NCBI GenBank assembly: GCA_013265495.1
Contig: MU057840.1
Span: 62,001-120,330, forward strand
Length of the DNA stretch: 58,330 nt
Direction of reading: 5' to 3'
Source of the DNA: Vicugna vicugna
Taxonomy: Eukaryota
Shown here: piece by piece, positions 1-58,330 of the stretch
How the letters are laid out: each line of letters begins with the position of its first letter
Numbering within the stretch: the stretch's first letter is position 1
Program-made: the position numbers and the translations under genes
Notes under the pieces: generated by a model
The model's database searches: none
What the model saw: the letters and a program-made list of their open reading frames with translations, nothing else
Told to the model about the DNA's origin: nothing

Positions 1-155
1 AAGACTGCCAGCTAGATACTTACATGCAATTTTTAGAAGAAGAGGCTGTTTTTGAAATGCATGTGCCTATTAACTCGCATAATGCAATGGAAATCACCAG
101 TAAGGGTCATTTGCTCAGCAGCTCAAAGCCAGAAAGGACACATTCTTAGACTCAC

Positions 156-269
156 ACGTTGTTGTCCCCCTGGCTCCTGGTGTGGTACGTCCGCCTTCCT
201 GCTGTCTTCCCATTCCTTAACTCCACGGCGGGCAGTTCTTTGAAATAACAGCAAAACTGCTCAATGTTA
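156..269 (-). CDS. USP3: USP3 exon 7 (catalytic domain), 114 bp, intact in the ancestral frame
   Basis: aaatag|T AAC ATT GAG...AAC AAC GT|gtgag; encodes NIEQFCCYFKELPAVELRNGKTAGRRTYHTRSQGDNNV, matching recalled human USP3. Confidence 0.96.
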
Positions 270-1010
270 CTATTTTAAAAGGAAGGGAAGAAAATTATTT
301 TTTTTAATGTACTAAGACTGTGAAGAAAGTACTCTGAGACCTACATACGGACTTTGAAAATGTCACCTTTCAATTTCTCATTAGAACTGTACCTCAGTGC
401 AATCTCTTCACTAAGTCTCCTCATTTACTCCAAGAAAACAATAGAAGCAGATGACTTTGCAGAAATAAAGACCTCAGAGCAAAACGTCTGTTCAAAAAAT
501 CCCCAAGCCCCTCTCCTCCCCGCACCCCCAACACACACACACACAATCTATAGACTGCGGTCATTTCTTTTCAGGGTGTTTGCTCCCAAGCGTTCAATAA
601 TTTCCTCAAATAAAAACAAATCACGAAACCAACCACACTGTTTAAATACGCCCCACAGAGTCACCAGGAGAATTCAGCAGTGACTAGAACTTCTTCCTTG
701 AGCAAGACTAGGCAAGTCAGTACCTAGTAAAGTTCAGTACCTTTAAGGAGAGACTGAACTCGGCTTCTGCTCCTCATTAGCAAGGTGGCCTTGGGAAAAT
801 ATAATTTATTCTGGTCTTTGATGCCACATTAAAAATCTAAAAGTACACAACTTTCAAAATAACTTCTTTTATGTACCAGGTCAGCCTTGTTGTCAGTTTT
901 ATTTTTACTGCTCATCTTACATTTTCAAGATCTTCTAAACCTCTGATCTTATGACCATACTTAAGAATGAATCATTGAACCAAGTTCTCTGAACAAGGTT
1001 CCTTATAGCC

Positions 1011-1206
1011 CAGGAGTCTGCAAGCTGTGGCCCACGGGACAAATCTGGCCCTGCACCAGTGAGCTTTTACATTTTTAAAGTGGCTTCTATATTTCTGAAG
1101 AGTTGTGTAAAACGGAGGGGCTGCTGAAGGGAGGAGACTGGATGTGGCATGCAAAGCTTAAAAAGATGTATTTAACCTGGCCTTTTACAGAAGTTTGCAG
1201 GCCTGT
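1011..1206. mobile_element. MER58-like hAT/Charlie non-autonomous DNA transposon
   Basis: Motifs ggcccacgggacaaatctggccc, ttttacatttttaaa and tggccttttacagaagtttgc resemble the recalled MER58A consensus. Confidence 0.65.
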
Positions 1207-1239
1207 GCTCAACCCTATTCGAGAAGCAACAGGAACCAA

Positions 1240-1455
1240 ATAATAATAACAGCTAACAGTTATTAGCTGCCAGGCACTGTTCTAAGCACTTTGTACAAAT
1301 TGTGTAATAGCTTCCCAACCACCCTGTGAGGTTCACTACTATCCCCCATTCCACTGATGAGAAAAGCAAGGCACAGGGAGCTGGGGTACCTGCCCCAAGT
1401 TCCTAGAGTTAGTGGCAGAGACAGGATCGGAACCCACTGCCTTTGCTCCTAACCG
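1240..1455 (-). mobile_element. MIR SINE
   Basis: ccaggcactgttctaagcacttt...accctgtgagg...cccattccactgatgagaaaagcaaggcacagggag...agtggcagag: antisense MIR core. Confidence 0.8.
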
Positions 1456-1504
1456 TTCCACTCGAAACTGATGTCAGGTACTTAGGCTCTGGCTGTAACA
1501 TTAC

Positions 1505-1587
1505 CTGAGGGACTGAAGGATGGCATTCATGAAACACGTGTTCCCCAAATTCCGCAGGCCTGTGGCACAGATGGCAGTGGTGCTTCC
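1505..1587 (-). CDS. USP3: USP3 exon 6 containing the USP Cys box with catalytic cysteine, 83 bp
   Basis: ttacag|GGA AGC...CTC AG|gtaa; encodes [27 protein letters not shown] (seen in ORF 1501..1734). [12 protein letters not shown] is the USP-family Cys box. Confidence 0.97.
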
Positions 1588-2787
1588 CTGTAAAATGGAA
1601 CAAGAGGCAGCCATCAGGAACGCCAAGAGAAGGCCAACTGTTCCGAACATCAAAGTGGAGCGAAGGGCTGGACTTGAAACTCTAGCATCCAGCCAGCTTG
1701 GAACTGATTCTTTTCTGCCCAGCGAGTATTTCAAATTCCTTTTCTATTCTCTGTATAAGTGTCTGGATATTTTTAGAAGGCTGTTTCTGATCCTAGAACT
1801 GTTCTAAATGGGAGTATCTTATGGAAGCTTATGAGAGATCGGCATTACTAACTACTGTGGAGTACACATTGCAGAAACCAGGCAGGTCCTTCAAAGAAAT
1901 ACGTTTAGGACTTAATACTTGTATAAGATTCTATTAAAGCTACTACAAATCAGAAAAAGTATAAATATGTACATCTCAAGTATTTCTGTCCCCCAACTTT
2001 TAATTCTAAGCCACGGAAATAATTAATACATGTTTTCCTAGCAATGGAATACCAATCTTAAAACACCACCTGGACTTCCCTTAAAGACTAAGGTTTAGTT
2101 TTCTGATTAGCTGTACAAATGCACCACGATGTCTGAATACTACACGTGGGAAGTCAATCTACCAATCCAAGCCAAAGCGTCATGTCAGCTTTCTTCCACA
2201 AAGTTGTAACACTTTAGCTAAGTGTGTGTATAAACATAGCTAGCGTGACAGCACGAGGGTAGATGCAGGTTGAAATTACTGTTGTATTTAGAAATATTTA
2301 GTGATCTTTACATTTTGTTACTCCATTCATGGCTCATACATCTGGTAACAGCTGCATATCAGAATGAGAAAGCATATTCTTTTATGGTGAAACTGTATTA
2401 ATGCAGTCCTAAGAAAGAAAACATACCCAAACTTCAGACCCCTGGAGTTTGCACTGGGGACCTTAAAAAGAAGGAAGCAAGAACTCTGGGGTCCTACAGA
2501 AACAGAGTAACAAGGCAGCCGAGTAAGCGTGAAGAACAAACGCTTGCTAAGGCGGAGGAGCAGGGCAGCAGTCCTGACAGAGGGAAGGCACTGACAGACG
2601 GACCCCCTGGGGAACTGAGTAGCATGAAGGATCATTAGTACAAGTGGCAAACATTTCGTAAAATAATCCAAGTCCAAGGCATGCAGTTACAAAAGTTTAC
2701 AAGGGGCAACATTAATGTTAGAACTGTAATCAAACAGTGACTAGATCTCAACCAATTCTTACAGCTGAATAAATTTTAATTACTTAC

Positions 2788-2864
2788 ATTTACTTTCAAT
2801 AACTTGCTGTTTAGTGATGAGTTTTCCAAAAGTTTTCTTTTCCGATGCCTGTCCGAAAGCTGAG
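2788..2864 (-). CDS. USP3: USP3 exon 5 with 5-bp deletion (77 bp instead of the 82 needed to keep frame)
   Basis: taatag|CTCAGCTTTCGGACAGGCATCGGAAAAGA...AAAGTAAAT|gtaagt. S-A-F is followed by one extra G, then [22 protein letters not shown]; the T-A codons of SAFTADRH are reduced to 1 nt. Confidence 0.93.
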
Positions 2865-5627
2865 CTATTAAAACACAAAGAGACAGATGGTCAAAAAGAC
2901 ACTAGTACAGACACACTCCACAACAAGGTAAAGAATAAGCGTGGCTGTTTGAAGCGTCCAGGGTGCGGAGCCTGGCTGCTCAGACAGGCCAGGAAGGGAC
3001 GCGTTGGGCCCACTGCGGCCCACAAGGATTTCAAGTAACGCAGGAGCTCCACTTTCCTGGAAATCCCCGCTGCTCCTCCAGCAGGAGCTTCCCAGAAAAG
3101 CTGGCCAGGTACACGTGGCCAGTGAGACAGTCCCTCGCCGCCACCACTCTATCTAAATGATGGTGAAGCTTCCAACAGGAGCACAGGCCTTCCTTGTAAC
3201 AAAAGGACAGCCCTGGTCTGACACGATTATTCTGAGAGTTAACACCAAGTCTCAGACACTATGCTACTTCTTTCTTAAGTTTAATAAAGGGATCATGTTT
3301 TGTTCATATGTTGTAATAGATGATGATATACTGAGTCTGCAGAATGATAAATAAGTCATAGGCATATATAAATTCATTTGACTCAGCTATGGTACAAAGC
3401 ATATTCTAAAAGAAATCCTAATTAGCACATAAGTCCTGAATTTAAATTATTTAAATTTTTCTTGATGAAAGAGATTCTGTTTGAAATTTACCAGAAAGTG
3501 ATTCCTATCTTCAAAGCATCACTTTCAAATTATTACGTATTAGGAGAACTGATCTAAAGGAAGTAAAAACTACTATTAAACAACACACACTTTTAAGTCT
3601 ACCAACTCCTTCCTGTATTCCAAAAGTGCCAGGCTAATTCAGAGTAAATACATAATTATTTTTCTTTCCAGAATTTCCACAGGAAATACAATGTCTTTGG
3701 AGCATCAGATATTAGTGACAGTCAGTTGCTTCAAATCTAAAAATAGTCTTAGGAAACAAGTCTTCAGAACTGTGTGTGTGTCCCTCAGTGCCCTGGTGAC
3801 TACAAGACAAGACAAGATCAACCCCATGGACTGTGATGCTAACTTACTTCCTCACAAATCCTGCCAGTAAAGAAGCTGAGTCACAAGCACTGTGTATATA
3901 CTACTTAGTGACAATGCCTGATAGTTGACTTTTAGTTTCAACTTATATATATAAAGCATTTAGCTTTTCAAAAAGTTATTAAATTTTACCATCAGTGATT
4001 CTCAAAAGGGCAGAATCCTTTAGATCCGTTTGAATTTGCATTTGAAAAACATAAAAGTAAACCTAGGTAATGTTCCTTGACATAGGAAAAGGACTGCAGG
4101 TAGATTTTTTTCCAGTGGGGCCAAGTAGAAGTGTAGACGAGGCGATCGGTGACATCTTTTACCCGGTGACGTCGTCGATGGCAATAAAAGATCTGATAAC
4201 TGCATAAATGCAAGCAGGTTCCCGAATGTCCTGTTTTCTGTTTGACTTAGTTCTAAGGAAGTTATCTGGCATTGAGATGGCAGCCTTTTCTTAGAGAAAA
4301 TTCTAAGTGGCAGGAAAAAATAACCTCGTAGTTACCCACTTCTCTAACAAAGAAACAGGCTAGTGAGATCTTTACGACATCACCACATCGGAGAGTGATG
4401 TTACATAAATTACTGCAGGAGTCTCCTACTTTGCAGGTAACTGTGACAATCTGAGACGAAATGCAGTGTATTGGATCTGTGCATCTTTATCTGTGACTCT
4501 GATTCCAGACAGGGCTCCTGCTGCTTTGTTCAAATTAAAAGAAGGGAGGAGGCTCTTTGAAAAAGAGAGGAGACACAAGATGACAAGCCAAAAAGTATTT
4601 AAACCCAAAGTGTTCTAACGGGTTGAGACTTTTAAAGAATCAATTGTTCTTTCTTTATCAGCTTATAACCTATCTGGTGGAGACATGCAAGAGACTTTGG
4701 CTAACCAATGCTGGACAGTGTTTCATGCAAAGAACTTGGGTTATTCCCCCTCAGTATGCAATTTCAAAATACTCTATTGGCTTTGCATTTAAGTTTGCTA
4801 AGGGACCTCACTTCTGGTGTGATCTCACAACAGTGTCCAAATAAATCAGATGGCACCTGACAATTAGGAGTGAATTACACAAATTCCACCTGACTCAGTG
4901 GTCATTCTAGGCCATGCTTTTATCCACTGCAGCTTCAAAGACCACAGCTACTGGGGCTTTTGTTACTGCTTGAATTTTGGGTCCAGTGGGTTTTCTGTGA
5001 CTAACCGATTTAGCCATAGCAAAAAAAAAAAACAAACAAACAAAACTATGCACATAGGTACTTTAACTTCCTTATGATGACAAAGCATTTCACAGCTTCC
5101 TGTACTTTCAAGTGATACATACTGTCCCTACCAAAAAAGGGAAAGAAAGTAGGATCCTGTGCTGTAACACTGATGCAAAGTGAAGAACAATGTAATTCAT
5201 CCTAATTTCCCTTAAAAATGATAAATTTCAGAGCTTCTACGAAGACCTCATAGTACATTTCACAAGGTTTTTCTAATAACAAAGGAAACTCTATAATGAT
5301 TATTTTGTTTTCTGCCCGTCCCGTGCAGTCCCAAAATTCCCCTTGCAAATAAACTGGGGAGCTGACAGGTTGGTGGGGTGATAACTGAGAAAATGGGCTC
5401 TGGAGCCCTCGGATATGGATATAAACGTTAAATGACATGAACGCTGAGCTATGATCAGGAACCATGGGCATTTTCAGACACCCATACCTGAGGTTTGAGT
5501 CATTCACGTTTCAATCACACTAAAAACATGATGAAATACAGAACTCATAAACAAAAATCCTGCTCAGAAATTCTACAAGACCCCTCAATCCCATTCCACC
5601 CCTTCTCTCCCAAGGCCTGTTACTTAC

Positions 5628-5711
5628 TTTTCCAAGTTCTGTAAGTGTTCTCTGATTTTCTGTACCAGTCCCAGCTTGGTGTCACTGACCACAAAATCAT
5701 CACAGCGATAA
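5628..5711 (-). CDS. USP3: USP3 exon 4, 84 bp
   Basis: ttgcag|T TAT CGC TGT GAT...GAA AA|gtaagt; encodes YRCDDFVVSDTKLGLVQKIREHLQNLEN. Confidence 0.96.
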
Positions 5712-7649
5712 CTGCAAGGAAAACATTAATCAATGCGTGTACAGAGCTTGCGGAAACCACAGTAATGGAATCACTGAAAGGCCTGGCTGCTGTCAAGACG
5801 ATCACATGGCTCTGCAGGCAGTTACTGTCGCTGGTGAGTTGAAAGAGGACTTGGAACTCACAATGGAATGTTTTTTCAGAGCCTTTTCAAAAAGCCAGGT
5901 AGGCAATGAACACTAACTTCTTTTCACATTTTTATTCAAAGGCTCTCCAATTCCTCTTTCAAAAATGAAATAAGCTGCTACATGTGTTATATTCTTTTTA
6001 GTGGTGTGTAATACACGGAAAATGAAACACAAACCTCCAATCCTATTCCTGGAGCATGAAGCCTGAAGCTTTAACATCACGTGATCCTTCCCAACTCAAA
6101 TTAATGGGGAGTTTACGGGGAGGGAGAGGTTTAAGTGAAAAGCAGGGTAAAGACAATTAACCTGTGGGGATAGCTGGATAAAAAATGAAAAGCTATACGT
6201 TTTATACATAATTTAAATAAATTAAATTCAGATGGCTGAGAAGAATGCATCTTTTCATTCTGAAGTGTTAGAAGACAAAAGTGTAAAAGAGTGGATACAT
6301 CTTTCATGAAATTCACAACCGCTTTGAAGACAGACATTTAAGGTATTCTTTAAGACTGATACTGTGTGTGTTTGTGTATCTGTGCAAGACAATAAGCAAA
6401 TAATATAAGGAATCACACATAACTTCAACTTGTACATCAGCATTCATTTTTTTTCTGAAATAAGGCCAATCTTAACAAACAACTTACAAGCTAGTACAAA
6501 TACATTCTTTTGAACTGCAGCTTTGAACAAAACTACTTACTATAACTACCAAAGAATAATGACACTAACACTGCCATTCTGAGCAAACAAAACTTTGAAT
6601 GCATAGCAATTAGTAAAAGTTAAGTCATCTCTAGCAGAATCCAAAAAACATTTCTTACATACCTAAAACCAGTCTATTAAAAAATTGAAAAGAGGATGAG
6701 AGAAAGGAATTTTAAAAAAATTACGCACCAAAGTATGGCTTCCATCTTTTATTCACAGGAGTCAAACTGTGAATGCTTTCAAAAACTTTAACTAAAATAT
6801 GTATGTGATTATTTAATACTCCCTCCCCCCATTAATTAACTACCTACACTGACAATCAAGAACCCCTGACGTGCTCTCCCAGTGCCTGTGCTCGAACCTT
6901 AACATTTCCACGTGTAGCAAAAGCTGCCTCTTATATCCTAGACCCTTTCTCTATGGTCAAATACCAGCAATGGCAGGAGAATAATCCCTTATCAGTTTTA
7001 TGACAAATACACAGAGGAATTAAATTACTGAAAAGGTTTAATTTCCTGCTTCCTCTCGGCATAAACGTGAAGGGGGTAAGGTCTGCTCTGTAAACCTGGG
7101 CTTAAGGCACTTGGTTCCTCCAGAAACCCCAGGCATCACTGACGAATGAAACTGCTCTGTTACTCTAACTCCTGCTCATGTTTTTATTTTATGTTTGCAT
7201 AAATAGATGCATGTATTTCAGCTAAAACTGTGCTCAGCGTTCAAAATAAAAACACCACCAAATGCTAATGTTCATCTGGGAAAGGAAGTTTAAGAGCAAA
7301 CACAGATCACCTTTCATGTATTGACATGCTGCTAGAGTAGCTAACTGAAAAGTAAACCCCTTAACCACCGCCAAAAAATGGCTGCTTTGTTTTAAGAAAT
7401 GAATTGTTTCACATGATATGAAGTAACTAATTCTTTTTTTATTAAAGTAGTTCTTTTTGGTGTGACATGGACTCAGGCTTTAACATTTGTTAAAGTAACA
7501 TTTTCATACATTGAAATACAGACTTATTTACAGCTTGCTCCATTCTGAACTAACCTGGCTTAACCGGGTCTAGCTGCTCCCGCTCTCTTAATGGTCACCA
7601 TTCAAGCAAGTTGCTCTGGGCTCAAGAGCTGTGCTAACGTGGCTGATGC

Positions 7650-10074
7650 AATTGAGAAGCTGAATTTAAACATTTTAATTGACACAAAATTTTACTTAAC
7701 AACTGAAGCAGTATACAATATTTTTCCATTAAATATAACTTCATGGTTTTGGTAATACTATATTTCACTTTTATGATTATACAGTGTAAGACGTACTGCA
7801 GTGCACATGGTGGGTGCACGTGCCATTTCTAGGACCGCATCTAAGCGCATCACCAGTCTAGTTTGTGTCAACAGAAAGACTCAATTAAAGTTATTTTTCT
7901 ATACAATAATGCAGCACCATGTGTTTATTTGCATATCTTATGCAGACAGCATGAGTTACAGGGACACCTATGTAAACTGTAATTGGTAGTTAAATTAAAA
8001 CACTTATTTGGGGTGGGGGTGGGTATAGCTCAGTGACAGAGTGCCTGCTTCGTATGTACATGGTTCTGGGTTCAGTCCCCAGTGCCTGCATTAAAAATAA
8101 ATAAACACACACTTATTTTAATTATAATATAATTAAGTTATCCTTCCGGCTTAAAAATTAAGAATGAAAATTTTTTCACTTCCAAATGAAGGCACACTAA
8201 TGAGGCAGAATCAAGTCGAGAAGGTGTATCACAAATTTTACAAAGAACGGCAATTATAACTTACTACAACAGAGCAAAATTACCAAGCTGTGTAAAAAAA
8301 CTTGTAAGATAATAAAGCAGACAATATTAAGAGTCATCTTCAGCAAGTGCATAATAATTTGAGAAGTTAGCTCTCTACAGTCAAAATATAATCAACGTAA
8401 TTTTTCACAATCAATGAAATCAGAATGAAATGTATAATAAAAAAAATTTCTTGGTAATTTTAAGGATTTGCACTTGTAATTCTGGCCAGCTATAAAACAG
8501 CTTGAATTCTTAAGAAAGACAATCATTTTCAGATGGCAAGATGGAACAATAAATTATTATTTTAGCTAAAGGAATTATGTTTAAAATTTTGAGGTCAAGA
8601 TTAAAAAGGCTATTTTATAAAAAGTGAAAAGATCTTCAATTGATCCACCAAGCAACTATCAGTGAATAAAAGACCTTTCTAGTAAGATCAATCAGTTCAA
8701 CATCTGAAATTTTTACGTATTTTTATTTTTAGCTTTAGATGACTTTTACAAGACAAGAAATGGTGGCCAATTAATACTTTAGGGACATTTTGTCTCAAAT
8801 GACTTCCAAATTGAAATGCCTTTGTCTATTAGCAACCTTAAAAACAATCAATCTCATGCTGTAAATATTTCTTAATCTTTTATATCCATCACTTTCAGCT
8901 AGATTTAAAAAAACTTAAGACAGACATATGGGATCAAAAGCCCAGATTTACCGGAATTATTTCCCTTATTTGCTCTAGTGAGTGTTAACCTACTGAAAAT
9001 ACGTGTGCTCTGAAGCAGACTATCATGGAAGCAGTTACGGAAATTGTATAATACATATGTACAAATGCTACGAATCATCACCAGTTTATGGAGCTGTTAA
9101 AAGAAATAGAAGATGATGAATTTAATGACTATGTGTTCTCTGCCAGTGTTCACTGGAAGTCATGGAAGAATTTAACAAAGGTTCACTGTACTGTTAACTC
9201 TAATTCAAGATTTTCTTGAAACAAAAGGCACACTTGCCTGTATTCAGCAGAGAGAAAACATCACAGCAGGATTTACGACTCACCTGGATCACAACACAAA
9301 CGCCTGAGCTCAGTTTACAAATCCCAGGAGAGAGCAAGCTTGTTTGTGACCTAGACAGACAGGTATTAGAACTTTTGTTAAAATTTATACTATTCATAAT
9401 ACAAATCAATAATGATTCTTACACACTTTAGCATGAACAAAGATGCACAAGATTTTAATGATAAAGCATTAAGTCGGATGCAGAATCTACAAAAAAAAAA
9501 TGAAGAATGCTTTGTGATATGGGTAAATTTAGAGGTGATTTTCAGTTTACATAATCGCCCTCTGAATTCAATAATGAGTTGTTACAATAGTGGATTTACT
9601 CAACTTACATACAGTTTTGAAACTGATATGCTCTTGCTTCAGAGTCAAATCAATTATTCTAAAAAGATGCTTCAGTCTTGTCAATACAGATGCAAATACT
9701 GAAGAAAATGGGGTTTTCTGGTACTTTACTCATTAACTGGCAAAATCTTAATAGTGTTTGTAATCTACATTTTTAACTGCAATTTTAATGACTAAATACA
9801 GATCAAGCATTTCGGATGAAAAGTTAGCATCTGAATGGAGACATTCTGTATGTATAAAATACACGTTGGATTTTGAAGGTTTCATAAAAAAAGACGCAAA
9901 CTATCTCTAATAATTCTATATAAATTACCATGCTGACATAATACTTTGGATAACTGGGTTAAATAAAATACACAATTAAAATTAATTAGCCTATTTCTCT
10001 TTGCTTTTTTAATGTGGCTACTTGAAAATTATAAATTACATACGGGATAAATTATTTCTGTTGGACAGCACTGC
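7650..10074. mobile_element. Decayed Charlie1-like hAT DNA transposon
   Basis: Right end tttttaatgtggctacttgaaaattataaattacata...tttctgttggacagcactg resembles the Charlie1/MER3/MER33 terminus, with a long AT-rich interior. Left boundary uncertain. Confidence 0.55.
8010..8108 (+). mobile_element. Camelid tRNA-derived SINE (Vic-1-like) with 10-bp TSD
   Basis: gggtatagctcagtgacagagtg...ctgggttcagtccccagtgcc (A/B boxes) and A-rich tail; ACACTTATTT at 8000-8009 and 8109-8118. Confidence 0.85.
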
Positions 10075-12064
10075 TAGTCTAAAGAATATCTAAGATGCTA
10101 CCTGCCCAACATCATAAACAGGTAACAACTATAACTTTATTGAATTATAAGAAATCAACTTCAACTGGACTTAACTGGACACTGGCTTAACACATTTTAA
10201 GTTTTCACAATTATCCCTATTTGTCAAGAGTCAATTTTAGGTCTTCTTACGGTCACTCGGAAGGACATTTCCTGCCAAGATTATAAACTGCACACTGCCT
10301 GAATCTACTGCGCTCTGTGTTAGCTGCTGATGATGAAAGGAAAGCATCTGCTTCTAAGGGTCAAAACTTCCAAGAGCACCTGGCACGTGGTAGAGGGTGG
10401 ATACGTGTGAGCTTCCTTCCATGGCGGAACCAAGAGCTGCCTTACAGCCCTCTCCTCTAGCTGCCCCCATCCCCCGTTTTGATTTCTTCTTCCTCCCTGA
10501 CCCAGAGGTCAAAAGAAAATAAGTTACAAAAGTAGGAAATAAATAAGAATTTAAATGCTGTCTGTTGCCTTAGTCTTTAGCTGAGACATTGATTCAAGTA
10601 AACAAACTCTAAAGGTCTCTTCCTGGTTTACCATTGTGTTGAAGCTAAGTCAGAATCATGCTTTCCTCCAACACCTGAAAACAATGTAGCCACTTTTCTT
10701 AGTTTGCCCTTCAGAAAGGTCACACCAGAATAAGAAGTACAAAAAAAGATAGTAACTTTCAGGTTGTGTTTCAAAAGCTTCTAGATTTGGCCTCTGAAAT
10801 GTGGAATCCTTTTTCCCATTTTGAAAGAAAAACAGTTATAATGTATGGTTATATGTTGTAAGGTGAAAATACACCTGGTTCCGAAAATGTAACTGAAATA
10901 ATATAAAAAGTGCCACCCTTTTCTTCTTTCCACTGAGAAACTGGAGCAGACGTCCAGGTTTTGGTGCCCCTTCATATAAACAGGACTTCATGTGTCTATC
11001 AAACCAAAGTCAGGAACTACCTATATCGCCTGACCAATGTTTTGGCTATTAAATTAACACTTAGGCAAGTTTTACTTTAATGATTTTAGGTGATCCTTCC
11101 AGAAAAGATGAGCTCTACTTCTAACAGACCACTTGTCACATAAGGAAAACATTTTCTTCTGTATTTAGTAAGAAGAGAGAACTGCGTAAGAAAACTTAGG
11201 CAAACTGAACACTAAAGACAAAAAAATACTTCGAAATCACATTAGGCAACATATTAGAGACGGTAGATGAGGCAATCAGATATAAAAAGGCAGGAGGACG
11301 ACCGGCACTTCCTCTACGCCCAACACCTTGAGACAAACTACACTATCATCTTAGCTACATACAACTTAGCCTCAAACCAAGTTCCTTGAGCCAAATATGA
11401 TCCTAAAGTAATTCTACACTACTTTAAGCCAAAGGTTAACAAACTAATTAAATGTAGAGTATTACATACTGTTAAGGGCAGAAGACACACAATTAATTTG
11501 ACCACCTTGTGCTGAAAGAGTATCTACCAGGTAGCAGGTAAATTTTCATAAGAAACACACGTTATTTATACTATTATATAATTAGGTTAAAAATTGATAA
11601 AAACCACAGCTTAAGTTATTTTCAATTCTGATTACTCTAATAAACAGCAAAACTGTCCAATTTTTTTCATTACATTGATTCTTTATGTGTACATCTGTAA
11701 TCTTGATTTTTTTCTAACTTCTCACATCTAATCATACCTAATCCTTTCTATGTTTCTTTATATAATCTCCCCCAAACTCATCTTTTTTCTCCTCAATCTC
11801 AACTAACATTTTGTTCTATACCTTGGTTACCTCCTTTGGGGTGATATCCCCCAACCCCCAAATACAGTGACTTTCAAATCCACAGATATCTGTATCTGAA
11901 TTAAGCTACAGTACTTGATGGTCTGCACAATGTCAACCTCACCTCAATTTTCTTCTCTCTCGCCTTTCCCCCCAAATCTTCCCTTTCCCTTCAGCATTAA
12001 ATGCTTTACGTTTAGATATACGCTTTTGTCCCATACACCAACTCCCTTACCCTCCTCAGCTCAG

Positions 12065-12404
12065 NNNNNNNNNNNNNNNNNNNNNNNNNNNNNNNNNNNN
12101 NNNNNNNNNNNNNNNNNNNNNNNNNNNNNNNNNNNNNNNNNNNNNNNNNNNNNNNNNNNNNNNNNNNNNNNNNNNNNNNNNNNNNNNNNNNNNNNNNNNN
12201 NNNNNNNNNNNNNNNNNNNNNNNNNNNNNNNNNNNNNNNNNNNNNNNNNNNNNNNNNNNNNNNNNNNNNNNNNNNNNNNNNNNNNNNNNNNNNNNNNNNN
12301 NNNNNNNNNNNNNNNNNNNNNNNNNNNNNNNNNNNNNNNNNNNNNNNNNNNNNNNNNNNNNNNNNNNNNNNNNNNNNNNNNNNNNNNNNNNNNNNNNNNN
12401 NNNN
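12065..12404. other. Assembly gap (340 N)
   Basis: Run of N. Confidence 1.
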
Positions 12405-13129
12405 TTGACATAAATGACAGTGGATGTAATTTCCTACTTCATGTGATCTCTCGAACTTTTTGTCCCATTAATCAGATCTGCTTGGTCTGTGTTTTTATTA
12501 GAGAGCCAGTATCTTTACTTTGCGGTATGTCTCATGGGCTCACAGTAACGTATGTCAGCTTGCCTCTTCCTTGTTCACCAGTAATTGCGTTACTACTGTT
12601 AGTGTTACCTTGGAGGATTTTTCCTTCTGCACATCTTTAAAAATATGTATCCATCTGATGAGGGCTGATTTGGTAATATCAAGTGAATCCACATAACTAG
12701 GCAGACAGAAACCGTAACACACTGGCCAAGGCCAGACGGCAGCAAGGGTGAGGACAACACGTGAAGCTCCGAGTCAGGACCCTCCGCGTTTGGTTCACGC
12801 CACGTAACCGTCTCACCTACCGACCAGTGGCAGTAGGCAGACTAAATATTTGCAAAGCCTTTTTTTCTTTTCTTTAGATAAAAGGATTTAATAGACATTC
12901 TGATATTTTCTTCCCATACCCCCAAGTACATTATTTTAGAGACCATTGCTCTAAAAAGCAGGCCCCTAACACGTAGCAGGTTCTCAATGAATATTTACTG
13001 AATAAAAACAATATATACTATTCTGATTTTAAGAATTGTTCACATTATGTTTGAGGACCTTGTCTCAAATAAAGGTTTTGAAGGTAAAAATCTGGGGGAA
13101 GAGAAAGAAACTGCTTATAATGCCGAGTT

Positions 13130-13900
13130 TTCTTCATAAAGGATCTGTATCTTTGCTTTGTGTCTTTATTATATTTATTTCTAGATATAGTTTATGGTTT
13201 TTGTCATTACTGTGAATGTTACTTTGGTCATTTCCGTTTTTAATGACTGCTAATGAAGAAAAAACTATTAGTTTTTGCATATTTATCATGCACTATTTCA
13301 AAATTTCTTATTAATTCTACCTGTACTAAAGCCCTCGAGTTTTCTGGGTATTCTATTATATAATTTGAAAGCAGAAATAATTTTTCTTCCTTTCCAATAT
13401 TTAGAGCAATTGTTTACTTATTCTTTGCCTTATTTCAACAGTTAGAAGGGCCAAAGCGATGTTTAAAAATAGTGACAGGGATGTAAACGATGACAGAAAC
13501 ACTTGCCTTGTTTCTGATGTAACAGAAAGGGCTTTGCTTTAATATTCCACCAACCAGTGTGTGACAGCTGCTTCCTTTCTAGGGGGGACTATCATATTTG
13601 AATAGTTTCCTTTTATTTCAATGTTACCGTTTTCTTAAAAATGAGAAATGGTTTATTTATAAACGTACTTTTGCTTCTAATGGTACAATAATCTGAGTTT
13701 TCCTTTGAAAATGAATATATGAATAAATATGAATATGCAAACTTATGAAATTAATTCAGTAATTATATAATTTGTCTTTTTGACACATCTTACTGGATCA
13801 GATTTGCTTTAAGTAAACTTACAACTATTTTAATTAGCAAAATTGACTTCTTTTTGGAGTTTCTATCCGATTTTTGTCTTAAGGTTTGGAAAGTTTTATA
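13130..13900 (-). mobile_element. Old L1M ORF2 remnant
   Basis: T-rich antisense L1 motifs such as ttttcttcctttccaat, cttgccttgtttctgat and tagtttcctttta. Confidence 0.5.
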
Positions 13901-14034
13901 GTAGTAATATACTTAATGTTAAATATTAAGTTTGATGCCACACTCTGATACAGTAGCTACCAATCAATTGGCAATTTAAACATAATAATTAAAATAAAAT
14001 AAAAACATTCAATTCCTCAGTCCCACTAGCCACT

Positions 14035-14536
14035 CTCTTTTACAGCAAGGTGACTCAGGTATCCATATTTATATGAACATTCTTTTTCCAGATTCTTTTC
14101 TGTTAGAGGTTATCACAAGATACTGAATATAGTTTCCTGTGCTATACAGTAAATCCTTGTTCTTTATCTATTTTATATACAGTAGTGTGTATCTGTTAAT
14201 TCCATACTCCTAATTTATCCCCCCTATCCCCCTTTGGTAACCTGTAAGTTTGTTTTCTGTATCTGTGAGTCTCTTTCTATTTTGTAAATAAGTTCATTTG
14301 TATTATTTTTTTAGATTCCAGATATAAATGATGCCATATAATATTTGCCTTTCTCTGACTTACCTCACTTAGTATGATCATCTCTAGGTCCATCTATGTT
14401 GCTGCAAATGGCATGTTTCATTCTTTTATGGCTGAGTAGTATTCCACTGTACCTACATCTACACCACATCTTCTTTATCCAATCACGTGTTGGTAAGAAA
14501 CTTAGATTGCTTCCATGTCTTGGCTGTTGTAAATGT
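14035..14536 (-). mobile_element. 5'-truncated cetartiodactyl L1 3' end inserted into a MER3/MER33-like element
   Basis: Antisense L1 3' UTR (gatactgaatatagtttcctgtgctatacagtaaatccttg; tttttatggctgagtagtattccactgt) flanked by CCACTAGCCACT (14023-14034) and CCACTAGCGACT (14537-14548). Confidence 0.85.
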
Positions 14537-17427
14537 CCACTAGCGACTTTTAATTGCTCAACGGCTACCGAATTGTATGGCACAGATGTCATGCCCAAAA
14601 TAGAACTCTCTCTCTCTCTTTCTCAGCTTTAAAATTCTGAAGCTTTTTCCATTCCTGTTGTTAGTGCTACTGAAGCTACCCAAGTCATAAGGCTCCACAT
14701 CAGACTCTTGAAGAACTAAGAAAATATTCTCAGACCAAACCATTTTTGACTCATTTGTAACAAGAAGTAATCAATGTACAAATTAACCTAGTATTTTAAG
14801 CAACAGTAAGGAAACAAGTCCTTTAATCTGCAGGCTATGAAGCAATCTTTATACACTAAGTCCTGTGTAATATTAGTACAAAACAACTTTCATGTAAAAA
14901 GTAACCCTCAAGGAATGACAAGGGCAAATAGATCATTACATTTTAAATTCTTTTTCATTTCCCTGTTTAATAGATAATATCATCACAATAGGATATCTAG
15001 AGGAAACTCTGACCTCTAGTTTTACTATAAATGACAAGATACAGATACAGAAAAAAAAAAGCTGATGTTCTAATGACTTCACCTATTTCAAACCAAGAAA
15101 AGTAAAAACTAAAGAACTCTTTTAGAATATAAGCTTATTTTTAAATTCTCTTTTATTCAGTTCTAATGTATTGCCATCAAATCAGCCTCAAATCAGCCAA
15201 TTCTGGAAAATGAGAATACCTGCAGAGAAAATCCATTTCCTTTGTTAAAAGCAGACAAGCACCAGCTTATTAAGAAAGAGACTTTTGTTTTCAGACCATG
15301 CACTAAAAGGTTTCTTTTTACTAAAATTGCAAAATACTGTTTTTAAATTTAAAAAATTCTTCTTGTTATCTAATCTTTACAACATTGAAATTTTGTGTCC
15401 AAAAGTTTACAAGGCTAGTCAATAAAAGATCTTCCTGTTTATAATCACAACTGCCTCTGAAAATAATTCACTATCAATTTAAGCCCACAAACAAAAGCTT
15501 TATTTTTATTAATTTTAATTAAAATGGCTATTTATTATAGGTGTTTAAAATCTGAACTAGAAGTCCATTTTCTAGACAAATCAATTGACTCACATTTCAC
15601 ATTTCTCCATTTGAAGGAGTGCTTTCAAACATTACCCTGCCAAGAAGGAAAAATTCTGGTTAGTTTTAATAACCCTCTCATACTTTTGAATCTTCAGAAA
15701 TTCAGCTATTACACGTTGACAAGGCTATGTCAGGTGTCAAAAATTATCTGTTCAGTATTTTTAAAATATATTAACTCTAAATATCTGTCTACATAAGAAA
15801 TCAAAGCCCCTAATTTTTAGTAATTTTTAGTCACCACATACAATTCCATTTGTGTTGACCGGGGGAGGGGAGTTGGGGTGAGAGGAAAGGAAATATTACT
15901 GAATACACAATTAACTGAACACTTGCCCTTGTGTGAAAATCTTGAGATTTTCATTTTTACTGAAATCTTCATTTGTCTCCCAAAGCACTGCGTCTGTGTC
16001 AGAACAGAATTACTCCCTTTGGTGTCGTTTTCCCTCTTTTGAAATAGTGGCCTATTTTATGCTGTTCTGCTTGGTTCATACGTGCCTCTTCTGGATGCCC
16101 TCCTTACATCACAAGTGAAGCGAGCTGCTCTGCAAGGGTGTCCCTCTTGGGAGGTATATGGAATAGCTCACACATGTTATGATTTTAGATCTTCAGGAAA
16201 AATGTTCCGCAGCCCTTCAGTCCTCCAAGAGGATCAAGAGGGCACAGTAATATAAATTTGGTATAACCTTCCCCATTTTTGGAAGATAAGTTAGCAAAAT
16301 TCAATCTTTCAAACATCTACGCCCTGCTCTGCACCAGACACTGAGTACTGTGGTCGATACAAAGATGTGACATATGGCTCCTGCAGGCCCCAGGGACATT
16401 TACAAATAACTAACGTGCAGCAGGAAATTACAAGTATCTCAGGAACTCTGAGTTTAGGAGAGATCACATCCAGCTACAGTTGGAGCTGGGGCGGGGGTGG
16501 CACAGTGTGGACAGCTCAGTGATAACTTCATAAAGGATCTGCACAGACAGACGCACAGGGCCTCTTGGAAAAGGGAAGGTAAGGACAGAAAAACAGCCTC
16601 AGAACATGTTTCAACTTCCTCAGAGCACAGAGGTCTTGGAAAAGGAGCTTCAACATTAGCTATAATCAAAGTCTTTTGACTACAAATAATAATTAACAAT
16701 CAAATCGGTTTAACCTAATATACCAACATTTTACCTCAGAAACAAACCATTCAGTCTTACCACAAGAAATGTATACACAAGGAAAATTTACAAACTAGAG
16801 TGAAAATACTAAAGTACACTGGGAAATAATACACACAGAGACACACACCCCATGCGGAAGAAAGCCTTTTTTGTTTGTCTCTTCATCACAGTGAGGTGTG
16901 GGAAATGTGAATTTCACCTGCAGCCTCATGGGTCTACCACTCTCACAGGTTCCATATAGGCTGTCAGTATCACGCTACAGGAGCAAAATTCCCTGGCACT
17001 TTGTTCTAAAACCACAAATGGGATGGTTCTGTGACCAGCTGCAGCTCCCTGCACTTCAGAAGCTCTGGGTGTCCACACACTCACAGAAGACTGGAACTGG
17101 CCAAGAAGCCCCTGCCATGGTGTCTGTTCCCCAAGGTTCAAGATCTGCCATTTAATTCCAATTCAGCTGTGAAACGATTTGTACTTTAGCACGCTACTCC
17201 AACATAAAACAAATTAAATTAAATTAAATATAAAACAAATTAAATTCCAATTCTAGTTAATAAAGGTATTCCTCCAAAATGCAATATACAAAGACATTAA
17301 AGTAGATAATCTTTATCTTTAAAGAGACCTATGAACAGAATTCCACTCCATTAAGAAAATTCTAAGGTAATTCTTTAAGTTTCCTCAAAGAGTTACTATT
17401 TCCTCATAATCTCACCAATAGCAAGAA

Positions 17428-18289
17428 AACCCACTGCACACAGAGATTTAGCTGTATCTCCAAACTTCCCCATTAAGCCTTTCATGCACATTACTAACTG
17501 AAAACCAAGAAGACTGAATGTTTTCAATGTCTGGTACGAACAGGATGCCATGACCTACACTGATGACTGTAAGACAGACACTTCAAGAACGATCTTAATT
17601 TCTGCTGTCTAAAGAGAAATACTTACAAACTTATAGTAACACACAGTTCTGTTAATTAGGTAGCTCTGTCATTCTAGTTTCCTGAGGGAAAGGGGGGGGA
17701 AACTAATGAAAACACTCTAACAGCTTGGCTAACACTTAACTTTCGTAGGAGTGTTTTATGAGAACAAATGGCAATAAACTGAGCACTAGGCCTTGTGTGA
17801 AAATCCTGAGATTTTCACTTCTACTGACATTGCCATCTGCCTCTAGCTTCTCTCTCACAACCCACTGCACACAGAGATTTAGCTGTATCTCCAAACTTCC
17901 CCATTAAGCCTTTCATGCACATTACTAACTGAAAACCAAGAAGACTGAATGTTTTCAATGTCTGGTACAAACAGGATGCCATGACCTACACTGATGACTG
18001 TAAGACAGACACTTCAAGAACGATCTTAATTTCTGCTGTCTAAAGAGAAATACTTACAAACTTATAGTAACACACAGTTCTGTCAATTAGGTAGCTCTGT
18101 CATTCTAGTTTCCTGAGGGAAAGGGGGGGGAAACTAATGAAAACACTCTAACAGCTTGGCTAACACTTAACTTTCGTAGGAGTGTTTTATGAGAACAAAT
18201 GGCAATAAACTGAGCACTAGGCCTTGTGTGAAAATCCTGAGATTTTCACTTCTACTGACATTGCCATCTGCCTCTAGCTTCTCTCTCAC
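17428..18289. repeat. Head-to-tail 431-bp tandem duplication (17428-17858 / 17859-18289)
   Basis: Both copies run aacccactgcacacag...ttctctctcac; I found only two substitutions (tacgaac/tacaaac; tgttaat/tgtcaat). Confidence 0.97.
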
Positions 18290-19475
18290 CCAGGTCTGGA
18301 CACCTTCTGCACAAAGGATCACCAAAATGGTAATGACCTGGATGACTAGCCCTCACGAGGCTTTACTCAGTCATCACAGCAATGTTAAACCACCGACCTT
18401 TCTTTCCTTCCTTTTGATGGACAGCTTTCTACAATAACCAACTAAGGACGATGCAGAAAGGACCAGCACACAACTTCAGTAGAAAGTATGAATCAAAAGC
18501 GGTGTCTGGACTTTAAATCCCCATCCCTGCCCAGTATGACCTACGGCCTTTGTGTGACATTGATTCAAGGGCTGTGTGGCAGCTACAACACATCCAAAGA
18601 GAGCCTTTAAATAGCTTGGGTTTTTTTTTTTCTTCTTTCAATATTAAAACCCGTTTGAATTCAGTAAAGTGGTTACAACAAGTAAAGAATTGTTCATAAT
18701 TTACTAGACAAGGGAAGAAATTTGCTTCACACTAAAGTTAAAACTGTAAAACACACTGAATTTCTGAGCAGACCAAATGGACATGGGTTATTAAACATCA
18801 CTTGTAATCTAAACAGCCTAGTTCTAAGTCGCCACAAAAACAGACACTTACTTTATTGTCATTTATATGAAACAGACATGTAGACATTATTACAAGGAGA
18901 ACAGGGCCCCCAAAATCTTTTTAAAAGATGTGATACTTTAAACAAAAATTGGTCTGAAAAGCTATAAGCAAAAATCTTGACATGTATCTACCGAAGAGAA
19001 GAGGAGACCGGAACTGTGTTGGGGGTGGGGAGAATGTCAAAATAATTTTTTAAACAAATAAGTTATAAATTTAAGATTATATAACAAAATGTTAACTGGA
19101 CAATAGGAACATGGGTTTTTATCTCAGGTGGGGCACTGAGTTTTTAATCCTTTCATTCTTCAATTAAAAACAAAACAAGAAAAAGAAAAGGACTTACAGT
19201 GAGCAACAACAAATAATAGTTACTTTTCATTTCCCTGCAGCCTACGGGGGGTGGGAAAGAAGAGGCAGTGGAGAGGCTGAAAGGGCAAAGCAAATGAATA
19301 CGTACAGGTGGTCCTGGTGGCCCCATCCTCTGTGAGTCCCCACAGAACTCACAGGCAGCAGTGGCCGTCTCGACTGCTTTAGAGGCTGGGGCGAGCGGAA
19401 AGAGCGACGAAGATGAGAAAACACTTGCGCTCACATGGTAAAGGAACACCATTTTCAGAAAACAGTAATACTTAC

Positions 19476-19607
19476 CAGTACGTACTGTAGCTACTGCAAT
19501 CCATACACACCGTGTGCTGAGCTTTTTCTTGCTTTTCTGACTTCTTACGGTTGATTAAGGGTATTTGTGTATCTTCGTAACTTTTTTTTTGCATGACATT
19601 CACATAC
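19476..19607 (-). CDS. USP3: USP3 exon 3, copy A (ZnF-UBP, degenerate), 132 bp
   Basis: tgtaag|G TAT GTG AAT...TAC TG|gtaagt; encodes YVNVMQKKSYEDTQIPLINRKKSEKQEKAQHTVCMDCSSYSTY. The GHAKKH motif is replaced by VMQKKS. Confidence 0.94.
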
Positions 19608-20254
19608 CTTACAAAAATCAAATGAAAATCTATCTTAATCTAAATACTGCTTTGGAAGGTAAAGTAGTAGGAGATGATAATAAAATTAGATTGTTATCAA
19701 ATCAGAAATGAGAAAGAATTTTTCCTAATAAAAGCATTCATTCCTGTAAGAACATTCAGTCACTTAGTGATTTATTAAGCTGAGTACTTAAAATATGCTC
19801 TTCTTTCGCAATCATGTATGACAGTCGGCTCTTAGTTACACACAAGACTGGGGCCAGGCAAGGAAGGTGTCATCTACGCAAACCAGTTTCAACACCAGTG
19901 ATATCATCGCTTGTCAACTCCTTTGCTAGATCCTTCTGCTACGGCTTTTTTCTTTTTTTAAAGTGTTTCTCAGACGGCTAGCCCCAACCTCAGGCTATTA
20001 TCAAAGACGAGTTTCGTAAACTAAATTACTCAGTCACTGCCCACAGGGTCACGGGCTCTGCTTAATAAAAACATGAGAATCAGATAGTGAATGAATACGT
20101 ACAGGTGGTCCTGGTGGCCCCATCCTCTGTGAGTCCCCACAGAACTCACAGGCAGCAGTGGCCGTCTCGACTGCTTTAGAGGCTGGGGCAAGCGCAAAGA
20201 GCGAGGAAGATGAGAAAACACTTGCACTCACGGTAAAGGAACAGTAACACTTAC

Positions 20255-20386
20255 CAGTACGTACTGTAGCTACTGCAATCCATACACACCGTGTGCTGAG
20301 CTTTTTCTTGCTTTTCTGACTTCTTACGGTTGATTAAGGGTATTTGTGTATCTTCGTAACTTTTTTTTTGCATGACATTCACATAC
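20255..20386 (-). CDS. USP3: USP3 exon 3, copy B (same exon sequence as copy A), 132 bp
   Basis: Same exon sequence and AG/GTAAGT sites as 19476-19607, inside a ~0.79 kb tandem duplication. Confidence 0.92.
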
Positions 20387-21639
20387 CTTACAAAAATCAA
20401 ATGAAAATCTATCTTAATCTAAATACTGCTTTGGAAGGTAAAGTAGTAGGAGATGATAATAAAATTAGATTGTTATCAAATCAGAAATGAGAAAGAATTT
20501 TTCCTAATAAAAGCATTCATTCCTGTAAGAACATTCAGTCACTTAGTGATTTATTAAGCTGAGTACTTAAAATATGCTCTTCTTTCGCAATCATGTATGA
20601 CAGTCGGCTCTTAGTTACACACAAGACTGGGGCCAGGCAAGGAAGGTGTCATCTACGCAAACCAGTTTCAACACCAGTGATATTACCGCTTGTCAACTCC
20701 TTTGCTAGATCCTTCTGCTACGGCTTTTTTCTTTTTTTAAAGTGTTTCTCAGACGGCTAGCCCCAACCTCAGGCTATTATCAAAGACGAGTTTCGTAAAC
20801 TAAATTACTCAGTCACTGCCCACAGGGTCACGGGCTCTGCTTAATAAAAACATGAGAATCAGATAGTGAAACAGGACAACCTTCCATCTCCTTCTCATCA
20901 GTATGGCTCCAAATCTTTTATTTGAATGCCTGCACAATCACTCCACTCATATGGAATAGGTTTGTTTAGAAAAAATCCAAACAAAACACAACTCATGTTA
21001 ACCTTATACAGACTGTTCTTTCTCTACATGGACAAAGATAATCAAAGGTTGACTACAGTCATAAAAATTAACTCTTTCCCATTCAGATTGAATAAATCAT
21101 TTTATCACAAAAAGCAAAATAAAACTGAATTGAGGGTTCACATGCATATGCTGTGCACACAAATTCACCTACATCTTCACCTAAATATGTACAAAGCCGT
21201 AACCGACCACTACTTGAAGACCCTTATAAAACAAAAACTAAAACTCCCCAGTTCCTAGAAAGCAGCTAATTTGTAGAAGGCAAGGCCTAATGGAAAACTC
21301 ACAACAGTCAAAACGAATGTTGATTTAACAGCACCAAAATAACTCTGCTCAGAGAGTTAAGGTGACATTTTTGTCACAAGGCGCCTTAAACCTTAACTGA
21401 GAGCAACACTTACCTTGGGGAAAGCTAGGGAAAGCGAGGAGGACCAACCGCAAGCCCAGCCTCTGGCCCCAGGAAAGCTGGAAGCATGAGAGGCACTGCC
21501 ACCCTCCACTCAACTCTGACTTTGGTCATGGTTTTTTCCGACATTTTGTTTTCTTTGTAATAAACATAACCAACACTTGTGGGTACAAAGGTCTTAAGTT
21601 TACAAAAGTGGACTAAAATGAATTTTTTAAAAATGATTA

Positions 21640-21835
21640 AGAGTATAAACTCAAAAACAAGACTGCCTGGGTTCAAAAGTAGGCTTTGTCACATGCTGGC
21701 CAGGGGAGCTGGGGTGAGTTAACCTCTCTGTGCTTCTGTTACCTGTAATGGAGGTAAAAACACTTACACTGTCGGTTCTTAGGTGATTAAACAATCCACG
21801 GCTCAGAATGCATGCATGAATGAGTGTTAGCAATT
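21640..21835 (+). mobile_element. MIR SINE
   Basis: agactgcctgggttcaaa...gagtttaacctctctgtgcttctgttacctgtaatggag. Confidence 0.7.
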
Positions 21836-21872
21836 TTTTATTCGTATTTTCCTTTATATGCTTAACAACTAC

Positions 21873-22017
21873 TTTTTTTTTTTTTTATTTTGGTGGAGGG
21901 GGAGGTAATGAGGTTTTTTGGGTTTTTTTGTTAATGGAGGTACGAGATACTGGAGATTGAACCCAGGACCTCATGCTTGCTAGGCACACGCTCTACCACT
22001 GAGCTATATACCCTGCC
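21873..22017 (-). mobile_element. Camelid Vic-1-like SINE
   Basis: Poly-T, ttttggtggagggggaggtaatgagg, then tactggagattgaacccaggacctcatgcttgctaggcacacgctctaccactgagctatataccc. Confidence 0.88.
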
Positions 22018-24437
22018 TCCCTGCTTAACTACAATTTATTCAGAATCCAAACAACATAATTGCTTGGAAAGTCATCATATTAAGTCCATACTTTGAGATG
22101 TGTTAACATTGCACAGGTCAGGAAACACCCCATATTTAATTAAAAGATAAACTCCAGGGGAGCCTATAAGTTCAATACCTAATCAGCTTAATTTCCTATG
22201 CTTGTATGTATTTACAGCTTAAATTCCTAGGCTTATACATATTTATACTGTGCTGTGAAAAACAAAGAAATATTTATAATGAGGAGTACCTTCAGAATCC
22301 AAGAAAAGGCAATAGGGAATGATAATAAAGGCATTACCACATTCAAATTTTTGAAAACTGGTTACATTGCATATAGTTCATTTACACACATACTGTAGTC
22401 TCCAAATGTACTAAATGCTCACATGTCAATGTCAGTGACACAGTAGGGCTGCTTTACTGCAGACCTAAGAGTAACAATGTTTTGGCTAATACTCAAAACA
22501 TCAGTCAGAAGTTAACCAACACGTATAAAAAGGCTATCATAAAAATAAATATTTCTCTCATCCAGTTTTAGATTTTAGCTAGACAATTTGGTCTAAAAAG
22601 GAAAAGTGTCAATATGCACATCACAGATTTTTTAACAACAGCAAAAATCGGAAAAATACCTTAAATGGGATGGTGTCATGAAGACTAATAGGATATATAA
22701 CTCAAATGCGCTACGGATAAACTATGTTTCCTAGTGGAAAAAATGCTCAATTTAAGACTTCCCTACAGACAAGTGGGCTAAATCACTAAAAAAAAAGCCC
22801 AGAATCCTTGGCAACCAATACCCAGGATTACATGATACAAGAACATTAGCCAATCAGCCATGTAAAATGAACGTCCAAATACAGGCTCTTCTCCTCATCT
22901 GTGTAATCTACTTAATCATGTACCTCTGCACCATGTCAAGTTCCTAAATTTAAGATTGCTTACAACTGGAAGCATGCTGCCTACAGAGCCTAGAAAGTTT
23001 TCACTTTCTTTTTTTTTTTCCTTTTTCAGTTTTATTAGGTAGAATTATCACATCTTGATTATTTTTCCAAACCTACTTAGAGAACTGCTTGTTGTTAGCT
23101 ATCAAGGACATTCATCTCTCCAATTTTTTAGTTTGTCAGGTCTTTTTGTTGACATATGACCTTCAAGATTCAGGCTGTAGAGCACTATGAGACAAATGGA
23201 GAATAGAATTATGTAAGTTTTATTACATTATAACTCTCACCTCTCAAAATCTAGGAGAGGAATCTGTCTCTTCAAAGTGCAGTATTTAAGTGCTTCTACT
23301 TTTCTTCTTTTTTAAAAAGAAAAAATGTTATCTGTACAAAGTATTCTCAGGTTCCCCAAATCCTAGAGATTGCAAAACCACAACAACCACAATTAAGATA
23401 TGCAGTTAACATTTTCCAAAGGTACTCTTTAAGTGTACATGAAACAAAATACTCAGTTCCAGGACTGAAAATAAGATGCTCTCTTCATGCAATGAAGGTT
23501 TATAAATAACAGTGGGGAAACAGTCCAAATAAATGCAATACAGATTTCAGCCTGTGCCGCTTGGTATGATTTCCCATCTCCCTGCTGCTGGGCTATTAAC
23601 TTCTAAAGTAAATTCAAAGTGGATTTTCCAAGCTAAAAGAGAGACAGAAATAAATGTGCTACTGCCAGGCACACAAAGGTGGATGTTTACTTGAGTTTCT
23701 GTTAGCAGAGTTACTAACGTACTTAATATTTAAGTAAAGTCATTTTGGAGCAAAGACCTAGGAGGAAATGCTCAGGCTGGAATGGGGGTTGGGAGTGTTA
23801 AGCCTTAATGGAATGAAACATGTGGTACATTTGAGACAGCATTAATAACCCCACCGTGAGGTCGTTCTCAAGGGAGTTCCTTTATCTGTACATATTCTAG
23901 TGTTTTGTTTTGTTTTGTTTTCAGAAAAATAATATGACATCCAGGATCTGATTCAAAACTCAGATTCAAAAAGGTAAGGCTGGCATAGGTAATAGGTGAA
24001 ACAAAATTGGCCACGTGTTTATAAGTGTTGAAGCTGGGCGGTAAAAATACAGGGTTCAATTAATTATACTCTCTACTTCTGAGCGTGCTTAAATTTACCC
24101 TAATAAAAGGTACTTAAAACAACCATAAGACATCAGAGTTCCTTATTTCATCTTTTATTACTAGCAGACTGTCACATATTACTAGTAGATTGTCTTTATC
24201 ATCAAATTAATTCTTCTGAGTACCAACAAAAAAGGGGTCCCCCCTCCAGATTTTCCTCAGTTCCATCACCGAACAGGGATTCTGTTAGGAGAGGGAAGCC
24301 CTACAGAGAATTACGTACACACTATGATTAAGCAGTGGTGCTAAATAAACCCAAATCAGTAAAACTTTGACATAAAGCTTAAGGTAAATTGAAAAAAGCA
24401 AGTTGGATAGCAAAGTAAGAATAAGTATGTCACCCAC

Positions 24438-24498
24438 CTTCCACAGTGGACACCTGAAGAAGTCAGACAGACCCAGGGGCTTTTGCTGGACCGGCACA
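24438..24498 (-). CDS. USP3: USP3 exon 2 (ZnF-UBP), 61 bp
   Basis: tattag|TG TGC CGG...GGA AG|gtgggt; encodes VCRSSKSPWVCLTSSGVHCGR (in ORF 24356..24538) versus recalled human VCRSNKSPWVCLTCSSVHCGR. Confidence 0.95.
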
Positions 24499-26169
24499 CT
24501 AATAAAAAGAAAAATACACAATATACCAATTTTATCATGTTATTTCCCAGTTTCTCCCCTAATCCGTAATATCACATCCTGTGGTTAAGTTATAAATTCC
24601 ATGGCTGCTGAGGCGTAGTGAAATCACAAACCCCTGCCTTGTGAGTGCATTTACACAAAGTGGCTGCCTTATTAAAGTTACACCAAAAAGAATTTAAACT
24701 CATGTCCACAACAGCTACCCATTTTGTTGACTTAAATAGTTTCACCACAAGTTAAACACATACACACTTTTCTCCTCTATTACTTACTCCCTTTTACCAC
24801 AGTCTCCAATAAGCTAGTGACAGTTTCTTTTTCACTAAACACATTTTAAAGTCTAATTTTTCAATCACGTCTTTGCCATGCAGATCATATACTTCTACAA
24901 ATAAATGACAACTCTTTAAGTTTCTTCAGCGAGAGGCATAACTTAAGGATACAGTTAGGAAAACTAAGCCCAGTTCTTCCCATATTAATGTCCCAGTTGG
25001 ATTAAATGTAATTCTAATATGACAATGGCATGTAGTTCCTGCTGAGGGTACAATCAGGACATTATTTTTAAGAGGTATGGAAACTTAAAAAATATTGACT
25101 GCCATTTCACTTGCTGTTTACTCATTCAATTTCTTTTTTAAAAAGTCCAATAAACACAACAATAATTTTTTAAAGGAAAAGGATATAAAAATCGCCTGTA
25201 AAGGTTTTTCCAAACACGTATGCTCCACTCAAGCAGGGACATCTACATTGAGGTTGGGACAGAAGGACAAAGGACATGTCTATTCTGAGAAAAGCAACTT
25301 CCCAGGTGACACCCTAATGCAACCACTTGAGAACCACCAGTGGGCCTCCTAGGGCACAGGAGGGGCACCAAAGCACAGTCACACACTCGGGATTGTGACA
25401 AATCCACTGCCGGGCACACAGTATGTGCTCAATAAACAGTTGTTGAAAGGAGGTTTAAATTTCTTAGTTTAAGATACCAAGCTCTTCCAAGATCTGATCT
25501 CTACTATATTGGTCTTGCTTAATCATACATCACAAGAGGCCTTTCTCATTAAGAAAAGTCAGCCAAACCTGGAAATAAAGTGAATCAAGAACTACAAGCA
25601 CTTTCAGTGTGTAATGAAACATACTGTACAATAAATATCCCAAAGATATTTAATTACAATATCATTGTTTGATCTGCTGTTTACTATTGATTAGGACCCA
25701 AATTCCGTAACGTTACAGGTAAACTTGTAGACTTTATTTGGTAGAATTTCTGTCCAGCAGACTCCAAAGGTTATGGTTTTACTACCTGCAGGATGTTAAC
25801 CAATTTTGTATCTATCTAGTCTAGCAATTTATTTCAACATTCATTCTTCAGTGCCTGCATACACTTAACTTCTCAAATGCTCTTGGAATCAGCTTTGCCA
25901 TCCTGCTGGTTCCCTCATTAAGGAGACGAATCAATTTTTGACATACATTCATTCTATATTTGAGAGGGAGGAGAGGGCAAGGAAGACTAGGAGAGTGCAG
26001 TGATGCACTGCCTGTCTGGCCAGAACAGGGTACTATTTTTCAATAAGAAAGCTTTCAGTGGTAAGATTCCCCCTGCAGTTAGCCTGGGGCCTTGCCTTTC
26101 CCAGGTGCATTCGCACATTTACATTAACTGGTAGCAAGGGGGAGTGGAGGAGGGCCGGGAGTCAGGGTT

Positions 26170-26272
26170 GGGAGGTGGGGAGGATTGCTCAGTGGTACAG
26201 TGCATGCCAAGCATACCTGAGGTCCTGGGTTCAATCCTCAGTACCTCCATTTAAAAAAAAAAAAAAAAAAAA
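26170..26272 (+). mobile_element. Camelid Vic-1-like SINE
   Basis: gctcagtggtacagtgcatgccaagcatacctgaggtcctgggttcaatcctcagtacctcc followed by about A20. Confidence 0.88.
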
Positions 26273-29200
26273 GATGGGGCCATCCTAAAGACATTTTGAG
26301 ATTTTTACTCAATTAGGTCCGATTTTGTTCTATGTGCGTGTAAGCCACATGACAAAGGCTAACAAGACTGCCAAACTGCTAACAATTATTTTAAGCAGAT
26401 ACAAAAGAAGACTATTGTGAGGGGAGACTGGTAGCTTTTTATTTGTACACCCCCATGGTATTTGATTTCTATCAACAAGAATATGATGTTTTTATAGTTT
26501 GAAAACAAAGTCCCACGAACTTCATTCTTAAATGAAAAATAAATTACAACACAGCTTACTTGAAACAGCTATTCATAATCTGAGATAACCTGGAGAGTTG
26601 AAAAACTACAAATATTATGTAGTTCTGTTCCTCCAGCAAATCTTTTTCATTCAAAAAATACTAATAAAAAAATTGTACTCAATTCGAAAGAAGTTTAATA
26701 TTATCCTGCAATAAATAATTTTGTTATAATAATAGTAAGTTTAGGCCCAAGCTTTTAAATACCTAGTTTTTATTTTTTGTGTGTGTATAATTATGGGAAG
26801 ATTTTTTTCCCCATCCTTTAAATGAAGAAAAGAAAATCTAGAGCAAAACCAGTTACTTTGGTGTGTTTCCTACCAAGCATTCCTTTTTTCCCCCTTATGG
26901 TTGTAAATATACACAAAGTATATACAGCTTTGTGATCTAATTTTACAATACAAAAGATGTGTTAAATGCACTGAATCAAACCATTCACCTTAAAATGGTT
27001 AATTTTATATTATGTGAATTGCATTTCAAATAAATAAATAAATAAATAGGCACTTAAGACAGGGATGAGGACAAAGAATAAAAGGAAATAAAATAGTACT
27101 GACTTTCTAGAACATTGGAAATAAGTGTGCCTTTTACCAAATCTCAAAAAAGTCCTCACTTTCTGAGTTAAGGAACCCATTTTCTTCTATCATAAATATT
27201 TACAATAAGAAAATTAAGACAACGTGTGTTAGGACAACTGATTTTGGCTATTTAAATGACAGTACTCTCTGAGAGCTTAATACTTTCCCACCAGAAACAT
27301 TTGAAGGCCAGGAAGCTACAGCAATGGGTATTATGGGGCATTCTGAAGCCATTCATTACATTGCTTTGGAGAATTTTCACTCTGTGTACACACACCTTAT
27401 CCAGAGATGTACCCAAGAATAGAATGAAAAATATTGGCTTTTAACCCTCAATTTTTAAATTTATCTTTTTACTTTAAAATCTCGAAAAACTAAGGATAGA
27501 ACAGAGCATAGCATGAATAAAAGAATACTACAAATAATCTTAAAATCATTTATTTTAATCACCTTAGCGGGAAATATCTTTTTTTTTCCTTCATGAAATC
27601 TTTAAATTTTTATTTAATTTTCTAATTACTTCAGAACAAACTAATAAGAAAAATATGAAAGCCTGAGTTTGGGAGAGAAGAGCTGAGTGAGCTCAGGGTG
27701 GGTTTTGGTCTCACCTCCCCATGAACTAGGACCACTGCGCAAAAGGGCCACCGCTTCTATATGAGGCACAGTAATAATCAGCCTCGTCCTCAGACCAGAG
27801 CCCAGAGACGGTCAGGGAGGCCGTGTTGCCAGACTTGGAGCCAGAGGAAATATTTTAGTATAAAAGGTAGTCTCAATTTATAGGCAGACAAGTTCCAAGT
27901 TTATCTGTAGAATGAACACATTTCCTATGGAAACTGCCTTAGAATTTTCCAGGCTCTTCTATAAAACACTACAAGAATCATAGCATAACTGAAATATTAT
28001 ATTGTGTGTGCATGTGTGTGTATATAATAAAACTATAGTCAATAAAATGTTTTTAAGTTATACATATACTATCTATTCAGCAAAACATAAAAATATTAAA
28101 TCAAAGCTTTTCATTGTTTTAATCTTAAATGCTGGTACTTGAGAGAAAGAGGTTAATAAGGATGGAACCCTGTAGAAGTTCTAAAAGATAAGTCTGAGAA
28201 CTTATAAAGGCTTTTTTTATTATGCCTAATTACACTTCAAGTTGACATCAAGGCCAAGAAGCCAGGCAGTGTATTTCTCCCACATTACATGTGGCCACGG
28301 CAGGGTTCTGGATCTCATGAACAGTCCTGTCTTCTTTCGCTCAGATTATACAACGTCCTCAAAGTTACTCTCCTCCAGCCATCTCTCCCGTATGCTTAGA
28401 TTCTTCCAACCCCAGCTGGGTGTCTCCCTTCTCAGCCCCGGGGCCTCGCAGCCTGGGAGGCTGGTGCTGTTGAGCTCCCTCCTCTCCCCTCCTCCTGCTG
28501 CAGCCTCAGCCTCAGGAGCCTCCCCAGCCCTGCTCTCCTCCCCTCCTCTTCACAAGCCCTGCAAGTGGGCGGCAGCGCCCCTTGGGAGGGAGTGGAGAGT
28601 CTGATCCTCTCCTGAGCGAGGGCCATTCCCCACAAAGGAGAAGCGGGGAGGGAGGTGCAGCAGCCCAGCCTCCAAAACGCGCTCACACTCATGTCCTTTT
28701 CCTAAAGCCCCCCGCCCCTGCCCAAAGCTTTAACTCTCCTGGAAATCAGGGGGTGAGAACTGACAGGGCACAGAGGCAGAGGGAAGGCAACCAAGTGATC
28801 CACATTCCAGAGAACAGCAGTCTGCTTCTTCATCAAGAGATAGAGAAGGGCAGAGAACCAGGGAGCTCCATGCTGAAAGGGGCCTATTTACGCACGAACG
28901 TTTTCGAGTGGTGTTCACAAGACAAAGTGGCACCCTCACTGAGTGTAATGTTCCCCCCATATAACCACTGGTCTTCAGTACCCTTAGTATTCACTACACA
29001 GAACCAAATAATACAGAATACATGTGATAGTCAAAGCCCATCAACAATTCTCCTGGAATTCTAAATTTTTTTCTTATAAAACACCACGCACTAGTGCTTA
29101 TGACACAACTTAGTCACTGTCTCTACAGAAAAACAGTTCAAGCACACAGCAGTGACAGGCAAGCCACTTTAGTGCATCCATTATTCAACAGCGGCTTCAA

Positions 29201-29779
29201 CTGGTAGAGAGGCTCCTGAGCTTCTTAAAGATGCAGAAAGGGAGGATCTGATGACCAGGATGCCAGTCCTGGGCCCACCATTACTAGCGATACAACGGAG
29301 AACTTCACTACTATTCTGGGTCAATTTCTTCACCATAAAATGAGGACTAGGTAATTAGCAGGTCCCCTCTAATTATATAATTATTCAAAGAAGATAAAGC
29401 AAAACGTAGATTAAATAATCACGTCATTCCCCTATAGATATAATTCCTCCAACTCCACTCTCCTTACTTTCTTTCAAGGCTTAGCAAAAAGATTAATTGC
29501 TAATCAGTATAATCTAAAGGCAAACACATCCCCATCTCATTGCCCATCAGTAACAGCAACTCACTGCAACAGCGAGGGTGGGAAGCGTGTGGAACCGCTG
29601 TACAAACCCAGTACAGACATGCTGCTACAACAGTAAGGCTCAGAACACTACCCCACCCGCAACACAGAGAATGTTTTAAAGTGCAACACTCGAAAAGATC
29701 AGCAACTCTTAAGAAAACATCCGTAACATGAGTTTGTTTTAAAGGTTAGTATTTCTCTCTTACATCCTATGTGCCAACC

Positions 29780-29945
29780 ACCACTACACACCGTTCTATT
29801 ACTTCATTTAACTCTCTACAACCCAAGGAAGTGCGTACTATTATTTGGTCTGTTTTATAGGTAAGGAAGCTGAGGCACAGGGGTTATATGCCTTGCTAAT
29901 ACATTAGTAAGTGACGGAACTGGGATTCAAACTCGGTGTCTGAAG
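29780..29945 (-). mobile_element. MIR SINE
   Basis: ttttataggtaaggaagctgaggcacagggg...agtaagtgacggaactgggattcaaactc. Confidence 0.7.
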
Positions 29946-31299
29946 GCATGGACTGCTGCGAAGCAGTAAGTCCAGAAAGTTGTCATTTTTGCTTTAAAAA
30001 GATTCCATGCTATGTTTTTCTGTATATGTATTATATATCCGTATATAAAATGTTTAATGTCTAGGAGGGTGTATAGTAACTGTTACCAGTCACGTAAAAA
30101 CAATGGGACAGGGGATTAGAGCCACATGGACCTACTTTCAGCTATACACTTTGAATTTTTTCAAAAAGCATTACTTCTATAATAAAAATAAATTTTAAAT
30201 GTCTTAAATTTAAAGATACTGATATTAAAATATTGTCCTAATGAAATAAATATATTCTAAATTATTAAACATGTGGTAAGATCCACCAAAATCCAAGATT
30301 ACAGCTCTATCGGTTCTTAAAAACATGATCAATGAAAAAATGTTTGCAGCAGTTATTCGAAACTCTTCCTCTCTCTCTCTCTCCATAAACACATCAGTAG
30401 TAAAACAGTTATCCCTCTTGAAATCAGAGGACAGGGCAGAATTAGCATAACAATTCTATAAATATTCCAGCACATACGTAAGTAGAAACATATTCCAGAA
30501 GTAACCCAGCTTACCCTCCAACTGACATATTTTTAAATGTTTGGGAGAAAGGCATGTAATCTTCTTTATACCACAGATGCTCTGAACCAAATGTTCACAA
30601 GCCTGTTCTATGCTGAAAGTTCTGAAGTCTCTGCTGTCTTCAACTTGAATCTTCTGAAATCACAGGGGGAAAGAGTGGTAACGTCACATAGAGAGAGCAG
30701 GGACTCGGCCATAATGTAGTCCAGGGAAGCCAGCTACACTGAGCAATGCCAGAGGTGCCACAGCAGCCCGAGGGCAGCCAGAACCACTGCCTATCGCTCA
30801 ATCACCCAAACCCAAGGCTGCTCGTTCTGGGAGTGGGCGCTGGGTTCCCTGGATCAGGGGAACAGGAGAGCTCCCATACAGAGCAACAGGAGGTGCCCAG
30901 GGCCCAGGAAGGGAGCCAAGGCAGGGCTGGGAGACTGAGCATGAGCCCCACACCCACAGTGGTCAGAAGCAGCCGGCTGGGACTCACAGAGCTCACAGAG
31001 CCCAGCATCCAGGGCCAGGGCAGGAAGGCAGTGGTGAAATAAAGCTTATCTTGTAGGAAAGGCAATCTTCTCCACCTTCCTCCTCTGGCAGTTTTCTCTT
31101 GCCTTGGTCCTATTCTTCTTCAATGTGAGCAATGTTAATGTCTCCTGAATCATTAGATGAGTAAATTGTTTTCTGGTAAAGTCACAGTTCAGGATTTCTC
31201 ATAGACACTCTCTCGTCTCTGTTTAAAGGCCCTACTATAGATCAAAGATGACCGCAAAGTCCTTGACACGCCTCCCATCAGAGGCTCATCTGCGTCCTC

Positions 31300-31792
31300 T
31301 TCCATGCAACCTGGGCAGGATCTGTCAGTGCCCTGGCCAACTGAGTATGGCTGAAGGGACTGCGTGTCAGTTTGCAGGTCTAGGTTTTCAGAAAATGACA
31401 GCTTCTTCTTTCTACTGCTTGGAATGCTTGCTCTTGGGAAAGCCAGCCACCACGTGAGACGCCTAATCACCCTGAGACCAACATCCTATGAGAAACCGAA
31501 TGACACAGAGAGACCTTGCAGAATATGATACCACAGAGGCTGGGGAGGGGAGGGGTAGGTGGAAAAGGGAGAGGGGCAGAAATGGAGACCAGGACACAGG
31601 GGCACAAGACATGTGACTTAAGAAGCCATCCTGGAAGTGGATGCTCCAGCCTCAGGTTCTCCGGCCGATACCACACCAGCCAAGTTCCTCCTGAACTCCT
31701 GACCCATCCTAAGATCATAAGCAAAATAAAAGGGTTGCTGTAAGTCACTAAGGTGTAAGACAGTTTGTTATGCAGCAAGAGATAACAGGACA
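31300..31792 (+). mobile_element. MLT1-type (ERVL-MaLR) solo LTR
   Basis: gccatcctggaagtggatgctccagcc...cctgaactcctgaccc...aataaaagggttgctgtaagtcactaag...gtttgttatgcagcaagagataacaggaca. Confidence 0.75.
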
Positions 31793-32784
31793 CCTGGAGA
31801 AGGAGGGGCATCAGTGATAGAGCTTCCAGCATTCACCTCTGCCAAACAACTCGCTGGAATGACTGACGCTGCTGTTTAGTAGAAGTGAGAATGAGAGCCT
31901 TCAAGAGGTTCTACCCCACAGGAATCAAAACTGAAGACTAGACTATCCTCTCTGCAACAGAGGTAACGAGAGTAAAATGGCAGCCCAAACTAAGCTGCCA
32001 CCATCCTTTGAAACTGGTTCTTTCTTTATCCCATCAATATTTTAAACCCAGATTTTAATACCATGTGACAACCCAATTCTTTCTTGAGCAAAACCACACT
32101 CCTAATATTGCCCTACATTGTAAAAACAACCTTCAAAAATCTCAGACACTATTTCCAAATTCTTGATAAAGATTCTTTTAAAAGTGTCATTGGCACTTGC
32201 AGGAATTCCTTTTCTCTTCATTTAAAGCTCCAGAGCCTTGTCCTTCCTTCCTTTTGCCTCTCTGGTTTATGCTTTTTAAGAAGCACTCCGGGAAGCCTCA
32301 CATTTATTGAAGGTTAGATTTGAAAAACTGACTGTAGATAATTCTGAGTTGAGAACACCCTACTCCATCTCCGTTTCCAGTTCTCTCTTTACTACGAGCC
32401 CTGACGTGGTCCTCAGCCAGCCTGGCTTGACCCCCATCACACCCTATCAGCAATGTCTGATCCCAGGCCTCCGTAGCTGGCTCAGAGCCCACATCCTAAC
32501 CAGACTCCCGGGATTTCTGAGGAAGTACTTACACTTTCAAAGTTCTCAGAAAAATGGTGCATAGCTAGCCCAGAAGGAGGAAGCAGGAGATGGGCACGGT
32601 GACCAGAACTATGCTCCATGTCATTTTGGTTGACGTGCACCGAGGCCTTGATCCCTGCCCTTGGCCTCTAATCCTGCCAAACAACTCCTTCCTTCTTTAA
32701 TACAAAAATGTACCAAACTGACTTGGTTACCCTACTAGGGATGTAACTGTTAATCTGTGGACCCAAAAGGAACACGTCAGAGAT

Positions 32785-33030
32785 CATGCGGCATAATGAA
32801 GCAAGCACGGGCTCCAGAACTAACAGTCTGAGGCTCACCTGCTGGCTGCGCCAGTCTCTTACTCTACGGCCTTAAGGAGGTGGTTCCAGAGCCTGCTTCC
32901 TCATCTGTCAACAGAGGACAGACACCACCGCCACCTCGCACGGCTACGGTAAGGGGTTCATGAGACAAGTGGTATCACGTACACGACAAGAGGCCTAGCA
33001 AACAGAAAGCACCCAGTGACGCTCAGTTCC
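32785..33030 (+). mobile_element. MIR SINE
   Basis: gcctgcttcctcatctgtcaacagagga core with flanking MIR-like head and tail. Confidence 0.55.
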
Positions 33031-34639
33031 CTTCCCTTAAACATATACTAAAGAGAGTAAAACGGCCGCCAGGGGTTAATTCTGGCGACTGCGATTCTAT
33101 ACAAAGCAGTTAACGTATGTCCACATATACCATGACTACTAATTCTCAGAACTTTTCCCCCGAGTTTCCACTCATTAAAAGGACCTGCAGCTGACAATTC
33201 CTCTTCAGAGAACATTCCAAATATCTACGCCAAAGTCAGCAAAAACCCCTCAGAAACTCCTCTTTTATCTGACCTTAAATTAAATTATATTTAAAACATT
33301 TAAATGAATGAGATAAAATAGTCTATTTTAATAAGCTTATTTCAAAATTGATAACTATAATAATTACCTTAATGTCAGAATCATTAAATTTTATATATTT
33401 TAAGTAAAATAAATAGTTCAGAAGCACATTTTGAGAGATGCGCAAGGAGGTTTAGACAACTTAATGAGATACTACTCAGATAAAACATGTAAGTAGAGAA
33501 GCAACTTAGGTGTCAGAACTATACTGAAATACAGCTAACTGAGAGGTATTCAGAACAGAGATTAAATCATGCGCACCGATCTAAAAAATCAAAATATACC
33601 TTGGGTATTGCAACATCCATATAGCAGGGTTTCAGGCCAAGACATTAAAAAAAATTTTTTTTTCAATTTATAACTTTTGTTTTAGCAAAGAAGTAAACAG
33701 AAATGATCTCAAATCACACCAGATTTAAGATATGGTGATCAGCTTATTTTTACAGACAGTAGGTTTAACCTTCTACTCTAAATAAGTCAATTCTTCTCTA
33801 AGAGGCACTGTCCTTGGCTCTTAGAGGCTAATTTGAGGTTGCTCTAGCCTACTTTCCTAACCTTTTCCATGTCAGGACATGCATAAAAAATGGTAACATC
33901 CGTATAGAGCATGTGCATAAATTGAAGCGTCATCTCAGGGCCAGAAGTGACCTGCCTGGAGGCTCCAGGCAACCCTAGGTTGAGGGGATCATTATCTCAA
34001 CATATACATAATCCTTTCATGGCCCTTCTGATGGGAAGCTGTGTTGGTCTGGTTATCCGGCAATGCAGGAGGAGGCCCCCCTCTACCTCAAAGCCCATTT
34101 GCTGGGACAAAAGACTGGGAGTCATCAACCACCTAAGAGGGCCAGCAGCATTATCTAAGAATCCAAGATGCGCCCCTGAGTTTATGCTACTAAATAACGT
34201 GCTCAGACCTACCAGGGAAAATGGACGCCCAAATCCTTGTTTCTATCCTGTGCATAACTGTCTTATCCAACTGCCATTCTACAACCCCAGGGAGCAGCCA
34301 GTTAACAGCAGGACAGGAAGGAACCCAACATGAATTAAATTAAAAGAGAAAAGCACTAGAACAGCTGGGCCTGAGTACTCAGTGGTAAAATGCACTGATC
34401 AGTATGTAAAAGGAATAGCCAGTTGCTTAAAATGAACCTGGACCTAGACGAAAAACGCTTCCAAGGCCACTTCCAGCTCTCTAATTTCAAGGTTTCCCGG
34501 ACAGAAATCTAAGTACAATAAATTATTTCACATCCACAGCCTTAACTACATTTGTAACATCACAGTAGATGGGAAGATAGGAGCTGAAGTATTATTATAA
34601 AATCACTTACTCATTACTGCTCAGCTAAAAAGTGAAAGC

Positions 34640-36790
34640 TTTTCTTCTTCCCTGATGATACCTAATGATACAAATATATGTCTGTGTAAGGCTGTTAGCT
34701 GCAGCACTGTCTGCAACTGTAAAATCCTGGAAACAACAACCTAAATGCCCAAACACAGGAGAATGTTTGAATTCACTGTGACATCACAAATGGAGTACTA
34801 TGAAGCTGTTAAAAATAAGGAAAATTACTACAAACATGGAGTGATAAACAGAATATACTATTAAATGAAAGAAGAAAATTCCAAAAGACTATACTTAGTT
34901 TGCTACCTTTTGTGATAGAAAATAAGAAAATACTCATGTACCTGCTTTTTTTTTTTTAATAAAAAGAAACACAGAAAGGATAGATCAAAGTAATTGGTTG
35001 TCTACAGGGATGGGTAGCAATGAGGGGAAGGATCAGGTAGTGACACTTCTTGGTACAATAGTTTATAGTTTTAACTCTGGGGACTATACTCATGTTTTAT
35101 ACAAGGACAAAGAGGAAAAAAACCTAAAATGGAAATCAAACACGAACAAATGAAGCTAACTGTACATCAAGTAAATAAGTGTATTAAAAGAGGGAAGGAA
35201 ACTAACCCAAACAACTTTTGAACATAATACTTTATATACTGCCAGTATACAGACAAAAAAAACTATAAACAAACATTGATCTCTAGTTATAATGTATGGG
35301 TTAGCAGTTTGAAACTAATTTCTCTGTTTATGGAACTAAGCAAACAAATACTAATGTTGAGGATAATGGGAACCAGATTCCCACTGATGGGGACAGAAAG
35401 AGCAAGACTAGACCTGCAGTGCTGAACTGGAGTTCAGGCAACAGTATGAACTCATGGTCAACACACACATACACACACACACACACACAAAGAGAGATAC
35501 AGATATGTCTGTTTATTTATGTTTCTTAGCTCTTATTTGCTGAGAAATCTTAGTTTATAAATCTTACTCCCCACTAGAAAGAATGAGGGCTACTTGGAGA
35601 AATGACTGATTCCAAGGCCGAGCCTGGAGCATCTTGCTAAACCTGGGGCATCTTGCTGTGCCAGGAAGAAAGGGCTCCAAGAACAATGGGGGCATCTAAA
35701 AATTATGACTTAAAGGGGCTCCCATTAGCCAAATCTAAAACAATTTGACCCTCAAAATAAGTAACAGAGCATCACAGAATAAAATAAAAATCTATGAGTC
35801 CATGTTAATAAAATAAATGAATAAACAAATGGGAGAGAAAGGAAAGCTCTTCCCTAAATACACTGAGAAATGAGTTAGAAAACCTACATCTTGGAATCAT
35901 CCTAGTAATAACTGATTCAGTCAAGAACCATCAATGGATGCCAAATTACCGGGTGCAAGTCTGATGAGGAACAAGGCATTCATAAAATTTCAAAGCATCT
36001 CCTGTAAGTTACTTGTTAATAATACAGAGAAAAAGAGTAATTTCACAGTGGAATAACATTGCAAATACTACCTTAATAAGATAATAGAAGTTAACATCAC
36101 CGGAATGAGACAAACAACATTACATGCATCTTGACACGATGCCCTGAGCAGACACATTACTTCTGTAGTACTCCCACCCAAACAATGCATAACCTGAGTC
36201 TAATCATAAAGCAGCATCAGGAAAACTCGAATTGAAGTTCGTTCTGTGAAATAATTGGCCTGTATTCTTCAAAAATACCCAAGATGTAAAAGACAAAGAA
36301 AGGATAAAGAACTGTTTCAGATTAAAGGAGACTAAAGATTGATCTCAACTAAATGAAAAGCATGATCCTAGATTAGATCTGTGGGAGGTGGGTGGGGGCA
36401 CAAAAAAAGGGGAAATAGCTATAAAGGACATTACTGAAACAATTGGAGAACTCTGAGTATGAAATGTGCATTAGATAATACTATTGTACTAGTTATTAAA
36501 TATTATTAAATGTTCTTATTTTGACCAATATCCTGTACTTACTGAAAATAAAGTCTTTGTTTTTGGTGGGGGTCGAGGTACCTAAATATTTATGGATGAA
36601 GGTGCATTAGGTCTGCAAATTACTGGGCAGTGGGAAGGGGGACAGGGGCTAGGGGTGGGAAGAGGGTGGATAAAAAGAAGATGCACACGTAACACAAGTG
36701 TGGGAAAATGCTGACAACTGGATGGGAGTTCTCTGTACTGTTCTTAATGTTTCTTTAAGTATGAAATTGTCTCAAAATAAAAAGGTTTGT
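34640..36790 (+). mobile_element. Old L1MC/MD-type 3' region
   Basis: L1 end motifs (gcagcactgt...ggaaacaacaacctaaatgccc...tggagtactatgaagctgttaaaa), then a long 3' UTR (tttcagattaaaggagactaaa; ataaaggacattactgaaacaattgg) ending tcaaaataaaaa. Contains (CA)n at 35461-35488. Confidence 0.75.
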
Positions 36791-37289
36791 TCAGAATAAA
36801 TAAATTTTATTCTTTACTTCCAATTAACAACATTTTTTTCATTATAAAACACAAGGGAAAAGGTTAAATTACTGTCGTGCAGAGCCAAAGAGTACCACAA
36901 ACCTGACATTAACTTCCCCTGACGGAGGGTGAACTGATCCAGTGAACACAGTACAACGCATTGACTGCAGTAGTCCAAGTGGCTTCACAACTAGGTTTCT
37001 GTTACATACCCAGCATCTGGCTTGTGATCTGGCTTCCCAAGCAGAGTCAAACCCTTGGGCTTATCTGCTCTCTCTGCTGACTCTGGTAATAGCAACAATA
37101 CTTTGCTCTGTTCATTGGGGAAGGTAAACCTGAGTTTGAGCTTTTACTCAAATACAGTACTGCGAAATTTCAGTTTGAGTGATTTCTCTCTCTGGAGGGT
37201 AACTAATCAGATCCTCTTCTTACCATTTTGCCCTAAAAACTAGATTAAAAATATTTCATTTAAAAATAGACACCAAATTAAGTATGGCA

Positions 37290-39315
37290 GACCAACTTCT
37301 TGCTTCCCTCTCTTCTCCATCCTGACTTCCCACTAAACTGGACAATAAAGAAATTAAGTTGATATTAACTCCCAAAAGAACATGTGAGCAAAGCAGATAA
37401 AAGATTTCAACACATTTTTGACAGTCAGGAAGAAGTTAGAGGAGCAGTAACAACCTAAGTAGCGTGAAGGAAGCTACAACCTAAGTGCCGGCAGAGGGAA
37501 GTGCAGGCGAGAGGGGGCTCTGGGCTCAGGGACACTGAGCACAGCAGACAGCAAAGGTACGGATGGGACTGAACACAAGGGGTCCAAGGGCTGGGATGAA
37601 CGACTGATTCACACAGCTTCCTACATCCTGATGTCAGAACATCAGGGGCCAAGTTTACAGCCCCCAGATGGAAGACTGAAAAACTAAATGCTGCAAAAAA
37701 ACAAAAACAAAACCCCACAAAGATGTCTTCCTCCAATGAAGGCAGCCTGCTCCCTAACCTCAGAGTGAAGCCCACTGCAGACAAGCCTCACCCTTACAGA
37801 CAAACTTACAGAGCTGTTCAGTGCATCACTATTCTATGAAAAGATAGACAAAGATAAAACAAGACACTTGAAGAAAGCATCTCATCTGAGAGAATCATTT
37901 TGAAAAGAAACAGAGGAACCCAGAGGAAACAGAAACAATGTAGGGAGCACAGAAAAGCTTCAAAACAAACTCTAAAACCCAGAAGTAATAAGAAAAGATA
38001 CAGCAAAACAACAGGAACAGAATGGATGGAAAACCAATGGTCAGAAAAAGGAGAAAAAGCCCTTAAATAAACAATATTATCATCAAAATTCAATAGAAAG
38101 AGTGGAGGGGGGAAAAAAAGGAAGTAGCTCAGGAACTCGAATCAAAAGGCAAAGAAATAAAAAGGTAAGAAAATTACAGGTTCCACCCAGGGCGCTCAAC
38201 ATTCAATTAACAGGAGTTGTACAAAGAGAAAGGCAGTAACGAGGAGATTAAGTATGGGAGGATGAGTGTACTCTCCAATGTACAGACTGAAAAGTCCCCT
38301 GAGCGCCCATGGCAGCAAGAGAAAAACTAACCATGTGAAGACACATCATTCTGAAGTTCCAGAACACCAAGGCTGGAGGGAATAGCCTAAACGTTTCCAG
38401 GAAAAAAGCAGAAAGACCTATATGAAGGAACAGTAATCAGGAGGGCGTCAGGTTTCTCAACAGAAGCACTGGAAGCCTAAAAACAAAGGAACACTGCTTT
38501 CAAAATTCTAAAAGGAAAATCTTTCCAAACTAATAGTCAGTCAAGCAATCAAGTAACAAAAGTAAAATCACAATGTCAGACTTGCATGGGGGCAAAAATT
38601 TGCCTCCCCCGAGAAGAGAGCTAAATGATGTACTCCAGCAACATGGCCTAATAAACCAAGGAAAATACAGACCTGGGATCCAGGAAATGGGAGATCCAAT
38701 ACAAGAGAACAGCAAGGGAATCACAGGATAAAAACTGTCCAGCCGGCCCAGAGAAGACTCAGCTCAGATGGGAGCAAGAGCGCTCCGGGAAGTTCTTCAG
38801 GAAAAAAAAAAAACAACAACTAAGAGATTATGTGTTTAAAGTGTTGGAAAATAATACTCATAGACATTTGACAGATTTATAGGTTATATTTGGGAGAGAA
38901 TGTATAGAAGGCAAAGTGCAATCTTTTTAAAAGGCAGTTATTAACTCAAGGAAAAATAAAGTGCCAGACAAGAAAAAAAGCAGTCACCATATTTATCAAA
39001 AATCGTTATCTAATTATACTGAGAAATGGAGAGAGGGGCAGAGGGGAGGGTAACGCAAACACTAATGTCCTCATTTACCATAGCACGATGTCAAGAGATG
39101 ATACCTAAAATGGATAAATTAAGCAATAACTGTATATTACTTAGATGGATGTAGGTAAATATGAGAGAGAAAACTAAATCGAGCTGAAAGCGGTTGTCTG
39201 TGGACAGGAGGACTGGGGGTGGCAGACAAGGAGACTGCTGTTCTATTTTAAACCTTTTGATACTATGATTTAACTGTATATACATATCACCTTTTGAAAA
39301 CATGAATTATTCTTT
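37290..39315 (+). mobile_element. Old L1ME/HAL1-like fragment (ORF1-like region and 3' end)
   Basis: A-rich strand with L1 ORF1-like motifs (aattaacaggagttgtacaaagagaa; tttctcaacagaagcactggaagcc; tgctttcaaaattctaaaaggaaaat). Confidence 0.6.
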
Positions 39316-41767
39316 AAAAAGTAAATTGATGTAACAGTCATGTCAATTCATGAAGTTGCCCAAACCATTTTTTCATCTTAAAAAAAATGCTTAAACTCTA
39401 TTACATGAAATAAAAATTACAATAGCAGTTTATCATCTGGGGCCAGGCACCTACTGCATTCCCTGAACACTACAAGGCTAATTTGCAGAGCTAATGGTAT
39501 GTTTCCTCTGCTAAAGAATGTAATTTTAAAGCTGGTCAAAATTTGTCATCTGTATATTAACAGATCCAGATGCCTACAGAGCCAGAAAAGAGAGGACGTC
39601 TTCTCCGGCTGACTTCCTACAGAGAGGCAAATTCTGACCCATAAGACTGGTCCCCTCACTGGCTAAAGCATTCTATTCTACTTTGAAATGGATTTCTGAG
39701 ATCAATTTTCAACATCAAATGAAAATATAATATAGAAAGAATGTATGTGAAACTACATAGTCTCAAAAACCGTAATGCACTAGACACACTTGTAATAAGT
39801 CATTCTATCACAAACTCAGACCTGTTCAGACCCACTTTGGTGAAAACCACCTAGTGAAGCTAGTCTGCTTTGTCTATTCTGCAGTCTTCGCTAAATGCTG
39901 GAACCGTGCCCGAACTCCAAATGAGAGGAAAGGGTAGTGGGGACAAGGACAAAAACTACTTAAGTCAAAACACACGACTAAATCAGAGTCAAAATGGGCC
40001 ACTTTGGCCTTTAAATGACCAGATACAAATTAACTACAGAAAAATTACCAAGAGTTAATATTGTTTCAAAAAGAACTCTCCCTAGGAAGCTGATGATACG
40101 GAGAGTGAACACAAAAGCCATGAATCACTTATGAAAAATTCTGGCATCTAATATTCCCATCTGTTTAACATAGCAAGATCTGATGCAGTGCCACACTTTT
40201 GCCAACAACCTGAGTAAGCAAATCCATGGTTAAACAGGATTTTCAAAAGAAATGAATCAAGCCACAAATGTAAACACCATACAACTATTATTTCAAAAAC
40301 AACAGCAAAGTATATGCAATGTAAGAAAAGATGCATATATATATTTTAGAGGAAGCACCGCCTTTCATAAATAAGTAAAACAATTAAGAGGGTTAGGGAG
40401 CTCTTATTCTCAAAGACTTCACTTAGAGTGCAGGTCTAGTATCTGCAGTGCACAGTTCTCTTCCCAGTTTTTTGTGGTTATATAATAAAGGTTGCACTAA
40501 AGCACAAAGAGGGGGGCAGGGAATTACCACAGTTGTACTTAACAGCTGTGCTGGGAAGCTATTCTTTTAAAATCAGTGGGTCTTTTTAGGGAGATATGGA
40601 AAGAAAAACAAACTGGGCACATGTTTATACTCTGCCTAAAGGGCTAGAAACCCAACATAACAGAAAATAGGCTCCTGTAAACTCCAACAGCTGTTCTGAT
40701 TATTTAACAAAAACCAAGAGTTGGAAAATTGTTTTTACAACCAATAAGTATAATGTTTAAATGTGATCCACACTTCCCCCAAAATATCTATTAATTACTC
40801 AAATAAAAAATACACAAAAGCCTGAAAAAAAAATTCTTAACTGACGTTCTTAAAAAACTAGACACAAACAAAACACTTGAAATAACTGAAATGAAATTGG
40901 TGCAGTTAAATTAAACTGGAATTAAATTCTCACAGCATGAATTTGAGCTCTGGCAGCTGCTTCATACACCTAAGGTAAATAAAGCCTGAGTCTTTACTTG
41001 TACAGAACAATTTCTCCAATCAACATTTCCATCCACGTTTAACAGTCTCCCCAATCCACATACGCATCCATCTCACAATTAACATTCAAAGTAATTCAGA
41101 TGGAAACTAGAGTTAATCTCAATTATCCTGGGTGACACTAAAATAAAAAAAATCAATCAACAATTTAAGTGTCAGCCCCAGATTACCCAAGTTAAGCTGT
41201 TTTTTAAAAATATTATATTAGAGTATTTCTCCAACATATTATCTATCAATTATCCCAGGGAAACATCTGTGGCAAGAAAAAACCAACAAATTGCTCCCTA
41301 GAAATTTCAGCATGATCTTCACAAACTTTGACCAAAATCTTACCATCCCAACATTGTGCAACAAATGTTCAAAACAAAGGAATGAATAATAATCTATTAT
41401 TTAAAACAAAGAATATCTGAGCATGTTCAGTAAGGACAAAGATTTAAAGAAGACAAAACAACAAGTGTACGATCACAGTCAGTTACATTAAACCTGCAGG
41501 GACATGACAGCTAATCACCAGCCTGCTCATCCTGGTGATGAGACAGTACAAGAACAGTCCATAAAGGTCTTCAAGGCGGGTCAAGGATAAGTAGGCAAGC
41601 AAATTTCACAACTCAGGGGATGCTACTGGTATACAGCGGGCAGACTCCAGGGATGCTGCTAAACATCTCACAATGCACAAAAGAATCCACTCTCTCCATC
41701 CAAAAAAGAATTATCTGGACCAAAATATCAAACATGGTGAGGGTGACAAACCCTGGGCTAACCTTAC

Positions 41768-41914
41768 CTGGACTTCTGACGCTGTTACACAAGTTGAGGG
41801 TGAGGTCATCCAGGATCCTGGAGAGGGACGCAAAATCTGCCAGTTGCATGTGTGGGGATCATCGGGGTCTGCTGCAGTCATCTTTTAACTTAGCTTCACC
41901 AGCATTTTTAATAC
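41768..41914 (-). pseudogene. COL12A1: COL12A1-derived exon (end of VWA domain), 147 bp, with +1/-1 frameshifts and an internal TGA
   Basis: cccaag|GT ATT AAA AAT GCT...AGT CCA G|gtaagg; reads IKNAGEAKL(+1)[11 protein letters not shown](-1)[24 protein letters not shown] versus recalled [48 protein letters not shown]. TGA at 41859-41861 in the shifted frame. Confidence 0.92.
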
Positions 41915-42484
41915 CTTGGGAAAATGGATGCATACAAATCAAAAAACAAGTCTCAGAAAAAAATCAATGGAATAAAGCAAACATTTCACGGGCTACCCCT
42001 ATGTATTCAGTATTAACTAGAACGTAGATATGATGTTCCTCTCAATAATCAGATGACTACATATCTTTAGTTATAAAATAGACACAAAAAATAATATTAA
42101 CCAAAGTCTATTTTGTTTAGATTCTCCTAAATGCTCCTAGCACCAATTCCCCACCAAAAAGTGTCTCTTCAAAGTTTTTTCTGTAAATTAAAAATAACAG
42201 ACATCAAAAATAATCACAGTGCTGTGGAAAGTCAAACAGAAACTTTCCTGAATCCTATCTGTCCTCTTGACCCATTACTCTCTTCCAAGAAGCCAGAGTT
42301 TCAGGTCATTACAAGGAGAAAAGAAGAAAACGAATTAATGTCCTGGCACAGCATTTTGATAAATTATGTAATAGGGAAAATGTGTTTGCTTGTCTGTCCA
42401 TGCTTCAGAAAATGTTATTAACTTCAAAACTATCCTCAGCACACTTCTACGCCCGGGGGCACAGCCAGTCTCTTCAGTGCTTAC

Positions 42485-42634
42485 CAACAGCAAACGGCTC
42501 CACACCTTCATCCTTGAGTTGCTTTGATGGGGTCTCAACGTCATCAGTGATGAGAACATCAATTTTTCGAGCTTGACGCCTCATGCCAGCTTGGGTCTTG
42601 AAGCTCTGTTGGTGAATGAAGTTTAAAGCCATGT
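42485..42634 (-). pseudogene. COL12A1: COL12A1-derived VWA exon, 150 bp, open frame with an in-frame 15-bp deletion
   Basis: cgctag|AC ATG GCT TTA...GCT GTT G|gtaagc; [49 protein letters not shown] versus recalled [54 protein letters not shown]. Confidence 0.93.
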
Positions 42635-42732
42635 CTAGCGGGATTTTTAAAAGAGAAGCCATCACATAGTTATTCAGCCACAAGCTTTGACCACAAGCAA
42701 GAGCTCCAAGCGCACCAGACACTTTGATTCAC

Positions 42733-42816
42733 CTGTGAGGGTCCTGCCTCCTTTGTGAGGTAAGTTTGCCACAGCCTGCAGCAAGCTCTTCTTGTCTCTC
42801 TGAGCATTTAAGTGCC
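42733..42816 (-). pseudogene. COL12A1: 5'-truncated COL12A1-derived VWA exon, 84 bp
   Basis: GG CAC TTA AAT GCT CAG AGA GAC AAG AAG AGC...CTC ACA G|gtgaat = [27 protein letters not shown] versus recalled [27 protein letters not shown]. The LAQYSGDPRTE part is missing. Confidence 0.9.
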
Positions 42817-43206
42817 CTATAATAGTAAGGTGAATTCAAAATATCTAAGGGATATACACAGGAATCATTACAAACAAAACAGTTCAAAATACGTATTTAT
42901 AAAAAGGGTTAAGTCAGAAAGCATATACTTTCATAACCAATGAAAATTATCATAACACAGTGTTACCCAAGTGGAAATATAAAGGGTACACAGTTCAGAA
43001 GATTAGGTTAGCATGAGAACATTAATATGTAGAATCATTTTAGCAGGAAGTAGATAGGTAAAAATCATGTGCTATTTAGGCATCCTATCTAAACATTATA
43101 ATGTAATTCATTACAGAATCAGTTTCAGACATTTACAAAGGAAGCAGATGCATTAATTGCCCTTTAAAACATTGCACACTTTCCCCCCTAAATTATCAGT
43201 TTGTAC

Positions 43207-43469
43207 CTGTCGTGCCTGATACTTGCCTAAGCTTCCCCTCTTCTCTCTTGTAATCTGCGAGAACTGTGATGTTGTATGTGGTCTGGGGCTGAAGCCGCTT
43301 TAACACTGTGGAGGTGACTGTGGGTGGCACTTTGGCCCACCAGCTGTCTCCTGCCCCCATGGGGCTGATAGACAACACTGTAGCTGATGACTTTCCCAGG
43401 TGCTGGTTTCCAGGTGACTCTTGTGTTTTGTTTCTTCAGCCACTTTCAAGGTTTTCAAATCTTCCAACA
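43207..43469 (-). pseudogene. COL12A1: COL12A1-derived fibronectin type III exon, 263 bp, frameshifted
   Basis: tctcag|TG TTG GAA GAT...ACG ACA G|gtacaa; pieces KTLKVAEET / [22 protein letters not shown] / [26 protein letters not shown]...[11 protein letters not shown] lie in shifted frames (net -5 then +1 nt). Confidence 0.93.
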
Positions 43470-44299
43470 CTGAGAGATAAAAGGAAGATGACAATGTTAC
43501 ACCAGGTGAAAGAAAATGTTTATGCCCGCCTCCCTCATTTATGTGAAAAGACACTATCTAGTTTCCTAAGTGTACACACTATTCTGTTACTTAGCGTCGT
43601 GATCTCTCATAAGTTCAGGATGGCGTGTGAGCCTAATCTCAGTGAGATCACAGTAAGTTCTCTTTATCTGGCTGGTAACTAAAAAATGGAAGTAAACATT
43701 GCAAGGATTTCCTACTATTTGCATTCCAGAGACTTTAGTAAAGAAAACACCCATTTCTGGATATAAACTTCAGAGTTTTTATTATATTTCTATTTGTAAA
43801 GAATTCCGATAGCAAACATATTGTGGGGAATACTAAAAATTATGAATACAGGGTCAGAAATATTACTTGAGTCTTTTCAGAAAAAGGTACAATGAATAAG
43901 TGACTAGTCAGAGTGTCTATAGTTCACTCTATCCTTTGTGATTGCCATCAACATGTAAGGCTATCAGCAGAGAGGAACAGGAAACTCTGACACAGAAAAA
44001 TATCTCAAGGGCTCTGGAGATGAACTGGGATACAATGAGTGGCTTTATGAAGCACTATATGTAAAAAATGTTTAATATACAAACATACCATTTATTAAGT
44101 TATCTTTCAATAACTATCAGAAACAGGTGGCCAAATACACAAATAGCCAAACATCCCTTTTCCACACATAATTGGACCTCATAAGCAGGAGCATTTCATT
44201 CAGTTCAGTCATCTCAGCATTCGAAGGTCATAAGCATCTTCTATAGGGAGAGACTAAGCTGAAGAAAACACTGGGAAGAACTTGCCTGGATTCTAAAAG

Positions 44300-45080
44300 A
44301 AATTTTCATGCTCAAACAGGCAAGGATCACTTGAAAAAGCTAAAAACATAATCCTGCAAAAAATTTTAAAAATATATATATACATATATATGACCATTTT
44401 TCAGACACTGGACATCAGGCAGCACAGGACTAGGACCCTGAGTGATGAGAAACAAATGAGAATGAGCCTGACCACTGCCCTGACTCACTGCTTAAAGCGT
44501 GTTCCCAGCCCCAGTACAGGAAGGGGGAACCCAGATAGAGCCTGGTGGTCTCCCTTCATTGAGGAGGTGGTTTTCTGAGTCTCTGGAGTCCAAGGCACCC
44601 AGAACACACCGAGCAAAGTCCTGCAGAGGAGATGGCGCTACAGAGAAAAAGTTTCAAAAATCTGCAACCCAGTACTAATCAGGGCACAGGAATGAAGAAA
44701 CTACCGAAACCAAAGAAAGAACCACCTAAAAGGAGCAGAAGGAACAATTCCTGGAGCTCACGCAGGGCCAGAAACATTCCCTCCCGCCAGAGTACACCAC
44801 CTCACAGTCCCCTGAACATTGTAAGACGCACTAAGGAGGTTACTCCCCCAGGAGGGGAGCAAAATGAGCCCTGAACTAAAGGTTTCTCTGGTCTAGCGCT
44901 AACAGAGTTTAAAAGAAAGCTTCAAAAATATCAAGCTGTCTCCAAANNNNNNNNNNNNNNNNNNNNNNNNNNNNNNNNNNNNNNNNNNNNNNNNNNNNNN
45001 NNNNNNNNNNNNNNNNNNNNNNNNNNNATTGTTTGACATAAAAAATACCAGATATGCAAAGAAAGAAAAAAAATAGCACC
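44300..45080 (+). mobile_element. Old L1M 5'/ORF1-proximal fragment, interrupted by a gap
   Basis: ttttcagacactggacatcaggcagcacaggac...; continues after the MLT1 insertion and probably again at 46529-46845. Confidence 0.5.
44947..45027. other. Assembly gap (81 N)
   Basis: Run of N. Confidence 1.
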
Positions 45081-45084
45081 CATA

Positions 45085-45440
45085 CTGTGGACTGAATGAT
45101 TGTGTCTCCCCAATATTCCTGTTAAAGCCTTAATCGCCAATGTGATAGTATTTGGACCTTTGGGGAAGTAATTAGTATTAAATGAGGTCCTAAACGTAAG
45201 GCCCTAATCTGATGGAACTGGGATCCTTCTAAGAGGATGAGGAGACATTAGAGCTTGTGTGCTCTCTCTCTCTCTGTCTCTCTCTCTCTCTGTCTCTGTC
45301 TCTCTCCCCCAAGCACAGACTGAGGAAAGGCCACGGGAAACCAAATTCTTCCAGAACTTTAACCTGGACTTCTAGCATCCAGAAGTATGAGAAAATAAAT
45401 TTCTTGTTTAAGCCACCCAGTCAACATTATTTTATTAGGA
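45085..45440 (+). mobile_element. MLT1A-like solo LTR with internal (CT)n
   Basis: tgtggactgaatgattgtgtctcccc...aatgtgatagtatttgga...ggacttctagcatccagaagtatgagaaaataaatttcttgtttaagccacccagtc. Confidence 0.8.
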
Positions 45441-45499
45441 CCGTTAGAGGTAAGGTACCCATAATAAGCAGAAAAATGAATCAACAGAAACAGAACTAA

Positions 45500-45757
45500 A
45501 AACAAATGTATGGTTACCGGTAGTGGGAAGGAATAAATTGGGACTTCAAGATTTGCAGATACTACTAGACATAAAAGAGATAAAAAGCAAGTTTATACTG
45601 TGCAGCAGAGGGAACTATATTCAATGACTTGTAGTGGCCTATAATGAAAGAGAACATGAATATGAATCTATGTGGGTATACAGATGAATGACCTATTCCG
45701 CTGCACACCAGACATTAGTGCAACATTGTAAACTGACTATACTTCAAGTTTCTAAAA
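45500..45757 (+). mobile_element. Camelid-type L1 3' UTR end
   Basis: ggaaggaataaattgggacttcaagatttgcagatac...gggaactatattcaatgacttgtagtggcc...caacattgtaaactgactatacttcaa. Confidence 0.8.
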
Positions 45758-46528
45758 AGGAACACTCGATGGGGCTTTTTGTGTAGACCTACACCGTTGG
45801 AAATGCCTCATAGGGTAACTATGTGGTTTCCTTTCCTCACAGAACTACGTCTTAGATCTGTGGGAAAGAACTACAAGGCAGAGCTGCTAAATAAACTATG
45901 AGAAACCTAACAAGCTCTTTCATCTTAGGTGCTGGCATATCCCAACAATCAGTACTGCTCCAGGGTGTGATAAGCTTAGGAGTAAACATGATTTGAACTT
46001 AATGCATGTTCAGAGACTGTCTAAAATTCAGAACCAGGCAGATCTATCTTCCCTGACCCCAAATACGTTAATAGTCCTAAAGTAAACTGGTTGAGGAAAC
46101 TGGATCCCAAAGATTACAGGTGAGGAGTTTTTGAAGTGTGTCCATGTTCCACTGGAGATGAAAGAAGCCCAATTTTTAAAAGAATTATGAACTGACTGAC
46201 ATGACAACTGCTGACTGAGCAAAACTTCTTTTTTAAAGGGCTTTCCTGAAGATTACAACTCAAACATTGGAGGAGCAAAGGTGATGGGGTGATGGGCAGT
46301 GGAAGGAATCAGAACATGTGAAATTCTTAAAAAATGTATTGACTTAAGTAATTCTGCCTATGTTACACAATACTTTACACTTAAAGAAAAGAAACTGAAC
46401 TACAAATAGCATGTATGGCTTTACACTAAAAAATTATTCAAAAGGGACACTAAACAGCTATTATAACCATATTCCATATGTTACTGATAGAAACCAAAGA
46501 AAGAACCACCTAAAAGGAGCAGAAGGAA

Positions 46529-46845
46529 AAATATTAACCATGCTAAGTAAACACATAGAACATTTAAGAAAAATTCAAAGCAAACTTCTGGAGGTGAAAA
46601 ATACAGTATCTAAGATGAAAAATGCACAGGATGGTACTAGCAGCAGATTAGAAACTGCAGGAAAAAATACTGATAAATTTGATGGCATAATAGAAACTAC
46701 CCAAAAGGAAGTGCAAAGAAAGAAAACTGAGTAACAGCACAACAGTGAGCTGTGTGATAACCCCAAGCAGACTAACACACGTAGAACTCGAGTACCTGGA
46801 GAAAGTAGGGGTAATAAATAAAATGTTTGAAGAAATAATGGCCTC
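46529..46845 (+). mobile_element. Old L1M ORF1 coiled-coil remnant
   Basis: ORF 46411..46734 contains KLLEVKNTVSKMKNAQDGTSSRLETAGK, typical of the L1 ORF1p coiled coil. Confidence 0.7.
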
Positions 46846-46849
46846 AGTG

Positions 46850-48215
46850 CCATACTGCCCAAGGCAACATACAGATGCAATACAGTCCCCATCAAATTAC
46901 CGACGACACTCTTCACAGAGCTGGAATAAGCGTTAAACTTTGTATGGAAACACAAAAGACCCCAAATAGTCAAAACAATCTTGAAAAAGAAGAACAGAAT
47001 TGGGGGAATCATGCTCCCTGACTTCAGACTATACTACAAAGCTACAGCAATCAACAGTATGGCACTGGCACAAAAACAGACACATAGATCAATGAAACAG
47101 GATAGAAAGTCCAGAAATAAACCCGCCTATTTAGTCAATTAATCTATGACAAAGCAGGCAAGAATATACAATGGAGAAAAGACAGGCTTTTCTATAAGTG
47201 GTGCTGGGAAAACTGGACAGCTACCTGTGAAAGACTGAAATTAGAACATTCTCTTCCACCATGTACAAAAATAAACTCAAAATGGATAAAAGACCTCAAA
47301 GTAACACCAGATACTGTAAAACTCCTAGAGCAAAAAATAGGCACAACACTCGCAGACATACATTACAGAAAGACATTTTCTGAACCAGCTCCTGGAGTAT
47401 TGGAAATAAAAGCAAAAACAAACAGATGGGATCTAATTAAGCTTCAAGGCTTTTGCACAACTAAGGACACCATCAACAAAACGAAAAGACAACCTACAAA
47501 ATGGGAGAAACTCTTTGCAAATGTGACTGAGACTAATTTCCAAACTATACAAATAGCTCATACATCTTAATATCAAAGAAACAAGCAACCCAATCCAAAA
47601 ATGGGCAGAAGACCTAAACAAGCAATTCTCCAATGAAGACATACAAATAGCCAACAGACACATGAAAAAATGCTCAGCATCGCTAATTGTCACAGAAATG
47701 CAGATCAAAACTACAACATGATATCACTTTACACCAGCCAGAATAGCCACCATTGAGAAGTCTACAGATGACAGATGCTGCAGAGGGTGTGGAGAAAAGG
47801 GAACCCTTCCACACTGTTGGTGGAGTCTAGATTGGTGCAGCCACTATGGAGGACAGTACAGAGGTTCCTTAAAAAAATGAAAATAGACCTACCATGGGAT
47901 CCAGCAATCCCACTGCTGGACATGTATCTGGAAAAAATAAAATTCAAAAAGACACATGCACCCCAGTGCTCACAGCAGCAATATTTACGATAGCCAAGAT
48001 ACGGAAACACCCCAAATGTCCACTGACAGATGACTGGATAAAGAAGATCTGGTACGTATATACAATGGAACACTACTCAGCCACACAAAAAGAAAATAAT
48101 GCCATCTGCAGCCAGACGGACGGACCTGAAGACTGTCATTCTAAGTGAAGTGGGCCGGAAAGGGAAAGAAAAATGCCATACAACATCATTTATATGAGGA
48201 ATCTAAAAAATATCA
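46850..48215 (+). mobile_element. L1 ORF2 3' portion (defective)
   Basis: ctgcccaaggcaacatacagatgcaatacagtccccatcaaattacc...ctccctgacttcagactatactacaaagctaca...; CCHC-region peptide [45 protein letters not shown]. Many stops and shifts. Confidence 0.95.
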
Positions 48216-48524
48216 ATAATAATAAGGCCACCAATGTACTAATTATCATTTTGACTTCTTGAATATGTGTAAGCACATCTGACTGTCCTTTATGACTGGA
48301 TTACCATATTCTGTTGATTCTTATTTTGTAGTTGGCTTTATTCCTTTAATAACTATGTAAGTTTAAAAACCTAATCTCTTCTCAGAATCAGTAAGTAGTC
48401 CATATATGTAAACTAAAAAAAAGTACAGTATACTGTATCTATGTATCTACATACAATATAATCTGTATGTGCAGTCGAACTGTAGTAACTCTACCTAATA
48501 AAACTGGAAAAGGAGGGAAGAAAA

Positions 48525-49346
48525 AACAAACCAGACATACGGATCAATGAAACAGAATAGAGAGCCCAGACATAAACCCACAAACATTCAGTCAATTCAT
48601 CTTCGACAAAGAAGGCAAGAACATACAGTGGAGTAAAGACAGTCTCTTCAGCAAAGCATGCAGGGAAAACTGGACAGCTGCATGTAAATCAATGAAGTCA
48701 GAATACTCCCTCATACCCTGCACAGAAACGAATTCAAAATGGCTTCAAGACTTAAACATAAGACAAGACACTATACACCTCTTCGGCGAAAACTTAATCT
48801 TACATACATCTCAGCAGTTCTGTCCTAGGGCAGTCTACTCCAGCAATAGAAATAAAAGCACAAATAAACAAACAAATGGGACCAAGCTGAATTTATCAGC
48901 TTTTGCACAGCAAAGAAAACCATAAGCAAAACAGAAGGACAACCTACGAGATGGGAGAAAACATTTGCAAAAGATGAGACTGACAAGGGGTTAATTTCCA
49001 GAATACAGAAACAGCTCATACAACTGAATAACCAAAAAACAACTCAATCCAAAAATGGACAGAAAATCTAAACCAGCATTTCTCCAATGAAGACATACAA
49101 ATGGCCACCAGGCACATGAAAAAAGGCTCAATGTTGCTAATTATCAAAGAAATACAAGTCAAAACTACAATGAGGTATCATGTCACACCAGTCAGAAAGG
49201 CCTTCATTCCAAAGTCCACAAAGGATAAATGCTGGAGAGGCTGCGGAGAAAAGGAAACCCTCCTACACTGTTGGTGGAAATGGAGCTTTGTGCAGCCACT
49301 GTGGAAAACAGGAGGGAGATTCCTCAAAAGACTAAAAAGACACTTG
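48525..49346 (+). mobile_element. L1 ORF2 fragment, truncated at the CpG-block junction (composite copy 1)
   Basis: [37 protein letters not shown] in ORF 49101..49583, then an abrupt switch to GC-rich non-L1 sequence. Confidence 0.93.
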
Positions 49347-51150
49347 TCAAAAGCTTTTGATCTTGGGGGCAGGCTAACAAGCTCCCAAAGGCCCAGGCCG
49401 CGCCCGGTATTACGCCCCAGCTCGCACAGGGTCTGGGGCGGCCTCCGCTCCCAGGACAGGTCCACCTACGCAGGAAGGCCACGGCCTGAGGGCCAGTCCA
49501 GCGCCCTCCCATCTCCCAGGGCTGCTCCGACTTTCCCAAACCCCTCTGTCAGTGGCGGCCAAGAAAGACGTGGGGTTCAGTGACTGCTGAGCAACTGGGG
49601 CGGCGGGCCCGGGACCTGCCTTAGGGCCCTAACGGGACGCGCGGCCTGGGCCTCACCCACGCACCCCTCCCTGTGCGCCTCCCCAGCTGCACAGCCCAGG
49701 CTTCACCTGCCGACTCCTCGACCTGCTCGCCCTGACCAGCGCCCCCTTACCTGCTTGGCGACAGCAGCAGAAGCGACAGCAAGAGGCCGGTGGCCCAGGC
49801 CCCAGGTGCACTCCTCCTTCGGGAGCCGGTTCAGGAGCACCGGGCTCCCGCCCGCGTCCGCACGCTCTGGGCGCGCTCCCGCGTCCGCGCACATGCGCGT
49901 TGGTGCGCTCCCCTCCCCCTCCCGCCCTCCGCGTGGACACTAGTCTTGGGCTCCTGCAGTAGGGTCCCTGCGACTGAGGCCTGGCGGTGGGGCGGTGGGG
50001 CAGTGGGGCAATGGGGCGGGCCCACCTCGCGGACAGGGCCAGCCAGGCCCCCAACCCCAACGCCCCCACCCTGCCACTCACAGGGTCCCGGCACCCAAGT
50101 AGAATCACCACAGGTTCAGGCCAGGCCACACACCCCAAGGCCCACCCCCCAAGGCCCACACCCCCCGCTCCCCACCCCCGGCCAGGCCTGGTCCCCAATT
50201 GATTGCACAAAGACAAGGCTCCTTCTCCTCACACCGAAGTCCCCGCCCCCAGACTGTGCCCCACTAGGTCCTAAGCTACAGCCCCCACAAATCAAGCTGG
50301 CCTCTCATGCCTCACCCCAGGTCCCCCACCTTACAAAGGTAGTCCCCTCACCCTTCACCCCAGGATTACCCCCATCCCTCAGCCGGGTCCCCCCGCTCCA
50401 AGCGGCCCTCAACTGGGTCACTTCCACTCCTAGTGACCCCCTCACCCCTCAGCCTGTCCCCCTTCACCGCGGGATCCCCAACAACTGTAGTGCACCCCTA
50501 ACCCAGCTGACCCCCTCACCCCTCACCTTTCACCTAACGGGGGCGGGGCCATCCGGTCTCTGATCCCCAGGGCGTCAACCGCCAGACAGGGATCCCAGGC
50601 AGCTTGCGGGCACACAGCCTCGTGTCCCAGGCTCCCGGGCCTGGGCGGGTGGGGCTGGAGGCCGTTCCAAATCCTGCCTGGGCGCCCTGCCCCACTCCCG
50701 TCCCCTCTAACCCCCACGTCCAGTCTGAGCCCATGGGTCAGGGTGGTCCCGGGCTGCACACCACTCACCAGTGGGCTCTGGGTGGTTGATGGTGCTGCCG
50801 GGTGGGAGGGTGCAGCCCGACCCTGGGATGGACAGCAGGAAGCAGCAGCGACGGCAGCGGGCGAAGGAGGCTGCCCTGGGAGAGCCAGTCGACCTGCTAC
50901 CATCTCCCCCGCTGCCTGGCATGGAGCAGCCTCTGCTACCCCAGCCTCCTGGAAAGAATTCCTCCCTGTCAGCCTGCTCCTGGGAGGCAGGGGCGGTGCG
51001 GTCAGGGAGGCGAAGAGGCAGCGGCGGTGGCCATAGGGGCAGATCCGACGGCTGGACTGGGGCTGCCCCACCCTACAGCAGGGATTCGCTTCCATTTCCT
51101 GCTGTCCCTACTCACACTTCAAGAAGCCCGCCTCCCAGGAGCAGATTGAC
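49347..51150. promoter_or_regulatory. CpG-rich block, copy 1 (CpG-island-like; candidate minus-strand first exon ending at donor 49751/49750)
   Basis: Dense CpG especially at 49600-50030, GC box GGGGCGGG (50013-50020), NRF1-like GCACATGCGC near 49889-49898, and minus-strand CAG|GTAAG donor. Promoter activity is inference. Confidence 0.6.
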
Positions 51151-51830
51151 CCCTACCCTGCATCCCAGGAACCTGGGGCAGTAGAGGGCATCACCAGGCC
51201 AGGCTGCAGGAGAGGTGGGAGTAAGTCCAGCAAGAGTATCTGGGGCAAGGCCTTCTTTCCTCACAACTGCTGGGCCACCACCAATGACTCGACCGCTGAC
51301 TGCACCCCGCAGGCCTCCCAGGAGCAAGCTAACCACCAAATGTGTGTCCCTCTAACGGGGGGAAGAAGATGCCCCAGTCCAGCCAGGGCTAAGGGGACAT
51401 GGGAACAAATCCAGGGGCTCACACCTGGCAGTCCCCCTTCCGCCTCAGCAGCCACCACTCCCTGACCAAACTGCAAAAGGATCTCGAGATCGCTGACCTG
51501 AGGATGTGCCTCCATTCAACCTGGGGAAGCAGACACCGCCCTCAGGGCAGGGCACAAGGAGTTGGGAGCAAATTCACAGGCTCACACAGGGTACCTCCCT
51601 TATCCTGCTTCCACAGCTGCCACAACTGCCTTCACCCCAGCTCCCTCACTGGACCAGCCAGGGCTCCAGGGAGCAGTCAGACCTAAAGATGAACCTGAGG
51701 CAGCAGAGGCCGCCCCCAGGTCAAACTGCAGGTGAGATGTGAGCAAATGACTGGCTGGCAAGGGGTAGCCCCCCTCCTCCCGCCACCGCTACTGCGGCTG
51801 CCACCCTGACCACACTGAGCCCTTGGTCTT
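51120..51830. repeat. Array of about four diverged GC-rich monomers (~140-190 bp)
   Basis: Recurring aacctggggcag(c/t)agaggc...ggaga(t)gggagcaaat...cagctgccaccac...gctgacct motifs near 51170, 51360, 51518 and 51692. Confidence 0.75.
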
Positions 51831-51834
51831 ACCA

Positions 51835-53995
51835 AAGTCAAATTGAGGGAAAATATCTTAACATAATAAAAACTATTTATACATCCCTACAGCCACCAAA
51901 ATAACCTACAATGAAAAGCTGAAAGCCTGTCTGCTAACATCTGCAACAACACAAGGCTGCCCACTCTCACCACTTCTATGCATTCAATATACTTTGTAAG
52001 TCCTAGTAGAGCAATTAGACAAGAAAAAGATATAAAAGACATCTAAGTTGGAAGACAAGAGGTAAAACTGTCACTATACGTGCATGACATAATACTATAT
52101 ATGGAAAATCCTAGAGGAGCCACACAAAAACGACTAGAGCTAATAAAAGAATGCAGCAACGTAGCAGAATACAACATCAACATTCAGAAATCTGTGGCTT
52201 TTTGATAAATGAAAGTAATAATCCCTTTTAAAATTGCATCCAAAAAATTAAGACTCAGGAATAAATCTGACCTAGGAGGTGAAAGGCTTATATGTGGAGA
52301 CCTACAAAACACTGACTAAGGAAATTAAAAGATGACTTAAAGAAATGCAAAGATAGCCCAGGTTCTTGCATTGGAAGAATTAATATTATGAAAATGGCCA
52401 TACTACCCAGACCGAACTACAGATTCTTATCAAATCACCCAGGACATTTTTCACAAAACCAGAACATATCATCTTAAAATTTATACAGAATCACTAAAGA
52501 CCCAGAATGATCAAAGCATTACTAAAGAAAAAGAATGAAGCAGAAGGAATAACCTCCCAGACTTGAGACACTACTACAGAGCTACGATCAAACCAGCATG
52601 ATATTGGTACAAAAACAGACCTACAGATCAATGGAACAGAATAGAGAGCCCAGAAATAAACCCACAAACATTCGGTCAATTCATCTTGGACAAAGGAGGC
52701 AAGAACATGCCATGGAGTGAAGACTTCAGCTTCAGCGAATGGTGTAGGCAAAACTGGACAGCTGCATGCATATCAATGAAGTTAGAATACTCCCGCACAT
52801 CATACACAAAAATAAATGCAAAATGGTTTAAAGACTAAAGTAGAAGACAACACAATACAAGTCTCTTAGAAGAAAATAAAAGCAAAACATTATTTCACAT
52901 ACTTCTCAGCAATATTTTCCTACAGCACTCTACCCAAGCAATAGAAGTAAAAGTAAAAATAAACTAACGGGACCTAACTGAATTTACAAGCTTCTCCACA
53001 GCAAATGAAACCACAAGCAAAATTAAATGACAACCTACAGGATGGGAGAAAATATTTGACAAAGGCTGATTTTCCCGAATATAGAAACAGCTCACATGAT
53101 ATAATAACAAAACACAAAGAACCCAATTCAAAAATGGGCAGAAGATCTAAACATGCATTGCTCCAATGAAGACATACAAATGGTCAGTAGGCACATGGAA
53201 AAATGCTCAATATCTCTAATTATCAGAGAAATGCAAATCAAACCTCTAATGAGGTATCACCTCAAGCCAGCCAGAATGGCCATCATAAATGATAAACGCT
53301 AGAGAGAGTGTGGAGAAAAAGGAAGCCTCCAACACTGTTGCTAGGAAATGTAGTTTGGTGAAGCCATGATGGAAAACAGTATGCAAATTCCTCTAAAAAC
53401 TAAAAACAGACTTACCACATGAACCAGCAATGCCACTTCTGGGTATATATCTGGAGGGAACTCCAGTGTGAAAACATACCTCCACCCTGATGTTCACAGC
53501 ACCACACTATACAACAGCCAAGACATGGAACCAACCTAAATATAGCAACAGATGACTGGATAAAGAAATTGGGGTATTTTTATACGGTGGAATACTACGC
53601 TACCATGAAAAAGAATAAAATGCTATTTGCAGCAATGTGGATGAACCTAGAGGACATCATTCTAAATGAAGCAAGCCAAAAAGAGAAAAATACCATATGA
53701 TATCACTCATATGTGGAAACTAAACAAAAAAAAAGGAGAAAAAGGAAAAAGAAAGAAAAAGGACGCTATGAACTCATCTACAATACAGAAACAGTCTTGT
53801 ACACATAGTAAACAATCTCATGGTTACCAGGCAAAGGGGGTGGGAAGGGATACATTTAGGAATTTGAGATTTACATATGGTAGACGCTATATATATAATA
53901 GAGAGAGAGAGAGAGAGAGAGAAACTAAAGAATTTTTTTCTTCTGTGTAGCACAGAGACCTACCTAAGTTCAATATCTAGTAATATTCTATAACG
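51835..53995 (+). mobile_element. L1 ORF2 3' half plus 3' UTR (defective), fused to monomer array
   Basis: Starts mid-RT (aaatatcttaacataataaaaactattt...aatgaaaagctgaaagcc) and runs through to the 3' UTR with (GA)n at 53900-53921. Confidence 0.93.
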
Positions 53996-54109
53996 GAAAC
54001 ACCACTACAGCCACCGCCTTAGGGAGCAAGACAAGAAAGGGAAGGAGAGCCAGTTACCCTAGGCTAGAACCCAGTCCTTGCTCGTGCCAAAACAGTGCCC
54101 GCTGAGGGC

Positions 54110-54665
54110 ACTGCACCCTCCTCTAAGGAGCAGGCTGACCTGAGGACGTGCCTCCAGGGAAGCTGGGGCAGCAGAGGCCGCCCCCAGTCCAGGCCATGGG
54201 GGAGATGGGAGCAAATCCACAGGCTGGCACAGGGCAGCCGCTCTTCTCCCACCCTCGCAGCTGCCACCACTGCAGTCTTCCCCTCTCCCTGATCAAATCG
54301 TACAGGCCTCCAGGAAACAGGCTGACCTAAACAGGTGAGTCCTGCAACCCTGTGGCAGCAGAGGCTGCCACAAGACCAGGCCCCTGGGGAGATGGGGATA
54401 AATGCAAGAGCTTGCACAGGGCAGCCTCGCTCCCGCCCTCGCCGCCCCTGCCCCCTGACCACACTATGCCAGCCTCCTCGGAGCAGAATGACCTATAGAC
54501 TTGGATCCAATGATCCTGGGGCAGCTAGGCCAACACAAGGCCAGGCCACAGGGGGAGACAGGAGCAAATGACTGGCTGGCAAGGGGTAGCACCTCTCCTC
54601 CCGCCACCACTACTGCTGCTGCCATCCTCCCAGCCCCCTGAGCACACTGAGCCCCGGGTCTTACT
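54110..54665. repeat. Second array of about three GC-rich monomers, homologous to 51120-51830
   Basis: gctgacctgaggacgtgcctcc...ggcagcagaggccgcccccag...ggagatgggagcaaatcc repeated. The final monomer gagcaaatgactggctggcaaggggtagc is nearly identical to 51741-51770. Confidence 0.8.
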
Positions 54666-54669
54666 AAAG

Positions 54670-56290
54670 TGGATATGTACGGAGAGGAAACATATCTCAA
54701 CATAATAAAAGCTATTTATGACAAACCTACAGCCAGCATCATACTCTACACTGAAAAGCTGAAAGCCTGTCTACTAACATCTGGAAGAAGACAAGGATGC
54801 CCACTCTTACCACTCCTATTCAGTATAGTGTTGGAAATCCTAGTAGAGCAATAAACAAGAAAAAGAAATAAAACAGATCCAAATCGGAATACACGAGGTA
54901 AATTTCTCACTATTTGGGTGACATAATACTATATATGGAAAACTCTAAAAGCTCCACACATAAAACAACTAGAGCTAATTAAAAGAATTCAGCAAGGTAG
55001 CAGGATACAACATCAACATACAGAAATCAGTGGCATTTAAATACATGAAAGTAATAATCCTTTTTAATATTGAATCCAAAAAAAAAGACTCGAATAAATC
55101 TGACCCAGGAAGTGAAAGACTTACATGCAGAGACCTACAAAACACTGAGCAAAGAAATTAAAGAGGACTTAAATGAAACATAGCCCATGTTCAAGCATTG
55201 TAAAAATTAATATTGTGAAAATGGCCACACTGCCCAGAGCAATCTACAGATATAATGCGATCCCTATCATAATACCCAGGACATTTTTCACAGAACTAGA
55301 ACAAATCATCCTACAATTTATACAGAATCACTAAAGACCCAGAATTTCCAAAGCATTACTGAAGAAAAAGAACGAAGCAGGAGGAATAACCCTCCCAGAC
55401 TTCACACACTACTACAGAGCCACAATCAAACCACCATGGCATTGGTACAAAAGCAGACCTACACATCAGTGGAACAGGATAGAGAGCCCAGACATAAACC
55501 CACAAACGTTCGGTCAATTCATCTTGGACAAAGGAGGCAAGAACATACAATGCAGTCAAGACCATCTCTTCAGCAAATGGTGTAGGCAAAACTGGACAGC
55601 CGCATGCAAATCAATGAAGTCAGAATGCTCCCTCACACCACACACAAAAATAAACGCAAACTGGCTTAAAGACTTAACATAAAACAAGACACTATAAACC
55701 TCTCAGAAGAAAACACAGGCAAAACACGATATGACGTACATCTCAGCAATGTTTTCCTAAAGCAGTCTACACAAGCAATAGAAATAAAAGCAAAAATAAA
55801 CAGACAAACGGGATGAAACTGAACTCATAAGCTTTTGCACAGCAAGGGAAACCACAAGCAGAACAAAATGACAACCTACAGGATGGCAGGAAATATTTGC
55901 AAAAGATGAGACTGACAAAGGTTTAATTTCCAGAATATAAAAGCAGCTCATACAACTTAACAACAAGAAACAAACAAGCAAGCCATCCAATCCAAAACTG
56001 GGCAGAATATCTAAATCACCATTTATCCCACGAAGACATACAAATGGGCCGCAGGCACATGAAAAAAGGCTCAAAGTCGCTCATTAACAGAGAAGTGCAA
56101 ATCAAAACTCCAATGCGGCATCACCTGACACGGATCAGAATGCCCAACATTCAAAAGTCCACAAAGGAGAAAATGCTGGAGAGGCTGTAGAGAAAAGGCA
56201 ACCCCCCTGCACTGCCAGTGGGAATGTAGTTTGGTGCAGCCGTTGTGGAAAACAGTAGGCAGATTCCTCAAAAGACTAAAACTAGACTTG
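54670..56290 (+). mobile_element. L1 ORF2 fragment (composite copy 2)
   Basis: [27 protein letters not shown]...[21 protein letters not shown] (RT motif QGCPLSPLLF) through [20 protein letters not shown], then a CpG block. Confidence 0.94.
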
Positions 56291-58043
56291 CCTGAAGCTT
56301 TTGATCTCAGGGGCAGGGCGACCAGCTCCCAAAGGCCCAGGCCTCACCCGTTATTCTGCCCCAGGTCGCCTGTGCCCCGGAGGGTCCAGGGCAGCCAGCA
56401 CTCCCCAGGCAGGTCCACCTGTGCAGGAAGGCCATGGCCTGAGGGCCGGTCGGAGGTGCTCCGGGCACATCTGGCGCCCTCCCATCTCCTGGAGCTGCTC
56501 CTGCTCCCGCTTTCCCAAACCCGCCTATGAGCGGCGGCGGCGGCAACAAGGGGGTTCAGTGACTACTGATGTGCGGGGCGGGGGGGGGGGTGTACCGCGA
56601 ACCAGGGCGGCGGACTGGAACCGCCTCCGCGTCCAAACGGGCTGTGTGGCCCAGACCTCACCTCCGCACCCCGCCCTGTGCACCTCCCCAACGCAGCCCA
56701 GGCCTCACCGGCGGGCTCCCCGACCTGCGCGCCCCCACCAGCGCCCTGTTACCTGCCAAGCCACAGCAGCGGAGGCGACGGCACGCGGCGGCTCAGACCC
56801 CAGGCCGCGTTCCTCCTCAGGGAGCTGGTCCAGGAGCGCCCGGCTCCCGCCCAGCTTCCCCGCGCTCCGGGCGCGCTCCCGCGTCCGCACACTCCCCTCC
56901 TCCTACCGCCCGCAGCGGGGAACCTCGGCCTGGTTCTGATGCAGTGCGGGGACTTGGCGAACGGGCCCGAGAGGGGCCAGGCGGGTCTGGGTGGTGGGGC
57001 AGCCCACCCAGGGGCTGGGCCTGGGCTGGGCAGGGACCCCATCCGCAATGCCTCCACCCTGTCACTAACAGTCCTGGCAGACAGCCAAACCCCCAATACG
57101 GGGCTCCTTACCTCACATCAAGGTCCCAGCCCCCACACTCTGCCCAGCTTGGTCCTACCCTATGGTCTCCACACCCCAAGCTGACCCCTCAAGCCTCACC
57201 CAGGGTCTCCCCATCATCCTAACACGGTCCCTTCACCCCTCTCCCCTGGATTATCCCCCACCCCTAGCTGGGTCCCCTCAACTCCGAGTGCCCCTCACCC
57301 TTCAGTGGGGTCATTTCCACTCCAAGTGGCCCCTCACTCCTCAGCCTGTACCCCTTCATCGCGGGATCCCCTGTCTCTCTGAGTGCACCCCTATCTGGAG
57401 CTGACCCCCTCTCCCCTCACCCTGCTGGGAGCGAGGGGGTCTGGGCTCTGGTCACCACGGCGACAGCCGCCAGAGGAGGATATAGCATATTGTGTGTCTG
57501 CACAGCACAGTGTCCAAGGCTCCTGGGCACAGTAGGCCGGGCTGGAGGCTGTTCCAATTCCCGCCCGGGTGCCCTGCTGCCCTGCTGCCCATGCCTTGTG
57601 CCATGTCTCAGTCAGCTGGTCATGGTGTCCTGGGCTGCTTGCCACTGGCCTGTGGGCATTGGGTGAGTCATGGTGCAGTTGGGGATCCGGACCACCACCA
57701 CCTCAGAGCAGTGGCACTGGGCCCAGGGTCCTGCAGGGGTAGGGAGGGAGTAGGGTGCGGCAGAGCCCTAGGATGGAGAGCAGGTGGTGGGCTGTGTGGA
57801 TGATCTGGGCTAGGCCCAGGTGGGTGTGGTGACCCTGTTCGTTTTGTCCGGGTAGAGGGAACAGGGACAGGAACTTTGAAAGTGTCCACGTTAGGAGCCC
57901 AAAGGTGGAAGGCAAAGGGGGCAGCTGCACTGGCCAGGCCACCTTGGAACCTGCCAGGATGCTGGTCCCTCACATCTGGGAAGACTGACAATTGACAGGC
58001 AAGTGAGACATCCTCCCCCAACCCCCCCCCCCCAGTACAGTTT
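56291..58043. promoter_or_regulatory. CpG-rich block, copy 2 (paralog of 49347-51150)
   Basis: Shares aagcttttgatct...gctcccaaaggcccaggcc, ggcgcgctcccgcgtccgc, gcgggatcccc and gctgaccccctc with copy 1; minus-strand CAG|GTAAC donor at 56753/56752. Confidence 0.6.
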
Positions 58044-58139
58044 NNNNNNNNNNNNNNNNNNNNNNNNNNNNNNNNNNNNNNNNNNNNNNNNNNNNNNNNN
58101 NNNNNNNNNNNNNNNNNNNNNNNNNNNNNNNNNNNNNNN
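58044..58139. other. Assembly gap (96 N)
   Basis: Run of N. Confidence 1.
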
Positions 58140-58211
58140 GGCAGGGCAGCCCCAGGCCTGGGGCAGAGGAGGACCTGCATAGAAACATCCTCTTACCTCA
58201 CTAAAAGGCAC

Positions 58212-58330
58212 TGTAGTAAAAAAGAATAAATTTGACTCCGTTTTAGATCTGTTCCTTTTCCTTTAACCCTGTGCCTTGTTTTCTGGGCTTAGTCTTGCTA
58301 GCTCTGCACCTTTTGTAAAACAATATTGCC
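58212..58330 (+). mobile_element. Start of a probable ERV LTR, running off the window
   Basis: Abrupt composition change at TGTAGTAAAAAAGAATAAATTTGACTCCGTTTTAGATCTG, resembling recalled cetartiodactyl ERV1 LTR starts. Confidence 0.5.

What the first reader, a model, noticed from the sequence alone, without database searches (positions are those of the whole stretch)
156..24498. Asymmetric decay: ZnF-UBP exons degenerate while catalytic exons are unchanged
Seen: exons 2-3 (193 nt) have lost conserved zinc ligands and carry indels and a duplication, and exon 5 has a deletion. Exons 6-7 (197 nt) show no amino-acid difference from my recollection of human USP3, and all splice sites are intact. 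The COL12A1 exons carry several frameshifts. Inference: purifying selection persisted on the catalytic part after the ZnF was released, or gene conversion from the parental USP3 refreshed the 3' part. The sample is small, so chance is possible.
Basis: partly seen in the sequence, partly recalled or inferred. Interest (0 to 1): 0.75.

Follow-up and report, generated by a model that had tools for sequence, protein, structure and literature searches.

The report
Gene-converted partial USP3 duplicate
A broken partial copy of the USP3 gene in a camelid genome looks fresh in three exons because about 6 kb was recently overwritten by the working gene, an ordinary process.

Summary
On the minus strand the window carries USP3 exons 2-7. 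Exon 2 has Cys->Ser in CLTC. Exon 3 has a -1/+1 indel pair and a tandem duplication. Exon 5 has a 5-bp deletion. Exons 6-7 are unchanged.

Selection is not the cause. The same assembly holds the full parental USP3 (contig C10625, exon 1 on C4199) and a sister partial copy (C11260). Window copy and parent differ by 5.83% over 28,095 aligned bases. In one 6,177-base block they differ at only 22 sites (0.36%), introns included. This block covers exons 5-7 (window 1-4326 plus 1,851 bases upstream). It is an ectopic gene-conversion tract with the parent as donor.

Outside the tract, catalytic exons 8-11 decay as fast as zinc-finger exons 2-4 (17/449 vs 11/277 substitutions). dN/dS on this copy's branch is about 0.85. 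The exon-10 donor site is deleted. Exon 1 and exons 12-15 are absent.

Two further tracts lie deep in intron 1.

The duplicate abuts COL12A1-derived pseudo-exons. Camel RefSeq models splice one of these in frame to USP3 exon 2.

The parts
1..4326 (.). In-window part of conversion tract T1. The whole tract is contig C917 60149-66326, so it starts 1,851 bases before the window. It is near-identical to parental USP3, introns included.
   Evidence: 22 mismatches in 6,177 aligned bases (0.36%) against 5.83% in 28,095 bases outside. The binomial tail is about 1e-125. In the three-way alignment the tract bins give C917-only 11, parent-only 4 and C11260-only 326 of 4,498 sites.
156..269 (-). USP3 exon 7 (114 nt). 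It is identical in DNA to the parental exon.
   Evidence: the sister copy C11260 has 6 changes here
1505..1587 (-). USP3 exon 6 (83 nt, Cys box GNTCFMN). It is identical in DNA to the parental exon.
2788..2864 (-). USP3 exon 5, 77 instead of 82 nt. A 5-bp deletion at window 2854 plus 2 substitutions shift the frame. It lies inside tract T1.
   Evidence: The deletion is absent from C10625 and C11260, and from the alpaca models P0012/P0129, which read an intact exon 5.
5628..5711 (-). USP3 exon 4 (84 nt). It has 2 nonsynonymous differences from the parent (N->S, shared with C11260; V->I).
19293..20870 (.). Tandem duplication of about 0.8 kb. Each unit carries one copy of exon 3 (19476-19607 and 20255-20386, minus strand). 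Both copies have the -1/+1 indel pair.
24438..24498 (-). USP3 exon 2 (61 nt). It has 3 nonsynonymous changes, including Cys->Ser in CLTC. The zf-UBP match is weak.
   Evidence: (zf-UBP E=0.0047, below the cut-off)
29153..29710 (.). Short tract T3 in intron 1: 558 bases identical to the parent.
31918..33804 (.). Second conversion tract T2, deep in intron 1. It has 11 mismatches in about 1.9 kb and is flanked by 5-8% divergence.
1..41611 (-). In-window part of the USP3-derived duplicon. The whole duplicon is C917 about 49862-103611. It runs from intron 11 to part of intron 1 and lacks exon 1 and exons 12-15.
41606..41760 (.). Junction between the USP3-derived and COL12A1-derived DNA. It lies at a dispersed repeat and is shared with C11260.
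   Evidence: C11260:92666-95862 spans it at 96% identity
41766..43439 (-). COL12A1-derived pseudo-exons (fn3 and VWA). The last one (41769-41881) is the first coding exon of the camel 'USP3' RefSeq models.

Best explanation
The window holds a partial segmental duplicate of USP3: exons 2-7 here and exons 8-11 just upstream on the contig. It has no exon 1 and no exons 12-15.

The copy is decaying neutrally, at about 5.8% from the parental gene. Its lesions include a missense change at a presumed zinc ligand, a compensated frameshift, an exon duplication and a lost exon-10 donor.

A single nonallelic (ectopic) gene-conversion event later copied about 6.2 kb of the parental USP3 locus over the duplicate. 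This erased the accumulated changes in exons 5, 6 and 7 and in the introns between them. That is why the first catalytic exons look untouched while the ZnF-UBP exons look degenerate.

Shown here: the three-copy structure, the sharp-edged low-divergence block that includes introns, equal decay of ZnF and catalytic exons outside the block, and two more such blocks in deep intron 1.

Inferred: the parent was the donor, because the tract's exons encode the canonical protein. The event is recent, at roughly 6% of the age of the copy-parent split (0.36/5.83). The exon-5 deletion arose after the conversion, or escaped it, or is an error or polymorphism of this assembly.
For: 1. Three USP3 loci exist in the genome (72 matches listed, 83 of 115 candidates scored). 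C10625 has exons 2-15, with exon 1 on C4199. C917 (the window's contig) and C11260 have exons 2-11 only.
2. In C917 vs C10625 sliding windows, mismatch is 4-8% everywhere except 0.2-0.6% from C917 about 60.1k to 66.3k. The exact count is 22/6177 against 5.83% of 28,095, P about 1e-125.
3. In the three-way alignment outside the tract, the branches are C917 3.66%, C10625 2.21% and C11260 3.35% of 6,006 sites. In the tract bins C917-only is 11/4498, parent-only 4/4498 and C11260-only 326/4498.
4. Outside the tract, C917 and C11260 share 7 derived amino-acid states where the parent keeps the canonical residue. They are therefore sister copies. Inside the tract C917 groups with the parent, which is phylogenetic incongruence.
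5. C11260 was not converted and carries 7 changes in exons 6-7, 6 of them nonsynonymous.
6. Outside the tract ZnF and catalytic exons decay equally. The C917 branch has N=13 and S=4, omega 0.85.
7. Tracts T2 (window 31918-33804, 11 mismatches) and T3 (558 bases identical) lie in deep intron 1, far from any exon.
8. No N run lies between C917 52780 and window 12064. Only three copies of the tract exist in the assembly, with no orphan 94% version.
9. Alpaca RefSeq models on a 96-Mb scaffold (P0012, P0129) show the same mosaic: 0/93 residues changed in exons 5-7, 6/66 and 9/72 in exons 3-4, and 7/87 in exons 8-9.
Against:
- The assembly is gapped, and an orphan contig (C8688) holds a fourth exon-3 type. 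The duplicons are therefore not fully resolved.
- The left border sits at a CT-rich stretch with small indels. That could be a natural endpoint or an assembly joint.
- The RefSeq models may rest on an assembly that shares data with this one, so their independence is unknown.
- Donor direction rests on coding sequence only: P(no nonsynonymous change in exons 6-7 on a neutral lineage) = 0.008. The C11260-only rate in the tract (7.2%) fits either direction.
- Three differences cluster within 17 bp of exon 5 inside the tract, which a single clean conversion does not predict.
Confidence: 0.8

Rival explanations
1. Assembly chimera. The true C917 copy is about 6% diverged throughout, and the assembler or a gap-closing step filled 6.2 kb (and the intron-1 blocks) with reads from the parental locus.
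For: The assembly is scaffold-level, with N runs in the window (12065-12404, 44947-45027, 58044-58139) and an unplaced 729-bp contig of a further exon-3 type. The 0.36% difference inside the tract is in the range of heterozygosity (recalled, not measured here). The exon-5 deletion is not seen in the alpaca RefSeq models.
Against: There are no N runs within about 7 kb of either border. At 6% divergence the two copies share few long identical words that could mislead an assembler. The borders are colinear on both sides. Tract differences are skewed to the C917 branch (11 vs 4). No orphan unconverted version exists in the assembly. RefSeq models from a chromosome-scale alpaca scaffold show the same exon mosaic.
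Confidence: 0.13
2. Purifying selection kept the first catalytic exons of the duplicate intact after the zinc finger was released.
For: Exons 6-7 have no change and all in-window splice sites are kept. Transcript models exist in alpaca and camels.
Against: Introns inside the block are as identical as the exons. Catalytic exons 8-10 outside the block carry 17 substitutions, with 8 nonsynonymous on this branch. Exon 5 is frameshifted, the exon-10 donor is deleted and exons 12-15 are absent. Similar blocks lie in deep intron 1.
Confidence: 0.03
3. Chance. With few sites, two exons simply escaped substitution.
For: Only 197 coding bases are involved.
Against: P(0 in 197 nt) = 4e-4 at this copy's exon rate. 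The 6.2-kb block has P about 1e-125.
Confidence: 0.01

Closest known systems
Interlocus (nonallelic) gene conversion between a gene and its duplicated pseudogene, e.g. CYP21A2/CYP21A1P, GBA1/GBAP1, PKD1 and its pseudogenes (examples recalled, not checked here)
   Same: Unprocessed duplicates keep their introns. A sharp-edged block of near-identity lies in otherwise diverged paralogs, introns included. Several tracts of different length occur in one locus.
   Different: Here the functional gene is the inferred donor and the pseudogene the acceptor, so nothing harmful to the parent is implied. The 6.2-kb tract is long for a single mammalian conversion event (recalled range: tens of bases to a few kb).
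Chimeric genes made by segmental duplication, e.g. hominoid USP6 (TBC1D3 + USP32) (recalled)
   Same: A partial USP gene duplicate sits next to a fragment of an unrelated gene in the same orientation. Camel RefSeq models splice the COL12A1-derived exon in frame to USP3 exon 2.
   Different: In this genome the copy cannot encode a full USP domain: exons 12-15 are absent, exon 5 is frameshifted and the exon-10 donor is lost. No function or expression was tested here.
USP3 (ZnF-UBP plus USP/UCH domain deubiquitinase)
   Same: Exons 2-11 are homologous with conserved exon-intron structure, and the Cys box is intact.
   Different: It lacks exon 1 and exons 12-15. The ZnF-UBP is damaged. Models of this copy cover only UCH profile positions 1-109 of 254.

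Membership tests
Functional USP3 orthologue/paralogue | Complete ZnF-UBP with all Cys/His ligands | tested here: not met
   Exon 2 has Cys->Ser in CLTC. Exon 3 reads VMQKKS instead of GHAKKH after the -1/+1 indels. The zf-UBP score falls from 65.5 bits (P0014) to 25.1 bits over profile positions 34-61 only (P0129). That these residues are ligands is recalled.
Functional USP3 orthologue/paralogue | Cys box of the USP domain | tested here: met
   Exon 6 is identical to the parent and to P0014.
Functional USP3 orthologue/paralogue | His box and C-terminal half of the USP domain (exons 12-15) | tested here: not met
   C917 has no match to residues 364-520. Homology to the parent ends in intron 11 at C917 about 49,862. 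UCH profile coverage is 1-109 of 254.
Functional USP3 orthologue/paralogue | Open reading frame through all exons with usable splice sites | tested here: not met
   Exon 5 has a 5-bp deletion and the exon-10 donor is deleted.
Nonallelic gene-conversion tract | Block of much lower paralog divergence, non-coding DNA included, with background divergence on both flanks | tested here: met
   0.36% inside against 5.83% outside, with both borders sharp to within about 300 bp.
Nonallelic gene-conversion tract | Phylogenetic incongruence against a third copy | tested here: met
   Outside the tract C917 and C11260 share 7 derived residues. Inside it C917 equals the parent, and C11260 alone differs at 326/4498 sites.
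Nonallelic gene-conversion tract | Structure confirmed in reads or assemblies independent of this one | tested here: inconclusive
RefSeq protein models from another alpaca scaffold reproduce the exon mosaic, but only at protein level and with unknown independence.
Processed (retro-) pseudogene | Loss of introns | tested here: not met
   All introns are retained and colinear with the parent over about 54 kb.
COL12A1-derived fragment | Best protein matches to collagen XII, with fn3 and VWA domains | tested here: met
   VWA E=1.6e-7 and two fn3 fragments. Identity is 78% to a collagen alpha-1(XII) chain and 90% to a dromedary collagen fragment.

The most novel reading that the evidence does not exclude
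Camelids may carry a lineage-specific, multi-copy COL12A1-USP3 chimeric gene family. It would be transcribed from the collagen-derived exon spliced in frame to USP3 exon 2. RefSeq models of this kind exist in Bactrian camel and dromedary, and one dromedary model has exons 2-7 identical to the parent. Recurrent conversion from the parental USP3 would keep the zinc-finger and Cys-box exons fresh in some copies. Some copies could then encode a truncated ubiquitin-binding protein with a function of its own, rather than being plain pseudogenes.
Probability: 0.1. Interest if true: 0.5.

Novelty: new member of a known kind. Interest (0 to 1): 0.27.

Why it matters
The main lesson is one of caution. 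An 'intact' block inside a decaying duplicate is better explained by ectopic gene conversion than by selection, and intron divergence settles the question. For camelid genomics it flags USP3 as a locus with at least three or four partial duplicates fused to a COL12A1 fragment. Annotation pipelines currently label these copies as USP3 isoforms or USP3-like genes. They can mislead read mapping, variant calling and dN/dS scans. Four literature searches found no paper on USP3 duplication in camelids within the held library.

Tried and rejected
I worked from stretches instead.
Smaller requests followed.
Of 419 stop-to-stop ORFs of 40 aa or more in window 24500-58330, I scanned 209 singly: 150 and 59. 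The other 210 were not scanned.
No read-level test of the borders, of the exon-5 deletion, or of presence in other organisms was possible.
- The look-up of sequencing runs listed 24 runs. Nineteen of them hold 68-80% of the sampled words of window:2500-6500 (8 studies, organisms A-D). This shows only that similar sequence exists.
- A 12.4-kb DNA search of the own genome returned only dispersed repeats and not even the self-match. A 3.2-kb query worked.
- The search of earlier findings returned nothing.
- The alpaca Y-chromosome paper (PMC7830431; passages found by term search only) mentions neither COL12A1 nor ubiquitin. The idea of a Y-linked transposed block was dropped for lack of any evidence.
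- A processed-pseudogene origin was rejected because the introns are present.
- Donor direction could not be settled from non-coding sites. The C11260-only rate in the tract fits both directions.
Full report
WHAT IS IN THE WINDOW

The window is the last 58,330 bases of contig C917 (120,330 bases) of a 2.03-Gb mammalian assembly. A stop-to-stop ORF at 1501-1743 on the minus strand contains a USP Cys box. Its best database relatives are vertebrate USP3 proteins, several of them from camelids.

I ran tblastn with a 520-residue mammalian USP3 (P0014, a bat cluster representative; human USP3 was not available). This places exons 2-7 on the minus strand, and exon 3 occurs twice. Exact exon limits, all with AG/GT, are:
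- exon 2: 24438-24498
- exon 3: 20255-20386 and 19476-19607
- exon 4: 5628-5711
- exon 5: 2788-2864
- exon 6: 1505-1587
- exon 7: 156-269

THREE COPIES IN THE GENOME

I searched the assembly with P0014. It listed 72 matches, with 83 of 115 candidates scored.
- Contig C10625 holds a full set of exons 2-15. Exon 1 is on C4199, and the start of C4199 overlaps the end of C10625.
- C917 and C11260 each hold exons 2-11 only.
- The parental exons 2-11 all have AG/GT and give an open frame of 335 codons.
- Homology between C917 and the parent runs from intron 11 (C917 about 49,862) to window 41,611 in intron 1.

The duplicate is therefore an unprocessed internal fragment of about 54 kb. It has no promoter or exon 1, and it lacks the exons that encode the second half of the USP domain. 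Models of this copy cover UCH profile positions 1-109 of 254.

THE DECISIVE TEST

C917 and the parent mismatch at 4-8% per kb almost everywhere. From C917 about 60.1k to 66.3k the value falls to 0.2-0.6%.
- Listing every difference puts the borders at C917 60,149 and 66,326, which is window -1,851 to 4,326.
- Inside there are 22 mismatches in 6,177 aligned bases (0.36%) and one 5-bp deletion.
- Outside there is 5.83% mismatch over 28,095 bases.
- The binomial tail is about 1e-125.
- The block contains exons 5, 6 and 7 and all the intron DNA between and around them.
- Exon 8 lies about 400 bases beyond the left border and is diverged.

USING THE THIRD COPY

Outside the block the three copies form a near-star. 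The private differences are 3.66% (C917), 2.21% (parent) and 3.35% (C11260) of 6,006 sites.

In the bins wholly inside the block the counts are 11 (C917), 4 (parent) and 326 (C11260) of 4,498 sites. C917's own lineage-specific changes have been erased there.

In the exons outside the block, C917 and C11260 share 7 derived residues where the parent keeps the residue of other mammals. The two partial copies are therefore sisters, and C917 grouping with the parent inside the block is a phylogenetic incongruence. C11260 was not converted and shows what neutral decay does to exons 6-7: 7 substitutions, 6 of them nonsynonymous.

NO ASYMMETRY ONCE THE TRACT IS SET ASIDE

- Substitutions between C917 and the parent number 11/277 in ZnF exons 2-4 and 17/449 in catalytic exons 8-11 (Fisher p = 1.0).
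- On the C917 branch there are 13 nonsynonymous and 4 synonymous changes outside the tract (omega 0.85).
- For exons 8-11 alone the counts are 8 and 3 (omega 0.74). That fits neutrality (p = 0.71) but not parental-type constraint (P = 0.002 at omega 0.1).
- The catalytic part also has a disabling lesion. The donor of exon 10 is removed by a deletion of about 11 bp.
- Alpaca RefSeq models P0012 and P0129 match this copy residue for residue in exons 3, 4, 6, 7, 8 and 9. They skip exon 10 and end in a shifted reading of exon 11.

MORE TRACTS

The rest of intron 1 shows the same pattern.
- Window 31,918-33,804 has 11 mismatches in about 1.9 kb, flanked by 5-8% divergence.
- Window 29,153-29,710 is identical over 558 bases.
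- Shorter identity runs occur next to exon 4 (429 bases), over exon 11 (273 bases, outside the window) and at window 16,113-16,409 (297 bases). Each is unlikely at the background rate.

Conversion here is recurrent and pays no regard to exons. This again argues against selection.

DIRECTION AND AGE (INFERRED)

The tract's exons encode the canonical protein. A neutral donor lineage would be expected to carry about 4.9 nonsynonymous changes in exons 6-7, so P(0) = 0.008. The parent is therefore the likely donor.

The ratio 0.36/5.83 puts the event at roughly 6% of the age of the copy-parent split.

Inside the tract, exon 5 has a 5-bp deletion and two substitutions within 17 bases. The deletion is private to C917. 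It is absent from the alpaca models, which read an intact exon 5. It may be a later mutation, an unconverted patch, a polymorphism or an assembly error. I could not tell which.

CAVEAT

The alternative that the block is an assembly chimera is not excluded.
- Against it: there are no N runs between C917 52,780 and window 12,064. Only three versions of the block exist in the assembly. Differences in the tract are skewed to the C917 branch. The same exon mosaic appears in protein models from a 96-Mb alpaca scaffold.
- For it: the assembly is gapped, and an orphan 729-base contig (C8688) holds a fourth exon-3 type, 96% like C917's.
- The planned read test could not be done.

SURROUNDINGS

At window 41,606-41,611 the USP3-derived DNA abuts a different duplicon at a dispersed repeat.
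- Window 41,766-43,439 on the minus strand is derived from COL12A1 (VWA E=1.6e-7; 78% identity to a collagen XII chain).
- It has a frame switch within an fn3 exon, an in-frame stop and a 15-bp deletion, and reference residues 995-1160 are missing.
- C11260 spans the same junction at 96% identity, so the fusion predates the split of the two partial copies.
- The last collagen-derived exon ends in phase 1, as USP3 exon 1 does.
- RefSeq models in Bactrian camel and dromedary (P0026, P0133, P0135, P0131, P0143) start in that exon and continue in frame into USP3 exon 2.
- One dromedary model has exons 2-7 identical to this genome's parental translation (0/186 residues).
- Four dromedary 'USP3' fragments carry consecutive accessions on one scaffold.

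The duplicon family is therefore shared by Old and New World camelids. It is multi-copy and probably transcribed. Its function, if any, is untested.

VERDICT

This is an ordinary mechanism at a locus where four searches of the held library found it undescribed.

Noticed in passing
window 41769-41881 (minus strand) and 24438-24498 (minus strand): The last COL12A1-derived exon ends in the same phase as USP3 exon 1. Camel RefSeq 'USP3' models begin in it and splice in frame to USP3 exon 2, giving a chimeric COL12A1-USP3 transcript model. In this window an ATG (MQLADF...) in that exon is in frame with exon 2.
   Followed up: partly
contig C8688 (729 bases, locus L021): This orphan contig carries another exon 3 with the same -1/+1 indel pair. 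It is 96% identical to C917's exon-3 units, 92% to C11260 and 89% to the parent. It points to at least a fourth copy that is unassembled.
   Followed up: partly
window 17428-18289: A 431-bp unit is repeated twice in tandem at 99.5% identity (2 mismatches). The parent has it once. This is a second young tandem duplication beside the exon-3 one.
   Followed up: partly
window 41606-46000: The COL12A1-derived block is itself multi-copy. It matches contigs C586, C6650, C4851, C621 and C6951 at 80-86%, which is more diverged than the USP3 part is from its parent.
   Followed up: no
window 40300-43500 vs C11260:92666-95862: C917 and C11260 are 96% identical across the junction but only 88-92% in the gene body. 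Exchange between the two partial copies, or layered duplication, may be involved.
   Followed up: no
C917 52781-58979 (loci L010, L023): The parental branch is shorter (2.2%) than either duplicate branch (3.4-3.7%) in mostly intronic DNA, even though it should include the stem of the duplicates. The duplicates seem to evolve faster, or many small conversions blur the signal.
   Followed up: no
window 49000-51500 and 56000-58000: Two GC-rich blocks (62-64% GC in 2-kb bins) each follow LINE-1-like ORF2 tails and look like a direct repeat of several kb.
   Followed up: no
C10625:1335297-1338174 (loci L017, L038): About 2.9 kb is present in the parental intron 8 but not in C917. It resembles repeats at window 51828-52676 and 54660-55514 (75-77% identity). 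It is probably a LINE insertion in the parent or a deletion in the copy.
   Followed up: no
proteins P0002, P0140-P0142 (dromedary): Four short 'USP3' records with consecutive accessions lie on one 52-Mb scaffold. They have diverged exon 6 (two residues changed), which suggests a tandem array of unconverted copies in dromedary.
   Followed up: no

What the first reader, a model, noticed from the sequence alone, without database searches (positions are those of the whole stretch)
48525..58043. Repeated composite unit (L1 ORF2 fragment / CpG block / GC monomers) with shared junctions
Seen: the L1-to-CpG junction (cctcaaaagactaaaa...cttg...aagcttttgatct...gctcccaaaggcccaggcc) recurs at ~49346 and ~56290, about 6.9 kb apart. 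The monomer-to-L1 junction (cacactgagccc...ggtcttac-aaagt...aacataataaaa-ctattt) recurs at ~51835 and ~54670, about 2.8 kb apart. The two L1 pieces also share a shortened segment (cagaaatc-gtggc-ttt...atgaaagtaataatcc). Independent L1 insertions would not share breakpoints, so the composite was amplified as a unit and has since diverged. Inference: a camelid macrosatellite/duplication core or a non-autonomous L1-derived composite element. I do not recognise it.
Basis: partly seen in the sequence, partly recalled or inferred. Interest (0 to 1): 0.7.

Follow-up and report, generated by a model that had tools for sequence, protein, structure and literature searches.

The report
Camelid duplicated promoter-exon module
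The repeated patchwork is real and comes from old DNA duplications; its GC-rich part is a promoter-like exon that recurs on several chromosomes of camels and alpaca, where gene models splice it onto different gene pieces, much as primate 'core duplicons' do.

Summary
Both shared junctions and the shared 27-bp L1 deletion are real. The pieces are not one repeated unit. The order is L1b-CpG1-inverted monomers-4 monomers-L1c-3 monomers-L1d-CpG2, with copies 77-86% alike and no poly-A or target-site duplication. This points to old DNA-level duplication inside a camelid duplication mosaic, beside a decayed COL12A1 fragment that the dromedary also has. The new result concerns the CpG block. On the minus strand it holds an exon ending at a CAG|GTAA donor. 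A profile of the two copies found 12 proteins; 10 carry this exon, and all 9 named ones are camelid gene models on 9 contigs of different length. Nine models from 7 loci leave the window sequence exactly at this donor and continue into different sequences, among them adenylate cyclase, trypsin-like and COL12A1 pieces. It works like a primate core duplicon but shows no stable reading frame. Copy number, RNA support and whether L1 and monomers travel with it are untested. Ten literature searches found no description.

The parts
46849..48210 (+). L1a: separate, more distant 5'-truncated L1 (ORF2 584-1037 of P0008); used as outgroup, not part of the composite
   Evidence: 72-75% identical to the other three pieces
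48525..49346 (+). L1b: ORF2 fragment (about aa 660-935), ends at junction J1
49347..50845 (-). CpG block copy 1 (core GC 0.71, CpG o/e 0.63): promoter-like region, exon and start of an intron, read on the minus strand; 9 GC boxes and one NRF1-like motif at 49898 (motif names recalled)
49751..49894 (-). Exon of copy 1, ending at donor CAG|GTAAG (intron begins 49750); second donor at intron base 45
50500..50825 (-). Distal part of the CpG block; also present in camelid models P0060 and P0063 (P0059 and both of these also match the distal part of copy 2)
   Evidence: z 4.0-10.8 against 30 shuffles
50825..51099 (-). One near-full and one partial GC monomer, inverted relative to the arrays
   Evidence: 98 bits, training member; 16.3 bits against a shuffled maximum of 10.2 in 200
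51152..51830 (+). Monomer array A: 4 monomers of about 155-185 bp, 52-62% alike
51831..53998 (+). L1c: 5'-truncated L1 (from about aa 390) with the 27-bp deletion; 3' UTR stops about 100 bp before the L1 end, no poly-A
   Evidence: compared with the L1 end at 45470-45760
53999..54660 (+). Monomer array B: lead-in plus 3 monomers; last monomer 82-84% identical to the last of array A
54661..56293 (+). L1d: ORF2 aa 385-937; carries J2 and the deletion (shared with L1c) and J1 and a 4-bp insertion (shared with L1b)
56294..57800 (-). CpG block copy 2 (core GC 0.72, CpG o/e 0.63); 81% (core) and 77% (distal) identical to copy 1
56753..56851 (-). Exon of copy 2, ending at donor CAG|GTAAC; ATG region deleted and one frameshift relative to copy 1
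41763..43469 (-). Context: decayed COL12A1 exons (fn3, VWA), same strand as the CpG exon; an AG acceptor lies about 6.3 kb downstream of donor 1

Best explanation
The region is an old DNA-level duplication mosaic. SHOWN: a 5'-truncated L1 next to a degenerate ~170-bp GC monomer array was copied (J2 and the 27-bp deletion are shared), and an L1-CpG join was copied (J1 is shared). Copies are 0.16-0.28 K2P apart. SHOWN: the CpG block is a camelid-restricted duplicon of at least 1.4 kb, found on at least 4 alpaca, 3 wild-camel and 1 dromedary contigs of chromosome scale. SHOWN at gene-model level: its minus-strand exon is joined at one fixed donor to different downstream sequences. INFERRED: it is a copied housekeeping-type promoter with a non-coding 5' exon. 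Wherever it lands it supplies a transcription start and a splice donor to neighbouring duplicated gene fragments, making chimeric, mostly non-coding RNAs. INFERRED: the L1 pieces gave the homology for the local rearrangement, and L1d may be a recombinant of a c-type and a b-type unit. INFERRED: the copies predate the camel/alpaca split (more than 11 My, PMC13751797 abstract) and are roughly 35-60 My old at a recalled neutral rate.
For: Profile A3 against 1.84 billion representatives gave 12 hits at E<=0.001; 10 carry the exon. 9 of 9 named carriers are camelid, on 9 contigs of different length; the tenth is an unnamed Logan ORF. Of 11 aligned proteins (9 carriers plus 2 isoforms), 9 from 7 loci match intron read-through at only 0-2 of up to 20 residues after the donor. 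Isoforms P0067 and P0071 of one locus diverge exactly at the donor. P0060 lacks the Val of the GT codon, follows the intron for 15 residues and leaves at the second donor, intron base 45 in both window copies. Partners: Guanylate_cyc E 1.6e-22 and Trypsin E 4.6e-08, and a COL12A1 exon 85% identical to the camel parent. The distal block is shared by 3 models. The dromedary has the same decayed COL12A1 fragment at 89% against 75% for the parent gene. No TSD or poly-A.
Against: All evidence from other loci comes from predicted proteins; I saw no DNA or RNA of those loci. An ab initio predictor could pick the same strong donor each time. Pfam named a partner for 2 of the 10 exon carriers and BLAST named a third; the other 7 are unidentified apart from a recalled KLHL2 likeness in P0060. 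Monomers at other loci are not shown: P0062 scores 22.6 bits with 1 of 100 shuffles reaching it, but 3 of 15 proteins reach that level. No model shows the L1 junction. The tree is unresolved: the four-point bootstrap favours (c,d) in 856 of 1000 and (b,d) in 141, against the J1 and 4-bp insertion that b and d share. The recombinant test is only borderline (p 0.043, 0.059 and 0.36). Finding look-ups by sequence gave 0 look-alikes in 3 of 3 calls (16, 38, 39; 90% identity needed). The source gene was not identified.
Confidence: 0.6

Rival explanations
1. Passenger: the CpG block is dispersed only because it rode along in ordinary segmental duplications. It is dead or nearly so, and the gene models are artefacts of gene prediction on GC-rich DNA.
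For: No stable reading frame (copy 2 lacks the ATG; P0065 uses another frame). The third-position excess is weak and post hoc (13/47 vs 12/93, p 0.038 uncorrected). The window is already a mosaic with COL12A1 and UCH fragments. One carrier (EPY77445.1) is labelled only 'hypothetical protein'.
Against: CpG o/e stays 0.63 in both copies against 0.29 background despite about 20% divergence. Two loci have numbered isoforms, which usually rest on RNA alignments (own knowledge). P0060 shifts to the exact second donor.
Confidence: 0.22
2. The CpG block plus monomers is the 5' end of an old camelid L1 lineage or of an internally deleted L1-derived element. The minus-strand donor then belongs to an antisense promoter, as in human L1 (recalled), and the copies spread by retrotransposition.
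For: The plus-strand order CpG block, monomers, ORF2 3' half, 3' UTR (49347-53998) resembles a deleted L1. J1 lies about 12-15 bases after an A-run in L1.
Against: No poly-A; no TSD of 9 bp or more in 5 of 5 tests. No L1 remainder after either CpG block within the assembled sequence. Inverted monomers lie inside the supposed UTR, and copy 2 is not followed by monomers before the gap. Only 10 protein clusters carry the exon. The COL12A1 partner is a diverged copy, not the parent gene.
Confidence: 0.1
3. A degenerate outlier of a camelid macrosatellite whose homogeneous arrays lie elsewhere.
For: Alpaca has 14 satellite monomers of 1.8-8.5 kb and discontinuous, pseudogene-rich satellite blocks with GC-rich parts (PMC13751797). 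P0065 holds two exon copies in tandem.
Against: The order is aperiodic, with spacings of 6,947 and 2,831 bp that match none of the 14 listed sizes. The 2 primers tested, of 26, gave 0 matches at 3 mismatches. Exon copies are 46-94% alike at protein level, so they are not homogenised.
Confidence: 0.08

Closest known systems
Primate core duplicons, e.g. LCR16a/NPIP (PMC7419210, passages read; review PMC6920530, passages read)
   Same: A lineage-restricted, GC-rich segment recurs in interspersed duplication blocks beside different duplicated genes. It forms fusion transcripts with flanking duplications that seldom keep an ORF. Promoters borrowed from unrelated genes are described for NBPF1 and LRRC37A.
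   Different: Those cores are about 20 kb, under 25-40 My old, Alu-rich, and encode protein families often under positive selection. This one is about 1.5 kb, non-primate, L1-associated, 20% diverged, and shows no stable reading frame. Its role as a seed of duplication is untested.
Pseudogene-rich discontinuous satDNA blocks of alpaca chromosomes 11, 17 and 36 (PMC13751797; abstract, Results, first part of Discussion, section 6 and xlsx supplement read)
   Same: Fragmented multi-copy gene pieces among GC-rich repeats in a camelid genome, ascribed to segmental duplication and decay.
   Different: Those blocks are reported absent from camel assemblies, and the genes named are NEK10, ATF5, FMN2, ABHD17A, ACTB and uS3m. 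This module is present in both camels and alpaca. The parts I read describe no shared promoter exon.
SVA/LAVA-type non-autonomous composite retroelements and the L1 antisense promoter (recalled, no call)
   Same: Composite of a GC-rich block, tandem monomers and L1 sequence; an antisense splice donor.
   Different: No poly-A or TSD, intron-like sequence retained, aperiodic local copies.

Membership tests
Core duplicon (primate definition) | Same segment recurs at many interspersed loci next to different duplicated genes | tested here: met
   9 camelid models on 9 contigs of different length; three partners identified
Core duplicon (primate definition) | Lineage-restricted expansion | tested here: met
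   9 of 9 named carriers are camelid; the 2 non-carrier hits have no match to the window
Core duplicon (primate definition) | Transcribed, with fusion transcripts into flanking duplications | tested here: inconclusive
   Gene models only; no reads were laid
Core duplicon (primate definition) | Encodes a protein family, often under positive selection | tested here: not met
   Frameshift and lost ATG in copy 2, another frame in P0065, no Pfam family for the exon
Core duplicon (primate definition) | Over-represented among the lineage's duplication blocks (seed of expansion) | not testable with these tools
   No genome held
Macrosatellite / satDNA | Head-to-tail units of one length, homogenised | tested here: not met
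Macrosatellite / satDNA | Identity with a catalogued VpaSat monomer | tested here: inconclusive
   Sizes differ; 2 of 26 primers tested, no match; consensuses cut at 400 nt and compared only by eye
Non-autonomous L1-dependent composite retroelement | 3' poly-A tail | tested here: not met
   L1c stops about 100 bp short of the L1 end
Non-autonomous L1-dependent composite retroelement | Target-site duplication | tested here: not met
   Longest repeat 8 bp in 5 tests; old TSDs may have decayed
Non-autonomous L1-dependent composite retroelement | Dispersed copies with common ends and unrelated flanks | not testable with these tools
   No DNA of other loci was available
L1 5' UTR with monomers | Found directly 5' of L1 ORF1 in many copies; listed in Dfam/Repbase | not testable with these tools
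   No repeat library or genome; locally the monomers abut ORF2 at about aa 385
gBGC-rewritten L1 forming a CpG island | GC block aligns to the continuing L1 under A/T-to-G/C substitution | tested here: not met
   47 of 48 comparisons z<2; the one z 3.5 was a control pair

The most novel reading that the evidence does not exclude
A still-active, non-coding promoter/first-exon module has acted for tens of millions of years as the seed of camelid segmental-duplication mosaics. It gives a transcription start to each captured gene fragment (ADCY-, COL12A1-, PRSS-like). It would be a core duplicon outside primates that works through its promoter and donor alone, with no protein under selection.
Probability: 0.3. 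Interest if true: 0.75.

Novelty: new variant of a known kind. Interest (0 to 1): 0.55.

Why it matters
Core duplicons are described mainly from primates, and it is open whether they spread because of the protein they encode or because of their transcription and chromatin. A 1.5-kb camelid module with a fixed splice donor and no stable reading frame would allow that to be tested in an independent lineage, using existing alpaca and camel assemblies and RNA-seq. It would also account for a group of oddly named camelid gene models that share one N-terminal exon ('PRDM15-like', 'RANBP9-like', 'DUSP8-like'). If it is only a passenger, the finding is an ordinary old duplication mosaic.

Tried and rejected
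No whole genome was held. No read-level result was obtained, so copy number, joints and splicing in runs stay open. Three runs on record as RNA hold 0.11-0.17 and three guessed RNA runs 0.08-0.09 of the words; unlaid small shares are no evidence. Metagenome pattern scans for a J1-side and a monomer motif gave 0 and 0; camelid DNA may be absent there. A word-indexed protein search with a plus-strand CpG ORF gave 0 of 2,682 candidates. Pfam on 105 ORFs of 41000-58330 found 5 with a family: fn3 twice, VWA once and two sub-threshold hits, none in the GC blocks. Rfam on 44000-58330 found only SNORA18. The gBGC-rewritten-L1 idea was rejected. The idea that the CpG core is made of monomers was rejected (best 3.1 bits). 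A coding first exon was not supported. Monomers in other gene models: inconclusive. A z 5.3 match of P0059 to L1b was spurious on inspection. L1d as recombinant: borderline. PDB gave nothing for the VWA piece or P0060. The ESM Atlas gave leads under 0.9 only, so the KLHL2 likeness of the P0060 tail stays recalled. Literature: 10 searches found no description of this module. Passages only, nothing bearing: PMC6598621, PMC7830431, PMC6675863, PMC13558733, bioRxiv 10.1101/2025.08.28.672513. Not seen: the VicPac4 paper, the PPTX supplement and full consensuses of PMC13751797, Dfam and Repbase; any of these could already list the element.
Full report
Observation. The window is camelid DNA: its named protein relatives are camelid, and a camelid-type tRNA SINE at 26170-26270 is recalled. 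No genome was held. Self-comparison gives three large repeats: 48528-50093 with 55450-57079 (74%), 50210-50802 with 57095-57683 (70%) and 51293-53416 with 54099-56292 (75%). Junction J1 (L1 to CpG block, 49346 and 56293) is shared: identity stays 0.68 to its right, against 0.39-0.41 in 3 of 3 control pairs. Junction J2 (monomer to L1, 51831 and about 54662) is shared too. Both L1 pieces begin near residue 385-390 of reference ORF2 P0008 and lack the same 9 or so residues.

Anatomy. The order is L1b (aa 660-935), CpG1, two inverted monomers, four monomers, L1c (to the 3' UTR), three monomers, L1d (aa 385-937), CpG2, then an assembly gap. J1 recurs after 6,947 bp and J2 after 2,831 bp, so this is a nested rearrangement and not an array of one unit. 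Monomers are about 155-187 bp and 51-74% alike, except the two next to J2 (82%). A profile finds the 8 training copies and one partial inverted copy, and nothing else above shuffled scores. L1b, c and d are 80-83% alike (K2P 0.20-0.23), L1a 72-75%. L1c ends about 100 bp before the L1 end, with no poly-A, and 5 tests found no direct repeat longer than 8 bp at any boundary. The CpG blocks are not L1 rewritten by GC-biased conversion: 47 of 48 comparisons gave z<2 and the exception was a control.

Context. Minus-strand fn3 and VWA exons at 41763-43469 are a decayed COL12A1 piece. A dromedary protein has the same deletion and the same shifted tail at 89% identity, while the camel parent gene is at 75%. 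A UCH fragment lies at 1504-1743. This agrees with earlier notes of a USP3/COL12A1 mosaic (e1-8043326, e1-8043316) and shows that the COL12A1 piece predates the camel/alpaca split.

The CpG block. Both cores keep GC 0.71-0.72 and CpG o/e 0.63 against 0.29 background. On the minus strand each has GC boxes and an exon-like stretch ending at CAG|GTAA. A profile of the two translated copies, searched against 1.84 billion representatives, returned 12 proteins at E<=0.001. Ten match the window at this exon. P0064 and P0068 have no match to the window and were dropped as repeat noise. Nine of the ten are named, and all nine are camelid models: alpaca on contigs of 96.8, 86.2, 79.2 and 32.8 Mb; wild camel on 37.8, 29.3 and 27.7 Mb plus a 1.7-Mb scaffold that may duplicate one of these loci; dromedary on 39.8 Mb. 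The tenth is an unnamed Logan ORF. Exon identities among them are 46-94%, apart from isoform pairs.

The donor. I aligned 11 proteins: nine carriers and two isoforms; P0065 uses another frame and was treated apart. Nine of them, from 7 loci, leave the window sequence exactly at the donor (0-2 matches in up to 20 residues of intron read-through). P0069 reads on into the intron (6 of 20) and P0060 does so for 15 residues. Both window copies have a second donor at intron base 45, exactly where P0060 leaves. Isoforms P0067 and P0071 split at the donor. P0065 holds two exon copies in tandem. What follows the donor differs by locus: an adenylate-cyclase piece and a trypsin-like piece, a different COL12A1 exon 85% identical to the parent, a KLHL2-like piece (recalled; searches did not confirm it), and unidentified sequence in the rest. 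Three models also carry the distal part of the block, so at least 1.4 kb travels together.

Mechanism. Shown: local duplication of L1-monomer and L1-CpG joins; dispersal of the CpG block over several chromosomes in three species; a fixed donor in gene models. Inferred: the block is a copied promoter with a non-coding 5' exon, moved by DNA-level duplication (intron sequence is kept, retrotransposition marks are absent), and it lends a start and a donor to whatever fragment lies downstream. Here that would be the COL12A1 piece about 6.3 kb away on the same strand. A coding role is unsupported: copy 2 has lost the ATG and has a frameshift, and the third-position excess (13/47 vs 12/93, p 0.038) was picked after the fact. 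L1d may be a recombinant, since shared derived sites are c-like on the left and b-like on the right (12:3 then 3:8). The tests are borderline (p 0.043, 0.059, 0.36), and the distance tree favours (c,d) in 856 of 1000 bootstraps.

Against this reading. I saw no DNA or RNA from the other loci, and gene predictors may favour one strong donor. Monomers and L1 junctions were not shown elsewhere. Three sequence look-ups in earlier findings were empty. The source gene is unknown.

Comparison. It works like a primate core duplicon: PMC7419210 (passages) describes cores as transcribed seeds that form fusion transcripts with flanking duplications, and PMC6920530 (passages) notes borrowed promoters. It is not filed as a member, because the protein-family criterion was not met and over-representation could not be tested. 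PMC13751797 (abstract, Results, part of Discussion, section 6, xlsx supplement with consensuses cut at 400 nt) lists 14 alpaca satellite monomers, none of 6.9 or 2.8 kb, and pseudogene-rich blocks of the same general kind; 2 of its 26 primers were tested and did not match. Ten searches found no description of this module. Dfam, Repbase and the VicPac4 paper were not available.

Verdict. The local composite is real and, taken alone, an ordinary old duplication. The part worth following is the dispersed promoter/first-exon module: a new variant of a known kind, interest 0.55.

Noticed in passing
window 45754-45883 (+): Full-length SNORA18 copy (87.3 bits, gathering score 70) starting right at the A-rich 3' end of an L1 fragment; probably a retroposed or chimeric copy.
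   Followed up: no
window 17428-18289 and 19293-20870: Two near-identical tandem pairs (431 bp at 99.5%; about 790 bp at 96.9%): recent tandem duplications or assembly overlap artefacts.
   Followed up: no
window 44706-44748 and 46490-46532: A 43-bp direct repeat (97.7%) brackets a 1.7-kb stretch that holds an N gap, the L1 end and the SNORA18 copy.
   Followed up: no
window 48528-49345 and 55450-56292: The two L1 pieces next to CpG blocks show more A/T-to-G/C than G/C-to-A/T change (rates 0.082 vs 0.052 and 0.091 vs 0.034), unlike L1c (0.064 vs 0.097); small counts, possibly biased gene conversion near the CpG block.
   Followed up: partly
window 1504-1743 (-): UCH (ubiquitin hydrolase) exon fragment, E 6.4e-06, in line with the earlier USP3 note.
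   Followed up: partly
window 41763-43469 (-): Decayed COL12A1 exons with an internal deletion between fn3 and VWA exons, shared with dromedary KAB1252343.1; the window copy has a further frameshift in the fn3 exon.
   Followed up: yes
window 58180-58330: After the last gap the sequence turns AT-rich and looks like the start of an LTR (recalled impression, not tested).
   Followed up: no
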